Shown here: piece by piece, positions 1 to 64,000 of the stretch
How the letters are laid out: each line of letters starts with the position of its first letter
How positions within the stretch are numbered: position 1 is the stretch's first letter
NCBI GenBank assembly: GCA_964623985.1
Contig: CAZUXG010000002.1
Coordinates: 17,106 to 81,105 of the forward strand
Origin: an uncultured Thermodesulfobacteriota bacterium
GTDB taxonomy: Bacteria; Desulfobacterota; Anaeroferrophillalia; Anaeroferrophillales; Tharpellaceae
DNA length: 64,000 nt
Reading direction: 5' to 3'
Made by a program: the position numbers and the translations under genes
Notes under the pieces: model-generated
Told to the model about the DNA's origin: nothing
Databases searched by the model: none
Seen by the model: the letters and a program-made list of their open reading frames with translations, nothing else

Positions 1-1088
1 GGAACATCCTCCAAAGATAACTCCCGCTTCAAGGTCCAGGCCTCACGCACAGTCATTTGATTACAGGTCAGGGTGCCGGTTTTGTCAGTACAGATCACAT
101 CGCAACTGCCCAAAGTCTCGACCGAAGCTAAACGGCGAACCAAAGCTTTCCGCCGCAAGAGGCGTTTGACCCCGATACTCAAAGCAATGGTTACAACCGC
201 CGGCAGAGCCGTCGGTACTGCAGCGACTGCCAGACTAATGGCGATAAAAGCAAAAGCGACCAGGGATTCACGACTGATCGTCTGTAAAAGCAAAAATTCC
301 TTGCCGCAGGAAAGCAGCATGACCAAAACGCAAATGACAATTATAACCAAGCCGAGACGCCGGCCAAAACGATCCAATCGCCTTTGCAGCGGCGTCGGCT
401 CCTGCGCCGCTGTTTCAACCAGACCTGCAATAGTACCGATCTCAGTTTTCATGCCGGTGGCCACGACCACAGCCTCGGCCCGACCGCTGACCACTGAGGT
501 TGAAGAGAAGAGCATATTCTTCTGATCGGCAATCTGCAGAGACCCCGCAAGAGTGACACTCTCCTTATTAACCGACAGACTCTCGCCGGTCAACGCCGCC
601 TCTTCCACTAAAAGACGTTTAGCTGTAATAACTCGGGCATCGGCCGGAATCTTGTCGCCAGCGGTAACCAAGATAATATCACCCGGCACCAGAGATCCCG
701 AATTGACCCTCTGCCAGACACCATCACGCAAGACTGTTGCCATCACCTCCGTCATCTTTTTCAAGGCGGCCAGTGACCGGGCGGCACCGTACTCTTGAAA
801 AAAGCCGATCAGAGCATTGATCAAAACAATAATGACAATTATCAGAGAGTCGACATACTCTCCGATAGCCAGAGCGAAAGCAACGGCGAACAGTAGGATA
901 TAGATGATAAAGCTTTTGAATTGATCGAGAAAGAGCCTTAAGGGATGCGGTGGTGGAGCCTCTCGCAGACGGTTTAGCCCATAGCGTTGCAAACGTTGTT
1001 CAACCTCGGCCTGGGTCAGTCCGGCAGCATCACAGACAAGGTTTGAGAAAAGCTCTTCAGGTGTCTTTTGATAATCGGCTGTCACCAT
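1..1088 (-). CDS. P-type cation-transporting ATPase (E1-E2 type), N-terminal ~360 aa; 3' end lies beyond window start
   Basis: Minus-strand translation starts MVTADYQKTPEELFS and contains the phosphorylation motif CTDKTGTLT (revcomp of ~88-116). ATG at 1088-1086 is preceded by AAGGTAGG. The ORF runs off the window edge, so it is absent from the ORF track. Confidence 0.85.
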   Translation of the reverse strand, partial: MVTADYQKTPEELFSNLVCDAAGLTQAEVEQRLQRYGLNRLREAPPPHPLRLFLDQFKSFIIYILLFAVAFALAIGEYVDSLIIVIIVLINALIGFFQEYGAARSLAALKKMTEVMATVLRDGVWQRVNSGSLVPGDIILVTAGDKIPADARVITAKRLLVEEAALTGESLSVNKESVTLAGSLQIADQKNMLFSSTSVVSGRAEAVVVATGMKTEIGTIAGLVETAAQEPTPLQRRLDRFGRRLGLVIIVICVLVMLLSCGKEFLLLQTISRESLVAFAFIAISLAVAAVPTALPAVVTIALSIGVKRLLRRKALVRRLASVETLGSCDVICTDKTGTLTCNQMTVREAWTLKRELSLEDV

Positions 1089-1098
1089 AAACAAAAAC

Positions 1099-1252
1099 CT
1101 ACCTTAAGTCTTGTGGAGCACGTAAAAAAAAGGTCAGTAAAACTCCGCCGGCAATCAAGCCGGCACAGAGTCCGAAAGCGGAATTAAAGGAACCGGTAAA
1201 ATCGGCCAAGTACCCGGCCAGAGCCGGCCCGACAATCTGACCACCACCGAAA
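1099..1252 (-). pseudogene. C-terminal remnant of an MFS transporter (about 50 codons only)
   Basis: Minus-strand translation gives GGGQIVGPALAGYLADFTGSFNSAFGLCAGLIAGGVLLTFFLRAPQDLR*, typical of the last transmembrane helices of an MFS permease. No upstream body or start codon is present. Confidence 0.4.
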
Positions 1253-1277
1253 AAAAGGTAATTTTTCGAGGTACCCT
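1251..1277 (-). repeat. Partial copy (about 26 bp) of the ~70 bp intergenic repeat family, inverted orientation
   Basis: AAAAAAGGTAATTTTTCGAGGTACCC is the reverse complement of the 5' end of the copy at 30886 (GGGTACCTCGAAAAATTATC...). Confidence 0.5.
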
Positions 1278-1286
1278 TCTTAATAA

Positions 1287-2885
1287 CTAATCAAAAGCCG
1301 CAGCCAAGAGGGTTTGCGTATAGTGGTGCTTAGGGTTTTTAAATAATTCCTCGACCGGCCCCTCTTCGACTATCCGACCCTGGTGGAGGACTATAACCCG
1401 GTGACAGAGCGCCTTGACCACTTTCAGATCATGCGAGATAAAAAGATAGGCCAGGTTATGCTTTACCTGCAGGTCTCGCAACAGGTCGAGAACCTGAGCC
1501 TGCACGGAACGGTCGAGCGAAGAGGTAGGCTCGTCGAGGACAACCAATTGCGGTTTCAAAACCAGGGCTCGGGCAATGGCGATACGCTGACGCTGACCAC
1601 CGGAAAATTCGTGCGGATAACGCCGCATGAAAGCCTCTTCCAACCCGACCTCCTGAAGAACTTCAGCGACCATTTGCCGGCGTTCAGAAACGCTTCCGAT
1701 GTGATGCAGCCTTAAACCTTCGGCAACTATCTGTTCGACGGTCATGCGGGGACTTAAACTTGCAAAAGGATCCTGAAAGACTACTTGGAAATAGCGCCGC
1801 AAAGAGCGCAGACCATGAAAACCGGGAGCTGAGATCTCCCGCCCGGCAAAACAAATCCTGCCCTCGGCCTGCAACAAACGCAACAGGGCAAAGCCCAGGG
1901 TCGATTTACCCGAACCACTCTCACCCACGACCCCTAAACTTTCACCGGGACGAATCGCCAGAGAAACCCCATCAACGGCCTTGACATAGTCGCAGGTACG
2001 CTGCAAAAAACCCTTTTTGATCGGAAACCAGACCTTTAAGTCTTCAGCTTTAAGCAGGGGGGCTTCCTGAGGATTGCAAGGAATCGGTCTACCTGAGGGT
2101 TCGGAATTCAATAGTTTTTTTGTATATGAGTGACTCGGAAAAGAAAAAATCTGTTGGCAAATACCAACCTCGACAATCCGGCCGTTGGTCATAACCGCAA
2201 CCCGATCGGCATGATGCCGGACAATGCCAAGATCATGGGTTATCAAAAGAATGGCCATGCCTAAACGTTCTTTGAGTTCGCTCAAAAGAGTAAGTACCTG
2301 TGCCTGCACCGTTACATCAAGAGCGGTCGTCAGTTCATCAGCAATCAACAGATCGGGTTCATTGGCAAGCGCCATGGCAATCATCACCCGCTGCCGCTGG
2401 CCGCCGGAGAGTTCGTGTGGATAGGCATCAAGACGTCGGCCCGCATCTTCGATACCAGCCACTTCGAGAAGCTCTTGGGTGACAGAACGCAACTCCTGCC
2501 GCCGCCCTCCACCACGATGCAGCCGCAAACTTTCACTGATCTGACGAACAATCGTATGCAACGGATTTAACGAGGTCATCGGCTCTTGAAAGATCATCCC
2601 GATACGACCGCCGCGCAGACTTTGCATCTCTTTTTCCGGCAAGTCCAGAATATTCTGACCGCCAAACATAATTCGACCAGCCCCCGGATGACTCGCCTCG
2701 GGATAGGGTAAGAGCTGTAAAATAGAGTGCGCGGTCACCGATTTCCCCGAACCGCTCTCCCCAACCAGAGCCAGGGTCTCACAGCGGTCAATCGTCAAAG
2801 AGACACGATCGACTGCCAGAACACGCTCCCCTCCGGTACCAAAGGCGACGGAAAGGTCTTTTATTGCAAGTAGATGTTCGACCAT
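1287..2885 (-). CDS. ABC transporter ATP-binding protein with two fused ABC ATPase domains (YejF/DppDF-like)
   Basis: 532 aa ORF with two Walker A motifs (GESGSGKS twice), two ABC signature motifs (LSGGQRQR twice) and two Walker B regions. No permease or substrate-binding genes are adjacent. Confidence 0.85.
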   Translation of the reverse strand: MVEHLLAIKDLSVAFGTGGERVLAVDRVSLTIDRCETLALVGESGSGKSVTAHSILQLLPYPEASHPGAGRIMFGGQNILDLPEKEMQSLRGGRIGMIFQEPMTSLNPLHTIVRQISESLRLHRGGGRRQELRSVTQELLEVAGIEDAGRRLDAYPHELSGGQRQRVMIAMALANEPDLLIADELTTALDVTVQAQVLTLLSELKERLGMAILLITHDLGIVRHHADRVAVMTNGRIVEVGICQQIFSFPSHSYTKKLLNSEPSGRPIPCNPQEAPLLKAEDLKVWFPIKKGFLQRTCDYVKAVDGVSLAIRPGESLGVVGESGSGKSTLGFALLRLLQAEGRICFAGREISAPGFHGLRSLRRYFQVVFQDPFASLSPRMTVEQIVAEGLRLHHIGSVSERRQMVAEVLQEVGLEEAFMRRYPHEFSGGQRQRIAIARALVLKPQLVVLDEPTSSLDRSVQAQVLDLLRDLQVKHNLAYLFISHDLKVVKALCHRVIVLHQGRIVEEGPVEELFKNPKHHYTQTLLAAAFD

Positions 2886-3233
2886 CGGAGCTTACGGTGA
2901 TCCCCAAAAGTTGGACAATGTGTTAAGCTATAGATCACTCACAAATTAAGGAGATGATCATAAACAAAAAAAGAACAGCATTAAGAAATTATTTTATATT
3001 TCGAATCCCGGCCTGCAGTTTAACAATACAAAAAGTTGTCTAGACGGTGGGGTTCACCTTAATGCTTTGAAAGAACTCTAATTAAAACCAAATAAAATCG
3101 CAAATAAAATCACCAACAAAAACAGAACACAAATCAAACGGACTTTTTTTAATGACATCAAGGTTGGAGAAGTTTGTCGATTTGATAGAAATTCGAAATT
3201 TCCGAATTTTCTCATCGTTAAAACGCTAATCAC

Positions 3234-4277
3234 TCAAATAATAATCCCGCCACCCAGTAGCCGGTCACCGTGATAGAAAGCGGCCCCCTGCCCTGGGGTT
3301 ATGGCGAATTGGGGGGATACAAACTCAATTTCAGCCTGGCCATCAGCCCGCCGATTAAGGATAGCCAAACCCGGCTCATGACGATAACGAATCCGACACT
3401 CTATTTCAAGAGGTTGAGAAGGCGGCTCAATCAACCAATTAATCTGGTTAACTTTAAAACGGCAACTATAAGCCTCTTCCCGCTTACCTACCAGAAGACG
3501 GTTATCTTGATAATCGAGTTTAATCACATAGAGGGGCTCGGGATTTGCGATCCCCAAACCCCGACGTTGACCAATCGTGTAATTCTGCAGGCCGTGATGT
3601 TCTCCCCGCACGCGACCCTGGCTGTCGACAATCTTGCCGCGACCGCTGATCACGCCCCGCCGCACAAGAAACTCCTGGTACCTTTCACCGTTAAGAAAAC
3701 ATAGTTCCTGACTCTCCCGGTAATTGTCAAGCTCATAACCCGCCTCAGCCGCCAGAATCAGAGCCTTATCCTTACAGACCTCTCCCAAAGGGAAGAGACT
3801 TCGCTGCAATAGCTTTTCCGGTACTGAAAAAAGAAAATAACTCTGGTCTTTACGTTTGTCGCAAGCTTTAAGAAAAGTAACTTCGGACTTATTCGAAACC
3901 CCGGCGAATCGCCGAAAATAGTGCCCGGTGGCCAGCTTCTCAATCTTTAAACGCTCGGCGACCATTGCCAGACAAGCAAATTTAACCAGAGCATTGCAAC
4001 GAATACAGGGATTCGGGGTTTGGGCATGGGTATAAGCAAAAAGCAGATATTCAACCACTTCTTTTGAAAAAGCCTCGACCGCCGGTTCAACCAGTAACTC
4101 AAGCCCCAGCCGGATAGCCATATTTGATGCTCGCTCCAACAAAAAAGAAGTATCCGCTCCCCCCAGATCAAGGACGACAGGAATCACTTGATAACCTTGT
4201 TGCTTAAGCAAAACGGCGGCCGCCGCGCTGTCGACGCCGCCGCTAAAACCCAAAACCACGCTCTTTACTTTAGTCAT
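3234..4277 (-). CDS. mnmA: tRNA-specific 2-thiouridylase MnmA
   Basis: 347 aa. N-terminal PP-loop VVLGFSGGVDSAAAA and the overall MnmA architecture through the C-terminal domain. Confidence 0.85.
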   Translation of the reverse strand: MTKVKSVVLGFSGGVDSAAAAVLLKQQGYQVIPVVLDLGGADTSFLLERASNMAIRLGLELLVEPAVEAFSKEVVEYLLFAYTHAQTPNPCIRCNALVKFACLAMVAERLKIEKLATGHYFRRFAGVSNKSEVTFLKACDKRKDQSYFLFSVPEKLLQRSLFPLGEVCKDKALILAAEAGYELDNYRESQELCFLNGERYQEFLVRRGVISGRGKIVDSQGRVRGEHHGLQNYTIGQRRGLGIANPEPLYVIKLDYQDNRLLVGKREEAYSCRFKVNQINWLIEPPSQPLEIECRIRYRHEPGLAILNRRADGQAEIEFVSPQFAITPGQGAAFYHGDRLLGGGIII

Positions 4278-4766
4278 TTATTTTGATTTGCCTCTGAAAT
4301 TCGCTCTATTTTCATTTATTATTTTACAAAGCCTTCATAATTCCTTTTTAAAAATACAGTAGATAATAAAAAAAGGGAACCAATTTAAGCTCAACTCCCT
4401 TATTCGACAGGTCTGCAGGTCCTTGAAAAATAATCGGTTTACACCAATACCGAACTACAGAAAAATCCCAATCAGACAAGTAAAAAGACAAAAGTTGCTA
4501 ATTCTCCGAATAACAATTTCTGTTTCAGACTCTCTCCCCCTCTAAAATTCGGGGCTTTTAAACACAGAAATACGAGGATACCATGACCATTTATCTTGTG
4601 CGTTAACCTCCTTATCTTTTTAAAAGCTTACCTTATCCCTTAAGAACTTTATCAAGGCGCCCTAAGTAAAGATAAAAAACCGACATTACACTGGACGCAA
4701 GCCTTGAATTTATGCTATGCCAATTCCTCATAAAAACCAACTTAATAAGTAAATCGGGGCGATATC

Positions 4767-6449
4767 ATGCTGTTGGGAATAGATGTTGGCGGTACCCATA
4801 CGGATGCGGTTATCATTGATCGTGGAGGGATAGCAGCTACGGCCAAAGTCGAGACCGACCATAGTAACCTGATCACCTCTCTTGATATGGTCTTAGAAAA
4901 GATTTTAAGTTCAGGACCCGACCAACCTATCAGCAAGATCAACCTGAGCACGACTCTGACCACCAACGCCATTGTCGGAAAGGAGCTTGAAGAGGTTGGC
5001 GTTCTCGCGGTTTCCGGTCCGGGGCTAGCAACAGATTGTTTCAACCACAATCTCGGTGAACATTTCCATCTTCTTGAAGGCTCAATCGACCATCGCGGCA
5101 ATTTACGACTAGCTTTAAATGATGTTGCCGCACGGGAAGTGGTGGCCGGCTGTCAACGCAAGCAACTCAAGGTTTTTGCCGTCGTCAGTAAATTCTCTCC
5201 CCGCAATCCTGAAATCGAACAAACTCTGGCTGAGCTCGTCTCTACACAATCCGACTTTACGACTATCGGTCATCGGATCTCCGGGCGGCTCAATTTCCCC
5301 CGACGTCTGGCAACCGCCTACTACAATACAGCTGTCTGGCGCCGCTACAACGCTTTTGCCGACGCGGTCTCCCTGAGTATCAAAAAATATAAGCTTAACG
5401 CACCACTCAATATCCTTAAAGCCGACGGGGGTACGATTAACTTTAAAAACTCCCGCAACAACCCGATCCAAACGATTCTTTCGGGTCCGGCCGCCAGTGT
5501 CATGGGAATTATCGCCTTAAGTTCAATTACCGAAGATGCCATCATTCTCGACATCGGCGGAACCACTACCGACATCGCCATTTTCGCCAACGGCGCACCC
5601 CTCCTCGAAAAAGAGGGGGTTAGTTTCGGCGGCCGGGCAACGTCGGTACGGGCCATCGGCACTCATTCGATCGGCATTGGCGGCGACTCGGCAATCACCA
5701 TCAACTCTGATGGCAAGATAATGATCGGGCCCCAACGCATGGGTCCACCAATGGCCCTTTCCGGACCGCAACCGACCCTGATTGACGCCTGCAACGTTAA
5801 AAGATTATGCAATCTCGGAAATTTTGCCAAATCTTTTAGCGGCCTAAAAGAATTGGCTGAACAAAACCAATTAACAACTGAGCAACTGGCTGATGAAGCT
5901 CTTGATACGGCGCTGAAAACCATTCAATTTGAAGCACTTAAACTTTTGGATACGATCAACCAAAGGCCGGTCTATACGGTTGAAGAAATTGTGCATGGCA
6001 AACAAATAATCCCACAACAACTCTACGTTATGGGCGGTCCGGCCGTAATTCTGGCGCCATTGCTGGGGCAGTCCTTTGACCTTGCAACCGAAGTCCCGGA
6101 CAATTATGCAGTTGCCAATGCCATCGGCGCAGCCCTGACCCGCACAACCATGGAGATTGAACTCTTCGCTGATACCGGCAAAAAAACGCTGTTGATACCT
6201 AATCTAGGTATAAAACGAAAGATAAACAGTTCCTATTCATTGAACAAAGCCCAAGACGATGGGGTTAGTGAAATAGTGAAATATCTCAAAGAAAACAATC
6301 ATCCCGAAATCAAAAATGAGGATGTCTCCGTGGTTGAGGCCGAATCTTTCAATATGGTCGACGATTATTCTGTCGGCAGTAAAACCATTCGCGTCAGTTG
6401 CCAGATTCGGCCCGGCCTCGAAAAGGATTACCTCGAGGGAATTAAATAA
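4767..6449 (+). CDS. Hydantoinase/oxoprolinase (HyuA-like, ASKHA-fold) family protein
   Basis: 560 aa. N-terminus MLLGIDVGGTHTDAVII and a second ATPase-like motif LDIGGTTTDIAIF. The stop overlaps the start region of the next gene with a 1 bp gap. Confidence 0.6.
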   Translation: MLLGIDVGGTHTDAVIIDRGGIAATAKVETDHSNLITSLDMVLEKILSSGPDQPISKINLSTTLTTNAIVGKELEEVGVLAVSGPGLATDCFNHNLGEHFHLLEGSIDHRGNLRLALNDVAAREVVAGCQRKQLKVFAVVSKFSPRNPEIEQTLAELVSTQSDFTTIGHRISGRLNFPRRLATAYYNTAVWRRYNAFADAVSLSIKKYKLNAPLNILKADGGTINFKNSRNNPIQTILSGPAASVMGIIALSSITEDAIILDIGGTTTDIAIFANGAPLLEKEGVSFGGRATSVRAIGTHSIGIGGDSAITINSDGKIMIGPQRMGPPMALSGPQPTLIDACNVKRLCNLGNFAKSFSGLKELAEQNQLTTEQLADEALDTALKTIQFEALKLLDTINQRPVYTVEEIVHGKQIIPQQLYVMGGPAVILAPLLGQSFDLATEVPDNYAVANAIGAALTRTTMEIELFADTGKKTLLIPNLGIKRKINSSYSLNKAQDDGVSEIVKYLKENNHPEIKNEDVSVVEAESFNMVDDYSVGSKTIRVSCQIRPGLEKDYLEGIK

Positions 6450-6450
6450 A

Positions 6451-7791
6451 ATGAAAAATACCAAGCATTTAGGCGTTATCTTTTTCCCGGCTTATGACTG
6501 GGCCATCAGCCCAACCCACCCGGAACGGGAAGAACGTTTACTCTACACCCAAGACCAACTTCGGGAAGAGGGCGTTTTTGACCTACCCAACATTACGGAA
6601 TATAAACCTGAAATCGCGACCTATGCCGATATTGAACGGATTCATTTCTGTTTCCCCAGCCCCCAAGAAGTCAGCACCGAGTCCCATCTAGTAGCTGCCG
6701 GTGGCGCCATTAAAGCGGCCCGTTTAGTAATGGAAAAAGAAGTAGATAGAGCCTTTGCCCTAGTCCGCCCCCCGGGCCACCACGCCATGAAGGTAGTCCA
6801 CGGCAACCGGGGCTTCTGCAACATCAACAACGAAGCCATTCTGATAGAATTTATCCGGGAACACTACGGTAATAAAAAAATAGCCATTGTTGACACGGAC
6901 TGTCATCACGGCGACGGAACCCAGGATATCTACTGGCATGATCCCAATACCCTTTTCATATCCTTGCATCAGGATGGCCGTACCCTCTATCCCGGTACCG
7001 GTTTCAGCGAGGAACTTGGCGGCCCTACGGCCCGCGGCCGAACCATCAATATCCCGCTGCCGCCCAACACCTCCGATGAAGGTTTTCTCTATGTCATCGA
7101 TAATCTGGTCCAGCCGATTATCGATGATTTCAAACCTGACTTGATCATCAACTCCGCCGGCCAGGACAACCACTATGGTGACCCGCTTACCAATATGAAC
7201 TTCTCGGCCCAGGGCTACGCCCGGCTCAATGAAAAACTCAATCCTAATATTGCTGTCCTGGAGGGCGGCTACTCCATCCAAGGGGCTCTGCCCTATGTCA
7301 ATCTCGGCATTGTTCTGGCGATGGCCGGTCTCGATTACAGCCAGGTTCGAGAACCTGACTATAATTTTAAAAACCTGCGCCAGAGCCCTCAAATCACTGA
7401 ATACATAGAAAAACTCTGCACCCTGACCATGAAAAACTATCTTAAACCGCCACCCTTGAAAGTAAAACCTAACCAATACGATACGCGCTACAAAACGGTC
7501 TACTACGATACCGACGGGATCAACGACCAGCAGTTCGAGCAGATCATGGTCTGCACAAACTGCTCAGGAGTGCGTCATCTAACCTCAAAAACCCATCGCA
7601 ATTCATCCTGTATGGGCATTGAAATCCCGATCGATGCCTGCAAACGCTGCCGCGATGAAGGTTACCGCCTGCTTGATGAAGGACGACGAAACTTCAAGGG
7701 AACCACCATAAAATTCATCAACCGCCTTGACCAGGAATACCTGACTGTAAATGAGTTTGAACTTACACCAATAAGCCGTTACTATTTTTGA
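6451..7791 (+). CDS. Histone deacetylase / acetoin-utilization AcuC family protein with C-terminal Cys-rich zinc-ribbon extension
   Basis: HDAC motifs RPPGHHA, DTDCHHGDGTQ and GGYS. The C-terminal approximately 70 aa carry CTNCSG...C...CKRC cysteines. The start was moved to the ATG at 6451, immediately after the upstream stop; the ORF track extends it through in-frame upstream sequence. Confidence 0.7.
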   Translation: MKNTKHLGVIFFPAYDWAISPTHPEREERLLYTQDQLREEGVFDLPNITEYKPEIATYADIERIHFCFPSPQEVSTESHLVAAGGAIKAARLVMEKEVDRAFALVRPPGHHAMKVVHGNRGFCNINNEAILIEFIREHYGNKKIAIVDTDCHHGDGTQDIYWHDPNTLFISLHQDGRTLYPGTGFSEELGGPTARGRTINIPLPPNTSDEGFLYVIDNLVQPIIDDFKPDLIINSAGQDNHYGDPLTNMNFSAQGYARLNEKLNPNIAVLEGGYSIQGALPYVNLGIVLAMAGLDYSQVREPDYNFKNLRQSPQITEYIEKLCTLTMKNYLKPPPLKVKPNQYDTRYKTVYYDTDGINDQQFEQIMVCTNCSGVRHLTSKTHRNSSCMGIEIPIDACKRCRDEGYRLLDEGRRNFKGTTIKFINRLDQEYLTVNEFELTPISRYYF

Positions 7792-7842
7792 TTGACCCTC
7801 CAACGATTTTTTAAGAGTACATGATTGTGGCACAGGGAAAAG

Positions 7843-9039
7843 ATGAAAATTCTGATTGCTGAGGATGAGAGGGTATCGAGACGCCTTTTGGAAAGTCGCC
7901 TTAAAAAATGGGGCTATGAAGTAACCGCCGCAAAAGATGGCAAAGAAGCCTGGGAGATTTTTCAGAAAGAGCATTTTTCAATGATCATCAGTGACTGGAT
8001 GATGCCGGAAATGGATGGTCTTGAGTTGTTACGGCGCATCCGCTCGATTGAACGACCCGGCTATGTTTACACCATCCTGCTGACGGCCCGCAGCGAAAAA
8101 GAGGATATTTTGGCCGGTATGGAGTCCGGAGCTGATGATTTCATCTCTAAACCTTTTGATAAAGACGAACTCCTGGCCCGGCTCAAAGTTGGGCTCCGGA
8201 TAACCGATCTTGAACGAGACCTAGCCCAACGCAACCAGGAACTGGAAAAAATCAACGATCGCATGCGACGTGACCTCCAGGCGGCGGCTAAGATTCAACA
8301 GTCCCTGTTACCAACTCAGCTGCCGACCTGCGAAAAAGTCAACTTTGCCTGGAAATATGTCCCTTGCGACGAACTCGCCGGCGACACCTTGAACCTCTTT
8401 CATCTTGATGAAGATCATATCGGCCTCTACCTGCTTGATGTTAGTGGTCATGGCGTCCCCGCCGCCCTGCTCTCGGTCAACCTCTCCCGTATTTTAAATC
8501 CCAACCCGGAACAATCCAACCTCCTAAAAGAGCAGGTCATCGGCACTCCAGGCTACCATCTGGTTCGCCCTGAGGAGGTTGCCGACCGTCTCAACCAACG
8601 TTTCCCTTTAGACAACAGTACGGAACAGTATTTTACCATCCAGTATGGCCAATTAAATATCAAATCGGGATCCCTGACCTTTATTTCAGCCGGCCATCCA
8701 CCAATGATACATCTACAGGCCGATGGCGGCTGTCAGACCATCCAAGTCCGCAGTATGCCGATTGGTTTTATGGTTGGCGTCGGCAAGGTTTACACAGAGC
8801 AGCATCTGGACTTAAAAGATGGTGACCGCCTCTATTTCTACTCAGACGGCATTATCGAAGCCATGAACCCAGAAAGAGAGCAATTCGGGATTGAACGCCT
8901 CCTCGAAAAGCTCAACACTTCAAGAACCTTAACACTTCATGACAGCCTTGACCAACTTACCGACGAGCTTGAACACTGGACTGCAGGCCAGGGATACGGC
9001 GATGATGTTTCGCTACTCGCCCTGGAAATTAAACCTTGA
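7843..9039 (+). CDS. Response-regulator receiver domain fused to PP2C-type (SpoIIE/RsbU-like) Ser/Thr phosphatase
   Basis: N-terminal MKILIAEDE...SDWMMPEMDGLEL receiver domain with the Asp pocket. C-terminal PP2C motifs GDTLNLFHLD..., LLDVSGHGVPAAL and YSDGIIEA. Confidence 0.8.
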   Translation: MKILIAEDERVSRRLLESRLKKWGYEVTAAKDGKEAWEIFQKEHFSMIISDWMMPEMDGLELLRRIRSIERPGYVYTILLTARSEKEDILAGMESGADDFISKPFDKDELLARLKVGLRITDLERDLAQRNQELEKINDRMRRDLQAAAKIQQSLLPTQLPTCEKVNFAWKYVPCDELAGDTLNLFHLDEDHIGLYLLDVSGHGVPAALLSVNLSRILNPNPEQSNLLKEQVIGTPGYHLVRPEEVADRLNQRFPLDNSTEQYFTIQYGQLNIKSGSLTFISAGHPPMIHLQADGGCQTIQVRSMPIGFMVGVGKVYTEQHLDLKDGDRLYFYSDGIIEAMNPEREQFGIERLLEKLNTSRTLTLHDSLDQLTDELEHWTAGQGYGDDVSLLALEIKP

Positions 9040-9105
9040 TGGCGGCGCAAAAAATCCGCTCTACTGCGCCGTACCCCAAGGACACTTCCTAGGGGCGCAA
9101 AATAG

Positions 9106-9177
9106 ATTGAATATTTTGAGGATTAAAATTTGAGCCTAACACAGCTATTGGGCAAAAAGACAATTTTTTGAGGTACC
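9106..9177 (-). repeat. Full copy of the ~70 bp intergenic repeat family (inverted relative to the copies at 15202 and 30886)
   Basis: Its reverse complement, GGTACCTCAAAAAATTGTCTTTTTGCCCAATAGCTGTGTTAGGCTCAAATTTTAATCCTCAAAATATTCAAT, aligns to 30886-30950 with about 8 mismatches. Confidence 0.6.
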
Positions 9178-9309
9178 TTTTAACGAAAGCAGCAAGCCTT
9201 GACAACCGTTAAATTGGAGGTTATCCTTTGATTATAAAAAGTCACCCGATAATGAAAATAATTGACTTCGAGTGGCAAGACGGTTTTCCAATTTATTAAG
9301 GAGGTTATT

Positions 9310-9774
9310 ATGGCTATTGTCAAATGGGCACCACACACTCGGGGCTGGGCTCCTTTCCAGGATCTTGTCACAATTCAGGATCGAATCAACAATCTGTTCG
9401 AAGGTTCAATGGGTTACAAAGATGATAAAAGCCTTGCTTCAACTACTTGGAAACCACTGGTTGACATCTTTGAGGATGAACAGGCAATCACCATCAAAGC
9501 AGAATTGCCGGAGGTCGATGAAAAAGATGTCCAAATCAACTTGGACAACAATATGCTGACAATCAAGGGTGAACGTAAACTTGAAAAAGAGGAGAAAAAA
9601 GAGAGCTACCACAGGGTAGAACGCTACTACGGCTCTTTTCAGCGCTCTTTTGAACTACCAACCACGGTCGACCGTGACAATATCGCCGCCAGTTACGATA
9701 AGGGGGTACTTAAAGTTGTCCTGCCCAAAAAAGAGGACAGCCAACCCAAAAAAGTTCAGATTGAAATAAAGTAA
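9310..9774 (+). CDS. Small heat shock protein, Hsp20/alpha-crystallin family
   Basis: Alpha-crystallin domain (WKPLVDIFEDEQAITIKAELPEV...LTIKGERK...GSFQRSFELP...GVLKVVLPK). Start chosen at the ATG with a GGAGG RBS 6 nt upstream. Confidence 0.85.
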   Translation: MAIVKWAPHTRGWAPFQDLVTIQDRINNLFEGSMGYKDDKSLASTTWKPLVDIFEDEQAITIKAELPEVDEKDVQINLDNNMLTIKGERKLEKEEKKESYHRVERYYGSFQRSFELPTTVDRDNIAASYDKGVLKVVLPKKEDSQPKKVQIEIK

Positions 9775-9825
9775 CGAGAACGATTGCCGAAGAGTTCCTT
9801 GATCTACAAACCACTAAATAAAAAA

Positions 9826-9865
9826 AGAAGGGTGATGGAGTTAAACTCCATCACCCTTCTTTTTA
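9826..9865. terminator. Bidirectional rho-independent terminator between convergent hsp20 and the hotdog-domain gene
   Basis: AGAAGGGTGATGGAG-TTAAA-CTCCATCACCCTTCT, a perfect 15 bp stem, is flanked by an A-run upstream and a T-run downstream. Confidence 0.7.
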
Positions 9866-9919
9866 GCTGATATCTGCAAATCTCCAACGCCTGTCTAAAA
9901 ACCGGAACCGCCAGCACCA

Positions 9920-10873
9920 TCAAAAAACAATCCCCGACAGATCCTCCTCTATATGACTCTCATAAAACTGTTGACACAACTCTTCCCGAGCCATCCATTG
10001 ACCAGTTGCAACGGCAATAATCTCAAAAGATCCATCGGCCTTCTTTTGATAAAGAGCGCCCTTAGGATAGTAGAATTTCCTTATCCCACGCCCCCGCACT
10101 AAAGGAGCCGGAGCAACCCCGAACAACTCTTCACCAATATCCGGCAAGCGATTGAGATAGAGTTTAAAACGCACCGTATAACCGTACAGATCTCCAGCCA
10201 GAATCCCGCTCCAACCACAGAGTTCATCTAAAAGAGCCGCCAACACTCCGGGATGAAGAGTGCCTGAAGCCTGTTGAAATGAGGAAGCCAGCTGAAAGTC
10301 TTCAATTCCAGCGCCGCCGAAACGCACAATAATTGATGGCAAGTCGTCCACAACACGAAAGAACCGCCGCCTTAAACCAGGTTTCTGGCGCTTCAAACCA
10401 CAGACAAAACAGTTATCGTAGACAGCCAGAGCCTGGTGATGGGCACTCTTTTCTTGAAGCATCTCCGGTTCCAAAAGAGGGAAATCAACACCCGCTGCTT
10501 CTGTGGTAACCCTGACTTCAGCACTCAGGTAAATTTTATCACTACCCTGCCGGCGCATCGACAGAAGTAAACTATTTTCATCTTTAACAATGGCCTTCAA
10601 AATCATCTCATCACCGATACTAACGGTATCGGCAAAACGCCAATCAATTTCCAGAGGATAAACAAGGTTCTCCCCTTTGATTTGCAACCAGCAATGATCC
10701 GCCAGATCGAGCAGGGCGGTCATCGCCACACCACCATGTGGAATACCCTGCCAGCCTTCATGATCCCGACTGAAAACCATCCCCGTCTCAACACCGGAAT
10801 CACAATCACGAATTGAAGAAAAACAAAACTTGTCGTGACAGGCAAAACAAGCCTCATGTCCAGTAACCTGCAT
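9920..10873 (-). CDS. Tandem hotdog-fold (PaaI/4HBT thioesterase-like) domain protein with Cys-rich motifs
   Basis: 317 aa. Two hotdog-like cores (GIPHGGVAMTALLDLADHC and LHPGVLAALLDELCGW), each preceded by a CxxC-type motif (CFACHDKFC, CFVCG). Strong RBS AAGGGAG. Confidence 0.5.
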   Translation of the reverse strand: MQVTGHEACFACHDKFCFSSIRDCDSGVETGMVFSRDHEGWQGIPHGGVAMTALLDLADHCWLQIKGENLVYPLEIDWRFADTVSIGDEMILKAIVKDENSLLLSMRRQGSDKIYLSAEVRVTTEAAGVDFPLLEPEMLQEKSAHHQALAVYDNCFVCGLKRQKPGLRRRFFRVVDDLPSIIVRFGGAGIEDFQLASSFQQASGTLHPGVLAALLDELCGWSGILAGDLYGYTVRFKLYLNRLPDIGEELFGVAPAPLVRGRGIRKFYYPKGALYQKKADGSFEIIAVATGQWMAREELCQQFYESHIEEDLSGIVF

Positions 10874-10975
10874 GGGATTCTCCCTTAACCCAACCTAACC
10901 CTGCGATATTTTTATATAACAGCCCAGTGAAAAACAGCTTTATATATTGCAATATCATGTTTAACCACAAATAAA

Positions 10976-11016
10976 AAGACCGTAATCTTTTTATAATGAA
11001 GATTACGGTCTTTTGT
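10976..11016. terminator. Orphan bidirectional hairpin/terminator inside a divergent intergenic region
   Basis: AAGACCGTAATCTT-N9-AAGATTACGGTCTT, a perfect 14 bp stem, followed by TTTTG. No annotated gene ends here on either strand. Confidence 0.45.
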
Positions 11017-11279
11017 CATTTCAAAACCACCCGTCGACGAAGTTGGAAACCGCGGCAACTTAAATTTATTTTTCAGGCAAGATCAGAGAATGAGGCTCGC
11101 CATGACACTTGGCACATTCGGAAATTAAACCGTGATTGACGGTCGCTAACTAATGATTTTATCGGGAAGATATTATTCTCGCGGTGAAAAAATCTTGACA
11201 ACAAATCGTTTTTATCTTACTTCTAAAACAATATAAACCTAACAACCATAATACACTAAAAAACCCTTTGGAGGCAGAT

Positions 11280-12659
11280 ATGTTGTTTCAACAATTTAAA
11301 GTCGAAGGTCTTAGCTGTTTATCGTATATGATCGGCTGTCCGCAAGCGGGCCGCGCCTTTGTCGTTGACCCCAAACGGGATATCGACGACTATTTAAAGG
11401 CGGCCCAGATCAATAAATTAAAAATCACCGGAATTATTGAAACTCATGTCCATGCCGACCATATTTCAGGAGCCTCCGAGCTCAACCACCAGACCGGTGC
11501 CCCAATCCATATCGGAGCCGGCTCACCGGTTGACTATGATCATCTGCCCCTCCATGACGGTGATGAAATTATTATCGGCAATGCCAAAATAAGAGTCGTT
11601 GCAACCCCGGGCCATACCCCTCACTCGATATCTTTGGCAATCTCTGATTTAATTCGTGGCGATCTTGTCGAGATGCTGTTAACCGGCGACCTTCTCTTTG
11701 TCGGTAGTATCGGTCGTCCAGATTTAGCCGGTGGCGAACTAATAGAAGAGCAGATCCGAAATGCTTATCACAGCTTGCGGGTGAAACTCGATGAATTTCC
11801 TGACTATGTAGAAGTCTATCCCGCCCATGGGGCGGGCTCACTCTGTGGTGCCGGAATCAGTGCCAAGCCTTCATCTACTTTAGGCTTTGAACGCCGAACC
11901 AACCATTTCCTACAACTTGATTTTGAAGATTTCAGGAAACAACTGAGTCAGAACACACCACATCGGCCAATCAACTTCAACCACATCATTAGCACCAACT
12001 TGCAAGGCGCAAAACTTACTGAAGAGTTACCGGCAATAAGTGAATACAAACCGCTAACCTGCAAAAAATTTCTAGAGGCCGACCCGAACAAGCTGCTCAT
12101 TGACCTAAGGGAGGCGACCGCCTTTGGCGGTGCACATATCCCCGGCAGTTTCAATATCGGCATGGCCCCAAACTCCGCCACTTGGATGGGAAATGTGGTC
12201 AAACCGGAGAGTGAACTCCTGCTTTTGGCCAATAATCATCAGGAAATCAAAGATGCCACAACCATGTTCCGCCGAGTCGGCTACGACCATATCAAAGGCT
12301 ACATCATCGGCTTAAGCAGCTGGATTTTAGCGGCTGAGAAGACCGGATTTCTACCCCAGATCACCGTCCATTCCCTGCACCATGTACTCGAAAAATACAG
12401 TAATCATATGGTTTTAGATGTCCGCAATAAGCAAGAGTGGCGAGCTGGCCACATCGAAAAGGCCGAACATCTACCGCTACCGGAACTTATCAATCGAGGT
12501 TTCAACAACAATCTCGAGCAGCACATCAGTGTCATTTGCATGTCCGGTTACCGTTCCAACATCGCCGCCTCAATCCTTAAACAGCGGGGCTATAAAAATG
12601 TCTACAGCGTCATTGGCGGCATGAGTACCTGGAAAGCCGCCGGTTATAAACATGCTTAA
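11280..12659 (+). CDS. MBL-fold metallo-hydrolase fused to two rhodanese domains (persulfide dioxygenase / sulfurtransferase-like)
   Basis: HVHADHISGA metallo-beta-lactamase motif. C-terminal rhodanese with active-site CMSGYRS. Start placed at the ATG with a GGAGG RBS. Confidence 0.7.
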   Translation: MLFQQFKVEGLSCLSYMIGCPQAGRAFVVDPKRDIDDYLKAAQINKLKITGIIETHVHADHISGASELNHQTGAPIHIGAGSPVDYDHLPLHDGDEIIIGNAKIRVVATPGHTPHSISLAISDLIRGDLVEMLLTGDLLFVGSIGRPDLAGGELIEEQIRNAYHSLRVKLDEFPDYVEVYPAHGAGSLCGAGISAKPSSTLGFERRTNHFLQLDFEDFRKQLSQNTPHRPINFNHIISTNLQGAKLTEELPAISEYKPLTCKKFLEADPNKLLIDLREATAFGGAHIPGSFNIGMAPNSATWMGNVVKPESELLLLANNHQEIKDATTMFRRVGYDHIKGYIIGLSSWILAAEKTGFLPQITVHSLHHVLEKYSNHMVLDVRNKQEWRAGHIEKAEHLPLPELINRGFNNNLEQHISVICMSGYRSNIAASILKQRGYKNVYSVIGGMSTWKAAGYKHA

Positions 12660-12675
12660 TCCATAAATTGTTAAG

Positions 12676-13242
12676 CTACTCACATTGCCCCGACCAGACC
12701 GGCAGATATTGTTCATTGATAGCGGCCAAAGTCGGCAGAGAAATATCCTTCTCCGAGAGGATAACCTCTTGGCCGGGCCACTCTATACCGATTTTAGGAT
12801 CGCTCCAAAGCAGACCATACTCATCTTCATAACAGTAAAGATCGGTGCATTTGTAGTAAACTTCAGCAGTTTCACTTAAGACCATAAAACCATGAGCAAA
12901 ACCCGGCGGCACAAAAAGCTGATACCGACTGCTGTCCGACAACGTATAACCAACCCAGCGGCCGAAAGTTGGCGAACCGCGCCGGATATCAACCGCTACA
13001 TCAAAAATATCTCCCTTTAAAACAAAAACCAGTTTTCCCTGTGGTTTTTTGAGCTGATAGTGAAGACCGCGTAACGTCCCCCGTCCCGAAGATGACATAT
13101 TATCCTGAACAAAGCTGTAAGGTACGCCCCCATCTGCATATTTCCCCTGATTGAAGGTCTCCATAAAAAAACCGCGTTGATCACAAAACATATCAGGCTT
13201 AATCAAACAAACACCTTCGATATCGGTACTTATAAAATCCAT
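12676..13242 (-). CDS. rfbC: dTDP-4-dehydrorhamnose 3,5-epimerase
   Basis: 188 aa. RmlC cupin motifs (FMETFNQGKY...RGLHYQ...KLVFVLKGDIFDVAVDIR). No rfbABD genes are adjacent. Confidence 0.8.
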   Translation of the reverse strand: MDFISTDIEGVCLIKPDMFCDQRGFFMETFNQGKYADGGVPYSFVQDNMSSSGRGTLRGLHYQLKKPQGKLVFVLKGDIFDVAVDIRRGSPTFGRWVGYTLSDSSRYQLFVPPGFAHGFMVLSETAEVYYKCTDLYCYEDEYGLLWSDPKIGIEWPGQEVILSEKDISLPTLAAINEQYLPVWSGQCE

Positions 13243-13361
13243 TTAAAAAACTCCCTAAAAAATGGATAAATTTTATCTTCTATATGACTCAGATAGCCAA
13301 AATAACACTAAATGGAGCAATCATGCTACGCTTCCATATCTAACTTGCTACATATGAAGTG

Positions 13362-14810
13362 TTATTGACTATTGGCGGCTGAGACTTGCAAACCATGACG
13401 CTTCATCTTTTTATAGAGAAGGGTGCGATGGATACCGAGCTGACGGGCCGCCAGACTTTTATTACCACGGGATAGGTCTAGAGCTTGACGAATCGTTTTT
13501 TGCTCAGTTAAGGCCAACGCCTCACTTAAATTTCGGCCAGAACCCTGATTTCCTGATAGCCCCGGTTGTCGATGCAGATAAAAAGGGAGATCGGCCAATT
13601 CAATAACATCACCTTCAATAGTTGCCAGAATCTGACTTAAGACATTGTTCATCTCCCGCACATTACCGGGCCAGTCATAAAGGAGTAGAGTATTGGCCGC
13701 TTCAGAACTCAAGGAGATCTCAGGAATAAATGAATCCTGGATCATCTTCTTTAAGAGGCTACGGGCCAAAAAGATAATATCTTCACGGCGTTCCCGCAAC
13801 GGTGGAATGACTAAGGGGATACCTTTAAGACGATAGTAAAGATCAGCCCGGAATAAGCCACTTGCTACCTTTTCAGCCAGAATGTGGTTGGTTGCAGCAA
13901 TGAGCCGGAAATCTGAACGAATCGGCGAGATACCACCAACTCTTTCAAACTCTTTCTCTTCCAGAACCCGCAATAACTTTGGTTGCATCTCAAGAGGCAT
14001 ATCACCAATCTCATCAAGAAAGATTGACCCTTGGTTAGCCAATTCAAACTTACCCGGTTTACCTGAGGTGCAAGCCCCGGTAAAAGCCCCCTTTTCGTAA
14101 CCAAATAATTCCGCTTCAAGCAACTCTCGCGGAATTGAAGCACAATTAATCCGGACAAAAGGATGAACCCGACGATTACTGGCATGGTGAATAGCCTGGG
14201 CAAACATCTCTTTGCCGGTTCCCGACTCCCCGCTAATCAGAATCGGTAAAGCCGTCGCAGCGACCTTTAAAGCCTCTTTTTTAAGTTGCTCCATAACCGA
14301 ACTTTCAGCAATAATACTGTCGAAGGTATAACGGGTAGATCGCAGAGAGAAGATCTCCTCCTCATAAAGTTTGACCTTACTCTCAAGTAGGGCAAGACGA
14401 TCTGCCAACTTTTGTACGTCACCAACATTCTTGAACATTACCTGACCAAAAACCGCGATCACCTTGCCATCTTTTTTAATAGGAATACGCTGAACCACCA
14501 TATCCTGATTTTTCAAACGATGGGCTTTATTGATCTCGGCCTTACCAGTCTTGGCAACAATATGCATACGGGTATTTTCGATAACCTCAGTCGCATGTTT
14601 ACCGATCTGGGCGGCTGGATCAATTCCTAAAAAACTACCATAGGGTTTATTAAAAAAGATAATTTCGCCTTTAGCATCAGTAACAATGACACCGTTGTGA
14701 ATATTATCTATAATCAGCTGGCAAAGCTCCAGAGTTGACTCCAAATCTGTTTTTGAAGTTCTTTTCGACACCGCCCCCTCCACTATCTCCTTAACCACTT
14801 TACTACCCAC
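13362..14810 (-). CDS. Sigma-54-dependent transcriptional activator (PAS sensor, AAA+ domain, Fis-type HTH)
   Basis: 482 aa. N-terminal PAS-like region, ESGTGKEMFAQAIH Walker A, a GAFTGA-like loop (YEKGAFTGA), and a C-terminal HTH (LAARQLGIHRTLLYKKMKRHG). Confidence 0.85.
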   Translation of the reverse strand: MGSKVVKEIVEGAVSKRTSKTDLESTLELCQLIIDNIHNGVIVTDAKGEIIFFNKPYGSFLGIDPAAQIGKHATEVIENTRMHIVAKTGKAEINKAHRLKNQDMVVQRIPIKKDGKVIAVFGQVMFKNVGDVQKLADRLALLESKVKLYEEEIFSLRSTRYTFDSIIAESSVMEQLKKEALKVAATALPILISGESGTGKEMFAQAIHHASNRRVHPFVRINCASIPRELLEAELFGYEKGAFTGACTSGKPGKFELANQGSIFLDEIGDMPLEMQPKLLRVLEEKEFERVGGISPIRSDFRLIAATNHILAEKVASGLFRADLYYRLKGIPLVIPPLRERREDIIFLARSLLKKMIQDSFIPEISLSSEAANTLLLYDWPGNVREMNNVLSQILATIEGDVIELADLPFYLHRQPGLSGNQGSGRNLSEALALTEQKTIRQALDLSRGNKSLAARQLGIHRTLLYKKMKRHGLQVSAANSQ

Positions 14811-14845
14811 TTAAAAACCCGGCTGGAGATCAAATTAGACTAAAA

Positions 14846-14869
14846 TTCATGTAGCTCATTTGCTACATG
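14846..14869. promoter_or_regulatory. Perfect palindrome, candidate upstream activator sequence for the adjacent sigma-54 activator
   Basis: TCATGTAGC-TCATTT-GCTACATGA, with 9 bp arms, about 150 bp upstream of a sigma-54-like -24/-12 element. Confidence 0.4.
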
Positions 14870-15008
14870 AACATACTATAAAGAGGCTAACTTCGTCAAC
14901 CCAATAACTATCAGCACTCTATCACCAACTCGGATACAACTCATAAGTAGCTATTTTATAGAACTAAATTCCTTCATAACAAGCCGGTCTTAAGAAACTC
15001 ACCACCTT

Positions 15009-15024
15009 TGGCCTGTTTGTTGCG
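15009..15024 (+). promoter_or_regulatory. Candidate sigma-54 (-24/-12) promoter reading toward the hypothetical gene at 15261
   Basis: TGGCCTGTTTGTTGCG has GG and GC at the canonical spacing (TGGCAC-N5-TTGC). It lies divergent from the sigma-54 activator gene. Confidence 0.4.
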
Positions 15025-15201
15025 ATTTTATCACACATTTAGTGAGGTGACAACCTGAGCAGCAGTACCATTTCCCTGAGCAAAGTTCTTAACGATTCCG
15101 AGTATCAAGAAATTGACAATTTCTGCAGCACCCATCAAGGAATTGAAATGCTCAAGAAAAACTTGACTTTACACCCCCCACACCATATAGACCTCCGCCA
15201 G

Positions 15202-15250
15202 AGTACGTCTAAAAATTACCTTTTTGCCCAATAGCTACGTTAGGCTCAAA
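15202..15250 (+). repeat. Copy (about 48 bp) of the intergenic repeat family
   Basis: AGTACGTCTAAAAATTACCTTTTTGCCCAATAGCTACGTTAGGCTCAAA aligns with 30888-30936. Confidence 0.55.
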
Positions 15251-15260
15251 AAAATCATCC

Positions 15261-16028
15261 ATGAATACACCCTCTGATACATATATCTGTCCAGTCACCA
15301 AGCTAACAATTCTCAACAAACCGGAATGGAACAATATTGGGTTTGGCAATGACTATAAAATTTCAGTAGAAATTATCAACGAACAGATTTTGGTCACCCA
15401 TAATTCCGGCACACCCACCTTATATGACACTCAAAACGCCTTGCACTTCACAACCCATATTATCGAAAATTTTTTAGTTGATCGCCCCTACATTCATATT
15501 TTTGATTACAACGGAGTCAAACAAAGGTTCCCCCTTGAAGCCCGCCGTCTAGCCATTAAGGATATAAGCAAACGGAAGCGGATGCTGGCAGCAATCTTCT
15601 ATGGGCTTATACCGTCGATAAAATTAAGCATAAAAATTGGTCGCTTTTTCCACCAATTTCCCTTTCCCTGCCTGCTGGTAAGAAACTACACCGAGGCCAT
15701 GGAAACGACCCTGACAATCCTCAACGATAGTGAAAGAAATCCGCTTATTGTTGAAAAAAAGAAAGCTCTGGATTGTGAAACGGAAAAATTAATTAAAGAC
15801 CTCACGCAAAGAAAGCTCTCCTCTTGTAATGCCGATGCCACCCCTTTTGATCAAACAATTGAGTTGATTGAAGATGAAATTCAATATCTTGAAGAGAAAG
15901 TAAGTAAAACTCGCCGAGTAAATACCTTGATCCGGCTGGACAAGATTATCAGCAGCAGAAATGAAAAATCCAGAACCTATTGGAACAGTCTGCGGCCAAG
16001 TTCCAGAGCAAGACTGAAAAATGAATAA
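15261..16028 (+). CDS. Hypothetical protein (AT-rich gene, coiled-coil C-terminal half)
   Basis: 255 aa ORF with no motif I recognise. Notably lower GC than its neighbours, and no clear RBS. Confidence 0.5.
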   Translation: MNTPSDTYICPVTKLTILNKPEWNNIGFGNDYKISVEIINEQILVTHNSGTPTLYDTQNALHFTTHIIENFLVDRPYIHIFDYNGVKQRFPLEARRLAIKDISKRKRMLAAIFYGLIPSIKLSIKIGRFFHQFPFPCLLVRNYTEAMETTLTILNDSERNPLIVEKKKALDCETEKLIKDLTQRKLSSCNADATPFDQTIELIEDEIQYLEEKVSKTRRVNTLIRLDKIISSRNEKSRTYWNSLRPSSRARLKNE

Positions 16029-16074
16029 AAAAAGCGTAAAGATGCAGGAAATCGCTTACATAAATAATACTTTT

Positions 16075-16460
16075 ATCGCTTTGGATGAAGTGACATGGTC
16101 AAGTAAAAATGGACACTTTTCTTAGGCTGCTTTGCTCTTAACCATCATTTTTTCAAAATCTTTTGGGCTCATATATCCCAGATATGAGTGACGGCGTTTG
16201 CGGTTATAGAACATTTCGATATAATCGACTATATCCCGTCGAGCTGACTCCCTGGTTTTATATTGGGAACCATGCACCCGTTCGGTTTTCAGACTACCAA
16301 AAAAACTTTCCGCTACACTATTATCCCAGCCGTGCCCTTTGCGACTCATGCTGCTGATCATGTCGTACTTCTTCAACTCTTTTTGAAAATCATGACTACA
16401 ATACTGGCTGTCTCTATCAGAATGAAAGATGAGCCCGGCCTCCGACAATCTCCATTAATT
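16075..16460 (-). mobile_element. IS3-family transposase remnant (C-terminal part of OrfB integrase core only)
   Basis: Translation LIFHSDRDSQYCS...DNSVAESFFGSLKTERVH...YIEMFYNRKRRHSYLGYMSPKDFE is the IS3 DDE-domain C-terminus. The N-terminal half and OrfA are absent. Confidence 0.7.
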
Positions 16461-16461
16461 C

Positions 16462-16693
16462 AGCAAACCCAGCCACAAAGCATAACTGAAAGCTGAAAGA
16501 ATCGTCGTTAAAGAGATCGAGGCAACTGCCAAGTCAACATGCCCACCCATCTCACGAGCCATAACAAAGGTTACAGTCGCGGTCGGTGCAGCCAGCAGGA
16601 TCAATCCGGGAGTAAAGGTTTGGCGTCAACCCCGGCTCCCAACATGATCAGCATGAAAATCGGGATAATCGTCGTAATAACCTTGCCCATGAT
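16462..16693 (-). pseudogene. AEC (auxin-efflux-carrier) family transporter remnant: N-terminal 24 codons joined out of frame to the last 48 codons
   Basis: MGKVITTIIPIFMLIMLGAG then a stop. In another frame, ILLAAPTATVTFVMAREMGGHVDLAVASISLTTILSAFSYALWLGLLN*. Both match the AEC N- and C-termini, and about 250 codons are missing. Confidence 0.5.
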
Positions 16694-16880
16694 AAAATCG
16701 AATAATTTATAAAGATTTTGGTTTTAATTCCCCGCAACTCTTGTTATTATAAGTACTATGACGTTTAAAGACCGTCTTGAAAGGTTCCATATCAAGATGA
16801 ATGTCTCTTGCTAACCACTATGAGATAGATATTCAACTTTAATCAGAAACCTTAGTTAACCCCGTTTAAAAAAAATATCT

Positions 16881-17717
16881 ATGCATCCACAACCCCCAAT
16901 TCACCTTCCGCCCCGGATTATCGCCCCGCGCCGTGCGGTTGTCCTCTCCGCCGGCACCCTCTACACATTGAAACTTTCAGAGATATTCGAAATCGCTTCT
17001 GAATGTGGCTACGACGGGATCGAACTGATTATCAACACTGTATTTGAGGATAGCTGCTCTCATAAAATCATTGAAAAACTACTCCCACTCTGCCCGATCC
17101 TCTCGATCCATGCCCCTTTCTTAAAACTTCATGGCTGGGGCCATGGTGGGAAATCACTCATCAAATGCATTAATCTGGCCCGTGATTTCGAGATCCCACT
17201 GGTCAACTTTCATCCACCCCTCTGGTTGCCACCAGAATTCACCTTCCGGCACTGGTTCTACAGAGTTGAAGATTTCCAGACCCTGGTCAACGACAGTAAG
17301 GTTATCGTCACCATAGAAAATATGCCCTATGTCGGCAACCACATTCGCTTCAATCCAAATATCCTGAAAAAATCGGAAGAGATGCTCAAATTCGTTGAAA
17401 AACATAACCTTTTCATGACCTTTGATACAACCCATATAGGTTCTCACAATCCCAATTTCCTCGGTGAATTCCAACGCCTTTTGGTTACCGGTCGGATTAA
17501 AAATATCCATTTCAGTGATTATGGCCACAACCGGGAGCACCTCTTTCCAGGACGCGGCATCCTGCCTCTGACCCGTTTTCTCTACATGCTCAAAGAGCGC
17601 AACTACGAGGGTGCCGTCACCCTTGAATTGAGTCCGACGGAACTTCCTAAAAAACGTGATATGATCGTTGAAAGTCTCAGTGAAGTGAACGAATACTTAA
17701 GGTCTGAACTATTTTAA
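16881..17717 (+). CDS. Sugar phosphate isomerase/epimerase (xylose-isomerase-like TIM barrel) family protein
   Basis: 278 aa. CGYDGIEL...HAPF...ENMP...FDTTH pattern typical of AP-endonuclease-2/TIM-barrel proteins. The real start may be the internal TTG at about 16968 (MKLSEIFEIA). Confidence 0.6.
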   Translation: MHPQPPIHLPPRIIAPRRAVVLSAGTLYTLKLSEIFEIASECGYDGIELIINTVFEDSCSHKIIEKLLPLCPILSIHAPFLKLHGWGHGGKSLIKCINLARDFEIPLVNFHPPLWLPPEFTFRHWFYRVEDFQTLVNDSKVIVTIENMPYVGNHIRFNPNILKKSEEMLKFVEKHNLFMTFDTTHIGSHNPNFLGEFQRLLVTGRIKNIHFSDYGHNREHLFPGRGILPLTRFLYMLKERNYEGAVTLELSPTELPKKRDMIVESLSEVNEYLRSELF

Positions 17718-18017
17718 ACGCAATAGCTAGCAAAGAGAAATCGGTGCGTTTCGCCCAGCCCGCCTGATGGAGGACAGCTTCAAAAACTACCTCTATAGTA
17801 AAGCACGGCTAAACACCTTCAAGGCTTGAACAAAAAAAACTAGACTTCCCGATATGTGATAACGATAGGAGAGTATAAAGAAAAGATTGTGGGCACTGCG
17901 CAATATGGCGGGCTGTAATAAGTGCCCTGAATAGCCGCCAGATAACCGGCAACCAACCTTTATAACTATAAAAACACCTTATTCCAGGCCAAAAGCGCCG
18001 GAACAATTTACAAGAAG

Positions 18018-18296
18018 CTATTCGATCGTCAGAATTTCCGTTAAATTATAGAGCTCAAAAAACTGAAGCAACTTTTTTGAAACATTAATCAATACCATTT
18101 TACCAGCCCGCTCCACAACCTTTCTCTGGGCACTCACTAGAGATCCGAGAGCACTAGAATTGAGATAGGTCACCCTCTCCATATCCAGAACCAGCTTATC
18201 CACCCCGGCATCAGTTGCAGCCGTAAGTTCTTGTGAAAATTCATCCCAGGTTTCAACGTTTGCAACATCACCTTTAAGTGCCAATCTTGTTTCCAT
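18018..18296 (-). CDS. STAS-domain anti-sigma-factor antagonist (SpoIIAA/RsbV-like)
   Basis: 92 aa. Motif LDMERVTYLNSSALGSLVSAQRKV with the conserved phosphorylatable Ser. Confidence 0.75.
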   Translation of the reverse strand: METRLALKGDVANVETWDEFSQELTAATDAGVDKLVLDMERVTYLNSSALGSLVSAQRKVVERAGKMVLINVSKKLLQFFELYNLTEILTIE

Positions 18297-18387
18297 CAGA
18301 GCCCTCCGTCAAAATAAAAACATTTTTTATACATATTTGAAAAATCCATAACTGGATAGCACAAACCCTAAATACAAAACTATCACA

Positions 18388-19182
18388 TCACTCATCTATC
18401 TTCTGCGTAAACCAACTTTTAAAAGTCTTAAGATAGTACAAAAAGACAAACAACAACGCCGCAACAACAATATATTTAAAAATTGCAATATGGCGCTCGA
18501 GATAATCGAAAAAACAAGTCCAGATTATAATCGATGCCAGGGTTCCGCTAAAAACCGCAGCAAAGTTACGTTTAATACTAAATTTTAAAAAATACGCGAT
18601 TATTGAACCCGCGACCGGACCGGTAATCGGCAACGGAATCATGACAAAAACAATAATCCCCAACCAGCCGTAACGGGCGACGACATTTTTATGTTTAAGA
18701 GCTTGTTTTTCAGCATTTTTTGACGCAATCGTAAGCCATTTACAATTGAGATAATTTTTAAATGAGAAGACGAAAAGCGAATAACAGTAGCAAACAATCA
18801 AGACCTCAAGAAACATATTGTAAACTATCGTCACCCAGGCTGAAAACTCAAAGGCAATACAGAGCCCGATGCCGGCGGCCCGCCCCCCCAAGGTATGGGC
18901 GATAAAAGCTAACAACAGGGTCTGCCCGGTTTTCATGTCGATCGCCAGATAGTAAGCGGTCAGGATAACAAAAATAACACTGAGCAGCAAACCGAACAGA
19001 AAAACCCGGCCTTCCCCACTCTGATAGAGAGCTTTTCCAGCCCCCTCATCATGATCATGGAGATCATAACTCTTACCTGAAAATTCTTTTTCGGGTAACT
19101 CGGTTACGACAAGCTTCTCATCAACCAAAGGTAAAGAGGAGGAGTCCCGCCGCCAGAACCTGATATTCTTCAAAAACCCCAT
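18388..19182 (-). CDS. Integral membrane protein (COG2426/PF06695-like 'small multidrug export' family) with N-terminal soluble extension
   Basis: 264 aa. Multiple hydrophobic helices and the motif MIPLPITGPVAGSIIAYFL. Confidence 0.4.
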   Translation of the reverse strand: MGFLKNIRFWRRDSSSLPLVDEKLVVTELPEKEFSGKSYDLHDHDEGAGKALYQSGEGRVFLFGLLLSVIFVILTAYYLAIDMKTGQTLLLAFIAHTLGGRAAGIGLCIAFEFSAWVTIVYNMFLEVLIVCYCYSLFVFSFKNYLNCKWLTIASKNAEKQALKHKNVVARYGWLGIIVFVMIPLPITGPVAGSIIAYFLKFSIKRNFAAVFSGTLASIIIWTCFFDYLERHIAIFKYIVVAALLFVFLYYLKTFKSWFTQKIDE

Positions 19183-19348
19183 AGATCTTCTATCAATAAG
19201 TTCTCTTAAGACAACAGAAACAGACGCTGACTACAACGGTTGCCGGGACCTTGTCAAGTATTAAAGACTCTGGTAAGCAACCCAAGATGACCATCTAAAA
19301 AACCACCTGCAAGTCGAGCACGATTATAACATTTTACGAGGTTATCAA

Positions 19349-20065
19349 CTAAGATTTCCCATTTTTAACCAGAGGCATCTTTTCCATCTCGAGCTGGATT
19401 CTTTCGACCCGGCGCTTGACGGCTTCAGTCGGTCGATCCGGACGCCAGAGATGAGGCCCCGGAAGTACCGCCGCCAACAAAGCGGCCTGCCTGGCGTCAA
19501 GCTCGAAGGCATGACAATGAAAATATTTTAAAGATGCAGCTTCCGCACCAAAAATTCCAGGTCCCCAGTCAACACTGTTTAAATAAAATTCAAGAATTTT
19601 CTCTTTACTCCAGAGCAGTTCCAGCCATAGCGTATAATAAACTTCACTGAACTTCCGCCACCAACTTCGAGCCGGCCATAAAAACATGGTCCGGGCCGTC
19701 TGCATAGAGATGGTGCTGGCCCCGCGCAGGACCCCGCCCTTATGCAGAGACCGCAGAGCCTGTCCCAGTTCAATAAAATCAAAACCGTGATGGCGCAAAA
19801 AACGCTGGTCTTCGGAAGCTAGTACAGCGCGCCGCAAATGCGGTGAAAAACCTTTGAGGGCAACCCACTGGTGAGGTTGCGGACAACTTCCTCGTTTAAG
19901 GCCATAGGCAATCCAAGCCCGGGCAACCGGAACTGTCAGGGGTGGTTTCATAAAACCGAAAATGAAAACCTGCAAAACCGTAAGTAAAACCACAAACAGA
20001 AACAGGATCAAAAACCGGCTACGCCATGAACTAGATTTTTTATTTTTTCGGCTTTTTAGCAACAT
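19349..20065 (-). CDS. mtgA: Monofunctional biosynthetic peptidoglycan transglycosylase
   Basis: 238 aa. N-terminal TM helix and GT51 motifs (ASEDQRFLRHHGFD, RGASTISMQ). Confidence 0.85.
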   Translation of the reverse strand: MLLKSRKNKKSSSWRSRFLILFLFVVLLTVLQVFIFGFMKPPLTVPVARAWIAYGLKRGSCPQPHQWVALKGFSPHLRRAVLASEDQRFLRHHGFDFIELGQALRSLHKGGVLRGASTISMQTARTMFLWPARSWWRKFSEVYYTLWLELLWSKEKILEFYLNSVDWGPGIFGAEAASLKYFHCHAFELDARQAALLAAVLPGPHLWRPDRPTEAVKRRVERIQLEMEKMPLVKNGKS

Positions 20066-20319
20066 CTTTTTTCAAACTTGACGAATACCAGAAAAAGCAT
20101 TAGAAATGCTTATATGTACAGCAAAAAGACATATAAAATCAAATATATTCTCTTCTTTACCCTCAGACTCTTTTTAACCCTGGTAATACCTCTGGCAGCC
20201 CTGACAACCATTAAAAAATCATCACTATGATGGCAAAGTAAAATGTTCAGATGCGAAGCAACTACCCCAATGACACTTATTCGCGGGGCTAAGGGCATAG
20301 TGAATATTTTTCGAAGCCC

Positions 20320-21018
20320 TCAAAATTTTCCGATTTCAGCCAGCTCGGCAAGTCCCTCCCGATCGACAATAAAGATACTAGCCCCTTCGATGGTGATAAA
20401 CCCTTCCCGTTGCAGCTTACTCAACATTCTTGAAAGGGTTTCGGGAATCGTACCCAACAAGCTGGCCAGCAGGGTTTTGGAGAGTTCTAGCTGTAAGCGA
20501 TCTCCCGCTGACTGTTTCTCACTTAAATAAAGCAAATGAGCCGCAAGACGACCGGGAACCTCTTTTAAAGAGAGCGCATCAATCATCTTGGTAAATTGAC
20601 GTAGGCGCTGAGCAAGGACCGCCAACAGATTGAGGGCCAAGGCTGGATTAGCGGCAACCAAGGCAACAAAATCATCGCGTGGCAAAAAGACCAGGCGACT
20701 GGTTTCAAGAGCCACGGCATGCGCCGGAAAACTTTGACCGGCGAAAACCGGCACTTCCCCAAAGGGCTCACCGGGCCCAAAAATATGCAGAATTTGCTCC
20801 TTACCATCTAGAGAGATCATAAAAATCTTCACTTTTCCTTCTTTCACCAAGTAAAAACCATCCCCCTGATCTCCCTCACTGAAAATGGTTGCCCGCCGTT
20901 TATAACTGACAACCATAGCGATCCCGCTCAGATCCCTAAGATGTTGATCCGCCATTCCGGCAAACAGTGACGTCTCTCCAAGCCATTTAACCAGTGATCT
21001 ATCTTTGTCATCAACCAT
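20320..21018 (-). CDS. Crp/Fnr-family transcriptional regulator (possibly HcpR-like)
   Basis: cNMP-binding fold (GDGFYLVKEGKVKI...GEPFGE) and a C-terminal HTH (TIPETLSRMLSKLQREGFI). The ATG at 21018 is chosen because it gives a typical 232 aa length; the longest ORF extends to 21093. Confidence 0.75.
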   Translation of the reverse strand: MVDDKDRSLVKWLGETSLFAGMADQHLRDLSGIAMVVSYKRRATIFSEGDQGDGFYLVKEGKVKIFMISLDGKEQILHIFGPGEPFGEVPVFAGQSFPAHAVALETSRLVFLPRDDFVALVAANPALALNLLAVLAQRLRQFTKMIDALSLKEVPGRLAAHLLYLSEKQSAGDRLQLELSKTLLASLLGTIPETLSRMLSKLQREGFITIEGASIFIVDREGLAELAEIGKF

Positions 21019-21116
21019 ATTTAACCAACTCTGAAGAAAGCGTAAAAAACGTCCTCTGACCACTGATGCGGCCATCCATTGTTGCAATAACACATTCCCA
21101 AAAAGATTTCAGCTGA

Positions 21117-21130
21117 TTGACTTAAGTCAA
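21117..21130. promoter_or_regulatory. FNR/Crp-type palindromic operator TTGAC-N4-GTCAA
   Basis: Perfect palindrome TTGACTTAAGTCAA in the divergent region between the Crp/Fnr regulator and the two-gene operon starting at 21254. Confidence 0.55.
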
Positions 21131-21253
21131 AGACATTCTATCTTAAAAAGAGTAAGTAGATAAAATCAATACACTTAAAGCACGGCGGCTAATTTAAAGC
21201 CACCACAGTATAATTGTAGTAAAACATTTCAATTAAATATTGGAGAGCTTATC

Positions 21254-21994
21254 ATGCGATGCCCCGGTCAGGATTCCCGTTACTGGAAACATGATGCAAT
21301 CTTTGACTCAAAATGTCCCGAATGCGGTACCGAAATCGAATTTTTTAAGGATCAGACCACCTGCAAGTGCAAAAATTGCGGCAAAAAAGTGGTTAATCCC
21401 AAAATGGATTTCGGTTGTGCCTCTTACTGTCAATACGCTGAACAGTGTATGGGAGAGCTCCCGCCCGAATTGCTCGCCAGCCGGGACGACCTACTCAAAG
21501 ATCGGGTCGCCCTTAAAATGAAGATGCATTTTCGTAAAGATTTTAAAAATGTTGGCCAAGCCACCAAAGTGGCCCGTTTTGCCGCTAAAATAGCTCCTGA
21601 AGAGGGTGCTAATCCAGCCGTCGTTCTCTGCGCCGCCTATCTCCATAATATGGGAGCCAAACTGGCGGAAAAAAGTGCGCCAGAACCATCTTCAAAAGAT
21701 CTTGAGAGAGAAGCTGTCCGCTTGGGTAGAGAGATTCTTGAAGGGCTCAAAGCAAAAGCGGAGTTGATCCAACAAGTCCTGAGCATCATTGATCATATCT
21801 TTCACCCCGGGAATAATGAAAACTTGGACTTCAGATGTGTTCATGATGCCCTTAAGATCTACCAATTACAAAACCAAAATAAAGAAACACCCTTTTCTCA
21901 GGCCGAATTTGCGACCCATATCAAAGAAGATTTCTCGACCAACAGCGGTCGCGAGCTGGCAGGCAAAAGTGTTATTATAAATCAAACATCATAA
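21254..21994 (+). CDS. Cys-rich (zinc-ribbon-like) N-terminus plus degenerate HD-like domain protein
   Basis: 246 aa. CPGQ...CPECG...CKCKNCG...CASYC cysteine cluster, then a helical region with AAYLHNMG (HD-like motif with HN). Good RBS GGAGAG. Confidence 0.5.
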   Translation: MRCPGQDSRYWKHDAIFDSKCPECGTEIEFFKDQTTCKCKNCGKKVVNPKMDFGCASYCQYAEQCMGELPPELLASRDDLLKDRVALKMKMHFRKDFKNVGQATKVARFAAKIAPEEGANPAVVLCAAYLHNMGAKLAEKSAPEPSSKDLEREAVRLGREILEGLKAKAELIQQVLSIIDHIFHPGNNENLDFRCVHDALKIYQLQNQNKETPFSQAEFATHIKEDFSTNSGRELAGKSVIINQTS

Positions 21995-22009
21995 CAATGG
22001 AGATTTGAG

Positions 22010-22768
22010 ATGAAGCTTTTACGAAAAATTATCGAGATCGATGAAGAGTTATGCGATGGTTGTGGACAGTGTGTCCCGGCCTGTGATGAAGGAGCTATTC
22101 AGATAATTGACGGCAAGGCCAAAGTTGTCGCCGAAAAGTATTGCGACGGTCTCGGGGCCTGTCTGGGAGACTGCCCGCAGGGAGCGATCTCAATAGTTGA
22201 ACGGGTGGCCGATGATTTTGACCCTGAAGCAGTTGAGGAGTATCTTAAAGATCGCGATGCCACTGACAACGAAGCCCATGAAAAAAGTCAGCCCGTTGCT
22301 CCTGAAAACCTGGCCTGTGGTTGCCCCTCAACCCAGATGCAGACGTTTACGAAATCCAATTATAACGACAATAAAAAGATCTCCAACAATCCGGCCCCGG
22401 CTTCCGCTCTCGGCCACTGGCCGGTTAAGATCCGCTTGATCCCGGCCCATGCCCCATTTCTTAAGAATGCCGACATTCTTATCCTGGCTGACTGCACCGC
22501 CGTTTCTTATGCAGCCTTACACCAAGAGCTCTTGGTCGACCGCATCGTCATGATGGGCTGCCCCAAATTTGATGACCTGCCCGATTATGAGGAACGTTTT
22601 ACCGAAATATTTGCGAAAAATGAGATCAAAAGTGTAACCGTTGTCACCATGGAAGTACCCTGCTGTTCGGGCCTACCGGTAGCCGTCAATAAGGCTCTGC
22701 AAAAGGCCGGTAAAACCCCTCCAGTTAAAGAGCTGGTCATCAACCTTAAGGGTGAAGTTCTGAAATAA
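22010..22768 (+). CDS. 4Fe-4S dicluster ferredoxin-domain protein with a C-terminal Cys-containing domain
   Basis: 252 aa. CDGCGQCVPAC and C...CLGDCPQGAI cluster motifs, then CGCPS, MGCPKF and VPCCSG. Lies 16 bp after the preceding gene with a GGAG RBS, consistent with an operon. Confidence 0.55.
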   Translation: MKLLRKIIEIDEELCDGCGQCVPACDEGAIQIIDGKAKVVAEKYCDGLGACLGDCPQGAISIVERVADDFDPEAVEEYLKDRDATDNEAHEKSQPVAPENLACGCPSTQMQTFTKSNYNDNKKISNNPAPASALGHWPVKIRLIPAHAPFLKNADILILADCTAVSYAALHQELLVDRIVMMGCPKFDDLPDYEERFTEIFAKNEIKSVTVVTMEVPCCSGLPVAVNKALQKAGKTPPVKELVINLKGEVLK

Positions 22769-23194
22769 GTAAACAATGACTAATCTAACTGGCCTTGCAG
22801 TTGCCATAATTCCTGCATGAAAAGTCAGATTTGATGTTGTTTTACGGGTAACGGTTCAGATTGTGGCTCGCGCCACTCGCACAATCTAACCTTATTCGTT
22901 ATGCTTGTTTGCAAATTGGTTATTATTTTACAGCCCTATTAAGTGCTCAAATTTTTCCGATGTTCACGAGGGGTAACAAAGGTACGATACCCTTCCCACT
23001 CTTCAGTTTTTAGGCTCATATAATGTTCATATAGAGGGATTCCGAGAAAAGATTTTAAGAATTTGCTCTTTTCAGCCAGGACAAGAACTTCATACATACT
23101 TTTGGGAAGAAATTTATTATCCCATAAACGGGAGTTTTTTCTCGATGAGTAAAAAGTCTATGAAAGCCATATTTTCAATGCGCAATAAAATCAG

Positions 23195-24403
23195 TCACTT
23201 ACGTTTATGCCGGGAATTGCTGGAATGATGAGGAGAAAAGAAGGAAGTAGCACTTTTTGCCATTGTGAAAAATCTGCTTCCGGCCACAAAAGAGAGCTCA
23301 ACTTCACGCTGTTTGATACTCAATAGGAAAGCCCCCACGATAATAAAGACAAGGTTCGGCAAACAGAAAAAAAAGATCGCCAACGGGGGCTGCCATTCAG
23401 CCAGATATTCGCTTACCATACCGCTCAAATAATATACTAAAAGAAAGAATAGCCCGAAAACAAAACCCTGGAAACGGGCTCCACTGCGCACTGGCACCAG
23501 GGCCAGGGCCAACCCCAACAAGGCAAAAGCGAAACAGGAAAAAGGCTGGGTAAAACGTTCGTAAAGAATCGCTTGGGTTCCGACCGAGTTTCTCCCCTGG
23601 CTCTTTTTAAGAGCAATCTTGCGCAACAGGTCAGCATTCGACAAAGCCTTGCTTCTGAGTCTTACCTGCCCCCTCTCACCCAACAGAGTGGCGATATCAA
23701 AATTGATACGGTATTGAGAAAAATCAGTTATCCGGTAACCCTCCGCCCGCGAATCATACTCATGGATCGTCCCCTCTTCAAGCTGTAATAACAGGGTAGA
23801 TGAGCTACGATCACTGACAATCACCCCCTCTAATGCCGTAATTGTCTGGGAGTTTTCGCCAGACCTGCGATCCTCGATAAAAACCTCCGCCACTCGGCCG
23901 GTTTCCCGATCAATCTTACCCATATAGATAGCCATACCCGGAAACACCAGATTAAGGGCCCGGGAACGCAAGGCCAGGGTCACTTTTTCCTGGAGGATCT
24001 CAAAAGTCACTTGACGGACCTGGCGCATCCCCCAAGGAGCCAGCCAGGCACTCACCAACAATGCCACAATAGAGCAGGCGACAGCAAGCTGCAAGACCGG
24101 CTTAAACATAGCATAAGGCGATACACCTGCAGCCTTTAAAGCCACAACTTCCCCATCACCAACCATACGACCCAAACCAACCAGAACCGCAAAAAAGAAC
24201 GAAATCGGCAGAGCCATAGTCAAAATCTGAGGAACCAGAGCAAAGACCAAACGCATTACATCCCAAATTCGCACCCCTTCGGAAACCACCATATTGACAA
24301 TCTTAAAAAGTTGTCCCATTAAAAGGATAAAAACCAGCACCACCAGGGCATAAAAAAAGGGCAGTAGAATTTCCCTCTGCAAATAGCGATTAATAATTGA
24401 CAT
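23195..24403 (-). CDS. LptF/LptG-family LPS export permease (YjgP/YjgQ)
   Basis: 402 aa. Start MSIINRYLQREILLPFFYALVVLVFIL, with six predicted TM helices and a periplasmic beta-jellyroll insert. Confidence 0.75.
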   Translation of the reverse strand: MSIINRYLQREILLPFFYALVVLVFILLMGQLFKIVNMVVSEGVRIWDVMRLVFALVPQILTMALPISFFFAVLVGLGRMVGDGEVVALKAAGVSPYAMFKPVLQLAVACSIVALLVSAWLAPWGMRQVRQVTFEILQEKVTLALRSRALNLVFPGMAIYMGKIDRETGRVAEVFIEDRRSGENSQTITALEGVIVSDRSSSTLLLQLEEGTIHEYDSRAEGYRITDFSQYRINFDIATLLGERGQVRLRSKALSNADLLRKIALKKSQGRNSVGTQAILYERFTQPFSCFAFALLGLALALVPVRSGARFQGFVFGLFFLLVYYLSGMVSEYLAEWQPPLAIFFFCLPNLVFIIVGAFLLSIKQREVELSFVAGSRFFTMAKSATSFFSPHHSSNSRHKRK

Positions 24404-24408
24404 AATTT

Positions 24409-25149
24409 TTACAGGTCTCCCGACTCTTTCAGGCTAACCACTTGACAACCGGCAACGATCAGGTGGTCAAGAAGACGAATGTCCAAGATTGCGGCGGCTT
24501 TTTTTAATTCTTGGGTGATCTTAAGATCTTCGGCGGATGGTGTCGGACTGCCACCCGGATGATTATGAGCTACCAACAAGGCTGCCGCCCGATGCAGTAA
24601 GGCTCTGGTCAATACTTCGCGCGGATAGACAACACTCATATCCACCGTACCCCGATGAACCACTTCACTCGCGATCAAACGATGGCGGTTATCAAGAAAA
24701 AGAACCAGAAACTGCTCTTCAGAAAGCCCCTCAAGGCGGGCCCGACAGAGTTCTCCAATCTGCTCCGGTGAAGTTACGGTTTGACGTTGACAATCAGGCC
24801 TCTCAAGATAGAGAACCAAAAGTTCCCGACACAACTTAAGGAATAAAGCACTTTGCGGACCCATCCCGGCAACCCCTTGCAAACGATCCAAAGGGGCATC
24901 GAGAACCCTTTTTATAGTCTCAAAATTACGCAACAGCTTTTTCGCTAAAGGCTTTACATCACGCCGCAGGATTGTGTACCCCAAAAGCAGCTCAAGAACC
25001 TCATAGTCATGCCAACCACTCAACCCTTGTTTAGCAAAACGCGCTTTCAATCGCTGCCGATGACCGATTTGATCAGAGGTCTCAGACTTCACCTTGTTTT
25101 TCACCATACTCTTTATCCAGTGAGCGATCTGCAATGAGCAGGGTTTCAC
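24409..25149 (-). CDS. radC: RadC-family JAB/MPN-domain protein
   Basis: C-terminal JAMM motif HNHPGGSPTPSAEDL and N-terminal helix-hairpin-helix region. The start may be an internal Met. Confidence 0.75.
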   Translation of the reverse strand: MKPCSLQIAHWIKSMVKNKVKSETSDQIGHRQRLKARFAKQGLSGWHDYEVLELLLGYTILRRDVKPLAKKLLRNFETIKRVLDAPLDRLQGVAGMGPQSALFLKLCRELLVLYLERPDCQRQTVTSPEQIGELCRARLEGLSEEQFLVLFLDNRHRLIASEVVHRGTVDMSVVYPREVLTRALLHRAAALLVAHNHPGGSPTPSAEDLKITQELKKAAAILDIRLLDHLIVAGCQVVSLKESGDL

Positions 25150-25402
25150 TGTAAACTATAAACTATACCTATTTAAACTTCTTTACACTTTTACTGATAG
25201 ACAAAAATCATGATTAGCATAAAGTGCAAATTTCATTGAAAAATTCCGACCCAGCACCACCTAAACCTAAATATTAAAAATATATGCCATCTTTTCTTAA
25301 TGATCGGGCTTGATTTTTTTAATCTAACACCATACATTGGCAGAACAGTGCTCAGTTTACGAAACCATAAATATAAATCTCTTTAAAAAGGAAATTCAGA
25401 TC

Positions 25403-26185
25403 ATGAAAATCGCAATTTCAGGTAAAGGCGGGGTCGGTAAAACCACATTAGCCGGAACCCTGGCCCGGATCATAGCCGCCAGCGAGCATAAAGTCCTGGC
25501 AATCGACGCCGACCCCGATGCCAATCTCGCCTCGGCCCTCGGTTTCAGTCTCGACGAAGTCAATAAAATCACTCCGTTTGCCAAGATGACCGACTTTATC
25601 CAAGAACGCACCGGATCACAAAAGGGAACCTACGGAGGCATGTTCAAACTCAATCCTAAAGTCGACGATATTCCCGAACGCTTCAGCCTCAGCCGCGAAA
25701 ACCTAAAACTTCTGATTCTCGGCACTATCCCTGAAGGCGGCGGCGGCTGCTACTGCCCGGAGAGCGTCATCTTGAAATTCCTACTGCGCCATATCCTCCT
25801 ACAACGTGACGAAAGTATTATTCTAGACATGGAAGCCGGCCTTGAACACTTAGGGCGCGGGGCCACCAAAGGAATTGATGCTTTTATCGTCGTCGTCGAA
25901 CCCGGCTCACGCAGTCTGCAAACCGCAAGGCAAATCAAAAAACTGGCGGCTGATCTTGGCATCAATCAGGTCTATGTCGTCGGCAACAAAGTTTGCGAAC
26001 CCGGTGACCGGGAGTTCATCACCAACAATCTTGAGGACATAGAAATTCTTGGTTTCCTCGATTACGACCAAGCAATCGTTGCCGCTGATCGACGTGATCA
26101 GGCCCCTTTTGAAGTCAACCCCAAAATTGTCGAAAATGTTAAAAGTATCTATGCCAATTTACAAAATGCATTGGCAACTTCTTAA
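25403..26185 (+). CDS. cooC: CooC/AcsF-type nickel-insertion P-loop ATPase (MinD/ParA superfamily)
   Basis: MKIAISGKGGVGKTT Walker A, AIDADPDANLA, the CxC metal motif GGGCYCPE, and DMEAGLEHLGRG. No CODH or ACS gene is present in the window. Confidence 0.75.
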   Translation: MKIAISGKGGVGKTTLAGTLARIIAASEHKVLAIDADPDANLASALGFSLDEVNKITPFAKMTDFIQERTGSQKGTYGGMFKLNPKVDDIPERFSLSRENLKLLILGTIPEGGGGCYCPESVILKFLLRHILLQRDESIILDMEAGLEHLGRGATKGIDAFIVVVEPGSRSLQTARQIKKLAADLGINQVYVVGNKVCEPGDREFITNNLEDIEILGFLDYDQAIVAADRRDQAPFEVNPKIVENVKSIYANLQNALATS

Positions 26186-26225
26186 CCCGGCGTAGCCAAA
26201 ACCAAATAGGCAATTTATTATTGCA

Positions 26226-26288
26226 CCACAAAGACACGAAATGCACGAAGAAAGGCTTTTTAACTTCGTGACCTTCGTGTCTTTGTGG
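26226..26288. terminator. Long nested palindrome or hairpin between convergent genes (candidate bidirectional terminator or protein-binding site)
   Basis: CCACAAAGACACGAA ... TTCGTGTCTTTGTGG is a perfect 15 bp inverted repeat enclosing a 7 bp inner inverted repeat (CACGAAG/CTTCGTG). An A-run follows on the plus strand. Confidence 0.35.
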
Positions 26289-26355
26289 TAAAAAAATCTT
26301 CTGCCATTTTTTATGTATTCTTAAAAAAAGTTTCGGGATGGCGAAATAAAAACAA

Positions 26356-26604
26356 TCAAATCCCTCGCTGCCGGCACTCCGGGCTACAGTAATAACGTCC
26401 CGAGTCACGCCAACCACCGGTAAGAGCTTCCTTTTCCGGAACATAAAGACCGCACACCGAACATTTGACCATCTTTTCACCTCGTCCCGAAGCTGGAGAG
26501 GAGTTTTCTGAGCCAGTCATCTTTACGTCATTAACCGATGGCCGACCTTTAAAAAGACGAAAAAAAAGATAACCCAACCCAACCCACAGTAAAAATCTAA
26601 ACAC
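26356..26604 (-). CDS. Small membrane-anchored TRASH/YHS-type metal-binding zinc-finger protein
   Basis: 82 aa. N-terminal hydrophobic helix, then CSVC-X21-CSPEC, the TRASH pattern C-X2-C-X19-22-C-X3-C. Its start lies 10 bp downstream of the AsmA-family gene's stop. Confidence 0.55.
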   Translation of the reverse strand: MFRFLLWVGLGYLFFRLFKGRPSVNDVKMTGSENSSPASGRGEKMVKCSVCGLYVPEKEALTGGWRDSGRYYCSPECRQRGI

Positions 26605-26613
26605 TTAGACAAC

Positions 26614-29600
26614 CTATTTTTTATCTATTTCTGCAGCTGTTCCAGAACCATCTTTGGCCCCTACCTGATTTAACAATTTTCCCGGCATTCGCAACAACCT
26701 TACCGGAGTCTTAAAAAACCTCTGAATCATGCTTATGGCTTTTTTGCCCAGTCCGGAAACCGTCTGTGTTTTAATCTTTATGTCATCTAACGGCCCCCGA
26801 GCCGTCATCGGGATCACGACAAAGGTTTTTTTGTCTCCAGTCATGATATAACCGACCACCGGAATCGTGGCAAGCAGTTTATCAACCGTCTGTAACGGAT
26901 GCACCCCAATCTCAAGATCAACCCAATCATCGACCAGAGAGATCAACCCACTACTCAAAAGGTTAAACGCTGGCCCCCGCAGGGCAAACTCTTCGACCTC
27001 TAAAACCCCATCGACAATTGTCCCCTTACCATAAAGCGTTTGATAAGGAACCCCTTGATCAATACTGAACTTCGGTAAACGTAAAGCTGCAAACTGCGAC
27101 AGGTTAAGCAAAGAACAGACATTAGCCACCATGGTAAATTTTTTCAGGCGACCATCATGAAAATTAAAATCGAGTTGGCCATCCAGACTCTCTTCCCAAC
27201 TTTTCAAGGATTTTCCCTGCCAGTCAAGATTGAAATTCACTGAGCCATACCCCCCCAGCATTGGCAAACCACGATCAGGGTTTTTCAAGTAATCATTTAA
27301 GGTTTCAAAATTAATCTCCGCCAACTCGGAATCAACCATAAAATAATCATCATCATAACGCCATTGAGCTGAGGCATAGAGGTCTCCACCGAAACTGCGG
27401 CCGACAAATTTTTCGAAATTGACCCCCAAGGCATCGAAAGAGCAATCACACTCAATCTCATCAATCGTCATCTGCTGCCAACGTAAACTTTGGGCCCGGG
27501 CACTGATATGAAGATTATGACGAGCCAGTATTTCTTTCCAGGATAACAAAGTCTCTACCCGATCCGCCTTAACCTCCTGGGCCAGTTCATTAAGCAGGGC
27601 CACCTTAACCTTACCAGCATTCCGCAGACCGGCTTGCGGTTCCTCTTCTACGCCCTCATCCTTGGGCTCCGGTCGACTAAAAAGAGCATCAAGGTCAAGA
27701 TCCTTAACTGCAACCTCAAGTTCACCATCCAACCCTTCAAAAGAACGCAATTCACCCGAAACACTGACTTGTGATTCCTGCTCACCCCAACGCCAGCGAC
27801 ACTCTTTAATCTTAACTACCGTTTCCGGTCCACCCGAAAAGGAAAATGTAAAATCATTGAAAGATTGCCAAGGCGCTCTTTGGATCGAAGTATTTCCAGG
27901 CCCACTATCAGCTGGCAACAATAACTCTTTGATGGCCCCCTCAAGGTTAACTTTTAAACCCGGCAACCTTTGAGTTTCCTTCTCCTCTTCAGATTTCACC
28001 TCTGTAATAGAGGCTCCGCCCGAGGCGGTTCCGGACTCCGGCTCAGTGATAACCTCTTTGCCGGAAACCGTTTTGGGCAAAGGCAGAAAATCATCCACCA
28101 GAAAACGGGTACCGGTGATCTGTCCATTCAGAACATAGCCCAAGCCCGCTCCAGACTTACTCAGGTCACCCTTGAAAGAAAGATCGGACTCACCCCGTTT
28201 AAGAAGTAAATGTTTGAAATCTATGCTTTCCCAATCAAAATCAGCCAAACAATTCAGACTCTCAAAAGATTGCTCTATAAAAGGCAGTTCAACATCACTC
28301 CAATCCAGATGCAACGTACCCTGCAATTGCAGGTCGGGAAAATGCCTGAGATCACCAGTCAGACGCAGATCTAACGGTGATGGCCCAACCCTGACCCCGC
28401 TGACGGGAAACTGCTGACCCAACAAAAAGTCGAGATGTTCGGGACTGAATTCCCGGCAGTGGGCAGTAAGTTTAATTTGCGGATCGTGGTAGAGTTTTCG
28501 CAAAGAAGCATTTACAGCCTCTCCCGAGAGACCGTTCCAGGAAAAATCGAAATCTGAGACCTCAAGAGAATCACTTTCAAGGACTGCACGACAATCCCCA
28601 ATTGCCAGAAGAGGCCAATCATCAGCAATCTTGAAAAGCAGATTTTTCCCTTTAAGTTGGCCGCCAATAACTCCTGATGGTGGATTTTTTTCAGCCAACC
28701 GGACAATCCTCCGGTAATCGCCTTTCAAATAGGCATTTTCAACAACACAGCGCCCTCCCCTTTGTAAGGATTGATAATAACTCCTCATTTTTTCAGGCAT
28801 GACCTTCCAGGGAAGGAGCTGGAAAACCGTTAAGGGATCAAATTCAGGGATTTCAAGTCCCGCCTCAATCGTACCATCGATACCGCACCGGGCTTCATGT
28901 AGTAAACAATGACCCATAAGTTTTAAACCATCGGCATCAATCGTACACTTTAGTGTCTCGATTGTATTATAGCGATCGGCCAAACGAAAATCATAATCAA
29001 CCAAAAAATGATTAAATTTTAATTTCTGACTGAAAACCTGTTGGTAATCAAGTTCGGCCTGATGTAGTACGATACGGCCGGAAGACCTGAACAAACCCAT
29101 CAGATTACCCCTATAAGTTGAGTCAATGTCAACCCGGGCCCCGATAAATCGCATCGGTACATATTTCTGATAGTAAGGAAAGTAGGTCGCCGCATTAAGA
29201 TTTTCGGCGTCGACCTGACAATCCAGAAACATCTGGTCAGGACACAACGGCCACCGTAAAGCCGACAAGCTCCCCTCAATATTCAAGGAACCATCACCTT
29301 GTTTATCAACTACCCGGGCCGTCAATGTAAATTCAGCTGGAGCTCCAAACTTGTGCCATTCAAAAAGAGAGTTTAACTCTTCCAAATGAGTCAGGATCGG
29401 TGACCTCCCTAAACCGTGGTCCGTAAAAACCACCGAGCCATCAATAATCTCCACCAACGCTTGACTTACATCGGCATCAAAACGCCATGCCCTGAAAAAA
29501 CCTATTGACTCTCTGCGGCCAACATTTTCACCAAGATAATCGGTAAGTCTTTCAGGAAGAACTTTAACGGTTTTACACTTATTTTTAGGATTTGTAAGGA

Positions 29601-30000
29601 CTGCAGCAGGGCGCAGAAAACCGACCAATGGGAAAATAGCCGTATCGTCCTGCAAAACAACCCGGGGCTGCACCAAGGTCACCCGACAAAGATGGAAACG
29701 GCGCTTAAATAACCGCTTAAGATCAAAATTGATGATCGCGGTTGCCACTGAAATCTGCTGCACTCCGGATTTGTCAAACACTCGTATACCATCTACACGA
29801 AGGCCTGGACCATTCCGAAAAGTCAACTTCAATTTACCAACGGCAACCTCTCCCGAGATCCGGGACTCCATATATGCGAGCAGCTGAGGCCGGAAATTTT
29901 CCAAATCAATCAGATTCGGAAGGCTGATAAGCAGTAAAAAAAAGCCCAGCAAGGCCAAAGCCCCGATTCTGGAGATAAGCCGCCAGCCCCATTTATGCAT
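26614..30000 (-). CDS. AsmA-family (YhdP/TamB-like) outer-membrane biogenesis/lipid transport protein
   Basis: 1128 aa. N-terminal signal-anchor MHKWGWRLISRIGALALLGFFLL followed by AsmA-like beta-rich repeats. Confidence 0.7.
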   Translation of the reverse strand: MHKWGWRLISRIGALALLGFFLLLISLPNLIDLENFRPQLLAYMESRISGEVAVGKLKLTFRNGPGLRVDGIRVFDKSGVQQISVATAIINFDLKRLFKRRFHLCRVTLVQPRVVLQDDTAIFPLVGFLRPAAVLTNPKNKCKTVKVLPERLTDYLGENVGRRESIGFFRAWRFDADVSQALVEIIDGSVVFTDHGLGRSPILTHLEELNSLFEWHKFGAPAEFTLTARVVDKQGDGSLNIEGSLSALRWPLCPDQMFLDCQVDAENLNAATYFPYYQKYVPMRFIGARVDIDSTYRGNLMGLFRSSGRIVLHQAELDYQQVFSQKLKFNHFLVDYDFRLADRYNTIETLKCTIDADGLKLMGHCLLHEARCGIDGTIEAGLEIPEFDPLTVFQLLPWKVMPEKMRSYYQSLQRGGRCVVENAYLKGDYRRIVRLAEKNPPSGVIGGQLKGKNLLFKIADDWPLLAIGDCRAVLESDSLEVSDFDFSWNGLSGEAVNASLRKLYHDPQIKLTAHCREFSPEHLDFLLGQQFPVSGVRVGPSPLDLRLTGDLRHFPDLQLQGTLHLDWSDVELPFIEQSFESLNCLADFDWESIDFKHLLLKRGESDLSFKGDLSKSGAGLGYVLNGQITGTRFLVDDFLPLPKTVSGKEVITEPESGTASGGASITEVKSEEEKETQRLPGLKVNLEGAIKELLLPADSGPGNTSIQRAPWQSFNDFTFSFSGGPETVVKIKECRWRWGEQESQVSVSGELRSFEGLDGELEVAVKDLDLDALFSRPEPKDEGVEEEPQAGLRNAGKVKVALLNELAQEVKADRVETLLSWKEILARHNLHISARAQSLRWQQMTIDEIECDCSFDALGVNFEKFVGRSFGGDLYASAQWRYDDDYFMVDSELAEINFETLNDYLKNPDRGLPMLGGYGSVNFNLDWQGKSLKSWEESLDGQLDFNFHDGRLKKFTMVANVCSLLNLSQFAALRLPKFSIDQGVPYQTLYGKGTIVDGVLEVEEFALRGPAFNLLSSGLISLVDDWVDLEIGVHPLQTVDKLLATIPVVGYIMTGDKKTFVVIPMTARGPLDDIKIKTQTVSGLGKKAISMIQRFFKTPVRLLRMPGKLLNQVGAKDGSGTAAEIDKK

Positions 30001-30160
30001 AAGACAATCCCGGCACCAACAACGAAACCCGTTTTAAGCACTTTTTAGGTCCACAATCAATCATCGTAAATCATTACCACTGACCAACATCTTTTTGAAG
30101 TTAAAAGTCACTAAGAATAATTTTTCTAGTTTTCCAACTAAAACAAACTTTTTTACAAAT

Positions 30161-30868
30161 TCAACGCCGCACCCGGGCCAAGGTTACGGAACTGACCGAG
30201 GCTGCACCGGCACTTTTCAGAACGCTCGCGGCAGAGCTCAAGGTCGCCCCGGTAGTCAAAACATCATCACACAACAAAATATTTCTTCCAGCTATCCTTT
30301 CCGGCTCCGAAACCTGAAAAATATCCGGCCTCACGTTGAGAGCCCGAGCCCGACGATTCAAAGATGCTTGTTGCGGAGTATCGATGGTTTTGACCAGGAG
30401 GTTATGGCCTAAAGGCTGCTTGAAAAATTCGGAACAACAAGAAGCAATAAAAAACGCCTGGTTAAAACCTCGCTTTCGTAAAGCAGCTTTGAAAAGAGGT
30501 ATTGCGATAACCAGATCGAAAACTAACCCTGAGGATTCCTGACGGGATAAAACCAGCCCCATCAGAACCTTGACCAAAGGGAAAAACTCTTGCCGGTTAT
30601 GATATTTCCAGGCTGGAATGATTTTTTCGAGAGGACCGGAATAGAGATAGCCGGAAAGAACTTTATCAACCTCAGACAACCAAACAGCATCAAGACTTTC
30701 TTCGCAACTTTGCAACTGCTGCCGGCATGAAACACAAAGATAGTTTTCTAGAACTTGATTCTTGGTTGGATAACTTAAGGGGTGAGAGAGGAAAACGGAA
30801 CAAACCAAGCAACGGCGAGGAAAAATGATATTGAGAAGAGCGGTGGCAAAAGCGAAAAGATCAGTCAC
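30161..30868 (-). CDS. comF: ComF/GntX-family phosphoribosyltransferase-domain protein
   Basis: N-terminal CxxC...CxxC zinc-finger (CLVC...CVSC) and C-terminal PRTase motif ILLCDDVLTTGATL. Confidence 0.75.
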   Translation of the reverse strand: MTDLFAFATALLNIIFPRRCLVCSVFLSHPLSYPTKNQVLENYLCVSCRQQLQSCEESLDAVWLSEVDKVLSGYLYSGPLEKIIPAWKYHNRQEFFPLVKVLMGLVLSRQESSGLVFDLVIAIPLFKAALRKRGFNQAFFIASCCSEFFKQPLGHNLLVKTIDTPQQASLNRRARALNVRPDIFQVSEPERIAGRNILLCDDVLTTGATLSSAASVLKSAGAASVSSVTLARVRR

Positions 30869-30885
30869 TTATTTAGGGTACCTCG

Positions 30886-30950
30886 AAAAATTATCTTTGG
30901 GCCCGATAGCTACGTTAGGTTCAAATTTTAATCCTCAAAATATTCAATAT
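30886..30950 (+). repeat. Full copy of the ~70 bp intergenic repeat family
   Basis: GGGTACCTCGAAAAATTATCTTTGGGCCCGATAGCTACGTTAGGTTCAAATTTTAATCCTCAAAATATTCAAT. Near-identical copies lie at 9106-9177 (inverted) and 15202-15250, with a partial copy at 1251-1277. Confidence 0.6.
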
Positions 30951-31115
30951 ATTCATGCGTTTAAAATCCTCGCCTGCCTTGCTCTTAAACAAAAATTCTA
31001 ATTTTTCAAAAACACCCTTTAGTGGTCAGTGATCAGGGTCTTACTAACGACTGGCCACTAAAAACGAATTTTATTAAATTCAGAAAAGACAAACTTTAAC
31101 CATCTCACATTAAAA

Positions 31116-32687
31116 TCAATCAGCAACCAACAAACTAGTGCCGGTCATGGCAGCCGGTTTTTCAAACCCCATGAGCTGCAACAGGGTTGGGGCAATGTCA
31201 GCCAAGATGCCTCCCGTGCGAAGACTGTAACCGAAAGTCTCCCGACCAAAGACAACCAAAGGCACAGGATTGGTTGAGTGGGCGGTAAACGGATGACCGG
31301 CCGTATCGAGCATAACTTCAGCATTGCCATGATCAGCAGTAATCAAAGCGACGATGCCTTGCTCCTCAAACTTCTCAATAATCATACCCAAACAACTGTC
31401 AACCGTTTCACAAGCCTTGACCGTGGCGGGCAGATCACCGGTATGGCCAACCATATCACAATTCGCAAAATTCAATACAATAAGATCATAGAAACTTTTA
31501 TCGAGCCGCTGAATCAGCTCTTCGGCAACGGCAAAGGCACTCATCTCCGGTTTCAGATCGTAGGTTTTCACATCTCGCGGAGATGGAACCAAACAACGCT
31601 CCTCCCCGGGGAAGGGCTCTTCACGGCCACCGTTAAAAAAGAAGGTAACATGAGCGTATTTTTCGGTCTCGGCAATCCGTAACTGGCACAAACCCCGATC
31701 AGCGATCACCTGCCCCAGACCATCTGGTAGGGTTTCCGGAAGAAAGGCAACCGGCAGACCGAAATTCACATCATACTCGGACATACATATAAAGGCACCA
31801 AGCTCGGGAAAACAGGGACGCTGAAAACCGCTGAAATCATTTCCGGTCAGAGCCATAGTAATTTCACGAGCCCGATCACCGCGAAAATTAAAAAAAATAA
31901 CTCCGTCACCACTCCTGATCAGGGGCAGTTCTTGATCCCCATTAGAGATAATCAAGGGCTCGACAAACTCATCGTAGACCTGACGCTCATAAGACTTCAA
32001 AAGAGCAGTCGAAGCATCAGGAAAACATTCCCCCTCTCCGAGAACCAACGTTCGCCAATGACGCTCTACCCGATCCCAGCGCTGATCCCGATCCATCCCG
32101 TAAAAGCGGCCGCCAAGACTGGCAATCCGACCACAACCTAACCCGGCAAGAAAGGCTTCCAGGCGACGCACATAAGTAATACCACTGGCTGGAGGAGTAT
32201 CCCGCCCATCTAAAAAGGCATGCACATAAACCCGTTCAAGGCCCCGCTGCGCGGCCAGCCGCAAAAGGGCCTCAAGATGTTCCTGATGACTATGTACCCC
32301 ACCATCCGACAAGAGGCCTAACAGATGTAAGGATCTCTCTTTTCCGGTGGCCGCCTGAAAAGCTTTTTCAAGAGCTTGATTATCAACCAGAGAACCATCG
32401 GCAATGGCCCGGCTGATCCTCGTCAAATCCTGATAAACTATGCGACCGGCCCCGATATTGGTATGACCGACCTCGGAATTACCCATCTGTCCCGCCGGCA
32501 GACCGACATCAAGGGAACTGGCACCCAAAGTTGTCCAGAGACACTCCTCTAGCAAGCCATCAAAAACCGGAGTTCGGGCCTGACAGATAGCGTTACCGGG
32601 TCCGGCTTCCGCCACCCCCCAACCATCGAGAATAATCAAGGCAACCGACTGGTTAGACAAAAGAACAGATCCTTTCAGAAAAATCAT
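31116..32687 (-). CDS. gpmI: 2,3-bisphosphoglycerate-independent phosphoglycerate mutase
   Basis: LIILDGWG start region, the metal-binding DGGVHSH motif and C-terminal ADHGN. The start was set at the internal Met (MIFLKG...) to give about 523 aa; the longest ORF extends to 32774. Confidence 0.85.
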   Translation of the reverse strand: MIFLKGSVLLSNQSVALIILDGWGVAEAGPGNAICQARTPVFDGLLEECLWTTLGASSLDVGLPAGQMGNSEVGHTNIGAGRIVYQDLTRISRAIADGSLVDNQALEKAFQAATGKERSLHLLGLLSDGGVHSHQEHLEALLRLAAQRGLERVYVHAFLDGRDTPPASGITYVRRLEAFLAGLGCGRIASLGGRFYGMDRDQRWDRVERHWRTLVLGEGECFPDASTALLKSYERQVYDEFVEPLIISNGDQELPLIRSGDGVIFFNFRGDRAREITMALTGNDFSGFQRPCFPELGAFICMSEYDVNFGLPVAFLPETLPDGLGQVIADRGLCQLRIAETEKYAHVTFFFNGGREEPFPGEERCLVPSPRDVKTYDLKPEMSAFAVAEELIQRLDKSFYDLIVLNFANCDMVGHTGDLPATVKACETVDSCLGMIIEKFEEQGIVALITADHGNAEVMLDTAGHPFTAHSTNPVPLVVFGRETFGYSLRTGGILADIAPTLLQLMGFEKPAAMTGTSLLVAD

Positions 32688-33990
32688 AACTGTTGTAACT
32701 TTCACAATGCGGGCAGCGGTATTTCCAGGAAGGTGATAGAGAGCCACAAACCTCGCAACCAAATACCGGTTCAAGACGCTCAGAACAGCCTAATGCTTTT
32801 TTGAAATGATCAACCGCAACCTCCAATCGATGCTCTTTACGACAAGCCAGTTCACCGGCCAGAATCTCCAAAAAGGGACCGGTAAAACCACTTTCCCGCA
32901 ATCTTTTGGCCGCCTCTTCAGCTTCATCAAACTTCTGATGTTCAAGGCAAAAACGGGCATAAAGCCAGCGGGCAGGACAATATTCAGGATTTCTCGAAAG
33001 AACTTTACGATAAAATTTTAAGACTTTAACGGCACTGTTTTCCGGGTCATCCTCAACCTGCAAACGCTCACCCTCAAGCAAAAATATGGCGCTCGGTTTT
33101 TTCCAGAAACCACTTTTGAGAACACTTAAAGCATCGGCGGCTTTGTCCTCCATTTCAGCTTTAAGCAAATAGGCCGCAATATGTTCTTTATCATAATCAA
33201 AAACCAGTTTCAGGGAAGCTCCGGCAGCATCTCTATTGCTGGCCAACCATTGCTGCCGCGCCAGCTCATAAGCACAATTAGCGATGCCGCTGATGGCCTT
33301 TTTCTTTTCCTGGGAACCCTTGGCTTCCCCTTTGCTGATATCCTGCCAGACTTCCAGAGCTTCCCGCCAATATCCACGGCTACTGAACTGTTCAACAAGC
33401 ATGGTCATCAAAGCCCGATTACGAGGATAGCGGGCTTTCATAAAGAGCAGCTGATTGGTCATCCGCAAGGGATCGTCAAGTCCTTGCAAAGCTTGGATAC
33501 GATACCAGTGCAAACGTGGGTCCTCAGAACTGTGCTCAAGTGCCGCATCAAGCGTTTTCAGGGCCTTGTCAGGCTGCCGTTCACGTAACTGCAGGCGGAT
33601 CAGAGCCAGAATCGCTTCCATATTTTTTTTGTCAAGCTTAACTACCTTATGAAGGCTGGCTACCGCTTTTTTGGTTTCACCTTTAAACCCGGCCACAACC
33701 CCTTCAAATAGGGCTTGTTGAGCCAATTTTTTCTTTTTATCTTTCAGGTTCCGGGAAAAATCACCGACCTGCCGTTTTAAAGCCAGCAAAGAGAAGAAGA
33801 TCCCACTGCCAAAGCCGCCCATGGCAATTGCCACCAACATAAAAAACGGCATGGTACCGTCAACCTTAAACCCTTGGGTCAGGGCAACGGAGGTTTCAGT
33901 CGGATTCAGGTAGACCAGATAGGCCGCCCCTAAAAGCACCAGCAAACCACCAAAAAGCATTATACGGTAAATCATAAGACCTAAATCCAC
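32653..33990 (-). CDS. TPR-repeat protein with N-terminal TM helix and C-terminal rubredoxin-type zinc ribbon (LapB/YciM-like)
   Basis: 445 aa. N-terminal hydrophobic helix, multiple TPR-like helical repeats, and C-terminal CEVCG-X9-CPHC. Confidence 0.5.
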   Translation of the reverse strand: MDLGLMIYRIMLFGGLLVLLGAAYLVYLNPTETSVALTQGFKVDGTMPFFMLVAIAMGGFGSGIFFSLLALKRQVGDFSRNLKDKKKKLAQQALFEGVVAGFKGETKKAVASLHKVVKLDKKNMEAILALIRLQLRERQPDKALKTLDAALEHSSEDPRLHWYRIQALQGLDDPLRMTNQLLFMKARYPRNRALMTMLVEQFSSRGYWREALEVWQDISKGEAKGSQEKKKAISGIANCAYELARQQWLASNRDAAGASLKLVFDYDKEHIAAYLLKAEMEDKAADALSVLKSGFWKKPSAIFLLEGERLQVEDDPENSAVKVLKFYRKVLSRNPEYCPARWLYARFCLEHQKFDEAEEAAKRLRESGFTGPFLEILAGELACRKEHRLEVAVDHFKKALGCSERLEPVFGCEVCGSLSPSWKYRCPHCESYNSYDFSERICSFV

Positions 33991-34164
33991 AATTGAAAGG
34001 TTAAATAGATGGCGTTGATAAAAAAGCAGAAATCGGACGGCATAGTAAAAGCTTCAGATTCGAGGCGTCCAAATCCTGATGAATGAGGCGTACACAAAGT
34101 ACGCCGCAATGACAAAGGTTTTGGATAACGAAGAAGGTGGAGCTTTTTCGAAGCCGTCAAGCCC

Positions 34165-34638
34165 TCAGTAATGATAGGGCTCATTGTTAATAATAGTCAG
34201 AGCCCGGTAAAGCTGTTCAAAAAGCAATAGGCGGGCCAATTCATGGGGAAACGTCATCGGTGACAGTGATATCAGATGATCGGCCGCCTTACGCAATGAA
34301 GGATCATAACCAAAAGGACCACCACAGAAAAAAACCAGGTTTTGATGACCGCCTTGGAGAATACGTTGCAAAAATAGTGCAAAATCACGGCTTCCCAGAC
34401 TTCGCCCCCGCTCATCCAAAAGCAGTTTAAGTCCTGGGGTTTTATTGAATTCACCAAGCAATCTCGGCCCCTGACGCCGACAAAAAGCGGCCGGGGTTTC
34501 CCTCCGACCCGGCTTCTCCTCCCGGATCTCTTTTACGTCACAGACAAGATAGCGACTCAGGCGACGACGATATTCGACAATCTCCTGATGATAAGCCACA
34601 TTTCTGGTCTTACCAACCATCAGCAGCTGCAAACGCAT
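34165..34638 (-). CDS. rlmH: 23S rRNA (pseudouridine1915-N3)-methyltransferase RlmH
   Basis: 157 aa SPOUT-family protein with typical RlmH N-terminus MRLQLLMVGKTRN. Confidence 0.85.
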   Translation of the reverse strand: MRLQLLMVGKTRNVAYHQEIVEYRRRLSRYLVCDVKEIREEKPGRRETPAAFCRRQGPRLLGEFNKTPGLKLLLDERGRSLGSRDFALFLQRILQGGHQNLVFFCGGPFGYDPSLRKAADHLISLSPMTFPHELARLLLFEQLYRALTIINNEPYHY

Positions 34639-35033
34639 TAATGCTTATCCCCCCATTCATCCCCTTGACGTTCATCGAGGATAACCGGAGCATCGCGCCA
34701 GACCCCTTCAAGATCATAGTGGCGCCTGATCTCCTGATAGAAAATATGGACAATAACATCGCCATAATCTATCAGGGCCCAACGGCCATCTTTCAAGCCT
34801 TCACTACCCAAAGGCTGATAGCCCTGACGTTTCATCTCCTGGGCCAGATATTCACTGACCGCCTGGACATGACGATCGGAGTGACCACTGGCAACTACTA
34901 AGGTATCGGTAACCGAGGAGATACCCCGCAAATCAAGAATAACCAGCTCCTCAGCTTTTTTCTCTTCAAGTAAACTCTTGATCAAGGAAAGTTTTTTATC
35001 ATCCTGTAGAGCCCTAACATGGTTTTCACTCAT
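34638..35033 (-). CDS. rsfS: Ribosomal silencing factor RsfS (Iojap)
   Basis: Motif LVVASGHSDRHVQA...WALIDYGDVIVHIF. Start placed at the internal Met for a typical length; the longest ORF extends to 35093. Confidence 0.8.
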   Translation of the reverse strand: MSENHVRALQDDKKLSLIKSLLEEKKAEELVILDLRGISSVTDTLVVASGHSDRHVQAVSEYLAQEMKRQGYQPLGSEGLKDGRWALIDYGDVIVHIFYQEIRRHYDLEGVWRDAPVILDERQGDEWGDKH

Positions 35034-35126
35034 TAAATATACTACCCTCATAAAAAGTTTAAAAAAGGATGGAAAAGGAACAATTTCAACCACTAACCGA
35101 TTATAGCTAGCAATTAATCACTTAGC

Positions 35127-35801
35127 TCAGGAAACATACAACCCGTTTCTGTAAATATAGTTGGCCACCGCATCAGGTACCAGATAGCGCAATGAACGAC
35201 CTGCCGCCGTTTCGCGCCGCACCTGAGTTGAGGAAATATCAAGCCGGGTCACGGCCATAAAATGGAGACTATGCCCGGAAATGTGCAGGTAACAAGAGTC
35301 CTTCTCATAGCAAAATTCATCTTGAAGCGCAAATGGAAAAAGCGACTCTGTGGAATCTTCGGCCCACGGCCGCAGCCCCTGCCTGGAGATAACAATGAAA
35401 TTCGCCAGGGAAAAAAGTTCTGGAAAGGAATACCAGGTTCCAATTTCGCACCAGGCATCCCAACCAATCACAAAATAGAGTTCGGCTCCAACGAAACGCT
35501 TTCTGAAGTAAGCCAAGGTCTCAATTGAATAGGAAGTTCCTCCTTTACGACATTCATAAGAGCTGCTGCCGAAAAAGGGATTGCCGCGCCGCGCCTGGCG
35601 CACCATGGCCAATCGATGTTCCGCTGCCGCGACCTCGGTTTCACCTTTATGCGGAGGCCTAGCCGACGGAACCAGATATACCTTTTGCAAGGCAAAAGCC
35701 TGACGCACCTCTTCCGCAGCCCTTAAATGGCCGTTGTGAATCGGATTAAAGGTACCGCCAAGAATGCCGATCTTCCTACTCTCTGATTTGACCGTCGCCA
35801 T
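35127..35801 (-). CDS. nadD: Nicotinate-nucleotide adenylyltransferase
   Basis: IGILGGTFNPIHNGHL nucleotidyltransferase (H/T)xGH motif. Confidence 0.85.
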   Translation of the reverse strand: MATVKSESRKIGILGGTFNPIHNGHLRAAEEVRQAFALQKVYLVPSARPPHKGETEVAAAEHRLAMVRQARRGNPFFGSSSYECRKGGTSYSIETLAYFRKRFVGAELYFVIGWDAWCEIGTWYSFPELFSLANFIVISRQGLRPWAEDSTESLFPFALQDEFCYEKDSCYLHISGHSLHFMAVTRLDISSTQVRRETAAGRSLRYLVPDAVANYIYRNGLYVS

Positions 35802-37032
35802 AAATAATATATTTGGTAGTCGTCAAGCCCTCAAGCCCCATGGGACCATAGGCATGAAGTTTGGTCGTGCTTATCCCGATCTCGGCCCCCAACCCCAGCT
35901 GCCCGCCGTCGGAAAAGCGGGTTGAGGCATTAACCATTACAACCGATGAATTGACTTGACGCAAGAATTCCTGAGACCGGTGATAATCGGATGTCACAAT
36001 CGTTTCCGTATGATCTGAACCATACCGGGTGATATGGGTAACTGCCGAAGCAAAATCATCAACCACCTTAACTGCAACAATCAGATCAAGATATTCAGCC
36101 GCCCAGTCCTCATCGGTCGCCGGGACCAGCTGGGGAAGCAGAGCCAAAGTTCTGGCACAGCCTCTGATCTCAACCTGCTTTTCCTGTAAATCGGCGGCCA
36201 TCAAAGGTAGAAAGCTTTCCGCGATATCCTGATGCACTAAAATTGTTTCAGCCGCATTACAGACCCCGGGCCGCTGAACCTTGGCATTAACAACAATCTT
36301 TCGGGCCATCCCGACCTCGGCCCCGGCATCAACAAAAACATGGCAAACCCCTTTATAATGTTTGATCACCGGAATCCGGGAATGCTCAACGACAAAACGG
36401 ATCAACCCTTCGCCGCCACGCGGAATAATCAGATCGATCTCCTCTTCACACTGCAACAGATAATTTATTGCCTGACGTTCAACAAAAGGTACAACCTGAA
36501 TCACGGATGATGGAATTGAAGTTGTTTCAAGAGCTTCATGTAAGACCTCAAGCACCGCCATATTTGAGTAAAAAGCTTCAGACCCACCCCTGAGGATAAC
36601 CCCATTCCCCGACTTAAGACAAAGTCCGGCAGCATCAGCGGTCACATTGGGCCGAGACTCATAGATCATACCGACAACCCCCAAGGGAATCCGCATCTTA
36701 CCCACCAGCAACTGATTCGGACGCCGCCACATGCGCACCACTTCACCCACCGGATCGGCAAACGCCGCCACCTCTTCAAGACCTGAGGCCATCGCCTCAA
36801 TAACCTTATCACTCAAGGCCAGACGATCGATCAACGCTGCACTGAGACCCTTTTCTCGGGCCTTTTCCAGATCAAGTCGATTGCGCTCCTGTAAAAAATC
36901 ACGCCGCCTTCTCAAACCGGCGGCCATCGCCAATAAAGCTTTATCTTTTTCCGGGGTCGGCGCCGCCGCCAGCACCCGGGCCGCCTCTTTGACCTGGACT
37001 GCCAGTTCCCTGATCTTTTTTTCAATACCCAT
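35776..37032 (-). CDS. proA: Gamma-glutamyl phosphate reductase (glutamate-5-semialdehyde dehydrogenase)
   Basis: 418 aa aldehyde-dehydrogenase fold, with the catalytic Cys region and standard proB-proA order. Confidence 0.85.
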   Translation of the reverse strand: MGIEKKIRELAVQVKEAARVLAAAPTPEKDKALLAMAAGLRRRRDFLQERNRLDLEKAREKGLSAALIDRLALSDKVIEAMASGLEEVAAFADPVGEVVRMWRRPNQLLVGKMRIPLGVVGMIYESRPNVTADAAGLCLKSGNGVILRGGSEAFYSNMAVLEVLHEALETTSIPSSVIQVVPFVERQAINYLLQCEEEIDLIIPRGGEGLIRFVVEHSRIPVIKHYKGVCHVFVDAGAEVGMARKIVVNAKVQRPGVCNAAETILVHQDIAESFLPLMAADLQEKQVEIRGCARTLALLPQLVPATDEDWAAEYLDLIVAVKVVDDFASAVTHITRYGSDHTETIVTSDYHRSQEFLRQVNSSVVMVNASTRFSDGGQLGLGAEIGISTTKLHAYGPMGLEGLTTTKYIIYGDGQIRE

Positions 37033-37056
37033 AATCTATAATCTCCATTAACAAAC

Positions 37057-38184
37057 TCACAAAAGTGCTAAATTATCCCGATGGATAACTTCGGCCCCCG
37101 CGGCATAACCCAAACACTCGGCAATTTTGCGAGAGTGCAGACCGGCAATTTTTTCAATATCTGAAGAACTGTAAGTAACCAACCCGCGGGCTATCTCCAG
37201 CCCTTTGAGATCACGGCAGGAAACCGGATCCCCGACCCCAAAATCACCTTCGACCCGGGATACCCCTGAGGGCAGCAGACTGGTACCACGCTCAACCAGA
37301 GCCCTAACCGCACCACCATCCAGGTAAATACTGCCGCAGGGATTGACGGCAAAGGCGAGCCAGTGCTGACGACAGCTCAAACGATTGGACCGTGGCAGAA
37401 AAATAGTGCCCTCATTCTCACCGGCCAGAACACGGCCCATGACCCCGGGACGCCGGCCGTTGGCAATAACAGTCGGAATCCCGTAAGCCGCAGCTTTACG
37501 GGCCGCTTCCAGTTTACTGAGCATGCCGCCAGTACCAACCGCACTCTTGGTGGCGCAGACAAAAGCTGTAACTTTATCATCAACTTCGTCAATCAGAGAT
37601 ATCAAAGAAGCCCCGCCAACCGCTTTGGGATCACAATTATAGACCCCGTCAAGATCGGTCAACATCAACAAAAGATCGACTTCGGCCAGGGAAGTCAAAA
37701 GGGCGGCTAAATTATCGTTGTCTCCAAATTTTATTTCCCGCACGACGACGGTATCATTTTCATTGACCAACGGCAAAATTTCAGCGTTGAGTAACGCCAT
37801 CAAGGTATTTCGAGCATTCAAATAACGCCGCCGGTTGCGAATATCATCAGCCGTCAGCAGCACTTGAGCGACCACTTGATCATGGGCCGCAAATTCCTGT
37901 TCATATTGCCGCATCAAACGCAGCTGACCAACTGCTGCACAAGCCTGTTTTTCCGGAATAGTTAAAGGTGGAACCGTAAAACCCAAAGCCTCAAGACCGG
38001 CGGCAACCGCCCCGGAAGTGACCACGATAAAGCTATAGCCCTGACGTCTTAACTCCGCTATTTCACTGGCAAAACGCGTAAAAAAAGAGGTGTTCAGGCG
38101 ACCATTGTCGGTCAACACAGCACTGCCAAGCTTAACAACCACCAGCTTTACATTCTCAAGATTTGTCCGGCGTATATTTTCCAT
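37057..38184 (-). CDS. proB: Glutamate 5-kinase with C-terminal PUA domain
   Basis: VVKLGSAVLTD amino-acid-kinase N-terminus. 375 aa, consistent with the PUA-containing form. Confidence 0.85.
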   Translation of the reverse strand: MENIRRTNLENVKLVVVKLGSAVLTDNGRLNTSFFTRFASEIAELRRQGYSFIVVTSGAVAAGLEALGFTVPPLTIPEKQACAAVGQLRLMRQYEQEFAAHDQVVAQVLLTADDIRNRRRYLNARNTLMALLNAEILPLVNENDTVVVREIKFGDNDNLAALLTSLAEVDLLLMLTDLDGVYNCDPKAVGGASLISLIDEVDDKVTAFVCATKSAVGTGGMLSKLEAARKAAAYGIPTVIANGRRPGVMGRVLAGENEGTIFLPRSNRLSCRQHWLAFAVNPCGSIYLDGGAVRALVERGTSLLPSGVSRVEGDFGVGDPVSCRDLKGLEIARGLVTYSSSDIEKIAGLHSRKIAECLGYAAGAEVIHRDNLALL

Positions 38185-38497
38185 TATCCTGCACTTCAGT
38201 TCACAAAACCATCAATATTTCCCCCGTAAACCTAGTGTAAAAAACCGTAATTGTCAAAAAATATCTTGTTACCTTCATAAAAAGTCAACTGCGCCCTGAG
38301 CTTCAACGAAAAAGTACTCTTAAAGTGCTTTGTTCCGCAAAACCTTCGTCATGACGGACTTGATCCGACATCCAGAACATATTAAAATCACAGCCTTCCA
38401 GCTTTCGCCGAAAAGTTGTTTTAGCAGAATCACCAACTATTCATGAAGCCCTTAATAATCATCAAAGTAAAAATTTCACTTGAATCAAACTTGACAA

Positions 38498-38513
38498 TGT
38501 GATAACTATCACA
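38498..38513. promoter_or_regulatory. Candidate Rex operator (perfect palindrome TGTGATAACTATCACA) upstream of rex
   Basis: 16 bp perfect palindrome resembling the Rex box TTGTGAA-N4-TTCACAA, about 65 bp upstream of the rex start. A TTGACA sits immediately 5' of it. Confidence 0.5.
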
Positions 38514-38577
38514 GGATCGTAATTAATACAGGCTTAATGAGATATTCGATAACCTTTTTTAGGAAAAAGGACCGATC

Positions 38578-39219
38578 ATGAAAACTAAAGAGAGCAAGAT
38601 TCCGGAGGCGACCATTAAACGCCTCTCCTCATATATCAACTGTCTGGGAAGACTCCAGAACGAAAACAACCCGGTAACCTCTTCAGAAATGCTTGGCGAA
38701 TCATGCCAAGTCAGCCCGGCCCAAATCCGTAAAGACCTCTCTTACTTTGGTGAATTCGGCGTTCGTGGCGTCGGCTATGACACTGAAAAACTATTAAGCG
38801 AGATCAAAGAGATCCTGGGCCTTAACCACAATTGGCCAACCACTGTGGTTGGGGTCGGAAAAATGGGACAAGCTTTGCTCAATTTTGCTTTTTTCAGTAA
38901 ACATGGCTTTCGTATAATCGCCGCATTTGACAGCGATAAAAATAAAATCGGTAATGAACTTGCCCATGGCGTAACCATTCTACCGACAACCGAGATCGAA
39001 AAAACCGTCAAAAATAAAAAAATTACCATCGGCATCATCACTACTCCGGCCGACTCCGCCCAAGAGGTCGCTGACAAACTCGTGGCCGGCGGCATCAAAG
39101 GCCTGCTCAATTTTGCCCCTATCAAGGTTAAGGTTCCCGAGACGATCACCTTACGCAACGTCTCGATCACCAGTGAACTTGATAATCTGGCTTATCTCCT
39201 GACCCAGAAAAAACGCTGA
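38578..39219 (+). CDS. rex: Redox-sensing transcriptional repressor Rex
   Basis: 213 aa. Winged-helix N-terminus (KRLSSYINCL) and Rossmann NADH-binding GVGKMGQAL. Confidence 0.85.
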   Translation: MKTKESKIPEATIKRLSSYINCLGRLQNENNPVTSSEMLGESCQVSPAQIRKDLSYFGEFGVRGVGYDTEKLLSEIKEILGLNHNWPTTVVGVGKMGQALLNFAFFSKHGFRIIAAFDSDKNKIGNELAHGVTILPTTEIEKTVKNKKITIGIITTPADSAQEVADKLVAGGIKGLLNFAPIKVKVPETITLRNVSITSELDNLAYLLTQKKR

Positions 39220-39269
39220 AATAACAATGCAAAGTTCAGGATTCTAGGGTTGAAAAACTCCTCTTTAAC

Positions 39270-42077
39270 CTAACCCGGCAACACCTCTCGCAGACATTGA
39301 CCGGTTGCCGAGTCTGACACTTGCGCCACCTCTTCCGGAGTCCCGCAAGCAACCAGTCGACCGCCGCCAACTCCGCCATCGGGACCCAGATCGATGAGAT
39401 AGTCAGCCGCCTTTATAATATCAAGATTGTGTTCGATAACAATTACCGAATTACTTTCGGTCACCAGCCTCTGCAAGACCTTGAGCAATTGTTTTACATC
39501 ATGAAAATGGAGTCCGGTTGTCGGCTCATCGAGCAAAAACAGGGTCCGGCCGGTTGCCCGCTTGGCCAGTTCACGTGCCAGTTTAACCCGTTGTGCCTCA
39601 CCCCCAGAGAGGGTCACCGCACCCTGCCCCAAAGTCATGTAACCGAGACCGACATCCTTTAAAACCCCAAGTTTACCGATCACCTTAGGAATTGCGGCAA
39701 AAAATTCAGCCGCCTGATTAATGGTCATGTCCAACACTTCGGCAATATTCGCCCCTTTATAACGTATCTCCAGTACCTCTCGGGTAAAACGCCGGCCGTT
39801 GCAAGAGTCGCATTTGACAAAGATGTCGGGTAAAAAATGCATCTCAACCCGGGTCACACCATCCCCCTTGCAAGCTTCGCAGCGGCCCCCCTTGACATTA
39901 AAACTGAATCGTCCCGGATTATAACCCCGCGTTCTGGCCTCCGGTAAACCGGCAAAAAGTTCACGAATCGGCGTAAAGAGACCAGTGTAGGTCGCCGGAT
40001 TAGAGCGCGGCGTCCGCCCGATCGGGCTTTGGTCGATACTGATCACTTTATCGAGCTGATCGAGACCACTGATCTCCTGAAAAGTTCCAACCGGGAAACG
40101 GTCACCGTAAAGATGATTGTGGAGAGCCGGATAGAGGGTCTCATTTATCAAGCTGCTTTTCCCGGACCCTGAAACCCCGGTCACGCAAAGCAGCAAACCA
40201 AGAGGAAATTCGACATCAATCTCCTGGAGATTGTGCTGAGCTACTCCCTTAATAACGATACACCGCTGCCGATCAACCGTTCTCCGTTCCGGAAGCTCTA
40301 TTTTTTTTCGGCCCGAGAGATAGAGCCCAGTCAATGAATCTCCGGCTGCGACCTCCTCAGGTCGCCCCTGGGCGACAACCTCACCACCTAGACGGCCGGC
40401 CCCGGGCCCCATATCGATAACTTGGTCAGCCGCCATGATTGTCTCCTGATCATGTTCAACCACCAGCAATGAATTACCCAGGTCACGCAGTTTCATTAAA
40501 GCCTGAAGAAGACGGCGATTATCTCGCTGATGCAGACCGATACTGGGTTCGTCAAGAACATAGAGAACCCCGGTCAACCCCGAGCCGATCTGGGTCGCCA
40601 GCCGGATTCGTTGCGACTCCCCGCCGGAAAGCGTGGCACTGGCCCGTTCCAGACTTAAATAGTCAAGGCCGACATCAATCAGAAACTGCAAGCGAGCGTA
40701 AAGCTCACCAAGAATCCGCCGGGCTACAACCTGTTGAGCCGGCGGCAGCTTAAGAGCAGTCAAAAATTTAAGGGTCTGGGGTAACGAATAGCAGGTTAGT
40801 TCATAAATATTTAAACCTGACACTTTAACCTGCAAACTCTCCTGATTTAAACGGCTACCGTGACAAAGAGAACAGAGTTGTGGTGAAAGATAACGCAAAA
40901 ACTCACTGTCATGCTCACCAGCAGCCTTCTCATAGCGCCTTTTTAAACTGGGGATGACCCCTTCAAATTTTCTCTCAGGAGAGTGCTGATAACGTCCATC
41001 GGCAAGCAAACCGGGGATTTTGTCCCGCCCCGACCCCGAAAAAATTATCTTCTTGATCTTTTGCGAAAGCTTGGCAAAAGGAACCATCAACGAAAAATCG
41101 TAATGCCGAGAGAGCGGCTCCAAAACTTCACTGCGATAGAAAGAGAGTGATTTGCGCCAGGGGGCGAGGGCCCCCTCGGCGAGGCTTAAAGATGGATCGG
41201 GAACAATCAACTCGACATCAAAAACCAGATCCCGCCCCAGACCGCTGCACTCGGGACAGGCACCATGCGGATTATTAAAGGAGAACAGACGCGGTGAAAG
41301 CTCGGCAAAACTGATGCCGCAATCACTACAGGCCAGACGGCGGGAAAAAAGTTGGCGTTCCCCGTTTACGACCTGCACCGCTACCAGATCGTCAGCTTTG
41401 TCCAGCGCCAGCTCCAGCGAATCAACCAGACGGCTACGACTTTCTAAATTGACAACCAGACGATCGACCACCAAAGAGATATCATGGTAACGCTGGCGGT
41501 CAAGAAGAGGCGGAGAATCAAGCCGATAAATTTCACCATCCACCTCAATGCGCAAAAACCCCTGACTCAGCAAATCACTAAAAAGTTTGCGATACTCTCC
41601 TTTGCGGCGGCGCACGAGCGGAGCCATAATCATCAATTTGGTTCCAACCGGCATTCTTTCAATTGCATCAGCTATCTGGTCGACCGTTTGTGAAGTGATC
41701 GGCTGACCACATTTAGCACAGTAAGCAACCCCGACCCGAGCGTAGAGCAGGCGCAGATAATCATAAATTTCGGTCACCGTCCCCACGGTTGAACGAGGGT
41801 TATGAGAAACCTTTTTCTGATCGATCGAGATCGCCGGCGAGAGTCCCAAAATCTCATCTACATCAGGTTTTTCCATAAGCTGCAGAAACTGCCGGGCGTA
41901 GGCCGACAGAGACTCAACATAGCGTCTTTGCCCCTCAGCATAAACCGTATCAAAGGCCAGTGATGATTTGCCGGAACCACTCAAGCCAGTTATAACCACA
42001 AACTGCCGCCGGGGAATGACTAGGCTGATATTTTTAAGGTTATGTTCCCGAGCACCTTTAATTACAATTTCTTCCAC
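39270..42077 (-). CDS. uvrA: Excinuclease ABC subunit A
   Basis: 935 aa with two ABC ATPase modules ([27 protein letters not shown]) and zinc-finger inserts. Confidence 0.9.
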
Positions 42078-42194
42078 GCTACATTCTCAAAATATTAGAA
42101 AAAAGTTGGTTAGATTTTTCTTGAAAAACCTGAATTATTCAATTAACCTTACATATATTTTACAATACCGCAACCATAAGTCTAAGGAGCATCC

Positions 42195-43529
42195 ATGACA
42201 ATCACTGGCCTGCGATTTTTAACTTTTATTTCGATCTTTTCCTGCCTTTTTCTTCCCTCTGCAGGCCAAACTGGAGAAACTGATTTCCGCCTCATATATA
42301 TAGGTTCTCTCTCAGGCTATGTCAATCTTTGCGGTTGACATAAGAAACAGGTGGGCGGTCTAGCCCGCCAGAAAATGGTGATCGATCTTCTGCGTCAGGA
42401 CGCAGGCACAGGAAAAAGCCTGTTTATCAACAGTGGGAACCTGACCAAAAGGACCACCAAGAATGATTTTGAGATTAAACGCCAAGTCATCAAAACCGCC
42501 CTTAAAAGCTATGAAATTATCGACACTGAAATCTTCACCCCGGGAACCCAAGAATTGATTTACGGACGGCAGATGATGAACTCACTAAAAATTAATGCCC
42601 CCAAGAGTACCATTCTTTGCGGCAACCTGGACGGAGTGCCGATTCCGGGAATCGAAACTCATAAAGTTTTCACCATCAACAATAAGAAGATCCTGGTTAC
42701 GGCGATCATCGATCCGGACCTTGAAAAAAAGGCGATTCACGGACTGCGGACCAAGGATCCATTTGCAATTCTGGAGGAGATCCTCAAAACTCCGCACGAC
42801 CTGGCCATTGCAGTCCTGCACTTTTCCGACGCCAAAGCCCACCAACTCATCCGCCGCATTGCCGGTCTTGATATAGCTATCCTGGGAACCCAGCGGGGAA
42901 CTATACAGGGGAGCAAACTCGTTAATGGATGCTGGCTGATTAAAAACAATAACCAAGGGAAAACTATCGGCTATCTGGATTGGGATTTTACGGCTGAATC
43001 TCCGACAACCACCAAACTCATCACGGTCGATAAAAAGACGTATGAAACCGACCAGAGGATTGTCAATCTGGTCAGTGACTATGAGACCTGGCTGCGGCAG
43101 CACTATATCGAAGTGGAAAAAAGCAAAAAGAAAACAACCACTGAACTGCCCGCCAAAGTCCCCTATGTCGGCAGCCAGACCTGCGGTACCTGCCATCCCA
43201 AGATTACCGCCTCATGGAAAAACACCAAACATGCCCGGGCCTACGCCAGCCTAGAAAAAAAGTGCAGGGACTTCTGCCCAGACTGTCTATTCTGTCACGT
43301 CACCGGCAGCCCGGAACATGGCAAACAAGGCTTTCGTTCACCAACAGCCACTCCGCATCTCTTCAACATCCAGTGCGAGGAGTGCCACGGCCCAGCCGAG
43401 AAACATCTCAAAAATCCGAACCGCCCTTATGGTCTGGAAATTAAAGCTTTGACCTGCACCATCTGCCACACAGCCAATACCGACCCGGAGTTCTCTTTTG
43501 AAAAAGATCTGAAGCTAATTGATCACTAA
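42195..43529 (+). CDS. Secreted tetrahaem c-type cytochrome fused to a degenerate 5'-nucleotidase/metallophosphatase-like domain; one in-frame UGA at 42336-42338 (candidate selenocysteine, or a pseudogene)
   Basis: AAGGAG RBS, then ATG 42195, encoding a Sec signal peptide [25 protein letters not shown]. It is in frame, through a single TGA, with the ORF 42351-43529. That ORF has a UshA-like pattern ([23 protein letters not shown]) lacking the metal ligands, and four CxxCH motifs (CGTCH, CLFCH, CEECH, CTICH). Confidence 0.5.
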
Positions 43530-43626
43530 AAAAGCAGTCGTCAATGTGAAAAGCACTTTTTTATTTTCTTTGCAACATATATCAAGACATACTTCACTGT
43601 GAATCACAAAAATTTGCAATTATAAC

Positions 43627-43668
43627 CAAAAAAAGAAACCGGGAGTGCATAACCCACTCCCGGTTTCT
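43627..43668 (-). terminator. Rho-independent terminator downstream of the acyl-CoA synthetase gene (may act bidirectionally)
   Basis: AGAAACCGGGAGTG-cataacc-CACTCCCGGTTTCT is a 14 bp stem. A T-run follows on the minus strand (A7 on the plus strand). Confidence 0.65.
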
Positions 43669-43700
43669 TTAATCAGCAATAGCCAAGTTGACAAATATTA

Positions 43701-45281
43701 CTAGACCAGACTCTGAAAGGCCTCCTTGCGACCAGTATATTTCTCCCGCATCTGGGGCTTCATCAGTTTACCGGTCGGATTTCGCATTACCTGATCAAAC
43801 TTGACAACCCGAGGTAATTTATAGGTCGCAAGTCGATCTTTGGTAAAATTAAGCAGTTCTTCAGAGGTCAGGGCCCGCCCCTCTTTCAGCTGAACAATGA
43901 CCATCACCGCCTCAACCAGGCGTTCGTCCGGGGTCCCGATACAGGCTACATCATCAATATCAGGATGTTCCATTAAGACATCTTCAATTTCGACCGGAAA
44001 AATATTTTCGCCACCACAGGTAATCATATCTTTCTTGCGATCGACGATATAGTAGTAACCATCGTCATCGGTCTTCAAAAGATCCCCGGTATAGAGCCAG
44101 CCATTCTTTAAAAAATCAGCCGTCATCTCGGGGTTACCAAAATAACCCTTCATCATCCGGGGGGTCTTAAAGATCAGCTCGCCAACCTCTTCTGGACCAA
44201 CTTCATTACCGGCAAAATCAACCAGTTGGGCTTCAACACCAAACGTCGGCTTACCGATCGAGCCAGGCCGCTCCAGAACTTCATCAGGATAGAGGTTAAA
44301 GGAGCCACCCCCACCGCCTTCGGTAATACCGTAGATATTTGAAACCCCGCAAGGCAGGATTTTAACTAGCCGTTTCATAACATCAAAAGGCACCGGTTGA
44401 GCCCCGATTTCCATATATCTCCAGCTCGAAAGATCGTAGTCTTCAAGTTTGATATCACCCTTATCAATCGCATTAAGAATCGCAACCGCAATCGGTACGA
44501 CAAAAAGGACATCGGTCGCCTGCTCTTCGGCTAGGGCTTCGATAATCCATTTAGGATCCTTAAGATCTCTTAGAATTGTCCCGGTAGCTCCAGTAGCATA
44601 AAAAGGAGCCCAAAGAAACATCGTACCACTATGATAGAGAGGCAGGAAGAAGAGATAGTTATCATTCTTTTCAATAAAATAACTCATCCCATTACCAATT
44701 GCTGTACTATTCAACGAAAAGTGGGTGTGGAGCACCGGTTTGGGTTTGCCGGTAGTCCCAGAAGTAAACATCATCGCCAGATCAGTATCGTCGGTAACCT
44801 CGACCAAAGCTTCGGAAGTATCGTCGTGGGCTGCCAGTTCTCGATAATCAAGCATCCCATCACCAATTTTATCACCAACACAAACAAAGTGCTCAATCGT
44901 CGTCAACGCTTCCCGAACCGGCTCCACAACCGACAAAAATTCGGATCCGAATATAAAGACTTTAGGACTCGATACCTCGGCTGCAAACTTGATATCATTG
45001 CCGACAAAACGGAAATTGAGTGGTACCACAACGCCACCGAGCTTGATAATGGCATAGTAACTGACCAACCACTCAAAGCTGTTGTTCTGTAGGTGCATAA
45101 CATAGTCACCCTGCTTGACGCCTAACTTCTTACTCAAATAGTTGGCAACCCGGTTGATCGCTTGATTAAACTCTTTCCAGGTCAAAGTACGCCGCTCACC
45201 GGTCGCCGGGGTTCGCTCAATTAAACAGATCTTTTCAGGCAGATGGCGGGCATGCAGGCAGGCATAGTTGGCATAATTCAT
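43701..45281 (-). CDS. AMP-dependent synthetase/ligase (acyl-CoA synthetase family)
   Basis: AMP-binding motif MFTSGTTGKPKPV, and YGITE and GWLYTGD motifs. Start set at the ATG with AAGGAG 10 nt upstream, three codons inside the GTG-initiated ORF. Confidence 0.8.
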   Translation of the reverse strand: MNYANYACLHARHLPEKICLIERTPATGERRTLTWKEFNQAINRVANYLSKKLGVKQGDYVMHLQNNSFEWLVSYYAIIKLGGVVVPLNFRFVGNDIKFAAEVSSPKVFIFGSEFLSVVEPVREALTTIEHFVCVGDKIGDGMLDYRELAAHDDTSEALVEVTDDTDLAMMFTSGTTGKPKPVLHTHFSLNSTAIGNGMSYFIEKNDNYLFFLPLYHSGTMFLWAPFYATGATGTILRDLKDPKWIIEALAEEQATDVLFVVPIAVAILNAIDKGDIKLEDYDLSSWRYMEIGAQPVPFDVMKRLVKILPCGVSNIYGITEGGGGGSFNLYPDEVLERPGSIGKPTFGVEAQLVDFAGNEVGPEEVGELIFKTPRMMKGYFGNPEMTADFLKNGWLYTGDLLKTDDDGYYYIVDRKKDMITCGGENIFPVEIEDVLMEHPDIDDVACIGTPDERLVEAVMVIVQLKEGRALTSEELLNFTKDRLATYKLPRVVKFDQVMRNPTGKLMKPQMREKYTGRKEAFQSLV

Positions 45282-45341
45282 CGTTCTCACACTCCTTCTT
45301 TAGAGAAATTATAACTTTGATTCATTCGTAAAAAGTCTCAG

Positions 45342-45494
45342 GATGGTGTCGTAAAAATTTCGATATAAAAGAAGTCATAGGCTTTCAGGTGTGAGACCAT
45401 ACATTTAGTATGTCGAGTGTCTGAAAAACCGTACGCCTCACAGGAAGTGCCCTTGGGGTACAACGTAATAGATCAAAATTTTTACGACACCATC
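45342..45494. repeat. MITE-like element: 19 bp perfect terminal inverted repeats enclosing about 115 bp with nested imperfect palindromes
   Basis: GATGGTGTCGTAAAAATTT at 45342-45360 and AAATTTTTACGACACCATC at 45476-45494. The interior contains CAGGTGTGAG/CTCACAGGAAG and CATACATTTAGTATG sub-palindromes. Confidence 0.5.
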
Positions 45495-45662
45495 AACTTT
45501 AAAACAAAGTACTAACAGCAAGAACCGTACTACAACAAGTAAATTTATCTCACTAATAAAAAGTGTTTTGGTAACGATTCCGGCCTACTTCACTACCCGG
45601 TAAGAAGTCTGGGGTTCTTTTTGCACCATGAGTGATAGCAAACAAGAACTTTTGGGGGTCTG

Positions 45663-46871
45663 CTAACTACGGTAGTCGGCATTAATCGAGATGTACTCAT
45701 GGGTCAGATCGGAAGTTAACATGGTGAATTCATCTTCACCTGATTGAAGGTCAATTTTCACCGCAAATTCGGGGCGCCGCAAAACCGCCGCGCCATCTGC
45801 TTCACGATAGTCCGGATCACGAACCCCGCCACTGACAACCCTGACCTGATCAAAACTGATGTTAACCAACTCAGGATTGATCTCGACTCCGGCGTAACCG
45901 ACAGCCGCAATGATCCGTCCCCAATTAGCATCCTGACCGAAAAAAGCGGTCTTGACCAGGGCTGAATTGGCCACTGCCCGACAAATTTTTTCGGCCACCA
46001 CAACCCCTGACGCCCCGGTGACGGTAACCTCAACCACCTTAGTAGCCCCTTCGCCATCTTTGACAATCATCAAGGCCAGCTCACGTGCTATTTGCAAAAG
46101 ACCGTCCTCTAAAACTTCAAGGTCAGAGGAACTCGTCAAACAACAACCGGAAACCCCGTTGGCCAGTGCCAGAACCGTATCATTGGTGCTCATATCGCCG
46201 TCGACACTGATCCGGTTAAAGCTCTTATCAACCACCCTCCACAACATAGCCTGCCAGATTTGCCGATCAATTTCGGCATCTGTCAGAAGATAGGCAAGCA
46301 TAGTCGCCATATCAGGATGAATCATGCCGGCACCTTTGGCGATCCCGGTCAAAATCACCCGTCCCTTACTGGTTACGACTTCGATCCCGGCAATTTTTGA
46401 CACCTTGTCGGTTGTCATAATCGCCCGAGCTGCGGCGTCCAAAGCTTCTTTTTGAGTAATTTTACCCTCTAGATCACCGACCAGAGCCTCAACCCCTCTA
46501 AGAACCGTGGTCACCGGAAAAGGTTCACCAATTACCCCGGTTGAGGAGATAAAAATCTCCTCACGCGTAAGTTCCAGGGCCGCCGCTAGAACCTCAGCGA
46601 TCGTCATCACATCAATTTCACCCTGATGACCGGTACAAGCATTGGCGTTGCCGCTGTTGATCAGGACGGCGCGCAGATCATGACCTTCAGCTATCTGTTT
46701 GCGACCATAAATAACCGGGGCTGCAGGGAAACGATTTTTGGTAAAAACTGCAGCCGCAACTGCGGGACAAGAACTCAGCAACAACGCCAGATCAAGTGCG
46801 TCGCCCGCTTTCAGGCCACAATGAATACCGACAAATTGATAACCGGGACATATTTTTATATTTTCAGACAT
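45663..46871 (-). CDS. argJ: Bifunctional glutamate N-acetyltransferase / amino-acid acetyltransferase ArgJ
   Basis: 402 aa. ATML autoproteolytic site (PDMATMLAYLLTDA) typical of ArgJ. Confidence 0.85.
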   Translation of the reverse strand: MSENIKICPGYQFVGIHCGLKAGDALDLALLLSSCPAVAAAVFTKNRFPAAPVIYGRKQIAEGHDLRAVLINSGNANACTGHQGEIDVMTIAEVLAAALELTREEIFISSTGVIGEPFPVTTVLRGVEALVGDLEGKITQKEALDAAARAIMTTDKVSKIAGIEVVTSKGRVILTGIAKGAGMIHPDMATMLAYLLTDAEIDRQIWQAMLWRVVDKSFNRISVDGDMSTNDTVLALANGVSGCCLTSSSDLEVLEDGLLQIARELALMIVKDGEGATKVVEVTVTGASGVVVAEKICRAVANSALVKTAFFGQDANWGRIIAAVGYAGVEINPELVNISFDQVRVVSGGVRDPDYREADGAAVLRRPEFAVKIDLQSGEDEFTMLTSDLTHEYISINADYRS

Positions 46872-46947
46872 TTTAAATACCTAACCCAGCGGAAAACCTT
46901 CTTACGAATAGATCATAACTTAAACTTCGAACGCTAAACTGCGAACC

Positions 46948-49608
46948 TTATTTCCCGCAACATTTTTTGTATTTTTTACCACTACCGCAGGGACAAAGGT
47001 CGTTACGACCAATCTTTTTACCGCTAACTATCGGCTTTCGTTTACCATCCTCACTCCGACCGCGACGCGAAAGAACTGTCTCATGCTCTTGACGGGCCTG
47101 CTGGTCAAGCTCCTCGACCTCCTCTTCCCGGGTCACCTGAATATGGAAAAGTTGACCGATAACATCTTCTTTGATACGTTCGATCATATCGGCAAACATC
47201 TCGAAACCTTCACGCTGATACTCACGCAAAGGATCTTTCTGCCCGTACCCGCGCAAGCCAATACCTTCCTTGAGCTGGTCGATTGCATAGAGATGATCTT
47301 TCCACAAATTATCTATGGTATGCAGGAGGATAATCTTTTCCAACTGACGCAAGGTTTCAGCACCCATCTCAACTTCCCTGGCGGCATAGCTTTTCCGCAC
47401 CAGCTCCTGCAACTCCTCGACAAGCATTTCAGCATCATCAAGAAGTGCCAGCTCCGACCCTTCAGAAAAATCGACGGCCAGACCAAATGAGCGCTGCAGG
47501 CCAAGCATCAAAGAATCAAAGTCCCATTCGGCGGCATTACGTGAGCCCCCGGTAGCGGCACTCAGCATCTCTTCGACAACATCCTCGGCATACTCGACAA
47601 CCAGTTCTTGAAGGTTCTCATTACCCAACACTTCGCGACGCAAGGCATAGATGGTTTCTCGCTGCTTGTTCATGACATCATCATATTCAAGCAGCTGCTT
47701 GCGGATATCAAAGTTGTGACCCTCGACCCGTCGCTGAGCATTTTCGATCGCCTTGGAAATCATCTTGTGCTCAATCGGCTCACCCTCTTCAATGCCCAGG
47801 GTATCCATAACCTTGGCAATGCGCTCGGAACCAAAAATCCGCATCAGGTCATCCTCTAGACTAAGATAGAAACGAGATGACCCGGGATCCCCCTGGCGAC
47901 CGGAACGCCCCCTTAACTGATTATCGATACGCCGACTTTCATGTCGTTCAGTGCCCAGAATATGCAGGCCTCCGGCCTTAAGAACCTCCTCACGTTCAGC
48001 TTCACATTGCTGCCGGTAACCAGCTATGACCTGCTCGCGCTCGCTAAGACTCATCTCATCATTCAATTTGGTCTTGGCCATCATCTCGGGATTGCCACCT
48101 AGTACGATATCAGTTCCACGCCCGGCCATATTGGTGGCAATAGTTACGGCCCCCTGGCGACCGGCCTGAGTAATAATCTCGGCCTCTTTCTCATGAAATT
48201 TGGCATTCAAAACTTCATGTCTAATCCCTTTACGCTTCAGCACCTTAGCTAAATGTTCAGAATCTTCAATCGAGATAGTTCCGACCAGGGCTGGCTGTCC
48301 AGCCTCATGACAGACAACAATCTCTTCAACAACAGCATTATATTTTTCCTTACCGGTCTTAAAAATCACATCAGGATTATCTTTCCTGATCATCGGCATG
48401 TTAGTGGGCACGACAACTACGGATAGACCATAGGTCTGGGAAAATTCAACGGCCTCGGTATCGGCAGTCCCGGTCATCCCGGCCAATTTATCATACATGC
48501 GAAAATAGTTCTGAAAAGTGACGCCCGCCAGGGTCTGATTCTCGCGCTCGATTTTGACCCCTTCTTTGGCTTCAAGAGCCTGATGCAGGCCATCACTATA
48601 GCGGCGCCCATCCATCAAGCGCCCGGTAAATTCATCGACAATAATAACCTTGTCATCCTTGACCACATAATCAACATCCCGCTTAAAAAGAACATGCGCT
48701 TTCAAGGCCTGATTAACATGATGCAGGGTCTCGATCTGAGCCGGTTCATAGAGATTATTGACCTTAAGCAGCTCTTCAACCCGAGCCACCCCGGCCTCCG
48801 TAAGGGTCGCTGAGCGACTTTTTTCATCAAGTTCATAATCGGTCGCTTCTGCCTGCGCCTGGTTACTCTGGATCAAGTTACGCATCGCTTTATCAATAAC
48901 ATAGTATTTTTCGGTACTGTCGTCGGTAGGTCCGGAGATAATCAACGGAGTTCGCGCCTCATCGATAAGAATACTGTCAACCTCATCGACAATCGCGTAA
49001 AAGAGCGGCCTCTGCGCGTAATCTTCAAGAGAAAATTTCATATTATCGCGGAGATAGTCAAAACCGAACTCATTATTGGTACCGTAGGTAATATCAGACC
49101 CATAAGCTTTCTGACGCTGCTGATCATCAAGCTCATGAAGGATAGTCCCAACCGAAAGTCCCAGAAATTCGTAAATGGTTCCCATCCAGGCAGCATCACG
49201 ACGAGCCAGATAATCATTTACGGTTACAATATGTACACCTTTACCAGCCAAAGCATTAAGGTAGACCGGCAGGGTCGCAGCCAAAGTTTTACCCTCCCCG
49301 GTTTTCATCTCGGCAATTTTGCCGTCGTGGAGAACGATGCCACCCATGATCTGGGAATCAAAATGGCGCATCCCCAAAGTTCGCATCGCGGCCTCACGAA
49401 CCACAGCAAAAGCTTCCGGCAAAAGCTCATCAAGGGTTTCACCCGCTTGAAAACGCGATTTTAACTCCAGGGTTTTACCCTGAAGCTGACTGTCCGAAAG
49501 AACTTTAAGCGCCTCCTCTTCCCGGTTCACCTGTTCAACAAGGATTTGCATACCCCTTATTTCACGATCATTTTTGCTACCAAATATTTTTTTCAGGATA
49601 TTTGCCAT
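46948..49608 (-). CDS. secA: Preprotein translocase ATPase SecA
   Basis: 886 aa. N-terminus [24 protein letters not shown]-like motor motifs and C-terminal zinc finger [14 protein letters not shown]. Confidence 0.9.
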
Positions 49609-49719
49609 GAAACTTCAACCTCTTAAAATAAAAAGTCCTCGCAAAAAACGCCGACTAACGTTTACGAGGACCAACTGAACAGATGCATAACCGCCTAGAA
49701 TCCCAGGATGTCATGTACC

Positions 49720-50649
49720 TCAATCCAACAAATAGTCAACCGGATTTACCACATTACCGTTTAACACAACCTCGTAATGAAGGTGGGGACCGGTACTACG
49801 ACCGGTATTGCCGAGAAGACCCAGTTCCTGACCACGAATCACTGAATTTCCGTTTTGGACTACTATCTTTGAAAGATGACCATACTTGGTCACCTTACCC
49901 AAACCATGATCAACGATCACAATTTTTCCATAACCACCTTTATAACCGGCAAAAACAACTTGGCCATCGGCAGTCACCACAACCGGGGTACCAGCCCGAT
50001 TGACAATATCAATTCCCTTATGAAGTTCACGACGACCGGTAAAAGGCGAAACACGATAACCGAAACGAGAGCTGATCCAACCTCGTACAGGCCACACTGA
50101 CGGAGTGAAGTTAAGTAACGTCTGCTGTTCTTTAAGGTGAGCGCTCAAATGCCCAAGTTCGCCCTCTTCACAAGCGATATCAAGCTCTAAACGTTGCAAT
50201 TCCCGATGCATACGGGCCAATTGTTGTTTACGTTCAGTGTCAATACTCGAAACCGTCAACTCAGCGGCCAAGGGATCAGGCCCGCCCACGCTCCGGGTCT
50301 CCACCTGTCCTGGCACAATTGCCAAGTTGGCCATAACCTTAACCCGGGCATTACTCTCTTTCAACTTTGTAAACTGATCATAGATATCGGTCATCCGCTG
50401 TGAAAAGAAATTTATCTGTTTCTCCAATTCACGATTTTTTTTTGCCAAACGGCTGTAATCATTAATATTATTTAAGTTTACTAAGTAGAGCGCAATAGCC
50501 ACCAGAGCCCCCAGAAAAAGGGCGCAAAGCCCGGGGGTAATCAACCACAGGATCCTTTTTGCCTGCTTGACCGGCATGGTCAATTTACGATGCACGCCGC
50601 TCCCGGTTCGAAAAAGTACCAGCGTATATCGGTCTTTAGACTTCATCAA
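49720..50649 (-). CDS. M23-family metallopeptidase (EnvC-like murein hydrolase activator; coiled coil plus LytM domain)
   Basis: N-terminal TM helix, a coiled-coil region and C-terminal M23 motifs HKGIDI...GNTGRSTGPHLHYEV. Confidence 0.75.
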   Translation of the reverse strand: MMKSKDRYTLVLFRTGSGVHRKLTMPVKQAKRILWLITPGLCALFLGALVAIALYLVNLNNINDYSRLAKKNRELEKQINFFSQRMTDIYDQFTKLKESNARVKVMANLAIVPGQVETRSVGGPDPLAAELTVSSIDTERKQQLARMHRELQRLELDIACEEGELGHLSAHLKEQQTLLNFTPSVWPVRGWISSRFGYRVSPFTGRRELHKGIDIVNRAGTPVVVTADGQVVFAGYKGGYGKIVIVDHGLGKVTKYGHLSKIVVQNGNSVIRGQELGLLGNTGRSTGPHLHYEVVLNGNVVNPVDYLLD

Positions 50650-51194
50650 GATAATCCACCCTCAAGTTTGCCGGCTTCGTAAAAAGTCCATCACTCAAGT
50701 CTTTCCCAATAAATAACAGAGTGACGACCAGCTGTTTATTCTCAATCATTACTGCAACCCCATTAAATTGGGCAACCCTAAATAACAAAGTGCCACCAGA
50801 TTGTCAATATTTTAGCTTTTCCCTGACAATCTTGTCAAACCTGGTTTTGTATGTTAAACAAGGCTCTCGCCACAATTGTCGCCCGGGGCTTGTCTGAAAA
50901 ACCGGTATCTCAACATAAATATAAATTTACTTCGCAACCAGCAAAAATATCGGGCGGCTCCATGATGCAGACCAAATTGATTATAAAAATAAAGGGATAA
51001 TAAAATCATTCAAGCAGGGAAACCCCCTACTTAAGATCAGCCTTGGCCATGAAGATACTCCCGACATGGTCGATAAACTTGGCCTGCAGGTCTTGATGAA
51101 AAAAGCAAGACTATAACCTTTGAACGGCTGACGTCAACCTGATGCCCCCCGGTTTCCGCTTTACTCACTCCCTTCTCCTGTGTTAAAAAGCCCC

Positions 51195-52067
51195 ATGCGA
51201 AATATCGGGATAATCACCAAACACAAAAACCAGCGGGCTCTTGAAACCGGTATAAAACTAAGTGGCTGGCTTAAAGAACGTAGACTTTGCGTACTTTGTG
51301 AAGATAAACTGGCGACACCATTAGAACTCGAAAGTTTCACAAAACCAGAGATCTCCGAACAAGCCGACTTGATTGTTGTCCTCGGCGGGGACGGCACCAT
51401 GCTCAGCATCGCCCGCCACATAAAACGCAGCAACCTACCAATTCTCGGCGTCAATCTGGGAGGCCTGGGTTTTTTGACAGCCATCACCCTAGATGAACTT
51501 TTCAAAGTCATGGTGGAGGTCTTGGCCGGCAATTTTTCCTTAAGTCCCCGCATGATTCTTAAGATAACTCTCTACCGCCGGGAGCAACCCGCCTCTAACC
51601 ATTACGTGCTCAATGATGTCGTTATCAATAAAGGAGCGATGGCACGTATCATAGATCTGAAAACGGTTATCGACGATAAGCTGGTCGACACCTTCAAAGC
51701 CGACGGCCTTATTTTTTCGACTCCGACGGGCTCCACCGGCTACTCTCTGTCCGCCGGAGGCCCAATTGTCTACCCTACTTTAAACAGTATCACAATCGCC
51801 CCAATCTGCCCTCATACGCTTACCAACCGACCACTCATTGTACCTTCCAATGTCACGATTGAAACAACCTTGACATCGACCGACAGCGATGATGTTTTTT
51901 TAACCCTTGACGGCCAGGTCGGTTTTTCCCTACTACCTCTCGATAAGGTCATCATTACCAGAGCCGATCATGATATCAAACTTGTCGCCTCACCAAGCAA
52001 AACCTACTTTGAAGTTCTGCGCAACAAACTCAAATGGGGCGAACGCTATCAAAACATGAACCCCTAA
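51195..52067 (+). CDS. nadK: NAD+ kinase
   Basis: GGDGTML motif and NE/DG...TPTGSTGYSLSAGGP. Start placed at the ATG (MRNIGIIT); the ORF track begins five codons earlier at a GTG. Confidence 0.85.
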   Translation: MRNIGIITKHKNQRALETGIKLSGWLKERRLCVLCEDKLATPLELESFTKPEISEQADLIVVLGGDGTMLSIARHIKRSNLPILGVNLGGLGFLTAITLDELFKVMVEVLAGNFSLSPRMILKITLYRREQPASNHYVLNDVVINKGAMARIIDLKTVIDDKLVDTFKADGLIFSTPTGSTGYSLSAGGPIVYPTLNSITIAPICPHTLTNRPLIVPSNVTIETTLTSTDSDDVFLTLDGQVGFSLLPLDKVIITRADHDIKLVASPSKTYFEVLRNKLKWGERYQNMNP

Positions 52068-52095
52068 ACTAGCTACCGAGAATATAACGACCCTC

Positions 52096-53796
52096 ATGCT
52101 TAAACACCTGACCATCAGTAACTTCAAACTGATCGACCACATCGAATGTGATTTTAATGCCGGTTTAACCGTCCTGACCGGTGAAACCGGCGCCGGTAAA
52201 TCAATTATCCTGAGTGCCCTGATCACCCTTTTGGAAGGCAAACCGGGCGCCGACATATTCCATGACGAAAACCAGCCGGTAATTATCAGCGCCATCTTCT
52301 CTCTACCGAATAATCCAGCTTTTCACTCACATCTTAATAATCTCGACTTCGCCAGTGACCATGATGAAATCATCCTGCGCCGCCATATAAGCCGCAAAAG
52401 CCACGGCGGCATCAACAACCGCATCTACCTAAACGACCAACCGACCACCGGCAACACTGTCACTTCTCTGGCCACCTACCTGATTGAATTTGTCGACCAA
52501 CACCAACAGCAAAGCTTACGTAATCCTCGAGAACCCCTGCGCCTGCTCGACGCTTATGGCGGTCTGTTGCCTTTAAAAGAGAAGTACTGCACTCTTTTTC
52601 ACGAATACCAAGAACACGAACGCCAGCTTGATCAGTGGCAGCAAAAACTTAGCGAGGCGGCCCGGCAAATAGACTACTACACCCACCAACTCACAGAACT
52701 GAGCGACGCCCGCCTTGCCCCCCGGGAAGAAGACGAGCTACTGGCCCTACGCCTGCAATACCAGCAGGTCGATAAACTTCGAGAACTGACCCGGGAAGCC
52801 GAAGAAATCAGTTACTCGAATAATAGCTCAATCATTGACAACTGTTATCGCCTGCTTGAAATCTTCAGTGAACTTTCCCGCCGGGATGCCGAAGCACCCC
52901 GGGCGGAGGAAACCTTAACCGGGATCATTGACAGCCTTCAAGATATCTGCAAGGAAAATCGCAACTACACGACCCGCTTGGAAATCGACGAACAAACTAT
53001 CGAAGAAACCGAAGAGCGGCTGGCCATTCTGGAACGCCTCAAACGAAAATTCGCCACCGACATAAATGGTCTGATTGAGTTGCGTAATGAACTTGAAGAA
53101 AAAATCGGGGTTTGGGAAAATCGCGATACTGAAAAAGAGGGCCTGACCCTTGAACTTTCAAAAAAAAGAGAGCAAATGTTGAATGCGGCCGAAAAACTTA
53201 GCCGAGGCCGCCAGGAACAGGGAAAGATCCTGGCCCAAACCGTAACCCGCCACCTACATGATCTCAACCTGTCCCAAGCCCGTTTTCTCATTAAAAGAGA
53301 AGATATCCCCTGCTCGGCTGCCGGCAAGGATCACATTACCTTCCACTTCAGTGCCAACCCCGGTGAAGAACCGGCCCCCATCGGAAAGATCGCCTCCGGC
53401 GGCGAGCTTTCCCGACTTTTACTGGCGCTAAAAACCTCGGTCGCCCAGCGTTATCAGCTACCAACCATGATCTTTGACGAGGTCGACACCGGCCTTGGCG
53501 GTGGCACGGCTGCCGCGGTCGGCCGTAAAATTGCCGACATCGCAGAAAACTGCCAAGTGATTACCGTAACCCATCTACCCCAGGTTGCGGCTTTTGCTGA
53601 TCAGCACTTTATCATTGATAAAATAAGTTGCCCAGAGAAAGAACAAACCAAGATCCAACTTATCAGGATCGCCCCGGAAAAAGAGCAGGATCGAATCCGT
53701 GAACTGGCTCGTATGGGCAGTGGCGAAGAGATCACTAAAGAAGCCAAAGAGCACGCCAAGATATTACGCAAAGAAGCCCGGAAAATGGTTTCATAA
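52096..53796 (+). CDS. recN: DNA repair protein RecN
   Basis: 566 aa. N-terminal Walker A LTGETGAGKSIIL, long coiled coil and C-terminal SMC signature. Conserved nadK-recN pairing. Confidence 0.85.
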   Translation: MLKHLTISNFKLIDHIECDFNAGLTVLTGETGAGKSIILSALITLLEGKPGADIFHDENQPVIISAIFSLPNNPAFHSHLNNLDFASDHDEIILRRHISRKSHGGINNRIYLNDQPTTGNTVTSLATYLIEFVDQHQQQSLRNPREPLRLLDAYGGLLPLKEKYCTLFHEYQEHERQLDQWQQKLSEAARQIDYYTHQLTELSDARLAPREEDELLALRLQYQQVDKLRELTREAEEISYSNNSSIIDNCYRLLEIFSELSRRDAEAPRAEETLTGIIDSLQDICKENRNYTTRLEIDEQTIEETEERLAILERLKRKFATDINGLIELRNELEEKIGVWENRDTEKEGLTLELSKKREQMLNAAEKLSRGRQEQGKILAQTVTRHLHDLNLSQARFLIKREDIPCSAAGKDHITFHFSANPGEEPAPIGKIASGGELSRLLLALKTSVAQRYQLPTMIFDEVDTGLGGGTAAAVGRKIADIAENCQVITVTHLPQVAAFADQHFIIDKISCPEKEQTKIQLIRIAPEKEQDRIRELARMGSGEEITKEAKEHAKILRKEARKMVS

Positions 53797-53862
53797 AAAA
53801 CCAGCTCTCCGACCGAGCGCGAGTAAGCACCTGGTCGGGGATTGGAAAAAGGATAAATTAAG

Positions 53863-54312
53863 ATGATTCGCCGAGCTACCATAAAAGATGTCAGGACCAT
53901 CCAGAACGCTCTTGAGCACTACGCCAAAGAAGGTCTGCTGTTGCCCCGTTCACTTAGCGACCTCTATGACCACCTGCGCGATTTCATCGTATACCAAAAG
54001 GCAGAAAAGATTTTCGGCGTCAGCGCCCTGCATGTCTGTTGGGAAGATCTGGGAGAGATTCGCTCACTGGCCGTCCTGCCACCCCACACGAAACAGGGAA
54101 TCGGCCGGCAACTGGTTAACGACTGCGAAAAGGACGCCATCCAACTGGGTTTAAAAAAGGTCTTCACCCTGACCTATCAGGAAAGCTTTTTTACCGGTCT
54201 CGGCTATCAAACTATCAACAAAAACCAGCTCCCTCATAAAGTTTGGGGAGACTGTCTAAAATGTCCCAAGTTTCCCGATTGTGATGAAATCGCCATGATC
54301 AAAACACTCTAA
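53863..54312 (+). CDS. GNAT-family N-acetyltransferase (ArgA-like short form)
   Basis: 149 aa. Acetyl-CoA binding region LAVLPPHTKQGIGRQL. Confidence 0.7.
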   Translation: MIRRATIKDVRTIQNALEHYAKEGLLLPRSLSDLYDHLRDFIVYQKAEKIFGVSALHVCWEDLGEIRSLAVLPPHTKQGIGRQLVNDCEKDAIQLGLKKVFTLTYQESFFTGLGYQTINKNQLPHKVWGDCLKCPKFPDCDEIAMIKTL

Positions 54313-54413
54313 AGACCGTCTTCTTCACCAACCACCCGATTACGCCCAGCGTTCTTAGCCCGATAGAGGGCCTGATCAACCCTTGCGACATAATTCCCCA
54401 GGGTATCGGCCTT
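54309..54413 (-). pseudogene. 3'-terminal remnant (35 codons) of a second GGDEF-domain gene
   Basis: Minus-strand translation ADTLGNYVARVDQALYRAKNAGRNRVVGEEDGL* matches the characteristic C-terminus of GGDEF domains (LYxAKxxGRNRV). No upstream body is present. Confidence 0.5.
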
Positions 54414-54464
54414 ATGTTTTTCTATATTTTTATAAAAAATGTTACCCTGAAACGGCAGAAAAAA

Positions 54465-55184
54465 TTAAAAAACAACCCTATTTCTCCCCTCTTTTTTAGC
54501 CTGATATAGTTTTTTATCGGCCTGCTCAACCAGCATGCCTGGTTCAGCCATTGAAACATCGTAGGCCGCCACTCCGAGACAAACTGTTAAACATCCCTCT
54601 GTCTGACCCACCAATATAGGCTGTTGCTCCTGACCGCAAATCTCAGCTTTCTCGATCTCCAGCCGATAACGTTCGGCCACTCCGGTCGCATCCTCGATCC
54701 CACCATGGCAGAGAACCGCAAACTCTTCGCCACCATAACGGGCCACGATATCACTATGCCGGGTGTTGTCCAACAAAATGTTAGCAACCGTCAGGAGCAC
54801 CTTGTCACCGGCCGGATGACCATGGGTATCATTATAGTGCTTAAAATTATCGATATCGATCATAATCAGGGAGAGGGCTCCAGAATAGCGTTTAATACGT
54901 TCAAACTCCTCTCGTAAACGCTGTTGAAAATGACGATGATTATAGAGTCCGGTCAAACCATCGGTAATTACCAACTTACTTAGGGTCTCCTCTTTCTCAC
55001 GCAACCCGGTAATCAGAATGGCCTGCTGAAAGGCCGCTTCCCGCAGAATTTCGGCCGCACTGCGGTCGCCCTGTTCGGAGAATATACAATTCAACTGCTC
55101 CTTCAAAGCCCGAACCTCTTCGCGGGCCTGAATCAGCTCTTTTTTCAGTTCAGTCCGACTCTGCTCGAATTTCTTTTCGGCCAT
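54465..55184 (-). CDS. Diguanylate cyclase (GGDEF domain) with N-terminal coiled coil
   Basis: RYGGEEF active-site motif, the DxLTGL region and C-terminal KLYQAKKEGRNRV. Confidence 0.8.
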   Translation of the reverse strand: MAEKKFEQSRTELKKELIQAREEVRALKEQLNCIFSEQGDRSAAEILREAAFQQAILITGLREKEETLSKLVITDGLTGLYNHRHFQQRLREEFERIKRYSGALSLIMIDIDNFKHYNDTHGHPAGDKVLLTVANILLDNTRHSDIVARYGGEEFAVLCHGGIEDATGVAERYRLEIEKAEICGQEQQPILVGQTEGCLTVCLGVAAYDVSMAEPGMLVEQADKKLYQAKKEGRNRVVF

Positions 55185-55379
55185 CGTGCAAGATCCCCGT
55201 ATTTATAATCTTTGTATGGAATGTCGCTATCCCACCCAGATTAATGCTGGACTCTATAAAAGACTTTACCTGAACAGCCTATCTCTGCTATAGCCCAGAA
55301 CCTCTTTTCATACCGTAAGGAAGCCAAAAATTCAACCCGTAAAAACAACCTAGTAAATAATTTATCAGAAACCCACCTT

Positions 55380-56732
55380 ATGACCTCCACTAACGCGTCA
55401 ATAAGTAACCGACAAAACATAACTCATGAACCGGTGATCATCCCTCGTTCAGGCCATCCAATCTCCCGTAAAAAGATCGCCCATAATGCGATAAAAATCC
55501 TCTACCGGCTCAAGAATAGCGGCTTTGCCGCCTACCTTGCCGGCGGTGCCGTACGAGACCTGCTTTTGGGACAAACCCCCGTCGACTTTGACATTGTCAC
55601 CGATGCCAGTCCCAAACAGATTAAAAGACTATTCCGCAACTCACGCATTATCGGCCGGCGCTTCCGCCTGGTCCATATCTTCTTCCATGAAAACAACCGT
55701 TCCAACCCGCAGATTTTCGAGACCGCCACCTTTCGCCGGCAGGTCACCTCAGAATATGACGACCTCGAACGTATCAAGGAACAGCCGGAATTGGCCAACA
55801 ACCTCTTCGGATCTCCAGAAGAAGATGCCCAACGCCGGGATTTCACCATCAATGCCCTTTTCTACAATATTAAAGATTTTTCCATAATCGACCATGTCAA
55901 CGGTCTGCAGGACCTTGAAGATGGCATCATTCGGATTATCGGCGACCCGGACAAACGTTTTAGCGAGGATCCGGTCCGGGTATTACGAGCTCTTGAATTT
56001 GCTTGCCGTCTCAATTTTACGATTGAGAATGAAACCGGCAAAGGCCTTAAAGCGGGCGCCCCCGGACTGGCATCCATTCCAGCCGGCCGTTTACGCGAAG
56101 AATTAAGAGGTCTCTACACCAAAAAAACCACCGCCGCCCTGCTCTCTCTTGGCAACCACTACCAGATTAACCATCATTGGCTGCCTGAGCAAATTGCCGA
56201 CAACATTGCCAAAGCGATCCCCATTTTAAAAAAAGTTGAAGCATTTTTCCCATTGGCCGATAATGATAATGAACTCGAAAAAATGACGGTCACCGCCCTC
56301 CTCTTGCCGGGCATTCTCAAAAATTACCCACTTGCCGATGGGATCCGCCTCAATCTGATCCAGGAAAAAGTTGAAGAGCATTTAAAACCCTTAAATCAGC
56401 GTTTCAGTCTGCCCCGTTTTCAGCGACATGCCATCAAAGATATATTCACCCTGCTCTACCGCTTGGGCCGCGGTGACAAACGGGTCAAACAACTGCTCAA
56501 AAGAGACAATTTCTTCGCCGCCCTCTTCTTTTATGCCGTCATCACCCAAGAGGTAACGCCACAACCTTCGCACTTTTTTTTCTGGAGTCAACAGAGTAAC
56601 CATTTAAATCATAATAACGAGGCCCGGGGTCTGGACTACAGCAGCCTTTTCAATAAACCTAAAAGAAAACCGGTTGTCGGCCCTGACGAAAGCCAAGCTC
56701 CTGGTGAACCCCAAACCAAGGAGCAGGAATGA
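55380..56732 (+). CDS. pcnB: Poly(A) polymerase I / tRNA nucleotidyltransferase-family protein (PcnB-like)
   Basis: Head-domain motif LAGGAVRDLLLGQTPVDFDIVT with RRDFTINAL. Confidence 0.75.
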   Translation: MTSTNASISNRQNITHEPVIIPRSGHPISRKKIAHNAIKILYRLKNSGFAAYLAGGAVRDLLLGQTPVDFDIVTDASPKQIKRLFRNSRIIGRRFRLVHIFFHENNRSNPQIFETATFRRQVTSEYDDLERIKEQPELANNLFGSPEEDAQRRDFTINALFYNIKDFSIIDHVNGLQDLEDGIIRIIGDPDKRFSEDPVRVLRALEFACRLNFTIENETGKGLKAGAPGLASIPAGRLREELRGLYTKKTTAALLSLGNHYQINHHWLPEQIADNIAKAIPILKKVEAFFPLADNDNELEKMTVTALLLPGILKNYPLADGIRLNLIQEKVEEHLKPLNQRFSLPRFQRHAIKDIFTLLYRLGRGDKRVKQLLKRDNFFAALFFYAVITQEVTPQPSHFFFWSQQSNHLNHNNEARGLDYSSLFNKPKRKPVVGPDESQAPGEPQTKEQE

Positions 56733-57601
56733 TGCAGTCGCAGCTTAACCTCGGCCAGATCGACTATTTGAACTGCTGGCCTCTTTATCACCAACTAAAC
56801 GGGGTTCCCAACGGTAACCATTTCACCTTAAGACCCGGCCATCCAGCCCAACTCAATCAGGAACTCGAAAACGGTGAGATCGATATAAGTCCCTCATCCT
56901 CAATGCTTCTGGCCGTAAGCCCTAAAAGTGATTATTTCGTGATGCCCGACATTGCTATCGCCTCGCTGACCGAAGTCCGCAGTGTCCTCCTCTTAAGCCG
57001 CCGCCCCTTGTCTGAGCTTAACGGTTGTAGCATCTCTCTGACCAGCCACTCATTGACCTCTATTTTTCTTTTAAAGGTTATTCTCTTCCATTTTCAAGGG
57101 CTTAACCCGGGAAAAATCACCTTTACCACAGAAGAATTCACCCCACACCAAAACCGGGAAGCCGCTCTGATCATCGGTGATCAGGCTTTAGGGATCTACC
57201 ATAACCCGCCGCCGGGTTTCCAAATCTACGATTTAGGCCACCTTTGGCATCAGTTCACCGGCCTGCCTTTCGTTTACGCTCTCTGGATCGGGCGCAAACC
57301 GGCCCTTAAGGATAAGCGCCCAGCACTCATTGATCTACACCGAAACCTAACCGAAATTGTTGCAAGATTACCCGAAAAACTCGCCGACCTGACCGAACCG
57401 GCTCTTTTAAAGATGGGGGGAAACCCCACGATCAATCCCTCTCAATTACTCGCTTACTGGTGTCAGGCGATCTCCTACAAGCTTGACAATCAGGCTCTTG
57501 AAGGACTTGAACTATTTTACCGTATTGCCAAGAATCTCGGTTTGATCAACAAGGTTCCCGAACTTGATTTTTTTCCGAGCCCGAGATACATGGACAAGTA
57601 A
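56729..57601 (+). CDS. mqnA: Futalosine-pathway menaquinone biosynthesis protein, MqnA/MqnD family (probably chorismate dehydratase MqnA)
   Basis: N-terminus LNLGQIDYLNCWPLYH, matching the MqnA signature (IDYLNxxPL). 290 aa, overlapping pcnB's stop by 4 bp. Confidence 0.6.
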   Translation: MMQSQLNLGQIDYLNCWPLYHQLNGVPNGNHFTLRPGHPAQLNQELENGEIDISPSSSMLLAVSPKSDYFVMPDIAIASLTEVRSVLLLSRRPLSELNGCSISLTSHSLTSIFLLKVILFHFQGLNPGKITFTTEEFTPHQNREAALIIGDQALGIYHNPPPGFQIYDLGHLWHQFTGLPFVYALWIGRKPALKDKRPALIDLHRNLTEIVARLPEKLADLTEPALLKMGGNPTINPSQLLAYWCQAISYKLDNQALEGLELFYRIAKNLGLINKVPELDFFPSPRYMDK

Positions 57602-57638
57602 CTTGCTTTCAAAAATATTTTGGGATACATAATAAAGA

Positions 57639-58220
57639 ATGGATAATAAACAAACATTTACCCCATTAGTTGAAGCTTCGGCCCAGTTACAGGATTTATT
57701 AACAACAGTTTGCAATAACTGCGGGCCAGCCTTAAAAGAAGCGGTCAAAAACAGCTGTGCAGCCTTGCAACAAGGAAATAAGCTCCTCTTTTTCGGCAAC
57801 GGCGGCAGTGCCACCCAAGCCCAGCACCTGGCGGCCGAGCTGATCAACCGTTTCCTGATTGACCGGCGACCAATGGCTGCCTTGGCCCTGACTTCCGATT
57901 CTGCAGTCACCACCGCAATCAGTAATGACTACTCTTTTGCCGAACTTTTTGTCCGCCAACTTGAAGGTCTTGGCCGCGCCGGCGATATTGCCGTAGCCCT
58001 AACCACCAGCGGGACTTCAGAAAACATTATTGCCGGATTGAAACGGGCCCGGGAACTAAAAATGACGACTATCGGCCTGCTCGGCCGTGACGGTGGCGAC
58101 TGCCTCGAACTTTGCGATATCGCCCTGCTGGTACCAGCTACCAATACGGCCCGCATCCAGGAGATCCATCTCCTTTTGGGGCACCTGCTCTGCGGCCTGG
58201 TGGAAAAAGAGATGGCTTAG
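57639..58220 (+). CDS. gmhA: Phosphoheptose isomerase (SIS domain; GmhA/DiaA family)
   Basis: GNGGSATQAQHLAAEL SIS motif. 193 aa. Confidence 0.75.
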   Translation: MDNKQTFTPLVEASAQLQDLLTTVCNNCGPALKEAVKNSCAALQQGNKLLFFGNGGSATQAQHLAAELINRFLIDRRPMAALALTSDSAVTTAISNDYSFAELFVRQLEGLGRAGDIAVALTTSGTSENIIAGLKRARELKMTTIGLLGRDGGDCLELCDIALLVPATNTARIQEIHLLLGHLLCGLVEKEMA

Positions 58221-58224
58221 TAAA

Positions 58225-59172
58225 ATGAAAAATATAGAATTAAACAAAAAGCAACTGACTACCTACCCTCTGGCGTCACGTCCGAGCAAAGTCAGCATAA
58301 ACCGTTTTGCCAAAACACTGACCGGGAAAGAAAGCGTTGCCGGCCTGCTTGATAAACTGCCGGGGTTTCTCGCCGCCGATGATCTGAGAAACGTAATCAA
58401 CACCATAATTTCAGTTCATCAACAACAGCGCTCTATCCTGCTCGGCATGGGAGCCCACGTCATCAAGGTTGGCCTGACACCATTAATTCTGCAATTGGTT
58501 GAAAAAGGGGTGCTGAGTGGTATTGCTTTAAATGGGGCCGGGATTATCCATGATTTCGAAATCGCTTATGCCGGCCACACTTCCGAAGATGTCGCTGACG
58601 GCATAAGCAGTGGTAATTTCGGCATGGCCCAAGAGACCGGTGAACTCTTAAACCGGGCAATTTTGCTGGGCGACCGGGAGGGTCTCGGCTTAGGAGCCGC
58701 TGTGGGCCGGATGATCTGGGAAGAAAAACTACCACATCGTGAAATGAGCCTGCTCGGACAATGTTACCGAATGCAAATCCCGGTCACTGTCCATGTCGCC
58801 ATCGGCACCGACATCATCCATATGCATGCGGCCGCTGACGGGGCCGCAATCGGCAGCACCAGCCTCAAAGATTTTGACAGGTTCTGCGGCTTAGTCGCAC
58901 AACTCAAAGGTGGTGTCTACATCAATCTCGGTTCAGCGGTGGTTCTACCCGAGGTTTTTCTCAAGGCGATCTCACTGGTTCGCAATCTCGGCCATCAAGT
59001 AGACAACCTGACCACTGTCAATATGGACTTCAACCGTCAGTATCGATCTTTTGAAAATGTCGTCAAACGCCCAACCCTCGGCAACGGCCGGGGCTACCAA
59101 ATCATCGGCCACCATGAGATCATGTTTCCCCTGCTGGTTGCCGGAATTCTGGCCCAGTTAGAAAATGAATGA
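58225..59172 (+). CDS. Deoxyhypusine synthase-like (DHS-fold) family protein
   Basis: 315 aa. Start set at ATG 58225 (MKNIEL). The pattern LLGMGAHVIKVGL...LVEKGVLSGIALNGAGIIHD and the C-terminal YINLGSAV...MFPLLVAGILAQ resemble the conserved DHS motifs (YIN..., FPLLVAE). Confidence 0.45.
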   Translation: MKNIELNKKQLTTYPLASRPSKVSINRFAKTLTGKESVAGLLDKLPGFLAADDLRNVINTIISVHQQQRSILLGMGAHVIKVGLTPLILQLVEKGVLSGIALNGAGIIHDFEIAYAGHTSEDVADGISSGNFGMAQETGELLNRAILLGDREGLGLGAAVGRMIWEEKLPHREMSLLGQCYRMQIPVTVHVAIGTDIIHMHAAADGAAIGSTSLKDFDRFCGLVAQLKGGVYINLGSAVVLPEVFLKAISLVRNLGHQVDNLTTVNMDFNRQYRSFENVVKRPTLGNGRGYQIIGHHEIMFPLLVAGILAQLENE

Positions 59173-59185
59173 AAGGAAAATAATA

Positions 59186-59998
59186 ATGGATCTATCAACT
59201 TACCGGATCGGTATTATCGGCAGCGGCAATATGGGTAAAGCCATTATCAAGGGACTGCAAGTCGCTAAACAAAGCCCGACGATTGCCGCTTGGGATGCAC
59301 TTAGCGACAATCGTAAGCTTCTCAAAGAGGAGCTACGGGTCACGGTTCCACAAAATAACCGTGAGCTGGTTTTAAACAGCAACATTATTATTCTGGCTGT
59401 CAAACCCCAAGTCATAGATCTGGTTATAACTGAGATCGCAGACTCCCTGACAGAAGAAAAGCTACTCATCTCGATCGCTGCCGGAGTATCGTGCAAACGT
59501 CTTGAAAATGGTTTGAAGGCTCCGGTTCCGACGGTCCGTATCATGCCCAACACCCCGGCTCTGATCAACCGGGGAATCTCGGCAATTGCGGCCGGCTACC
59601 ATGCCGAAAAGAAACATTTGGAGATAACCCAAAATATCTTTTCCTGCCTGGGTGAAACCGCTTTAGTTCCAGAGAGTGCAATGGATATGGTGACTGCCGT
59701 ATCCGGTAGCGGACCGGCTTATGTTTTTCTCGTTATTGAGGCCCTGCTTGATGCCGCCGTCGGCCTCGGTATGGCCCGGGAACTGGCCCGAAAACTGGTA
59801 ATCGAGACCGTTCTCGGCTCGACCGAACTGCTCAAAGAAAGCGGCAAGCATCCGATGGAACTAAAAGATATGGTCACCTCCCCCGGCGGTACTACAATTG
59901 CCGGCCTCGCCGAGCTTGAGAAAAACGGCCTGCGCCACGCCTTCAACGAAGCTTTAAAAAGCGCTTGTCAACGTTCGCAGGAGTTAGGCAACGAGTAG
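59186..59998 (+). CDS. proC: Pyrroline-5-carboxylate reductase
   Basis: N-terminus IGIIGSGNMGKAI Rossmann motif and C-terminal ProC dimerisation domain. AAGGA RBS before ATG 59186. Confidence 0.85.
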   Translation: MDLSTYRIGIIGSGNMGKAIIKGLQVAKQSPTIAAWDALSDNRKLLKEELRVTVPQNNRELVLNSNIIILAVKPQVIDLVITEIADSLTEEKLLISIAAGVSCKRLENGLKAPVPTVRIMPNTPALINRGISAIAAGYHAEKKHLEITQNIFSCLGETALVPESAMDMVTAVSGSGPAYVFLVIEALLDAAVGLGMARELARKLVIETVLGSTELLKESGKHPMELKDMVTSPGGTTIAGLAELEKNGLRHAFNEALKSACQRSQELGNE

Positions 59999-60042
59999 TT
60001 AAACCATCAAAAATATAAATAAATTGAAAGAAACTAAAGCTC

Positions 60043-60966
60043 ATGCATGATTTAATAAAAAGTATTAATCGATTAAAAAAAGAGCGCCAGGCGATTCTTC
60101 TGGCCCATAACTATGAACCCCCGGAAATCCAGGATATTGCCGACATAACCGGTGATTCACTGGGTCTAAGCGTCGATGCAGCCCGGCTTAAAAATCCGGT
60201 AATTGTCTTTTGTGGGGTTCGCTTTATGGCCGAAAGTGCCGCCATCCTGGCACCTGATAAAAAAGTCATTCTGCCACGTTTGGAATGTGGTTGCGGCCTG
60301 GCGGATACGGCCGAGGCTACTGCCCTGCGGAAAATGCTCCGGGAAAAACCCAATGCCATGGTCGTCACCTATGTCAACTCTTCAGCCGAAGTCAAAGCCG
60401 AAAGTGACATCTGCTGCACCTCGGGCAATGCTGTAAATGTTGTCAGATCGATACCGAATGACCAGGAGATCATCTTTGTTCCGGACCGCAATCTTGGAGC
60501 CTATGTCCAGGAGCAAACCGGCCGCCAGATGATCTTATGGGATGGCGCTTGCCCGGTTCATGATGCAATCCGGGCGACGGATATAATCAAAGCTAAAAAG
60601 GCACACCCTAAAGCCTTACTCATCGTCCACCCGGAATGCCGCCCTGAAGTCACCAAACTGGCTGACGGCGTTTGCAGTACCGGTGGCATGTTCGACTTTG
60701 TCAAGCATTCGACTGCCAAAGAATTTATTATCGCAACCGAAGAGGGGATGCTCTACCCCTTAAGAAATGCCCACCCCGACCGGACTTTCCAGCGCGTTGC
60801 CAAAGATGTCCAAAATGCAATGATCTGCCCTGACATGAAGATGATCTCACTTCTCGATATCCATAACGCCCTTGAGAAACTTGAACCGGTGATCACGGTC
60901 CCCAAAGAGATAGCCGACCGCGCCCGCCTGGCTCTCGAAAGAATGCTGGCTGTACCGCGCCATTGA
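60043..60966 (+). CDS. nadA: Quinolinate synthase
   Basis: 307 aa. ILLAHNY motif and three conserved Cys ligands. Confidence 0.85.
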   Translation: MHDLIKSINRLKKERQAILLAHNYEPPEIQDIADITGDSLGLSVDAARLKNPVIVFCGVRFMAESAAILAPDKKVILPRLECGCGLADTAEATALRKMLREKPNAMVVTYVNSSAEVKAESDICCTSGNAVNVVRSIPNDQEIIFVPDRNLGAYVQEQTGRQMILWDGACPVHDAIRATDIIKAKKAHPKALLIVHPECRPEVTKLADGVCSTGGMFDFVKHSTAKEFIIATEEGMLYPLRNAHPDRTFQRVAKDVQNAMICPDMKMISLLDIHNALEKLEPVITVPKEIADRARLALERMLAVPRH

Positions 60967-61072
60967 GTAAAGTAGAGTTACAAAAAAAGGCCACCCCCGA
61001 ATTTTTCCGAAGATGGCCTAAAAAAAGCTAATGGATCAACAAACTGAACACCTTCCACAATAACACTATGGC

Positions 61073-61648
61073 TTAATAATTTTCCCCCAACAATTCAAAA
61101 TGAGCCTGGGCATGATTACAGGCGGCACACAAATCAGGAGCTTCATTGCCACTATGCAGGTATCCACAATTGCGACACCGCCAAGTGACCTTATCATCAC
61201 GTTTGAAAACGCGCCCAGCCTCAATATTAGCGGCTAAATCAAGATAGCGCTTCTCATGCTGTTTCTCAGCCACGGCAATTGCCAAAAAGATACCGGCAAT
61301 CTCGGCAAAGCCCTCTTCACGAGCGATAACCGCAAATTCGGGATACATCTCGGCATGCTCATGATTTTCACCGGCCGCCGACTCTTTCAGGTTATCAAGA
61401 GTCGAACCGACCACCCCGGCAGGAAAAGAACCGCTGATTTCGATTTCACCACCTTCCAACAGTTTAAAAAGACGTTTAGCATGCTCTTTCTCCTGATCGG
61501 CAGTTTCACCAAAAATCTCTGAAATTTGCACATAACCTTCTTTTTTCGCCTTACTGGCAAAATAATTATAGCGGTTACGGGCCTGACTTTCACCGGCAAA
61601 GGCGGTGAGAATATTCTTTTCGGTTTTACTTCCTTTAAGGGTTGCCAT
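61073..61648 (-). CDS. rbr: Rubrerythrin (ferritin-like diiron domain plus C-terminal rubredoxin domain)
   Basis: ExxH diiron motifs and C-terminal CRNCG...CAAC rubredoxin-type centre. Confidence 0.85.
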   Translation of the reverse strand: MATLKGSKTEKNILTAFAGESQARNRYNYFASKAKKEGYVQISEIFGETADQEKEHAKRLFKLLEGGEIEISGSFPAGVVGSTLDNLKESAAGENHEHAEMYPEFAVIAREEGFAEIAGIFLAIAVAEKQHEKRYLDLAANIEAGRVFKRDDKVTWRCRNCGYLHSGNEAPDLCAACNHAQAHFELLGENY

Positions 61649-61866
61649 AACGACCTCCTATGAATTAAAATTCTAACGCTTACCAAATAAAGTTCATCAA
61701 GGTAATACTCATACACCGAAACAAAGCCCGCCGTCAACCCTAATCCACAAAATACTAGCCCAACGTATTTCTCCCTTGCGCCAACGGCAAAACCGCCCTA
61801 TAATATTCACAATGATTCAAAAACCCCACTATTAGAGAATAAAAAACAACCGGAGTCTGGACTTTT

Positions 61867-62274
61867 ATGGAAAAAATCAAGAAGTTTTTCAAAAAGGATC
61901 GTTTTGCGGCCCACAACGATATCACTCTGCTTGAGGCCCGCCCAGGTTACGCTAAAGCCGAACTTATCATCAGCGACAAACATCTCAATGGGGTCGATAT
62001 TACCCATGGCGGAGCCATCTTTACCTTGGCCGATCTCACCTTTGCCGTGGCTTCGAATTCTCACGGCACGATCGCAGTCGGCATCAGCGCAACCATCTCC
62101 TACCTCAAGGCGACACACCAGGGAACCCTCACCGCCGAGGCCCGGGAAGTTGCACTTAACCCCAAACTGGCAACCTACCAGGCCGAGGTACGCGATGAGC
62201 ACGGTGAGCTTGTTGCTATTTTCCAGGGTACGGTTTATCGTAAAAAAGCGAGCCTCGAGATAACCGCTTCGTAA
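61867..62274 (+). CDS. PaaI-family hotdog-fold thioesterase
   Basis: 135 aa. Motif DITHGGAIFTLADLTFAVASN. Confidence 0.75.
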   Translation: MEKIKKFFKKDRFAAHNDITLLEARPGYAKAELIISDKHLNGVDITHGGAIFTLADLTFAVASNSHGTIAVGISATISYLKATHQGTLTAEAREVALNPKLATYQAEVRDEHGELVAIFQGTVYRKKASLEITAS

Positions 62275-62778
62275 TAACCGGGATTATAACACACTACTTG
62301 CTAAAAAAATATAAAGCCGTTGACCCAACCGCTGAAACTTCCAGACAAAAAAAGCGGCGGCCTTAGTTGCAAGAACTATATTCGCCCTTAAAAACCACAA
62401 CGCAAAAACTCCGGCAGACGCTACTTAAAAATGGGGTGATTACCTCCTCATCTCGACCTTTTCTACAAAATTGGTATTGTGATAATTGTACCAATTTGCT
62501 TACAGGTTGCAGTTACGTATATTTACTATGAAGTTCAAGTTTATTGTTTGACAGAAAAGTTAAGATTGGCGGATGCAATTTATCAGTCAAGGATAAAAAT
62601 TTGACCCCATTCATCAAAGCAAATAGAGATAAGAAAATAGATTTTTAGGATGACAACGATTTTCCATAATTACCTCACAATATCTGGATATGTGGAAATA
62701 GTAGCCATCTATTAGTGTCAATATCATGAAAAGTTTCCACTTATTGACAATGTTATATGCTACTTCTAAGGAGAAAAT

Positions 62779-63390
62779 ATGTTTTGTAAAGAATGCGGAA
62801 ATAAAGTTGAAGATACTGCAAAATTTTGCTCAAAGTGCGGAGCTTCAACGTCAGAAAAAGGTGTTAAAACAGCCTCAGTTGACCTAAAGACTCCAGTCGT
62901 GACAGCAAAACCGGTATTTATACCATGGATAACTATTGCATCAGTGTTGCCAATTCAGCTATTCATAACAGTTTGGGCAGGAGGCCTTTTGGGTGGTTTG
63001 GGACTGCTTGGCGTAAATGCACTTGGCCTAAACCTTCCAATATGGTCCACATTTGTGTTCTTTGGAGCATTGGTATTTTTCGGCATTCCATTTTTAGCCT
63101 ACTACGCAAAGAAAAAGACGTATGCTAAAACAGAATATAAATTTTACCCAGACAGACTAGAGTACGCAGAAGGGTTTTGGACTGTAGAAAACAAAACCAT
63201 CAAATACAAAAATATTACGGAAACCAATTTGAGAAGAGGTATTCTTCAAAAGAAATATGGTATAGGGTCAATAATTTTTTCTACACCATCAACTGGTACT
63301 CAACAGGGGAGTGCAAGAAGTGGTATAATAATTTCTGACATCGAGAATACAGAAAAAATTTACAGTAAAGTACTAGAATTAATTGGATAA
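62779..63390 (+). CDS. Zinc-ribbon plus two TM helices plus bacterial PH (bPH_2/YdbS-like) domain membrane protein; AT-rich gene
   Basis: MFCKECGNKVEDTAKFCSKCG zinc ribbon, two hydrophobic helices, and a C-terminal bPH-like region (YPDRLEY...IKYKNITETNLRRGILQKKYGIGSIIF). GC is much lower than in the flanking genes. Good RBS AAGGAG. Confidence 0.65.
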   Translation: MFCKECGNKVEDTAKFCSKCGASTSEKGVKTASVDLKTPVVTAKPVFIPWITIASVLPIQLFITVWAGGLLGGLGLLGVNALGLNLPIWSTFVFFGALVFFGIPFLAYYAKKKTYAKTEYKFYPDRLEYAEGFWTVENKTIKYKNITETNLRRGILQKKYGIGSIIFSTPSTGTQQGSARSGIIISDIENTEKIYSKVLELIG

Positions 63391-63487
63391 ATCATATAAC
63401 AAAGGCATGAACACTGATCAAAAAATGCGCCCGAAATTTCAGTCCTTATTCCGTATGCCTATAGCACATTTTTTGACAGGTTATGCC

Positions 63488-63668
63488 AAACGATAGGACG
63501 GACCGCTTCGCGGCCCGTCCTATCGGGTGCTGTTGAGGGCCTCGACCACGATTGATATTCTCCGCGCTCCGCCTATCAATCGCGTTCGAGCCGACTCCGC
63601 GTCTTGGTGTCTACGCAAGCAAGCTTGCTTCGCCACCTGCGATGCTCGCGGCTCAACAGCACCCGTTA
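63488..63668. other. GC-rich, highly palindromic ~180 nt element in AT-rich surroundings (candidate structured ncRNA or palindromic mobile element)
   Basis: A perfect 10 bp hairpin GATAGGACGG...CCGTCCTATC. It is followed by a domain closed by a perfect 14 bp long-range pair CGGGTGCTGTTGAG (63526-63539) / CTCAACAGCACCCG (63651-63664). That domain contains internal hairpins (CGATTGATA/TATCAATCG; GCAAGCAAGCTTGCTTCGC). Confidence 0.4.
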
Positions 63669-63876
63669 GCTGAGCCAGAACAAAAACTAATTATTGAAAA
63701 AGACAAAAATAATATCTGGGATATTCAGCAAGTTAAATCCAATCCCAATGATCTTTTAACAGCAATTTGGGTCGGGCATACTAACATCCCAAAATTAATG
63801 AGTTAAGGTGTTTAGTTTTTAAAAGCCCTTAAACTCGTATCTTTGACCCCAAAACACATCTTTAAGAAGAGGAATC

Positions 63877-64000
63877 ATGGACAGCTTACGCCCCATTATT
63901 CACACCACCGCCATCCAACCGGAATGGCTCGATTATAACGATCATCTGAACGTGGCCTATTACCTACTGATTTTCGATCAGGCCGGTGAGGCCCTGGTGC
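63877..64000 (+). CDS. Acyl-CoA thioesterase (YbgC/4HBT hotdog family), N-terminal fragment; continues beyond window end
   Basis: GAGGA RBS, then MDSLRPIIHTTAIQPEWLDYNDHLNVAYYLLIFDQAGEALV, the typical YbgC-like N-terminus. Confidence 0.6.
   Translation, partial: MDSLRPIIHTTAIQPEWLDYNDHLNVAYYLLIFDQAGEALV

What the first reader, a model, noticed from the sequence alone, without database searches (positions are those of the whole stretch)
1251..30950. Previously unrecognised ~70 bp intergenic repeat family (four copies in 30 kb)
Nearly identical 48-72 bp elements lie at 9106-9177 (inverted), 15202-15250 and 30886-30950, with a 26 bp partial copy at 1251-1277. The full copies share over 85% identity across GGTACCTCGAAAAATTATCTTTGGGCCCGATAGCTACGTTAGGTTCAAATTTTAATCCTCAAAATATTCAAT. 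All copies are intergenic: next to the MFS remnant and yejF, between the RR-PP2C gene and hsp20, in the leader of the sigma-54-associated hypothetical gene, and between comF and gpmI. They carry no ORF and no long hairpin, so they are not classic REP or terminator elements. They could be a MITE-like mobile repeat, a conserved sRNA or a multi-copy regulator-binding module.
Basis: seen in the sequence. Interest (0 to 1): 0.55.

Follow-up and report, generated by a model that had tools for sequence, protein, structure and literature searches.

The report
Small mobile repeat (MITE) family
The repeat is real and is a roughly 142-base non-coding "jumping" DNA element (a MITE) specific to one uncultured sulfate-reducer-type lineage; three of the four window copies are broken stubs at deletion or recombination scars, so it is an ordinary kind of element in a newly seen family.

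Summary
The four repeats exist and are far beyond chance, but the unit is about 142 bp, not about 70 bp. Copy C (30876-31017) is a complete element. A relative with 90% gpmI identity has the same gpmI-comF spacer without it: CCACTAAATAAGTG against CCACTAAA[142 bp]TAAATAAGTG. That is a precise insertion with a 4-bp (possibly 5-bp) target duplication. Its ends are imperfect inverted repeats (GGGTRYYYYGAAAAATTR). A second full copy (167 nt) lies just outside the window in the same species. A third (141 nt) lies at an unrelated locus in a related MAG whose gpmI-comF site is empty. Copies A, B and D are truncated and all keep the same GGGTACC end. B sits at a ~2.2-kb deletion junction. D abuts the last 50 codons of an MFS gene. 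A is fused to one end of a second MITE-like family (45342-45494) through a shared ~30-nt module. No ORF, no Rfam match, no covariation and no promoter-like site were found. Verdict: a lineage-specific, non-autonomous transposable element (MITE-like), a new member of a known kind. The mobilising transposase was not identified. Interest is low to moderate.

The parts
30876..31017 (+). Copy C: the complete 142-nt element ('R'), between the gpmI terminator and the comF start codon
   Evidence: It is absent from the orthologous spacer of L007 (gpmI 90% identical) and of L008/L009. It matches the MAG copy over 139 nt at 85% and F over its whole length. The termini match 14/18 with one gap.
30872..30875 (.). 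Left copy of the target-site duplication, TTTA (TAAA on the gene strand)
   Evidence: The empty site in L007 has a single TAAA, and the window has one on each side of the element. It could be 5 bp (CTAAA) if the terminal C belongs to the target.
31018..31021 (.). Right copy of the target-site duplication, TTTA
9069..9178 (-). Copy A: 110 nt of the long variant of R, keeping the GGTACC end and including the ~30-nt internal module at 9069-9098
   Evidence: 88% identity to F over 111 nt and the alignment. R is absent from the orthologous spacer in L012/L013, L011, L014, L017 and L022.
9038..9068 (+). E45-type terminal inverted repeat (GATGGCGGCGCAAAAAATCC...) fused to copy A; it starts inside the RR-PP2C stop codon
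   Evidence: It matches window 45442-45503 at 76-77%. The same TIR sits at the same stop codon in L011, L012, L014 and L022.
15201..15250 (+). Copy B: a 50-nt stub of the GGGTACC end at a deletion junction
   Evidence: It lies between a remnant of the first ~33 codons of a FAD-oxidase gene (about 15058-15148) and the native start of ORF255. L011 has about 2.2 kb (FAD oxidase plus a hexapeptide-repeat gene) between these points.
1252..1276 (-). Copy D: a 25-nt stub of the GGGTACC end, joined directly to the last 50 codons of an MFS gene
   Evidence: 24/24-26 nt match at 88-96% and E 1e-4. The MFS C-terminal remnant is translated. The junction is identical in a second assembly of the same species (L019).
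30921..30948 (+). 28-nt core, TCAAATTTTAATCCTCAAAATATTCAAT, identical in C, A (9106-9133) and the MAG copies, with one change in F
   Evidence: Alignments; coordinates. Its function is unknown (possibly a subterminal transposase-binding site; this is inference).
45342..45494 (.). E45: a 153-nt element of a second MITE-like family, with 26-nt TIRs that are 92% complementary. It shares the ~30-nt module (45433-45465) with the long R variant.
   Evidence: I10; fold z-scores of -5.2 and -6.3; related copies in L011 5351-5477 and L007 7914-8037.
31021..31059 (-). gpmI terminator hairpin, next to which R inserted (context only, not part of the element)
   Evidence: The hairpin is conserved in L007, where it is followed directly by the comF start.

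Best explanation
The repeats are copies of a lineage-specific, non-autonomous transposable element (a MITE, here called R). R is 141-167 nt long, AT-rich and non-coding. It has imperfect ~18-bp terminal inverted repeats (GGGTRYYYYGAAAAATTR). It inserts at T/A-rich sites (TTTA/TAAA) and duplicates 4 (possibly 5) bp. It is presumably moved in trans by a DDE-type transposase encoded elsewhere in the genome; that step is inferred, and no partner was found. In the window only copy C is intact. A, B and D are stubs that keep the GGGTACC end and have lost the other end through deletion or recombination with an endpoint inside the element. B lost it together with ~2.2 kb of neighbouring genes. D lost it together with most of an MFS gene. 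A recombined with a resident element of a second MITE family through a shared ~30-nt module. Shown: the repeat family, precise insertion with duplication at one site, inverted termini, presence/absence between relatives at two sites, and truncation junctions. Inferred: the transposase class, how the truncations arose, and any effect on neighbouring genes.
For: 1) Empty and filled sites: L007 reads CCACTAAATAAGTG, and the window reads CCACTAAA[142 nt]TAAATAAGTG. L008/L009 also lack the element. 2) The MAG that lacks it at that site carries a 141-nt copy between a permease gene and a receiver ORF at an unrelated locus. 3) A further full-length copy, F (167 nt), lies between Tex and an FMN reductase gene in the same species. 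4) Matches anchored at the termini are 14/18 (C, one gap), 13/18 (MAG copy) and 11/18 (F); the chance of >=13/18 is about 4e-5. 5) The flanking 4-mers are TTTA/TTTA, TTTA/ATTA and TTCA/TTTA. 6) Site A is R-free in five relatives, including one at 94% protein identity. 7) The flanks of all copies are unrelated, so this is not a segmental duplication. 8) The element's GC content is 34-40% against 47% for the window. 9) The element is an imperfect foldback (41 predicted pairs) with no covariation, as expected for a MITE. 10) There is no conserved ORF, no Rfam hit and no promoter-like site.
Against: No autonomous element with matching ends was found in about 247 kb of window plus related loci, and the genome and metagenome scans were exhausted, so the transposase family is unknown. 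The TIRs are short and imperfect. An exact target duplication backed by an empty site exists for one copy only; the other two full copies match 3 of 4. Exact-core scans of public collections found only one other locus, so copy number and spread are poorly known. Three of three truncated copies keep the same end, which simple random deletion does not predict (p about 0.25, so weak).
Confidence: 0.78

Rival explanations
1. The copies are miniature or solo ends of a larger transposon family. One example would be Tn3-family-derived elements (TIME-like) with a 5-bp AT-rich duplication and one-ended events that give a constant end and variable inner endpoints.
For: The duplication at site C can be read as 5 bp (CTAAA). 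The ends start with GGG, the targets are AT-rich, and three stubs share one constant end. TIMEs give 5-6-bp AT-rich duplications (PMC4133298).
Against: TIMEs are defined by IRs of about 38 bp homologous to Tn3-family ends. Here inverted similarity stops after about 18 nt. A 4-bp reading makes the termini symmetric (GGGT...ACCC) and a 5-bp reading does not. The stubs sit at junctions where relatives show host DNA has been lost, which fits deletion better than one-ended insertion. No Tn3-type transposase or resolvase was seen in the window.
Confidence: 0.1
2. The element is moved by a single-strand HUH/Y1 transposase (IS200/IS605-type, PATE-like). It inserts 3' of TTTA without duplication, and the second TTTA is the element's own end.
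For: A 4-bp 'duplication' cannot formally be told apart from insertion 3' of TTTA by an element that ends in TTTA. C and F both end ...CACCCTTTA. There are small local hairpins near both ends.
Against: The termini are inverted repeats set at equal distances from both ends, which IS200/IS605 ends are not. The left flanks vary (TTTA, TTCA, TAAA, AGAA, GCCA). No TnpA/TnpB gene was seen in the window or loci.
Confidence: 0.06
3. The repeat encodes a multi-copy small RNA or cis-regulatory RNA.
For: The copies are intergenic. In four cases (C, A, F and the MAG copy) the GGTACC end points at the 5' end of the next gene, 0-132 nt away. There is a 28-nt invariant core.
Against: There is no Rfam match at gathering thresholds or at E<=1. 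Fold z-scores are only -1.4 and -1.9. None of 41 pairs has a compensatory change. There is no sigma-70-like promoter and no terminator inside the element. Copies are truncated at arbitrary points. The insertion is recent and absent from close relatives.
Confidence: 0.03
4. The repeat is a multi-copy binding module for a regulator or nucleoid protein, kept by selection at promoters.
For: The 28-nt invariant AT-rich core stands out against about 82-87% identity elsewhere. Several copies lie upstream of genes.
Against: The neighbouring genes are functionally unrelated (comF, hsp20, an FMN reductase, a receiver, a deleted FAD-oxidase operon). The position relative to promoters is inconsistent: at hsp20 the element lies upstream of the conserved promoter-like TTGACA...TATCCT sequence. 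Orthologous promoters in relatives work without it.
Confidence: 0.03

Closest known systems
Bacterial MITEs (for example Correia/NEMIS, RUP, ERIC, MITEAba12, Nezha)
   Same: R is small (141-167 nt), non-coding and AT-rich. It has terminal inverted repeats, a short target duplication, a foldback structure and dispersed intergenic copies. It shows insertion polymorphism between relatives, lies close to gene starts, and has variants built from shared modules.
   Different: There is no sequence similarity to any described family in the plasmid collection, Rfam or the text search of papers. The TIRs are short and imperfect. No parent IS has been identified. Most copies in this window are truncated stubs at rearrangement junctions.
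[quoted passage not shown]
   Same: Both are non-autonomous, have GGG-initial ends, insert into AT-rich targets and form mosaics.
   Different: TIMEs are about 262 bp with IRs of about 38 bp homologous to Tn3-family ends, give 5-6-bp duplications, and are usually single-copy. R has about 18-bp inverted termini, a duplication best read as 4 bp, and at least five copies in about 79 kb.
REP/BIME elements and RAYT-associated palindromes
   Same: Both are intergenic, repeated and able to form hairpins.
   Different: REPs are palindromes of about 20-40 nt without target duplication, usually arranged in clusters. R is a 142-nt unit with a defined insertion footprint. Only the ~30-nt internal module shared by R-long and E45 resembles a REP-sized palindrome, and that was not tested.

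Membership tests
MITE (non-autonomous TIR element) | Small size and no coding capacity | tested here: met
   The element is 141-167 nt. Two of three frames on the reverse strand carry stops, and the one open frame of about 41 codons has 13/41 replacements between C and the MAG copy at 85% nucleotide identity, so there is no sign of purifying selection (my reading of the sequences).
MITE (non-autonomous TIR element) | Terminal inverted repeats | tested here: met
   Matches anchored at the termini are 14/18 (C, one gap), 13/18 (MAG copy) and 11/18 (F). The binomial chance of >=13/18 is about 4e-5. The TIRs are short and imperfect.
MITE (non-autonomous TIR element) | Target-site duplication shown against an empty site | tested here: met
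   At site C there is one TAAA in L007 and one on each side of the 142-nt insert in the window. F and the MAG copy have flanking 4-mers matching 3 of 4, but no empty site was available for them.
MITE (non-autonomous TIR element) | Multiple copies at unrelated loci, with presence/absence between relatives | tested here: met
   There are five copies in about 79 kb of this species and one in the related MAG at a different locus. Sites C and A are empty in relatives.
MITE (non-autonomous TIR element) | A cognate autonomous IS with matching ends that supplies the transposase | not testable with these tools
   None was found in the window or in 22 loci.
TIME (Tn3-derived MITE) | IRs of about 38 bp homologous to Tn3-family IRs | tested here: not met
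   Inverted similarity between the two ends does not extend beyond about 18 nt. The definition is taken from PMC4133298.
TIME (Tn3-derived MITE) | 5-bp AT-rich target duplication | tested here: inconclusive
   Site C can be read as 4 bp (TAAA) or 5 bp (CTAAA). F and the MAG copy fit 4 bp slightly better.
IS200/IS605-derived PATE | No TIRs, subterminal hairpins, and insertion 3' of a fixed tetranucleotide without duplication | tested here: not met
   The termini are inverted repeats, and the left flanks vary among copies. The insertion footprint alone cannot exclude this family.
REP/BIME | An imperfect palindrome unit of 20-40 nt, without target duplication | tested here: not met
   The unit is 142 nt and has an insertion footprint.
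Known RNA family (Rfam 15) | Covariance-model match | tested here: not met
   There were no hits at gathering thresholds over the window or at E<=1 over C and F.

The most novel reading that the evidence does not exclude
R belongs to a modular, interacting set of miniature elements in this lineage. A ~30-nt hairpin module is shared between two otherwise unrelated MITE families (R-long and E45) and a larger palindrome in the related MAG, and it acts as a recombination or mobility unit of its own. R copies are preferred breakpoints for gene-deleting rearrangements that always spare the GGGTACC end. One possible cause is asymmetric cleavage by the transposase at the other end, followed by resection and microhomology joining. 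If so, these elements would be active drivers of gene loss rather than passive passengers.
Probability: 0.2. Interest if true: 0.45.

Novelty: new member of a known kind. Interest (0 to 1): 0.25.

Why it matters
The finding adds a previously undescribed MITE family, and a second one next to it, in an uncultured Thermodesulfobacteriota-type lineage known only from metagenomes. In practice, these elements explain several local oddities in the window: an MFS stub, a decapitated FAD-oxidase operon whose sigma-54 promoter now sits in front of ORF255, and the long hsp20 and comF leaders. They also give markers for strain typing and for assembly breaks in these MAGs. Conceptually this is a routine case of selfish DNA. 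Only the pattern of same-end stubs at deletion junctions, and the module shared between families, go slightly beyond routine.

Tried and rejected
(1) I tested whether the repeat is the tail or head of a coding sequence. The similarity between C and the MAG copy first looked synonymous, and one frame runs in-frame into a receiver-domain ORF in the MAG. I rejected this because all copies carry in-frame stops, replacements are frequent, and the receiver ORF is simply truncated at the element. (2) Sigma-54 promoter inside the repeat: rejected by inspection, because the real TGGC-N7-TTGC motif lies at 15009-15023, upstream of B. (3) Viral contigs: the two hits to the 21-mer lie inside an unrelated coding region and are chance matches. 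(4) Exact-core scans of the genome and metagenome collections returned only one other locus, in three assemblies. The core pattern was too strict to catch diverged copies such as F, so copy number remains unknown. (5) blastn of R and E45 against plasmids found nothing. (6) A full-text search for the end sequences returned only unrelated primers. (7) I looked for a transposase with matching ends in the window. The only transposase trace is an IS3-type rve remnant at 16122-16448, and it is not flanked by R ends. (8) Two lookups returned nothing: P0132, and my ORF call for 43701-45290. (9) Covariation analysis is underpowered, with four sequences and 0 of 41 compensatory pairs.
Full report
OBSERVATION. 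The repeat finder pairs 9101-9177 with 30877-30953 (77 nt, 88%, inverted), 15200-15250 with 30875-30925 (51 nt, 84%), and 1252-1277 with both (88-96%). Two sub-patterns searched with up to three mismatches gave only these sites, and none of 100 dinucleotide shuffles gave a match. A three-sequence nhmmer profile scores the copies at E = 5e-27, 1e-26, 3e-16 and 1e-4, with nothing else below 0.3. The window is part of ENA metagenome contig ERZ27316679 k141_138190.

THE UNIT IS LONGER THAN REPORTED. An exact-core scan of 185,579 species genomes found one locus (L002, a Thermodesulfobacteriota MAG, assembly CAYWGC01). A scan of JGI metagenomes found the same locus twice more (L003, L004). Viral hits to a 21-mer lie in an unrelated coding region and are chance matches.

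EMPTY SITE. I took gpmI orthologs and fetched their contigs. In L007 (gpmI 90% identical), the gpmI terminator hairpin is followed by ...CCACTAAATAAGTGACTGAT, where GTG is the comF start. The window reads ...CCACTAAA[GGGTGTTTTTGAAAAATTAG ... CGAGGTACCC]TAAATAAGTGACTGAT. Copy C is therefore a precise 142-nt insertion (30876-31017) flanked by a duplicated TAAA. It appears as TTTA on the + strand, at 30872-30875 and 31018-31021. It can also be read as 5 bp (CTAAA). L008/L009, from the MAG that carries the L002 copy, have only 11 nt between gpmI and comF. So each species has the element where the other lacks it.

ENDS. Reading inward from both termini gives GGGTACCTCGAAAAATTA and GGGTGTTTT(T)GAAAAATTA. 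That is 14/18 matches with one gap in C, 13/18 in the MAG copy and 11/18 in F. The chance of 13/18 or more, anchored at the termini, is about 4e-5. The element has 34-40% GC against 47% for the window.

A FIFTH COPY. A lookup of the ABC ATPase found a JGI contig of the same species (L019, 99.7% identical to the window contig where they overlap) that runs past the window's left edge. It carries a full-length copy F (L019 9400-9566, 167 nt) between a Tex gene and an FMN reductase gene. Its flanks are TAAA and TGAA. F equals R plus an internal module of about 26-30 nt (GCGCCCGCAGGAAGTGCCCTTGGGGT). A six-sequence profile run over 247 kb of window plus loci found no further copies.

THE OTHER WINDOW COPIES ARE STUBS. 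All three keep the GGGTACC end.

Copy A. When compared with F, the homology runs 9069-9178 (88% over 111 nt) and includes the module. The last 31 nt (9038-9068) are instead the terminal repeat of a different element family, E45, and begin inside the RR-PP2C stop codon. Relatives show what was at this site before. L011 (89%) has a complete 127-nt E45-type element at the same stop codon. L022 (94%) has another E45-type variant. L012/L013 (91%) and L014 (86%) keep only a solo TIR. None of them has R. The window's own E45 (45342-45494) carries the same module just inside its right TIR. A is therefore best read as a recombinant between a resident E45-type element and a long R copy, joined at the shared module. 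This is an inference.

Copy B. Window positions from about 15058 to 15148 encode ...SLSKVLNDSEYQEIDNFCSTHQGIE. This is the N-terminus of a FAD-linked oxidase that is intact in L011 (MSTNTIPLTKVLSDLEYQEIDDFCNAHQGIE...). After about 50 nt comes the 50-nt R stub (15201-15250), followed by the native upstream sequence and start of ORF255. The L011 ortholog of ORF255 lies 2.2 kb further on, behind the oxidase and a hexapeptide-repeat gene. B therefore marks a deletion with one endpoint inside R. The conserved sigma-54 promoter (TGGCCTGTTTGTTGC, 15009-15023) now precedes the stub and ORF255.

Copy D. The 25-nt stub (1252-1276) is joined directly to the last 50 codons of an MFS transporter (1099-1251, minus strand), between the ABC ATPase stop codon and a P-type ATPase gene. 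Short A/T runs at the B and D junctions suggest microhomology-mediated joining; this is my own reading of the sequences.

WHAT IT IS NOT. Rfam gives nothing for the whole window at gathering thresholds, and nothing at E<=1 around C and F. ARAGORN finds nothing. Folding of C gives z = -1.4 and -1.9 on the two strands. RNAalifold on four full copies draws a 41-pair foldback with no compensatory change. That is what an inverted-repeat element looks like, and it is not evidence for a structured RNA, although four sequences give little power. No sigma-70-like promoter or terminator lies inside C. No reading frame is conserved. The copies' flanks are unrelated, so this is not a segmental duplication.

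MECHANISM. The best-supported account is a non-autonomous TIR element mobilised in trans, which inserts at TTTA-like sites with a 4-bp duplication. Insertion, termini, duplication and polymorphism are shown. The transposase is inferred, and its family is open. The only transposase trace in the window is an IS3-type rve remnant (16122-16448) that has nothing to do with R's ends. TIMEs (Tn3-derived) share the GGG start and AT-rich targets but are defined by IRs of about 38 bp (PMC4133298), which R lacks. An IS200/IS605-type mechanism cannot be excluded from the footprint alone, but it does not fit inverted termini. In co-directional gene pairs (gpmI-comF, RR-PP2C-hsp20, and permease-receiver in the MAG), the element always has the same orientation relative to transcription. 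Three cases are too few to interpret.

COMPARISON AND NOVELTY. R behaves like classic bacterial MITEs. No similarity to plasmid records or to published sequences was found. I rate it a new member of a known kind. Three points go slightly beyond routine. First, all three stubs keep the same end and sit at deletion or recombination junctions. Second, a ~30-nt module is shared by R-long, E45 and a larger palindrome in the MAG (L014 around 11950-12110). Third, an E45-type TIR is conserved at one stop codon across five species while the interior differs in each. All three rest on few cases.

LIMITS. An exact duplication backed by an empty site is available for one copy only.

Noticed in passing
window 45342-45494: A second MITE-like family (E45), 153 nt long, lies between an AMP-binding enzyme gene and argJ. 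Its 26-nt terminal inverted repeats are 92% complementary (GATGGTGTCGTAAAAATTTCGATATA), and its fold z-scores are -5.2 and -6.3. Related copies are at L011 5351-5477 and L007 7914-8037. No obvious target duplication was seen.
   Followed up: partly
window 9038-9057; L011 ~5351; L012 ~6826; L014 ~11196; L022 ~3017: An E45-type terminal repeat (GATGGCGKCGYAAAA...) starts inside the stop codon of the RR-PP2C gene in all five species examined. The sequence behind it differs in each: a full element of two different kinds, a solo repeat, or the R hybrid in the window. This looks like an old insertion whose interior turns over.
   Followed up: partly
window 9069-9098 and 45433-45465; L019 9455-9485; L014 12075-12092: A module of about 26-30 nt (AGGAAGTGYCCTTGGGGT core) is present in the long R variant, in E45, and as one arm of a palindrome of about 190 nt in the related MAG. 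It is absent from the short R copies and from other E45-type copies. It may be a REP-sized unit with its own mobility or a recombination hotspot.
   Followed up: partly
window 15009-15148: A sigma-54 promoter (TGGCCTGTTTGTTGC, 15009-15023) is followed by a remnant of about 33 codons of a FAD-linked oxidase gene. Relative L011 has the intact oxidase plus a hexapeptide-repeat gene there. After the deletion the promoter sits in front of ORF255 (15261-16028, no Pfam match).
   Followed up: partly
window 16122-16448 (-): An IS3-type transposase C-terminal remnant (rve_2/rve_3) occupies the place where relative L011 has a class IV aminotransferase gene. This is another element-associated gene loss right next to copy B.
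   Followed up: partly
window 1099-1251 (-): Only the last 50 codons of an MFS transporter remain, wedged between the ABC ATPase and a P-type ATPase gene. The remnant is identical in a second assembly of the species (L019).
   Followed up: yes
window 26204-26310: An inverted repeat with 47-nt arms (74% complementary) lies downstream of a small zinc-ribbon ORF. At the orthologous place, relative L007 instead has a terminator hairpin followed by an E45-type element. This intergenic spacer is therefore occupied by a different palindromic element in each species.
   Followed up: partly
L003 ~3200-3552 (minus strand); same in L002 and L004: In the related MAG the R copy abuts a single-domain receiver ORF that lacks about the first 15 residues (strand beta-1 and the acidic pair) and has no start codon in frame. 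The other end of R touches the stop codons of a permease gene. The element appears to have decapitated the receiver gene.
   Followed up: partly
window 9822-9864: A perfect 21-bp hairpin (AAAAAGAAGGGTGATGGAGTT / AACTCCATCACCCTTCTTTTT) lies between the convergent hsp20 gene and a 317-aa ORF. It looks like a bidirectional terminator.
   Followed up: no
L020 10613-11100 versus L021 2037-2340: Two assemblies of the same species differ downstream of the 203-aa zinc-ribbon/bPH gene (window 62779-63390). One has an acyl-ACP thioesterase gene and the other an HNH endonuclease gene. This is strain-level variation at the right edge of the window.
   Followed up: no
samples ERZ27316679 and JGI 3300031657 (L010, L016, L004, L019, L021): The window species and the related MAG species (about 75-79% nucleotide identity in shared genes) occur together in the same two metagenomes. 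R copies of the two species are about 82% identical, the same as copies within one species. Exchange of the element or its transposase between them can be neither shown nor excluded.
   Followed up: no

What the first reader, a model, noticed from the sequence alone, without database searches (positions are those of the whole stretch)
13362..16028. Sigma-54 activator, UAS palindrome, -24/-12 promoter and AT-rich orphan gene: a self-contained regulatory module next to IS debris
The PAS-AAA-HTH enhancer-binding protein (13362-14810, minus) is divergent from a 255 aa AT-rich hypothetical protein. The intergenic region holds a perfect 9 bp-arm palindrome (TCATGTAGC-N6-GCTACATGA, 14846-14869), then about 150 bp downstream a -24/-12 element with correct GG/GC spacing (15009-15024). 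A copy of the 70 bp repeat sits in the 5' leader. The target protein has no recognisable domain, has low GC, and ends exactly where an IS3 remnant begins. This suggests a horizontally acquired cargo gene under bEBP control.
Basis: partly seen in the sequence, partly recalled or inferred. Interest (0 to 1): 0.5.

Follow-up and report, generated by a model that had tools for sequence, protein, structure and literature searches.

The report
Orphaned sigma-54 switch after operon deletion
The activator, its binding palindrome and the sigma-54 promoter are real, but they are what is left of a seven-kilobase nutrient-uptake operon that this genome deleted, and the 255-residue gene beside them is an old, conserved neighbour with its own promoter, not imported cargo.

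Summary
The sequence features are there, with small corrections. The palindrome has 10-nt arms at 14846-14871. The -24/-12 element is at 15009-15023. The repeat in the leader is a truncated 51-nt copy.

In every close relative with enough contig (six complete or nearly so), the orthologous activator (81-91% identity) is divergent from a six-gene operon: 3-hydroxybutyrate-dehydrogenase-like SDR, DctPQM TRAP transporter, a LarA-type racemase and a FAD-linked oxidase. The same TGTAG-N8-CTACA palindrome and sigma-54 promoter precede that operon. The 255-aa gene comes next, behind its own conserved sigma-70-like box.

In the window, two deletions (about 5.7 kb and 1.6 kb) removed the operon. They left the oxidase ribosome-binding site plus about 31 codons (15044-15148, ATG changed to CTG) between the sigma-54 promoter and the 255-aa gene's own promoter box. 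The right flank is eroded too.

The activator is intact, and no terminator-like site was found between the sigma-54 promoter and the gene, so accidental read-through is possible but untested. This is ordinary locus decay.

The parts
13362..14810 (-). Sigma-54 enhancer-binding protein (PAS, AAA+, HTH_8). It is intact. The start codon is ambiguous between 14771 and 14810.
   Evidence: Pfam domains. It is 88.5% identical over its full length to the L006 orthologue. It has 5 private substitutions in 456 columns. Another assembly calls it as 469 aa.
14846..14871 (.). Upstream activator site: perfect palindrome TTCATGTAGC-N6-GCTACATGAA. The core TGTAG-N8-CTACA (14850-14867) is conserved in relatives.
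   Evidence: One search gives the arms. One search shows TGTA...CTACA columns invariant in 9 sequences. One search finds the palindrome about 130-145 nt from the -24/-12 element in L006, L010, L011, L012 and L017.
14870..14899 (-). Candidate sigma-70-type promoter of the activator gene itself (TTGACG-N18-TATGTT), abutting the palindrome. This is an inference.
   Evidence: Consensus scan. It coincides with the conserved blocks CGTCAAC and CATACTATA.
15009..15023 (+). Sigma-54 -24/-12 promoter TGGCCTGTTTGTTGC. The expected transcription start is near 15035.
   Evidence: It is conserved as TTGGCCTGYTTGTTGC upstream of the SDR-TRAP operon in relatives.
15043..15044 (.). Deletion junction 1. The sequence just downstream of the sigma-54 promoter is joined to the ribosome-binding site of the FAD-oxidase gene. 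About 5.7 kb is missing (small leader ORF, SDR, dctP, dctQ, dctM, larA).
   Evidence: blastn: window 14700-15043 matches L006 8093-7746, and window 15044-15148 matches L006 2074-1970 (= L001 4154-4258). Alignments.
15044..15148 (+). Remnant of the FAD-linked oxidase (GlcD-like) gene: the ribosome-binding site GAGGTG plus about 31 codons, with the start codon ATG changed to CTG at 15055.
   Evidence: blastn E 3e-17 at 77% identity. tblastn covers residues 1-33 at 70% identity, E 3e-9. Alignment A3. Translation.
15148..15152 (.). Deletion junction 2. FAD-oxidase codon about 31 is joined to the promoter-proximal DNA of the 255-aa gene. About 1.6 kb is missing, including a hairpin that follows the oxidase gene in L001.
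   Evidence: window 15152-15192 matches L001 5857-5898. Alignment A4. The hairpin is visible in L001 5810-5850.
15162..15191 (+). Conserved sigma-70-like box CTTGACTT-N16-TATAGA, the inferred native promoter of the 255-aa gene.
   Evidence: It occurs once in the window against 0.01 expected. It occurs once in each of the 12 loci that carry the gene, always after the FAD oxidase and before (Hexapep-)p255.
15200..15250 (+). Truncated 51-nt copy of a roughly 75-nt dispersed repeat, lying in the 5' leader. Relatives lack it.
   Evidence: No blastn homology to relatives over 15193-15234. Absent from 87 loci. No folding signal.
15261..16028 (+). The 255-aa protein: an N-terminal STAS/SpoIIAA-like domain (residues about 1-158) plus a conserved helical C-terminal half.
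16042..16085 (+). Remnant (14 codons, MQEIAYINNTFIAL) of the Aminotran_4 (D-amino-acid-transaminase-like) gene that follows the 255-aa gene in relatives.
   Evidence: translation, and blastn of 16009-16090 to L001 6753-6833. The L001 protein starts MPEIAYINNNFIPL.
16086..16457 (-). IS3-family remnant: a terminal TGAAGTG... end and the C-terminal 108 codons of the transposase (16122-16448).
   Evidence: Pfam rve_2 (1.4e-18) and rve_3. The sequence is read. The same junction appears in JGI contig L086.
16442..16690 (-). Remnant of the Mem_trans (auxin-efflux-carrier family) gene: the C-terminal 55-61 codons joined to about 20 N-terminal codons. About 0.68 kb is deleted internally, with about 8 nt of overlap at the join.
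   Evidence: tblastn covers residues 254-308 at 98% identity. blastn pieces 16442-16637 and 16630-17000 match L001 7623-7819 and 8502-8847.
16881..17717 (+). AP_endonuc_2 (xylose-isomerase-like TIM barrel) gene. Intact synteny with relatives resumes here.
   Evidence: 85.6% identity to L001.

Best explanation
The region is a decayed catabolic locus, not a module built around the 255-aa gene.

Ancestral arrangement. A PAS-AAA+-HTH enhancer-binding protein was transcribed divergently from a sigma-54-dependent operon. That operon encoded a small leader ORF, a 3-hydroxybutyrate-dehydrogenase-like SDR, a DctPQM TRAP transporter, a LarA-type nickel-dependent 2-hydroxyacid racemase and a GlcD-like FAD oxidase. 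This looks like a hydroxy-acid uptake and oxidation pathway. The activator bound the TGTAG-N8-CTACA palindrome about 150 bp upstream of the -24/-12 element. The next transcription unit downstream was (hexapeptide acetyltransferase)-p255-aminotransferase, with its own sigma-70-like promoter.

What happened in this lineage. One deletion joined the DNA about 20 nt downstream of the -12 element to the oxidase ribosome-binding site. A second removed the oxidase from about codon 31 to just upstream of the p255 promoter box. Separately, an IS3 insertion and further deletions destroyed the aminotransferase and the Mem_trans gene on the other side.

What remains. An intact activator, its binding site and its promoter remain, now 226 nt upstream of p255's start codon, and no terminator-like site was found in between. 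Any activator-dependent transcription would therefore read into p255, in addition to p255's own promoter.

Shown: orthology, synteny, the junctions, the gene remnants, conservation of the motifs, and the STAS-like fold.

Inferred: that the activator binds the palindrome; that the boxes are active promoters; the pathway's substrate; and any present-day read-through.
For: 1. Activator orthologues at 81-91% identity lie on the same contigs as the p255 orthologues (one search compared).
2. tblastn maps the order MBL-rhodanese, RmlC, EBP <-> SDR, DctP, DctQ, DctM, LarA, FADox -> p255 -> Aminotran_4 -> MemTrans(-) -> AP_endonuc_2 in L006+L001 and L011+L003. Partial versions appear in L008, L009, L012, L066 and L010. 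The window has every flank gene but only FADox residues 1-33.
3. blastn shows the intergenic region is a mosaic whose pieces abut. 14700-15043 is the EBP-side intergenic region with the sigma-54 promoter, 15044-15148 is the FADox 5' end, 15152-15192 is the p255 promoter region, and p255 starts from 15235.
4. The palindrome core and the -24/-12 element are conserved across 8 relatives.
5. Activator homologues at 56-64% identity in other orders are also divergent from DctPQM operons.
6. The sigma-70-like box precedes the p255 unit in all 12 loci that carry the gene.
7. Additional lineages show FADox-(Hexapep)-p255, followed by Aminotran_4 where the contig extends (L089, L090, L092, L087).
8. The same scar is present in ENA contig k141_138190, which differs from the window by 1 mismatch in 8768 nt.
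9. No terminator-like site on the + strand lies between 14700 and 16900.
10. The activator shows no decay: 5 private substitutions in 456 columns, against 4-18 in its orthologues.
11. NCBIfam names the lost genes: 3-hydroxybutyrate dehydrogenase above its cutoff, and LarA family at 442 bits against a cutoff of 460.
Against: - Nothing contradicts the deletion history.
- No transcript data exist, so the activity of either promoter is unproven.
- The sigma-70-like box has A rather than T at the last -10 position. The consensus scanner therefore did not call it.
- Only 64 kb of this genome was available. A second copy of the operon, or other targets of the activator elsewhere, cannot be excluded.
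- The intact state of the activator, palindrome and promoter could mean they still have a function rather than that the loss is recent.
- L088 may come from the same sample or population as the window, so it excludes a one-off assembly error but is not an independent lineage.
Confidence: 0.88

Rival explanations
1. One reading: a self-contained module in which the activator senses a signal and switches on a horizontally acquired AT-rich cargo gene (p255) from the sigma-54 promoter.
For: The activator, palindrome and promoter are adjacent to p255. p255 has lower GC than the window, 0.406 against 0.471. An IS remnant lies downstream. No terminator-like site lies between the sigma-54 promoter and p255.
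Against: p255 is at the same chromosomal position in every relative examined, and there it is not next to the activator. Its GC is below the local mean in every relative, so low GC is a family trait. The sigma-54 promoter is orthologous to the one that drives SDR-dctPQM-larA-oxidase elsewhere. A remnant of that operon lies between the promoter and p255. p255 keeps its own conserved promoter-like box. The IS interrupts the neighbouring aminotransferase gene.
Confidence: 0.03
2. Adaptive rewiring. The deletions were selected, or have since been co-opted, so that the activator now controls the STAS-like p255. This would be a new regulatory circuit made by promoter capture.
For: The activator, palindrome and -24/-12 element are all undecayed. 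The palindrome is more perfect here (10-nt arms) than in relatives (5-6 nt). Junction 1 lies just after the expected transcription start, so the whole promoter is spared. The hairpin that follows the oxidase gene in L001 is gone, and no terminator-like site is found. p255 is the only one of nine ancestral genes between the activator gene and the AP_endonuc_2 gene that survives intact.
Against: The transporter that would import the presumed inducer is gone. p255's own promoter box is retained. Lack of decay is equally explained by a recent deletion. The palindrome abuts the activator's own promoter-like site, so autoregulation alone could preserve it. There are no expression data.
Confidence: 0.1
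3. p255 is the 5' fragment of a larger sensor kinase gene truncated by the IS insertion. This was my own initial suspicion, because its N-terminal domain resembles input modules of signalling proteins.
For: The N-terminal 158 residues are homologous to the N-terminal modules of 500-1800 aa PAS/HisKA/HATPase and GGDEF proteins. An IS remnant lies 58 nt after the stop codon.
Against: All full-length orthologues are 251-263 aa, with a conserved C-terminal half and stop position. In relatives the gene is followed directly by Aminotran_4, and 14 codons of that gene are still present here after the stop.
Confidence: 0.01

Closest known systems
NtrC-family bacterial enhancer-binding proteins with an N-terminal PAS sensor. 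The best NCBIfam match is PrdR, and AtoC, NorR, PrpR and DhaR models also hit.
   Same: It has PAS, a sigma-54 interaction AAA+ domain with GAFTGA, an AAA lid and a Fis-type HTH_8 domain. It is divergently transcribed from a -24/-12 promoter with a palindromic upstream site about 150 bp away.
   Different: It reaches no named equivalog: PrdR scores 425 bits against a cutoff of 795. In relatives its target operon is SDR + TRAP transporter + LarA-type racemase + FAD oxidase, not proline reductase. In this genome the target operon is deleted.
Sigma-54-dependent control of carboxylate uptake systems, for example DctB/DctD-dctA of rhizobia. This comparison is from general knowledge and was not tested here.
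   Same: An activator gene sits next to a sigma-54-driven organic-acid transporter operon. Activator homologues in several Desulfobacterota orders sit divergently from DctPQM genes.
   Different: This is a one-component PAS activator rather than a two-component response regulator. The transporter is TRAP-type rather than DctA. The substrate is unknown.
STAS / SpoIIAA-like domain proteins (SpoIIAA, RsbS, RsbR C-terminal domain, the DUF3478 structure 2q3l).
   Different: Sequence identity is only 8-17%, and there is no hit to the Pfam STAS models or to any PDB sequence. The alignment column where many homologues have Ser is Pro in the window protein and in two homologues. I mapped that column to the SpoIIAA phosphorylation site by eye only. 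p255 also has a conserved roughly 95-residue helical C-terminal extension. The same domain occurs at the N-terminus, often in tandem, of histidine kinases and GGDEF proteins.
Orphaned regulators and gene remnants in genomes undergoing IS-associated erosion. This is a general phenomenon cited from general knowledge.
   Same: Several short gene remnants lie between intact flanks, with an IS fragment among them, and a regulator is left without its adjacent target.
   Different: Here the regulator and its cis-elements show no decay, and they have been fused to the next transcription unit.

Membership tests
Bacterial enhancer-binding protein (sigma-54 activator) | AAA+ sigma-54 interaction domain with Walker A, Walker B and the GAFTGA loop | tested here: met
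   PF00158 at E 1e-67 over residues 166-333. GESGTGKE, GAFTGA and FLDEIG are readable in the translation.
Bacterial enhancer-binding protein (sigma-54 activator) | C-terminal DNA-binding helix-turn-helix and an N-terminal regulatory domain | tested here: met
   HTH_8 at E 3.2e-11 (residues 432-471) and PAS at E 2.4e-9 (residues 31-118).
Bacterial enhancer-binding protein (sigma-54 activator) | ATP-dependent activation of sigma-54 holoenzyme at a cognate promoter | not testable with these tools
   This needs in vitro transcription or genetics.
PrdR (NCBIfam NF041552 equivalog) | Score above the curated whole-protein cutoff | tested here: not met
   424.7 bits against a cutoff of 795. The match starts at profile position 124 of 577.
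Sigma-54-dependent promoter with upstream activator site | TGGC-N7-TTGC, with GG and GC exactly 12 nt apart | tested here: met
   TGGCCTGTTTGTTGC at 15009-15023.
Sigma-54-dependent promoter with upstream activator site | Promoter and palindromic site conserved at the orthologous position in relatives | tested here: met
   Alignment A1 has GG and the TGTA...CTACA columns invariant. The two elements lie about 130-145 nt apart in L006, L010, L011, L012 and L017.
Sigma-54-dependent promoter with upstream activator site | rpoN- and activator-dependent transcription start about 12 nt downstream of the GC | not testable with these tools
   There are no expression data.
Sigma-54-dependent promoter with upstream activator site | IHF-type bending site between the upstream site and the promoter (common but not obligatory) | tested here: not met
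   No WATCAANNNNTTR match with up to 1 mismatch in 14872-15008 on either strand. A conserved A/T-rich block TTGTTTTATAA exists.
Horizontally acquired cargo gene / genomic islet | Absent from the syntenic position in related genomes | tested here: not met
   p255 is present between the FAD oxidase (or Hexapep) gene and Aminotran_4 in L001, L003, L005, L089, L092 and L087. In L090 it follows Hexapep, but the contig ends just after it.
Horizontally acquired cargo gene / genomic islet | Composition atypical for the host but not for its orthologues | tested here: not met
   p255 GC against locus GC: 0.406/0.471 (window), 0.435/0.467 (L001), 0.502/0.523 (L003), 0.371/0.456 (L005).
STAS / SpoIIAA-like domain | Alpha/beta fold superimposable on SpoIIAA or RsbS | tested here: met
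STAS / SpoIIAA-like domain | Match to the Pfam STAS or STAS_2 sequence models | tested here: not met
   No hit at E up to 1 for any of the 11 family members. There is no PDB sequence hit at E up to 1.
STAS / SpoIIAA-like domain | Conserved phosphorylatable Ser/Thr at the start of helix 2 (anti-anti-sigma subclass only) | tested here: inconclusive
   The column before the invariant L92 is S in many homologues but P in the window protein and in two homologues. I mapped it to the SpoIIAA site by eye, not from a residue-level structural alignment.

The most novel reading that the evidence does not exclude
The deletions have created a new circuit. A PAS-sensing sigma-54 activator that lost its hydroxy-acid uptake operon now drives, by promoter capture, a stand-alone protein made of a STAS-like input domain and a coiled coil. 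That domain has no family model in Pfam or NCBIfam and is otherwise found at the N-terminus of histidine kinases and GGDEF proteins. The perfected 10-nt palindrome would be an adaptation to the new role.
Probability: 0.1. Interest if true: 0.45.

Novelty: new member of a known kind. Interest (0 to 1): 0.22.

Why it matters
The main value is as a caution. A tidy 'activator + binding site + promoter + unknown gene' picture read from a single genome can be a deletion scar. Here comparison with a handful of relatives showed the true target operon and the junctions.

There are two modest positives.
- The comparison assigns a likely regulon to an unnamed clade of PAS-type sigma-54 activators in Desulfobacterota. 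That regulon is SDR, TRAP transporter, LarA-type racemase and FAD oxidase. It also gives the clade a conserved operator, TGTAG-N8-CTACA.
- It shows that the 255-aa 'hypothetical' is the stand-alone form of a STAS-like domain with no Pfam or NCBIfam model. That domain is common at the N-terminus of signalling proteins (715 profile hits).

Tried and rejected
1. Truncated sensor-kinase hypothesis for p255. Rejected: orthologues have the same length and a conserved C-terminus.
2. Horizontal transfer of p255. Rejected by synteny and by family-wide low GC.
3. Assembly artefact. Unlikely: the same scar is in ENA contig L088 and the same IS junction is in JGI contig L086. The remnants are what deletions leave behind.
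4. A second copy of the lost operon. tblastn found none in the 64-kb window. The rest of the genome was not available.
5. Riboswitch or known RNA in the leader. There were no Rfam hits at gathering threshold anywhere in the window.
6. The leader repeat as a structured element. Fold z-scores were 0.2-0.5, so there is no signal. It is absent from all related loci. Its nature is unresolved.
7. IHF site between the palindrome and the promoter. None found with up to 1 mismatch.
8. Additional activator sites in the window. TGTAG-N8-CTACA occurs only once. A TTGCTACAT 9-mer at 13346-13354 resembles a half-site but is within chance expectation by my estimate.
9. Relaxed selection on the orphaned activator. 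Not seen.
10. Literature searches for a LarA / TRAP / 3-hydroxybutyrate dehydrogenase sigma-54 regulon, and for N-terminal STAS-like sensor domains. No papers held all the search terms.
11. Pfam, NCBIfam and PDB sequence searches for p255. No hits. Only the fold comparison was informative.
Full report
**1. What is in the sequence**

- The minus-strand ORF at 13362-14810 encodes a PAS / Sigma54_activat (E 1e-67) / AAA_lid_14 / HTH_8 protein.
  - Walker A (GESGTGKE), GAFTGA and Walker B are visible in its translation.
  - Another assembly calls its start at 14771, giving 469 aa.
- Upstream of it lies a perfect inverted repeat, TTCATGTAGC-N6-GCTACATGAA, at 14846-14871.
- TGGCCTGTTTGTTGC lies at 15009-15023 with canonical GG/GC spacing.
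- By count alone neither motif is remarkable.
  - TGGC-N7-TTGC occurs 7 times against 2.8 expected.
  - TGTAG-N8-CTACA occurs once against 0.6 expected at up to 1 mismatch.
  - Their reality has to come from conservation, covered below.
- The 255-aa ORF at 15261-16028 has no Pfam or NCBIfam match. Its GC is 0.406 against 0.471 for the window.
- The leader holds a 51-nt truncated copy (15200-15250) of a roughly 75-nt repeat. Full copies are at 30875-30948 (+) and 9105-9180 (-).

**2. The 255-aa gene is neither an orphan nor imported**

- A database search found 11 proteins at 55-73% identity. The full-length ones are 251-263 aa and conserved to the C-terminus. The gene is therefore complete and belongs to a family.
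- On every contig that extends past the gene (L001, L003, L005, L089, L092, L087), the orthologue is followed by an Aminotran_4 gene. In L090 the contig ends just after the gene.
- In all of these loci it is preceded by a FAD-linked oxidase, sometimes with a hexapeptide acetyltransferase in between.
- Further downstream come Mem_trans (-), AP_endonuc_2, a small STAS protein, a Sm_multidrug_ex-family protein (PF06695) and a transglycosylase. The last four are present in the same order in the window from 16881 onward.
- The gene's GC is below the local mean in each relative as well. The AT-richness is therefore a family trait.

**3. The activator's real target**

- Activator orthologues at 81-91% identity lie on the same contigs as the 255-aa orthologues.
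- tblastn with the L006/L001 proteins gives the order MBL-rhodanese, RmlC, activator <-> SDR, DctP, DctQ, DctM, LarA, FAD oxidase -> p255 -> Aminotran_4 -> Mem_trans(-) -> AP_endonuc_2.
  - This holds in L006+L001 and L011+L003.
  - Truncated versions appear in L008, L009, L012, L066 and L010.
- NCBIfam gives the following.
  - The SDR is a 3-hydroxybutyrate dehydrogenase, above its cutoff.
  - LarA is just under the nickel-dependent lactate-racemase cutoff (442 against 460 bits), with other 2-hydroxyacid racemase models also hitting.
  - The oxidase is GlcD-like.
- The intergenic region between the activator and the SDR gene, aligned across eight relatives and the window, shows several conserved elements.
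  - The TGTA...CTACA columns are invariant.
  - The blocks CATACTATA and CGTCAAC are conserved. On the minus strand these form a TTGACG-N18-TATGTT promoter-like site for the activator gene.
  - There is an A/T-rich block.
  - The -24/-12 element TTGGCCTGYTTGTTGC is conserved.
- More distant activator homologues (56-64% identity; Syntrophales, Desulfobacterales, Desulfomonilia) are also usually divergent from DctPQM genes.
- The cognate target of this activator clade is therefore a TRAP-transporter-led hydroxy-acid operon.

**4. The scar**

- blastn of window 14700-16100 against the relatives gives abutting pieces.
  - 14700-15043 matches the activator-side intergenic region, including the sigma-54 promoter (L006 8093-7746).
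  - 15044-15148 matches 11 nt upstream plus the first codons of the FAD oxidase gene (L001 4154-4258; 77% identity, E 3e-17).
  - 15152-15192 matches the DNA just upstream of p255 in relatives (L001 5857-5898).
  - 15235 onward matches p255.
- tblastn confirms oxidase residues 1-33 at 70% identity.
- The alignment shows the ribosome-binding site retained and ATG changed to CTG at 15055.
- Measured on L006, the two missing stretches are about 5.67 kb (small leader ORF, SDR, dctPQM, larA) and about 1.60 kb (the rest of the oxidase plus a hairpin that follows it in L001).
- The presence of the oxidase remnant shows that the window lineage lost the operon. The relatives did not gain it.
- The right flank is eroded too.
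  - The first 14 Aminotran_4 codons survive at 16042-16085.
  - Next comes an IS3-type end and the last 108 transposase codons (16086-16457).
  - Then comes a Mem_trans gene reduced to its C-terminal 55-61 codons and N-terminal ~20 codons, joined with about 8 nt of overlap.
- Of the nine ancestral genes between the activator gene and the AP_endonuc_2 gene, only p255 is intact.
- The same structure is present in ENA contig k141_138190, with 1 mismatch in 8768 nt. The IS junction is present in a JGI contig. A one-off misassembly is therefore unlikely.

**5. p255's own promoter**

- The box CTTGACTT-N15-17-TATAVA occurs once in the window, at 15162-15191, against 0.01 expected.
- It also occurs exactly once in each of the 12 loci that carry the gene, always after the oxidase and before (Hexapep-)p255.
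- I read it as the native sigma-70-type promoter of that unit. This is an inference.
- The -10 hexamer ends in A, which is why the consensus scanner did not list it.

**6. What p255 is**

- AlphaFold with the 11-sequence alignment gives a confident alpha/beta domain. Mean pLDDT is 83-93 per 10-residue block over residues 11-120, and 76-91 over 121-150.
- It gives a low-confidence helical C-terminal half.
- A full profile search finds 715 proteins at E up to 0.001.
  - In most of the best-scoring hits the match is confined to residues about 5-160.
  - It sits at the N-terminus of a 500-1800 aa protein, often in two to four matched stretches.
- Pfam scans of ten of these showed PAS, HisKA, HATPase_c, Response_reg and GGDEF downstream in seven. 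The other three had no Pfam hit.
- p255 is therefore a stand-alone form of a STAS-like input module with no Pfam or NCBIfam model, plus a family-specific conserved helical tail (…LIEDEIQYLEE…SRNEKxRxYxNSLRP).
- Its biochemical role is unknown. In relatives it appears to be co-transcribed with a D-amino-acid-transaminase-like gene, with gaps of 2 to 35 nt or an overlap.

**7. How it most likely works now**

- The activator is intact and as conservative as its orthologues: 5 private substitutions in 456 columns, against a range of 4-18 in the others.
- Its palindrome and promoter match the family consensus.
- No + strand terminator-like site lies between the sigma-54 promoter and p255.
- If the activator is ever switched on, transcripts starting near 15035 would run through the 31-codon remnant, the sigma-70 box and the repeat into p255.
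- I put about 0.4 on such read-through occurring at all, and about 0.1 on it being an adaptive rewiring.
- The more economical reading is a recent loss that has left an orphaned but not yet decayed regulator. The palindrome may additionally be preserved by autoregulation of the adjacent activator promoter.

**8. Comparison with known systems and verdict**

- The activator meets the defining sequence features of bacterial enhancer-binding proteins, but it meets no named equivalog (PrdR 425 bits against a cutoff of 795).
- The promoter and upstream site meet the sequence and conservation criteria for a sigma-54 regulatory region. Their activity was not testable.
- p255 meets the fold criterion for STAS but not the Pfam sequence criterion.
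- Three literature searches returned no paper holding all the search terms.
- The locus is an ordinary example of IS-associated gene loss.
- It has two useful by-products: a predicted regulon and operator for an unnamed activator clade, and recognition of a STAS-like domain family that has no Pfam or NCBIfam model.

Noticed in passing
L006 minus strand about 7683-7590; also L012, L008 and L066 (alignment A1 columns about 560-640): Relatives carry a conserved small ORF of about 30 codons between the sigma-54 promoter and the SDR gene. Its motif is RW(N/K)RGPP(P), for example MTTLDGLVLKTTTGRWNRGPPPTLKGKTYF. It could be a leader or ribosome-arrest peptide controlling the operon. It is deleted in the window.
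   Followed up: partly
window 30875-30948 (+), 9105-9180 (-), 15200-15250 (+, truncated): A roughly 75-nt intergenic repeat family occurs in this window (core AAAAATTATCTTTTTGCCCAATAGCTACGTTAGGCTCAAATTTTAATCCTCAAAATATTCAAT). It shows no significant RNA fold and no copy in 87 related loci. Its nature is unknown.
   Followed up: partly
window 16442-16690: The Mem_trans (auxin-efflux-carrier family) gene is reduced to its two ends, joined with about 8 nt of overlapping homology. This suggests a microhomology-mediated internal deletion separate from the IS event.
   Followed up: partly
window 15261-15734 (p255 residues 1-158) and proteins P0012-P0159: The STAS-like N-terminal domain has no Pfam model. 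One relative, P0013, gives only a weak DUF7793 hit. The domain occurs in up to four tandem copies at the N-terminus of PAS-HisKA-HATPase and GGDEF proteins. It may deserve a family definition.
   Followed up: partly
window 18018-18296 (-): A canonical 92-aa STAS protein (PF01740/PF13466 in the orthologues) is conserved about 2 kb downstream of p255, three genes on in intact relatives, in all of them. Whether the two STAS-fold proteins are functionally linked is unknown.
   Followed up: no
window 13346-13360: TTGCTACATATGAAG lies just downstream of the activator's stop codon and shares the 9-mer TTGCTACAT with the right arm of the palindrome. By my own rough estimate, about 0.5 such matches are expected by chance in 64 kb.
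   Followed up: no
window 728, 22790, 33321, 34224, 54718, 60513: Six further TGGC-N7-TTGC matches occur in the window, making 7 in total against 2.8 expected (only 2 of 100 shuffles reach 7). I did not check whether any lies upstream of a gene or is conserved.
   Followed up: no
L005 5384-6004, L090 2136-2705, L092 2934-3527, L087 1-69: Some lineages have an extra hexapeptide-repeat acetyltransferase gene between the sigma-70-like box and p255. The transcription unit is therefore variable (Hexapep-p255-aminotransferase).
   Followed up: partly

Follow-up and report, generated by a model that had tools for sequence, protein, structure and literature searches.

A predicted UGA-encoded selenocysteine in an exported tetrahaem cytochrome with a degenerate 5'-nucleotidase-like domain from an uncultured Thermodesulfobacteriota bacterium

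The window analysed here is a 64,000-nucleotide stretch of contig CAZUXG010000002.1 (assembly GCA_964623985.1) from an uncultured Thermodesulfobacteriota bacterium. On its forward strand, positions 42195–43529 hold two open reading frames (ORFs) that are predicted to form one complete selenoprotein gene. A Shine-Dalgarno sequence (AAGGAG, 42184–42189, forward strand) can be read 5 nt upstream of the ATG at 42195, as proposed in a preliminary description of this DNA. The ATG opens a 47-codon ORF that ends at TGA 42336–42338 and is in frame with the downstream ORF ending at TAA 43527–43529; the coordinates of all three codons agree with the earlier claim of one frame split by a single TGA. Read continuously, the gene has 445 codons (444 residues plus stop), with the single in-frame UGA as codon 48. 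Residues 1 to approximately 25 (42195–42269, forward strand; the cleavage site is approximate) make up a putative Sec-type signal peptide, in which one basic residue is followed by a 12-residue hydrophobic core with a hydropathy of 2.42. A basic n-region and hydrophobic core are also present in all 16 full-length orthologues examined. That the signal peptide precedes the TGA and four CxxCH motifs follow it, also noted previously, is borne out by the translation. Downstream of the gene, a terminator scan identified a palindromic GC-rich hairpin between A and T runs (43632–43670, not assigned to a strand; consensus match only), which is a probable bidirectional terminator common to this gene and a convergent AMP-ligase gene.

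TGA ends 16 of the 45 large ORFs in the window and is thus an ordinary stop codon here, so the standard genetic code applies. A scan for other TGA-split ORFs in the window yielded no second selenoprotein candidate, and no other selenoprotein genes were found in the window or in the scanned DNA of loci L001–L015.

The TGA was compared across 21 orthologues (the window plus 15 genome loci and 5 metagenome loci; 44–100% identity) drawn from independent metagenome-assembled genomes (MAGs) and metagenome assemblies. Each of the 21 contains exactly one in-frame stop, a TGA whose position never changes (L/P-C-G-U-H), and the terminal stops vary among TAA, TAG, and TGA. Chance cannot plausibly account for the recurrence of this one TGA in each of the 20 further orthologous loci. 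The codon lies in a Cys46-Gly47-Sec48-His49 motif (TGC GGT TGA CAT, 42330–42341, forward strand) in which His49 is invariant (21/21). The residue before Cys46 is Leu in the window protein and in 19 of the 20 other orthologues, the exception being L013, which has PCGU. The Cys-x-Sec pair suggested in the preliminary description is therefore real and conserved, as C-G-U is found in every orthologue. Set against the strict TGA of the orthologues, the column aligned to Sec48 is Cys in 108 of 108 full-length distant Cys-type homologues, with the motif PCGC; no Cys-type member was found inside the Sec clade in a metagenome scan. The 17-residue peptide just upstream of the UGA is conserved while its codons vary synonymously, the pre-UGA segment is colinear with the N-terminus of full-length homologues, and the orthologue comparison indicates purifying selection on both sides of the UGA.

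These comparisons bear on two alternatives. The first, raised in the preliminary description, is that the locus is a nonsense-mutated pseudogene or that 42336–42338 contains a sequencing or assembly error. One window by itself would be too little to dismiss this, and gene callers did split the gene. However, 20 further independent assemblies have TGA at this very codon, even where protein identity falls to 44%, and selection is maintained on both flanks; every copy is intact, with the same layout and a length of 443–449 amino acids (aa); and the 44–84% divergence of the assemblies excludes one shared erroneous reference. We consider this alternative to be ruled out for all practical purposes. 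The second is that the UGA terminates a 47-residue peptide and that the haem protein starts independently, at GTG 42351 or later. This GTG lies 12 nt past the UGA in the window, and all public annotations start downstream: the records of the clade examined are N-terminally truncated calls of 302–408 aa, named 'hypothetical protein' or 'multiheme cytochrome' and lacking a signal peptide. Several observations make two separate products highly improbable: the GTG is GCG in 14 of 16 orthologues and no other start is conserved, the N-termini chosen by gene callers scatter over the range given above, and the downstream part, which requires haem attachment in the periplasm, lacks a signal peptide. 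In addition, the 22 mature residues upstream of the UGA correspond to the first beta-strand and the CG[U/C] loop, which are contiguous in the 108 Cys-type homologues.

A SECIS-like hairpin is predicted at 42350–42369 (forward strand), with a 7 bp stem (42350–42356/42363–42369) and the apical loop GGUCUA (42357–42362); minimum free energy (MFE) and RNAalifold predictions give the same structure. A hairpin after the UGA had been described previously, and its presence is supported by an MFE of -17.2 kcal/mol (z = -3.05; 1 of 200 shuffles was as good), but the best stem starts 11 nt after the UGA and not 13 nt as first reported. In the orthologue alignment, 92% of hairpin cells are paired (versus 23–48% in slid controls), synonymous sites are most conserved at the hairpin, and the loop GGUCU[A/G], at nt 22–27 from the U of UGA, is kept in 21/21. 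The stem codons CAG GCG GGC GGT are 88–100% identical over 16 orthologous genes, and the hairpin is not present in the three Cys-type genes examined (3/3). Its sequence is partly dictated by a conserved Gly-Gly-Leu peptide. No double compensatory changes were found; there are five one-sided G-U changes, and one pair is broken in half of the sequences. As the sequence is nearly invariant, a covariation test of the hairpin is uninformative. A search of 42300–42420 against Rfam (both gathering thresholds and E <= 10), which has no usable bacterial SECIS model, returned only chance hits: a flavivirus frameshift element, a miRNA, and an sRNA.

The closest reference for this element is the 42-nt SECIS sequence of Escherichia coli fdhF, verified in 5,419 genomes. 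Both have a UGA-CAY context, a stem beginning 11 nt after the UGA, and an apical GGUCU at nt 22–26 from the U of UGA, which supplies G23 and U24. Unlike the fdhF element, the window stem is GC-rich and short (its 7 bp include one unconserved pair), and most orthologues lack a clearly bulged U17; the SelB site here is predicted from sequence. A third alternative, in which near-cognate or recoded decoding of the UGA inserts one of the standard amino acids (Trp, Cys, or Gly), could draw on the lack of an Rfam SECIS call and on tRNA scans of the window and loci L001–L015, which did not find a tRNA-Sec. Such decoding is very unlikely, however, given that TGA is a normal stop for other ORFs in the window, that a strictly conserved TGA aligned to Cys in homologues is the hallmark of a Sec/Cys pair, that the hairpin agrees with the fdhF SECIS in both loop sequence and spacing, and that the family is already curated as selenoproteins (NF041198; PMC13188914). 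On this comparative evidence the UGA is almost certainly read as selenocysteine. The earlier proposal of one gene, spanning both ORFs by readthrough of the UGA, is upheld by the TGA in 21/21 orthologues, the Cys in 108/108 homologues, and the fdhF-like hairpin.

The preferred interpretation, to which we assign a probability of roughly 0.88, is that 42195–43529 is a single intact gene predicted to encode an exported selenoprotein with a UGA-encoded Sec48 and a degenerate-phosphatase plus four-haem architecture. From the comparative evidence, the ribosome would initiate at ATG 42195, and the fdhF-type hairpin 11 nt past UGA 42336 would recruit SelB and Sec-tRNA, leading to insertion of Sec48. 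The Sec-type signal peptide suggests that the 444-residue product would then be exported, and the four CxxCH motifs suggest that four c-type haems would be attached in the periplasm.

The N-terminal domain (42282–43094, forward strand; approximately residues 30–300) has a 5'-nucleotidase/UshA fold of the calcineurin-like metallophosphoesterase type with a degenerate dimetal site. A fold search supports its alpha/beta sandwich; structure models were made for window residues 49–444 and, separately, for a full-length Cys homologue. There is no match to Pfam Metallophos in the window protein and no Pfam match to 5_nucleotid_C, the region of which is occupied by the cytochrome domain. Six of the seven canonical metallophosphoesterase positions of motifs I–V are substituted (D to S38, H to S40, D to N82, N to T118, the catalytic H to Q119, and H to T232) and one, the motif-IV His, is retained as H209. 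The preliminary statement that every metal ligand is replaced thus holds for six positions and fails for H209. Its placement of the UGA at the first His-rich motif (NDHHG) is incorrect, as motif I corresponds to S38/S40 and Sec48 lies 8 residues beyond these, in the loop preceding the GGLARQK helix. Approximately half of the Cys-type relatives keep two Asp ligands beside PCGC, whereas the Sec clade has lost both. The window protein differs from UshA/CD73 5'-nucleotidases and SoxB both in these replaced metal and catalytic residues and in having a haem domain in place of the C-terminal nucleotide-binding domain. SoxB thiosulfohydrolase (TIGR04486) was considered as a possible identity and rejected, with a score of 25 bits against a cut-off of 550 and loss of the dimanganese-site ligands.

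The C-terminal domain (43155–43526, forward strand; residues 321–444) is cytochrome c554-like, with four CxxCH haem motifs on the forward strand: CGTCH (43182–43196), CLFCH (43284–43298), CEECH (43374–43388), and CTICH (43455–43469). It matches Pfam PF13435 with 47.2 bits (cut-off 20.8) and cytochrome c554 (PDB 1bvb) with an E value of 6.5e-8 by single sequence and 1.9e-27 by family profile. As in Nitrosomonas europaea c554, the four motifs have the same order and spacing and there are three conserved distal His; outside the motifs, only H346, H404, and H444 are conserved for the four haems. The N. europaea protein is a free-standing electron carrier with no N-terminal domain and no Sec, unlike the window protein. 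An extra Cys pair, C357-x3-C361 (43263–43277, forward strand), lies just before haem motif 2; it is specific to and nearly invariant in the Sec clade, and is in neither c554 nor the alignment consensus of the wider family (mostly Cys-type sequences). Fold, Pfam, and residue checks therefore agree with the earlier assignment of a UshA/5'-nucleotidase-fold N-domain with a degenerate metal site joined to a tetrahaem C-domain.

The preliminary description had considered this architecture novel, but the same kind has been known since 2008: 'UshA-like' CxU selenoproteins are already catalogued (PMC2398784, PMC9312934, PMC13188914), and the top NCBIfam match of the window protein, NF041198 'UshA_like_PCGU' (UshA-like (seleno)protein; E 6.5e-56), spans both the N-domain and the haem domain. 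NF041198 matches the window protein in two stretches, the best of which covers residues 274–436 in the haem region and reaches the end of the 519-position profile. The cut-off of this model is 275 bits; the window protein reaches 190, and two further clade members that were tested reach 200 and 214. Being below the cut-off, the window protein is a relative outside the equivalog and not a member. A protein that does pass (P0101, 289.6 bits) is 27% identical to and colinear with the window protein. A profile search recovered 5,335 cluster representatives at E <= 1e-30, and among the best 150 of these nearly all match almost the whole two-domain profile, the few others being truncated proteins. 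The window protein belongs to this broad 'UshA-like PCG[C/U] tetrahaem' superfamily, the members of which are built from a 5'-nucleotidase-fold N-domain with a dead metal site, a Cys-Gly-Cys/Sec loop after the former motif I, a long linker helix, and a c554-like C-domain. CG[C/U] is the most conserved N-domain feature across the superfamily. Its Cys-type relatives number in the thousands and occur in Verrucomicrobiota and Planctomycetota.

Like the NF041198 family (COG0737 UshA-like CxU, Zhang & Gladyshev), the window protein has a signal peptide, a 5'-nucleotidase-like N-domain, a C-G-[C/U] loop, and a tetrahaem c554-like C-domain. Unlike that family, it is approximately 75 residues shorter than the profile and has LCGU-H instead of PCGU (as do all orthologues but one), and its clade has the extra C-x3-C before haem 2, has lost both of the Asp ligands that are common in relatives, consists of Sec-type members only, and occurs solely in Tharpellota-like MAGs. 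By sequence, the window clade is a new, mis-annotated, all-Sec branch of a catalogued selenoprotein family, and it is found in Tharpellota-like, deep-branching Desulfobacterota. Neither a function nor a solved structure was found in the literature for the UshA-like CxU family.

Gene neighbourhoods were also compared. The Sec-clade gene lies between uvrA and the AMP-ligase gene or beside mnmG, and no conserved functional partner or substrate-pointing neighbour was found at the Sec-clade loci examined. In Cys-type relatives the gene follows either BatA/DUF4159 genes or a DUF1573 gene, with no clear functional lead.

The best functional analogue of the window protein is MccSep/ExtKL of Geobacter sulfurreducens (GSU2937-2936; PDB 9wt8), a polysulfide reductase shown in 2026 to use Sec, Cys, and haem (PMC13510729). 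Both are periplasmic multihaem c-type cytochromes with Sec (predicted, in the present case), both appear as two ORFs joined by a UGA and a SECIS, and both have Sec beside a nearby Cys. MccSep has five haems, Sec within the cytochrome fold, and no phosphatase-like domain, whereas the window protein has four haems and carries Sec in its N-domain. Membership in MccSep/ExtKL (NF040886) was rejected at 19.8 bits against a cut-off of 250, with an unrelated fold and a different haem number, and the match to PDB 9wt8 (E 0.009) covers the haem motifs only.

Our best guess, made by analogy, is that the window protein may be a periplasmic redox enzyme that uses haem-fed Cys/Sec chemistry on compounds of sulfur or selenium. 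Cys46 and Sec48 would form a selenenylsulfide/selenolate redox centre on the dead phosphatase face toward the haem domain, and the four haems would pass electrons between a periplasmic electron-transfer chain and this centre. The reaction might be reductive cleavage or oxidative formation of S-S, S-Se, or related bonds in a small molecule of the periplasm, with polysulfide, thiosulfate or tetrathionate, selenite, and possibly peroxide as candidate substrates. This combination of redox centre, haem relay, and chalcogen-bond chemistry is tentative, and we rate it at somewhat below even odds.

Two other roles for the CGU loop can be weighed against it. Sec48, Cys46, or both could be ligands and not a free redox pair, either axial to the haem without a conserved distal His or in a new non-haem metal site with His49 and His209. 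The shortfall of one conserved non-motif His would fit such a role, as would the invariance of His49 in the Sec clade, the retention of H209, and the Asp ligands kept beside PCGC in about half of the Cys-type relatives; MccSep, moreover, pairs Sec with a Cys-ligated haem, and His/Cys haems occur in MccSep, TsdA, and SoxAX. On the other hand, c554 itself has one five-coordinate haem with no protein ligand on it, and neither Asp ligand survives in the Sec clade. We regard ligation as unlikely, albeit the more serious of the two. Alternatively, the selenoprotein could be a mere electron shuttle with no substrate chemistry, the CGU loop being structural or protective (e.g. a redox-sensing switch). 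This would suit a monocistronic gene that lies among housekeeping genes with no partner enzyme, and c554 is itself a carrier; it is nonetheless improbable, as Sec is costly and almost always catalytic and as CG[C/U] is the top-conserved N-domain feature in a superfamily with thousands of representatives.

If the redox-enzyme interpretation is pursued further, the CGU loop would sit against the one c554-type haem without a distal His, and the two together might constitute a second haem-selenoenzyme class, of unrelated structure, alongside MccSep, which would reduce polysulfide or another chalcogen compound. No known terminal reductase has been found in Tharpellota-like bacteria (PMC9213671), and the protein could conceivably fill this gap, wholly or in part, as a terminal reductase of the periplasm. 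This extension is speculative and, in our estimate, probably wrong. Gene callers strip such a gene of both its signal peptide and its Sec, which would explain why it went unnoticed. Its conservation beside uvrA across this deep-branching, Desulfobacterota-related lineage gives it ecological interest. The demonstration of MccSep as a multihaem Sec polysulfide reductase (2026, PMC13510729) makes a second haem-plus-Sec architecture a timely target. In evolutionary terms, the window protein appears to be a clear example of fold re-use, in which a hydrolase scaffold has shed its metal site and now supports a Cys/Sec redox loop connected to haems. With respect to annotation, the true product is predicted to be a 444-residue exported selenoprotein and not the shorter public calls; as the clade escapes the curated model, these lineages are credited with too few selenoproteins.

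The gene begins with an ATG at 42195 on the forward strand, 5 bases downstream of the Shine-Dalgarno sequence AAGGAG (42184-42189). A 47-codon upstream ORF runs from this ATG to a TGA at 42336-42338 and shares its frame with a long ORF that ends in TAA (43527-43529); with the TGA read through, the product is 444 residues in length. Residues 1-25 have the shape of a signal peptide (one Arg, then a 12-residue core with a hydropathy of 2.42) and four CxxCH motifs follow the TGA (residues 330-334, 364-368, 394-398, and 421-425), which is the layout originally described. Both neighbouring genes lie on the reverse strand: uvrA (39270-42077) is divergent and an AMP-dependent ligase gene (43701-45290) is convergent. 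Between the two convergent genes, a perfect 16 bp palindromic hairpin (43632-43670) with an A-run on one side and a T-run on the other resembles an intrinsic terminator acting in both directions. The window belongs to a 68,930-bp metagenome contig (ENA ERZ27316679), on which the public call is a 384-residue protein starting well 3' of the TGA. A gene for a Rex-type redox-sensing repressor (PF06971 and PF02629; 38578-39219, forward strand) is located approximately 3 kb upstream, just beyond the 3' end of the oppositely oriented uvrA, an arrangement kept in the orthologous loci.

Among 48 close relatives from a protein search (44-100% identity, 302-408 aa), none reaches the N-terminus of the read-through query (coverage 88% or less), the result expected when gene callers halt at a conserved in-frame stop. 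Orthologous DNA was collected from 15 species-representative genomes (MAGs labelled Thermodesulfobacteriota or 'Deltaproteobacteria') and from 5 JGI metagenome loci. All 20 loci, like the window, contain exactly one in-frame stop, in each case a TGA at an identical codon position, preceded by an ATG, a signal peptide, and a conserved mature N-terminus and followed by H-[KR]-x-Q-x-GGL-x-R; their terminal stops differ (TAA, TAG, or TGA). Codons before the TGA vary synonymously with the amino acids kept (majority-codon fractions for L33, S40, and G47 are 0.40-0.44), and this segment is therefore translated in this frame. A pseudogene mutation or sequencing error, the alternatives named in the preliminary description, can for practical purposes be excluded, as the same single TGA is present in 20 of 20 other loci and the codons upstream of it show this synonymous variation. 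Two separate genes split at the TGA are excluded to the same extent: the GTG at 42351, a start in mechanical ORF lists, reads GCG in 14 of 16 orthologues, these 16 share no start codon from which an independent downstream protein could be made, and the upstream segment is translated in frame. The proposal that the two ORFs are one gene read through UGA is thus upheld. The standard code applies in this genome, since TGA terminates 16 of the window's 45 large ORFs.

Selenocysteine is very probably inserted at this UGA (residue 48; we estimate a probability of about 0.9 from the sequence evidence), given the Cys found in homologues, the SECIS-like hairpin, and a curated family assignment. The sole full-length match of the first search, the Cys-type homologue P0049 (26% identity), carries GRIEPCGCFENQLGGLTRL aligned to the UGA-spanning segment. 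Over 100 full-length proteins were retrieved with P0049 as the query; they come from Verrucomicrobiota, Planctomycetota, and Thermodesulfobacteriota and share the motif G-x-[LI]-x-P-C-G-C-x(3-6)-GGL-x-R and four CxxCH motifs. The preliminary description had asked whether orthologues carry TGA or Cys at this codon: TGA is found in all 21 Sec-clade loci, and all 108 full-length Cys-type homologues in a joint alignment have Cys in the matching column. The top NCBIfam match is NF041198 ('UshA_like_PCGU, UshA-like (seleno)protein'; E = 6.5e-56). The residue directly after Sec, His49 (42339-42341), is His in 21 of 21 Sec-clade genes and Phe, Ser, Ala, Thr, or Asn in Cys-type homologues. E. coli fdhF likewise has a UGA-CAY context, and the invariance of His49 could reflect either catalysis or decoding context.

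The 30 nt following the UGA are nearly invariant as DNA in the clade (UGA CAY AAR AAA CAG GCG GGC GGU CUG GCC CGN CAR). The predicted minimum free energy fold (-17.2 kcal/mol, z = -3.05) is a forward-strand hairpin with a 7 bp stem (42350-42356 / 42363-42369) and a GGUCUA loop; RNAalifold recovers essentially the same stem (6 of 7 pairs), omitting the variable pair 25-42 of the orthologue alignment, which is broken in half of the sequences. With the U of UGA taken as nt 1, the stem begins at nt 15, 11 nt after the UGA instead of the 13 first given, and GGUCU in the loop spans nt 22-26; the SECIS-like position first assigned to the hairpin is thereby borne out. The E. coli fdhF SECIS (UGACACGGCCCAUCGGUUGCAGGUCUGCACC) was verified by genome search: of 5,426 E. 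coli genomes, 5,419 carry the 42-mer in fdhF exactly or at 95% or greater identity. It also has GGUCU at nt 22-26, including G23 and U24, which are the SelB contacts described in the fdhF literature. Synonymous-site conservation peaks in the gene around the UGA (0.81-0.82 versus a mean of 0.70), and the stem codons for Q52, A53, G54, and G55 are 88-100% identical. The hairpin was not found in three Cys-type genes with readable DNA, in which the Gly-Gly-Leu codons differ. No compensatory double changes occur in the helix, which shows five one-sided changes to G-U, and Rfam has no bacterial SECIS model for comparison.

The only Pfam match of the protein is Cytochrome_C554 (PF13435), which scores 47.2 bits over residues 329-399 (cut-off 20.8). 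In a profile built for the wider family, the C-terminal part matches cytochrome c554 (1bvb, E = 1.9e-27) and the N-terminal 300 positions match 5'-nucleotidases (5h7w, CD73, and UshA; E = 1e-19 to 1e-25) and SoxB (E = 1e-15). An AlphaFold2 model of full-length P0049 (pLDDT 92.2, pTM 0.90) likewise places the N-domain with 5'-nucleotidases by Foldseek (E approximately 1e-19). PDB searches identified no solved structure spanning both domains. The haem domain matches several stretches of PDB 6i5b ('uncharacterized protein', 526 residues; E = 7.5e-25 with the family profile, 2e-8 with the window protein alone), which appears to hold repeated c554-like modules. The Sec clade has an extra Cys pair, C357/C361 (43263-43277), in K-K-C-[KR]-D-[YF]-C-P-D, immediately N-terminal to the second CxxCH; neither cytochrome c554 nor the consensus of the wider family alignment, in which Cys-type sequences predominate, has this pair, which could form a disulfide or an extra redox relay.

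Metal and catalytic positions were mapped using an alignment containing a 5'-nucleotidase fragment. The motif I Asp and His correspond to S38 and S40, the motif II Asp to N82 (16 of 16 in the clade), the motif III Asn and catalytic His to T118 and Q119, and the motif V His to T232; by this alignment, the phosphatase site is gone. The earlier claim of a dead site therefore holds with six positions substituted, but not every metal ligand is replaced: the motif IV His survives as H209 (15 of 16). Nor does the UGA fall at the first metal motif, since Sec48 lies 8 residues past motif I, in the loop leading into helix 1. Overall, the original observation stands once three details are corrected, namely the hairpin register, the metal ligands, and the position of the UGA.

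The architecture, initially considered novel, is already catalogued and abundant. 'UshA-like' (COG0737) CxU selenoproteins were a major family in the 2008 Global Ocean Sampling analysis (76 Sec sequences; PMC2398784) and are named in reviews from 2022 (PMC9312934) and 2026 (PMC13188914), the latter citing NF041198. The match of the window protein to the NF041198 profile (519 positions) runs to the last position, haem domain included. The Cys-type homologue P0101, which passes the cut-off (289.6 bits), has the same architecture and is colinear with the window protein over residues 31-444 (27% identity). A superfamily profile search of 1.84 billion cluster representatives yielded 5,335 matches at E <= 1e-30; nearly all of the best 150 listed cover almost the whole two-domain profile, with a few truncated proteins. 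The window protein scores 190 bits against NF041198 and two other clade members score 200 and 214 (cut-off 275), which by profile score places the clade outside this equivalog. Compared with NF041198, the window protein is approximately 75 residues shorter, and its clade usually has Leu in place of the Pro before CGU, an invariant His after Sec, and the additional C-x3-C ahead of haem 2. Nine other superfamily branches tested are all under the cut-off (167-242 bits). Judged by these scores, the larger family has several branches, with the NF041198 equivalog forming one of them and the all-Sec clade of the window a separate one. What is new here is this mis-annotated all-Sec subfamily; the parent selenoprotein family is known but functionally uncharacterised.

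Gene neighbourhood provides no functional lead in the Sec clade, where the gene is monocistronic and next to uvrA, the AMP-ligase gene, or mnmG, or in the Cys-type loci (L016 1-9392, L018 6829-9428, and L019 6532-9614). On a verrucomicrobial contig, the Cys-type gene is the last member of a DUF58 / BatA / DUF4159 ('aerotolerance'-like) cluster, and two other genomes have it immediately downstream of a co-oriented DUF1573 / HYDIN-type Ig-domain gene. With no help from the neighbourhood, the mechanism rests on anatomy and analogy. The signal peptide and four c-type haems indicate a periplasmic protein. The C-G-[C/U] loop is strictly conserved and is the main conserved feature of the otherwise inactivated catalytic domain. 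In 5'-nucleotidases, as seen in UshA structures, the loop that follows motif I lies at the edge of the active-site cleft, which faces the C-terminal domain; the haem domain takes that place in the window protein, joined through the same long linker helix. A 2026 study of Geobacter MccSep/ExtKL, an unrelated five-haem selenoprotein, showed that this periplasmic enzyme reduces polysulfide and also selenite, with Sec attacking the substrate, a Cys forming a Se-S(e)-S intermediate, and the haems serving as the electron source (PMC13510729). By analogy, our tentative best guess is that the window protein would carry out selenenylsulfide chemistry fed by its haems, with a sulfur or selenium compound as substrate. 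Only three non-motif His are conserved across the family (H346, H404, and H444), so one haem has no conserved distal His; the same is true of haem 2 in c554. The main rival to selenenylsulfide chemistry, in which Sec or Cys would instead be a ligand of this haem or of a new metal site, is rather doubtful, and a pure electron shuttle is possible but unlikely.

One orthologue is from Candidatus Tharpella aukensis, a MAG that shares 82-92% identity with the window in the neighbouring genes. Tharpellota are reported to have complex I, the bc1 complex, and haem biosynthesis, with a recognisable terminal reductase in 0 of 8 MAGs and an unidentified periplasmic acceptor, perhaps a sulfur compound, proposed (PMC9213671). 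It is plausible, as speculation, that a conserved periplasmic haem-selenoprotein truncated by annotation pipelines is an overlooked terminal reductase candidate. Its significance would rise if it defined a second haem-selenoenzyme class or proved to be the reductase missing from this lineage.

Elsewhere in the window, a short reverse-strand ORF (16122-16448) containing HSDRDSQYCSHDFQKELKKYDMISSMSRKG resembles, by eye, a fragment of an IS3-family transposase/integrase core, which suggests a decayed insertion sequence. A second reverse-strand ORF (9920-10873; 317 residues), with the N-terminus MQVTGHEACFACHDKFCFSS and one CxxCH motif, may encode another c-type cytochrome or a metal-binding protein.
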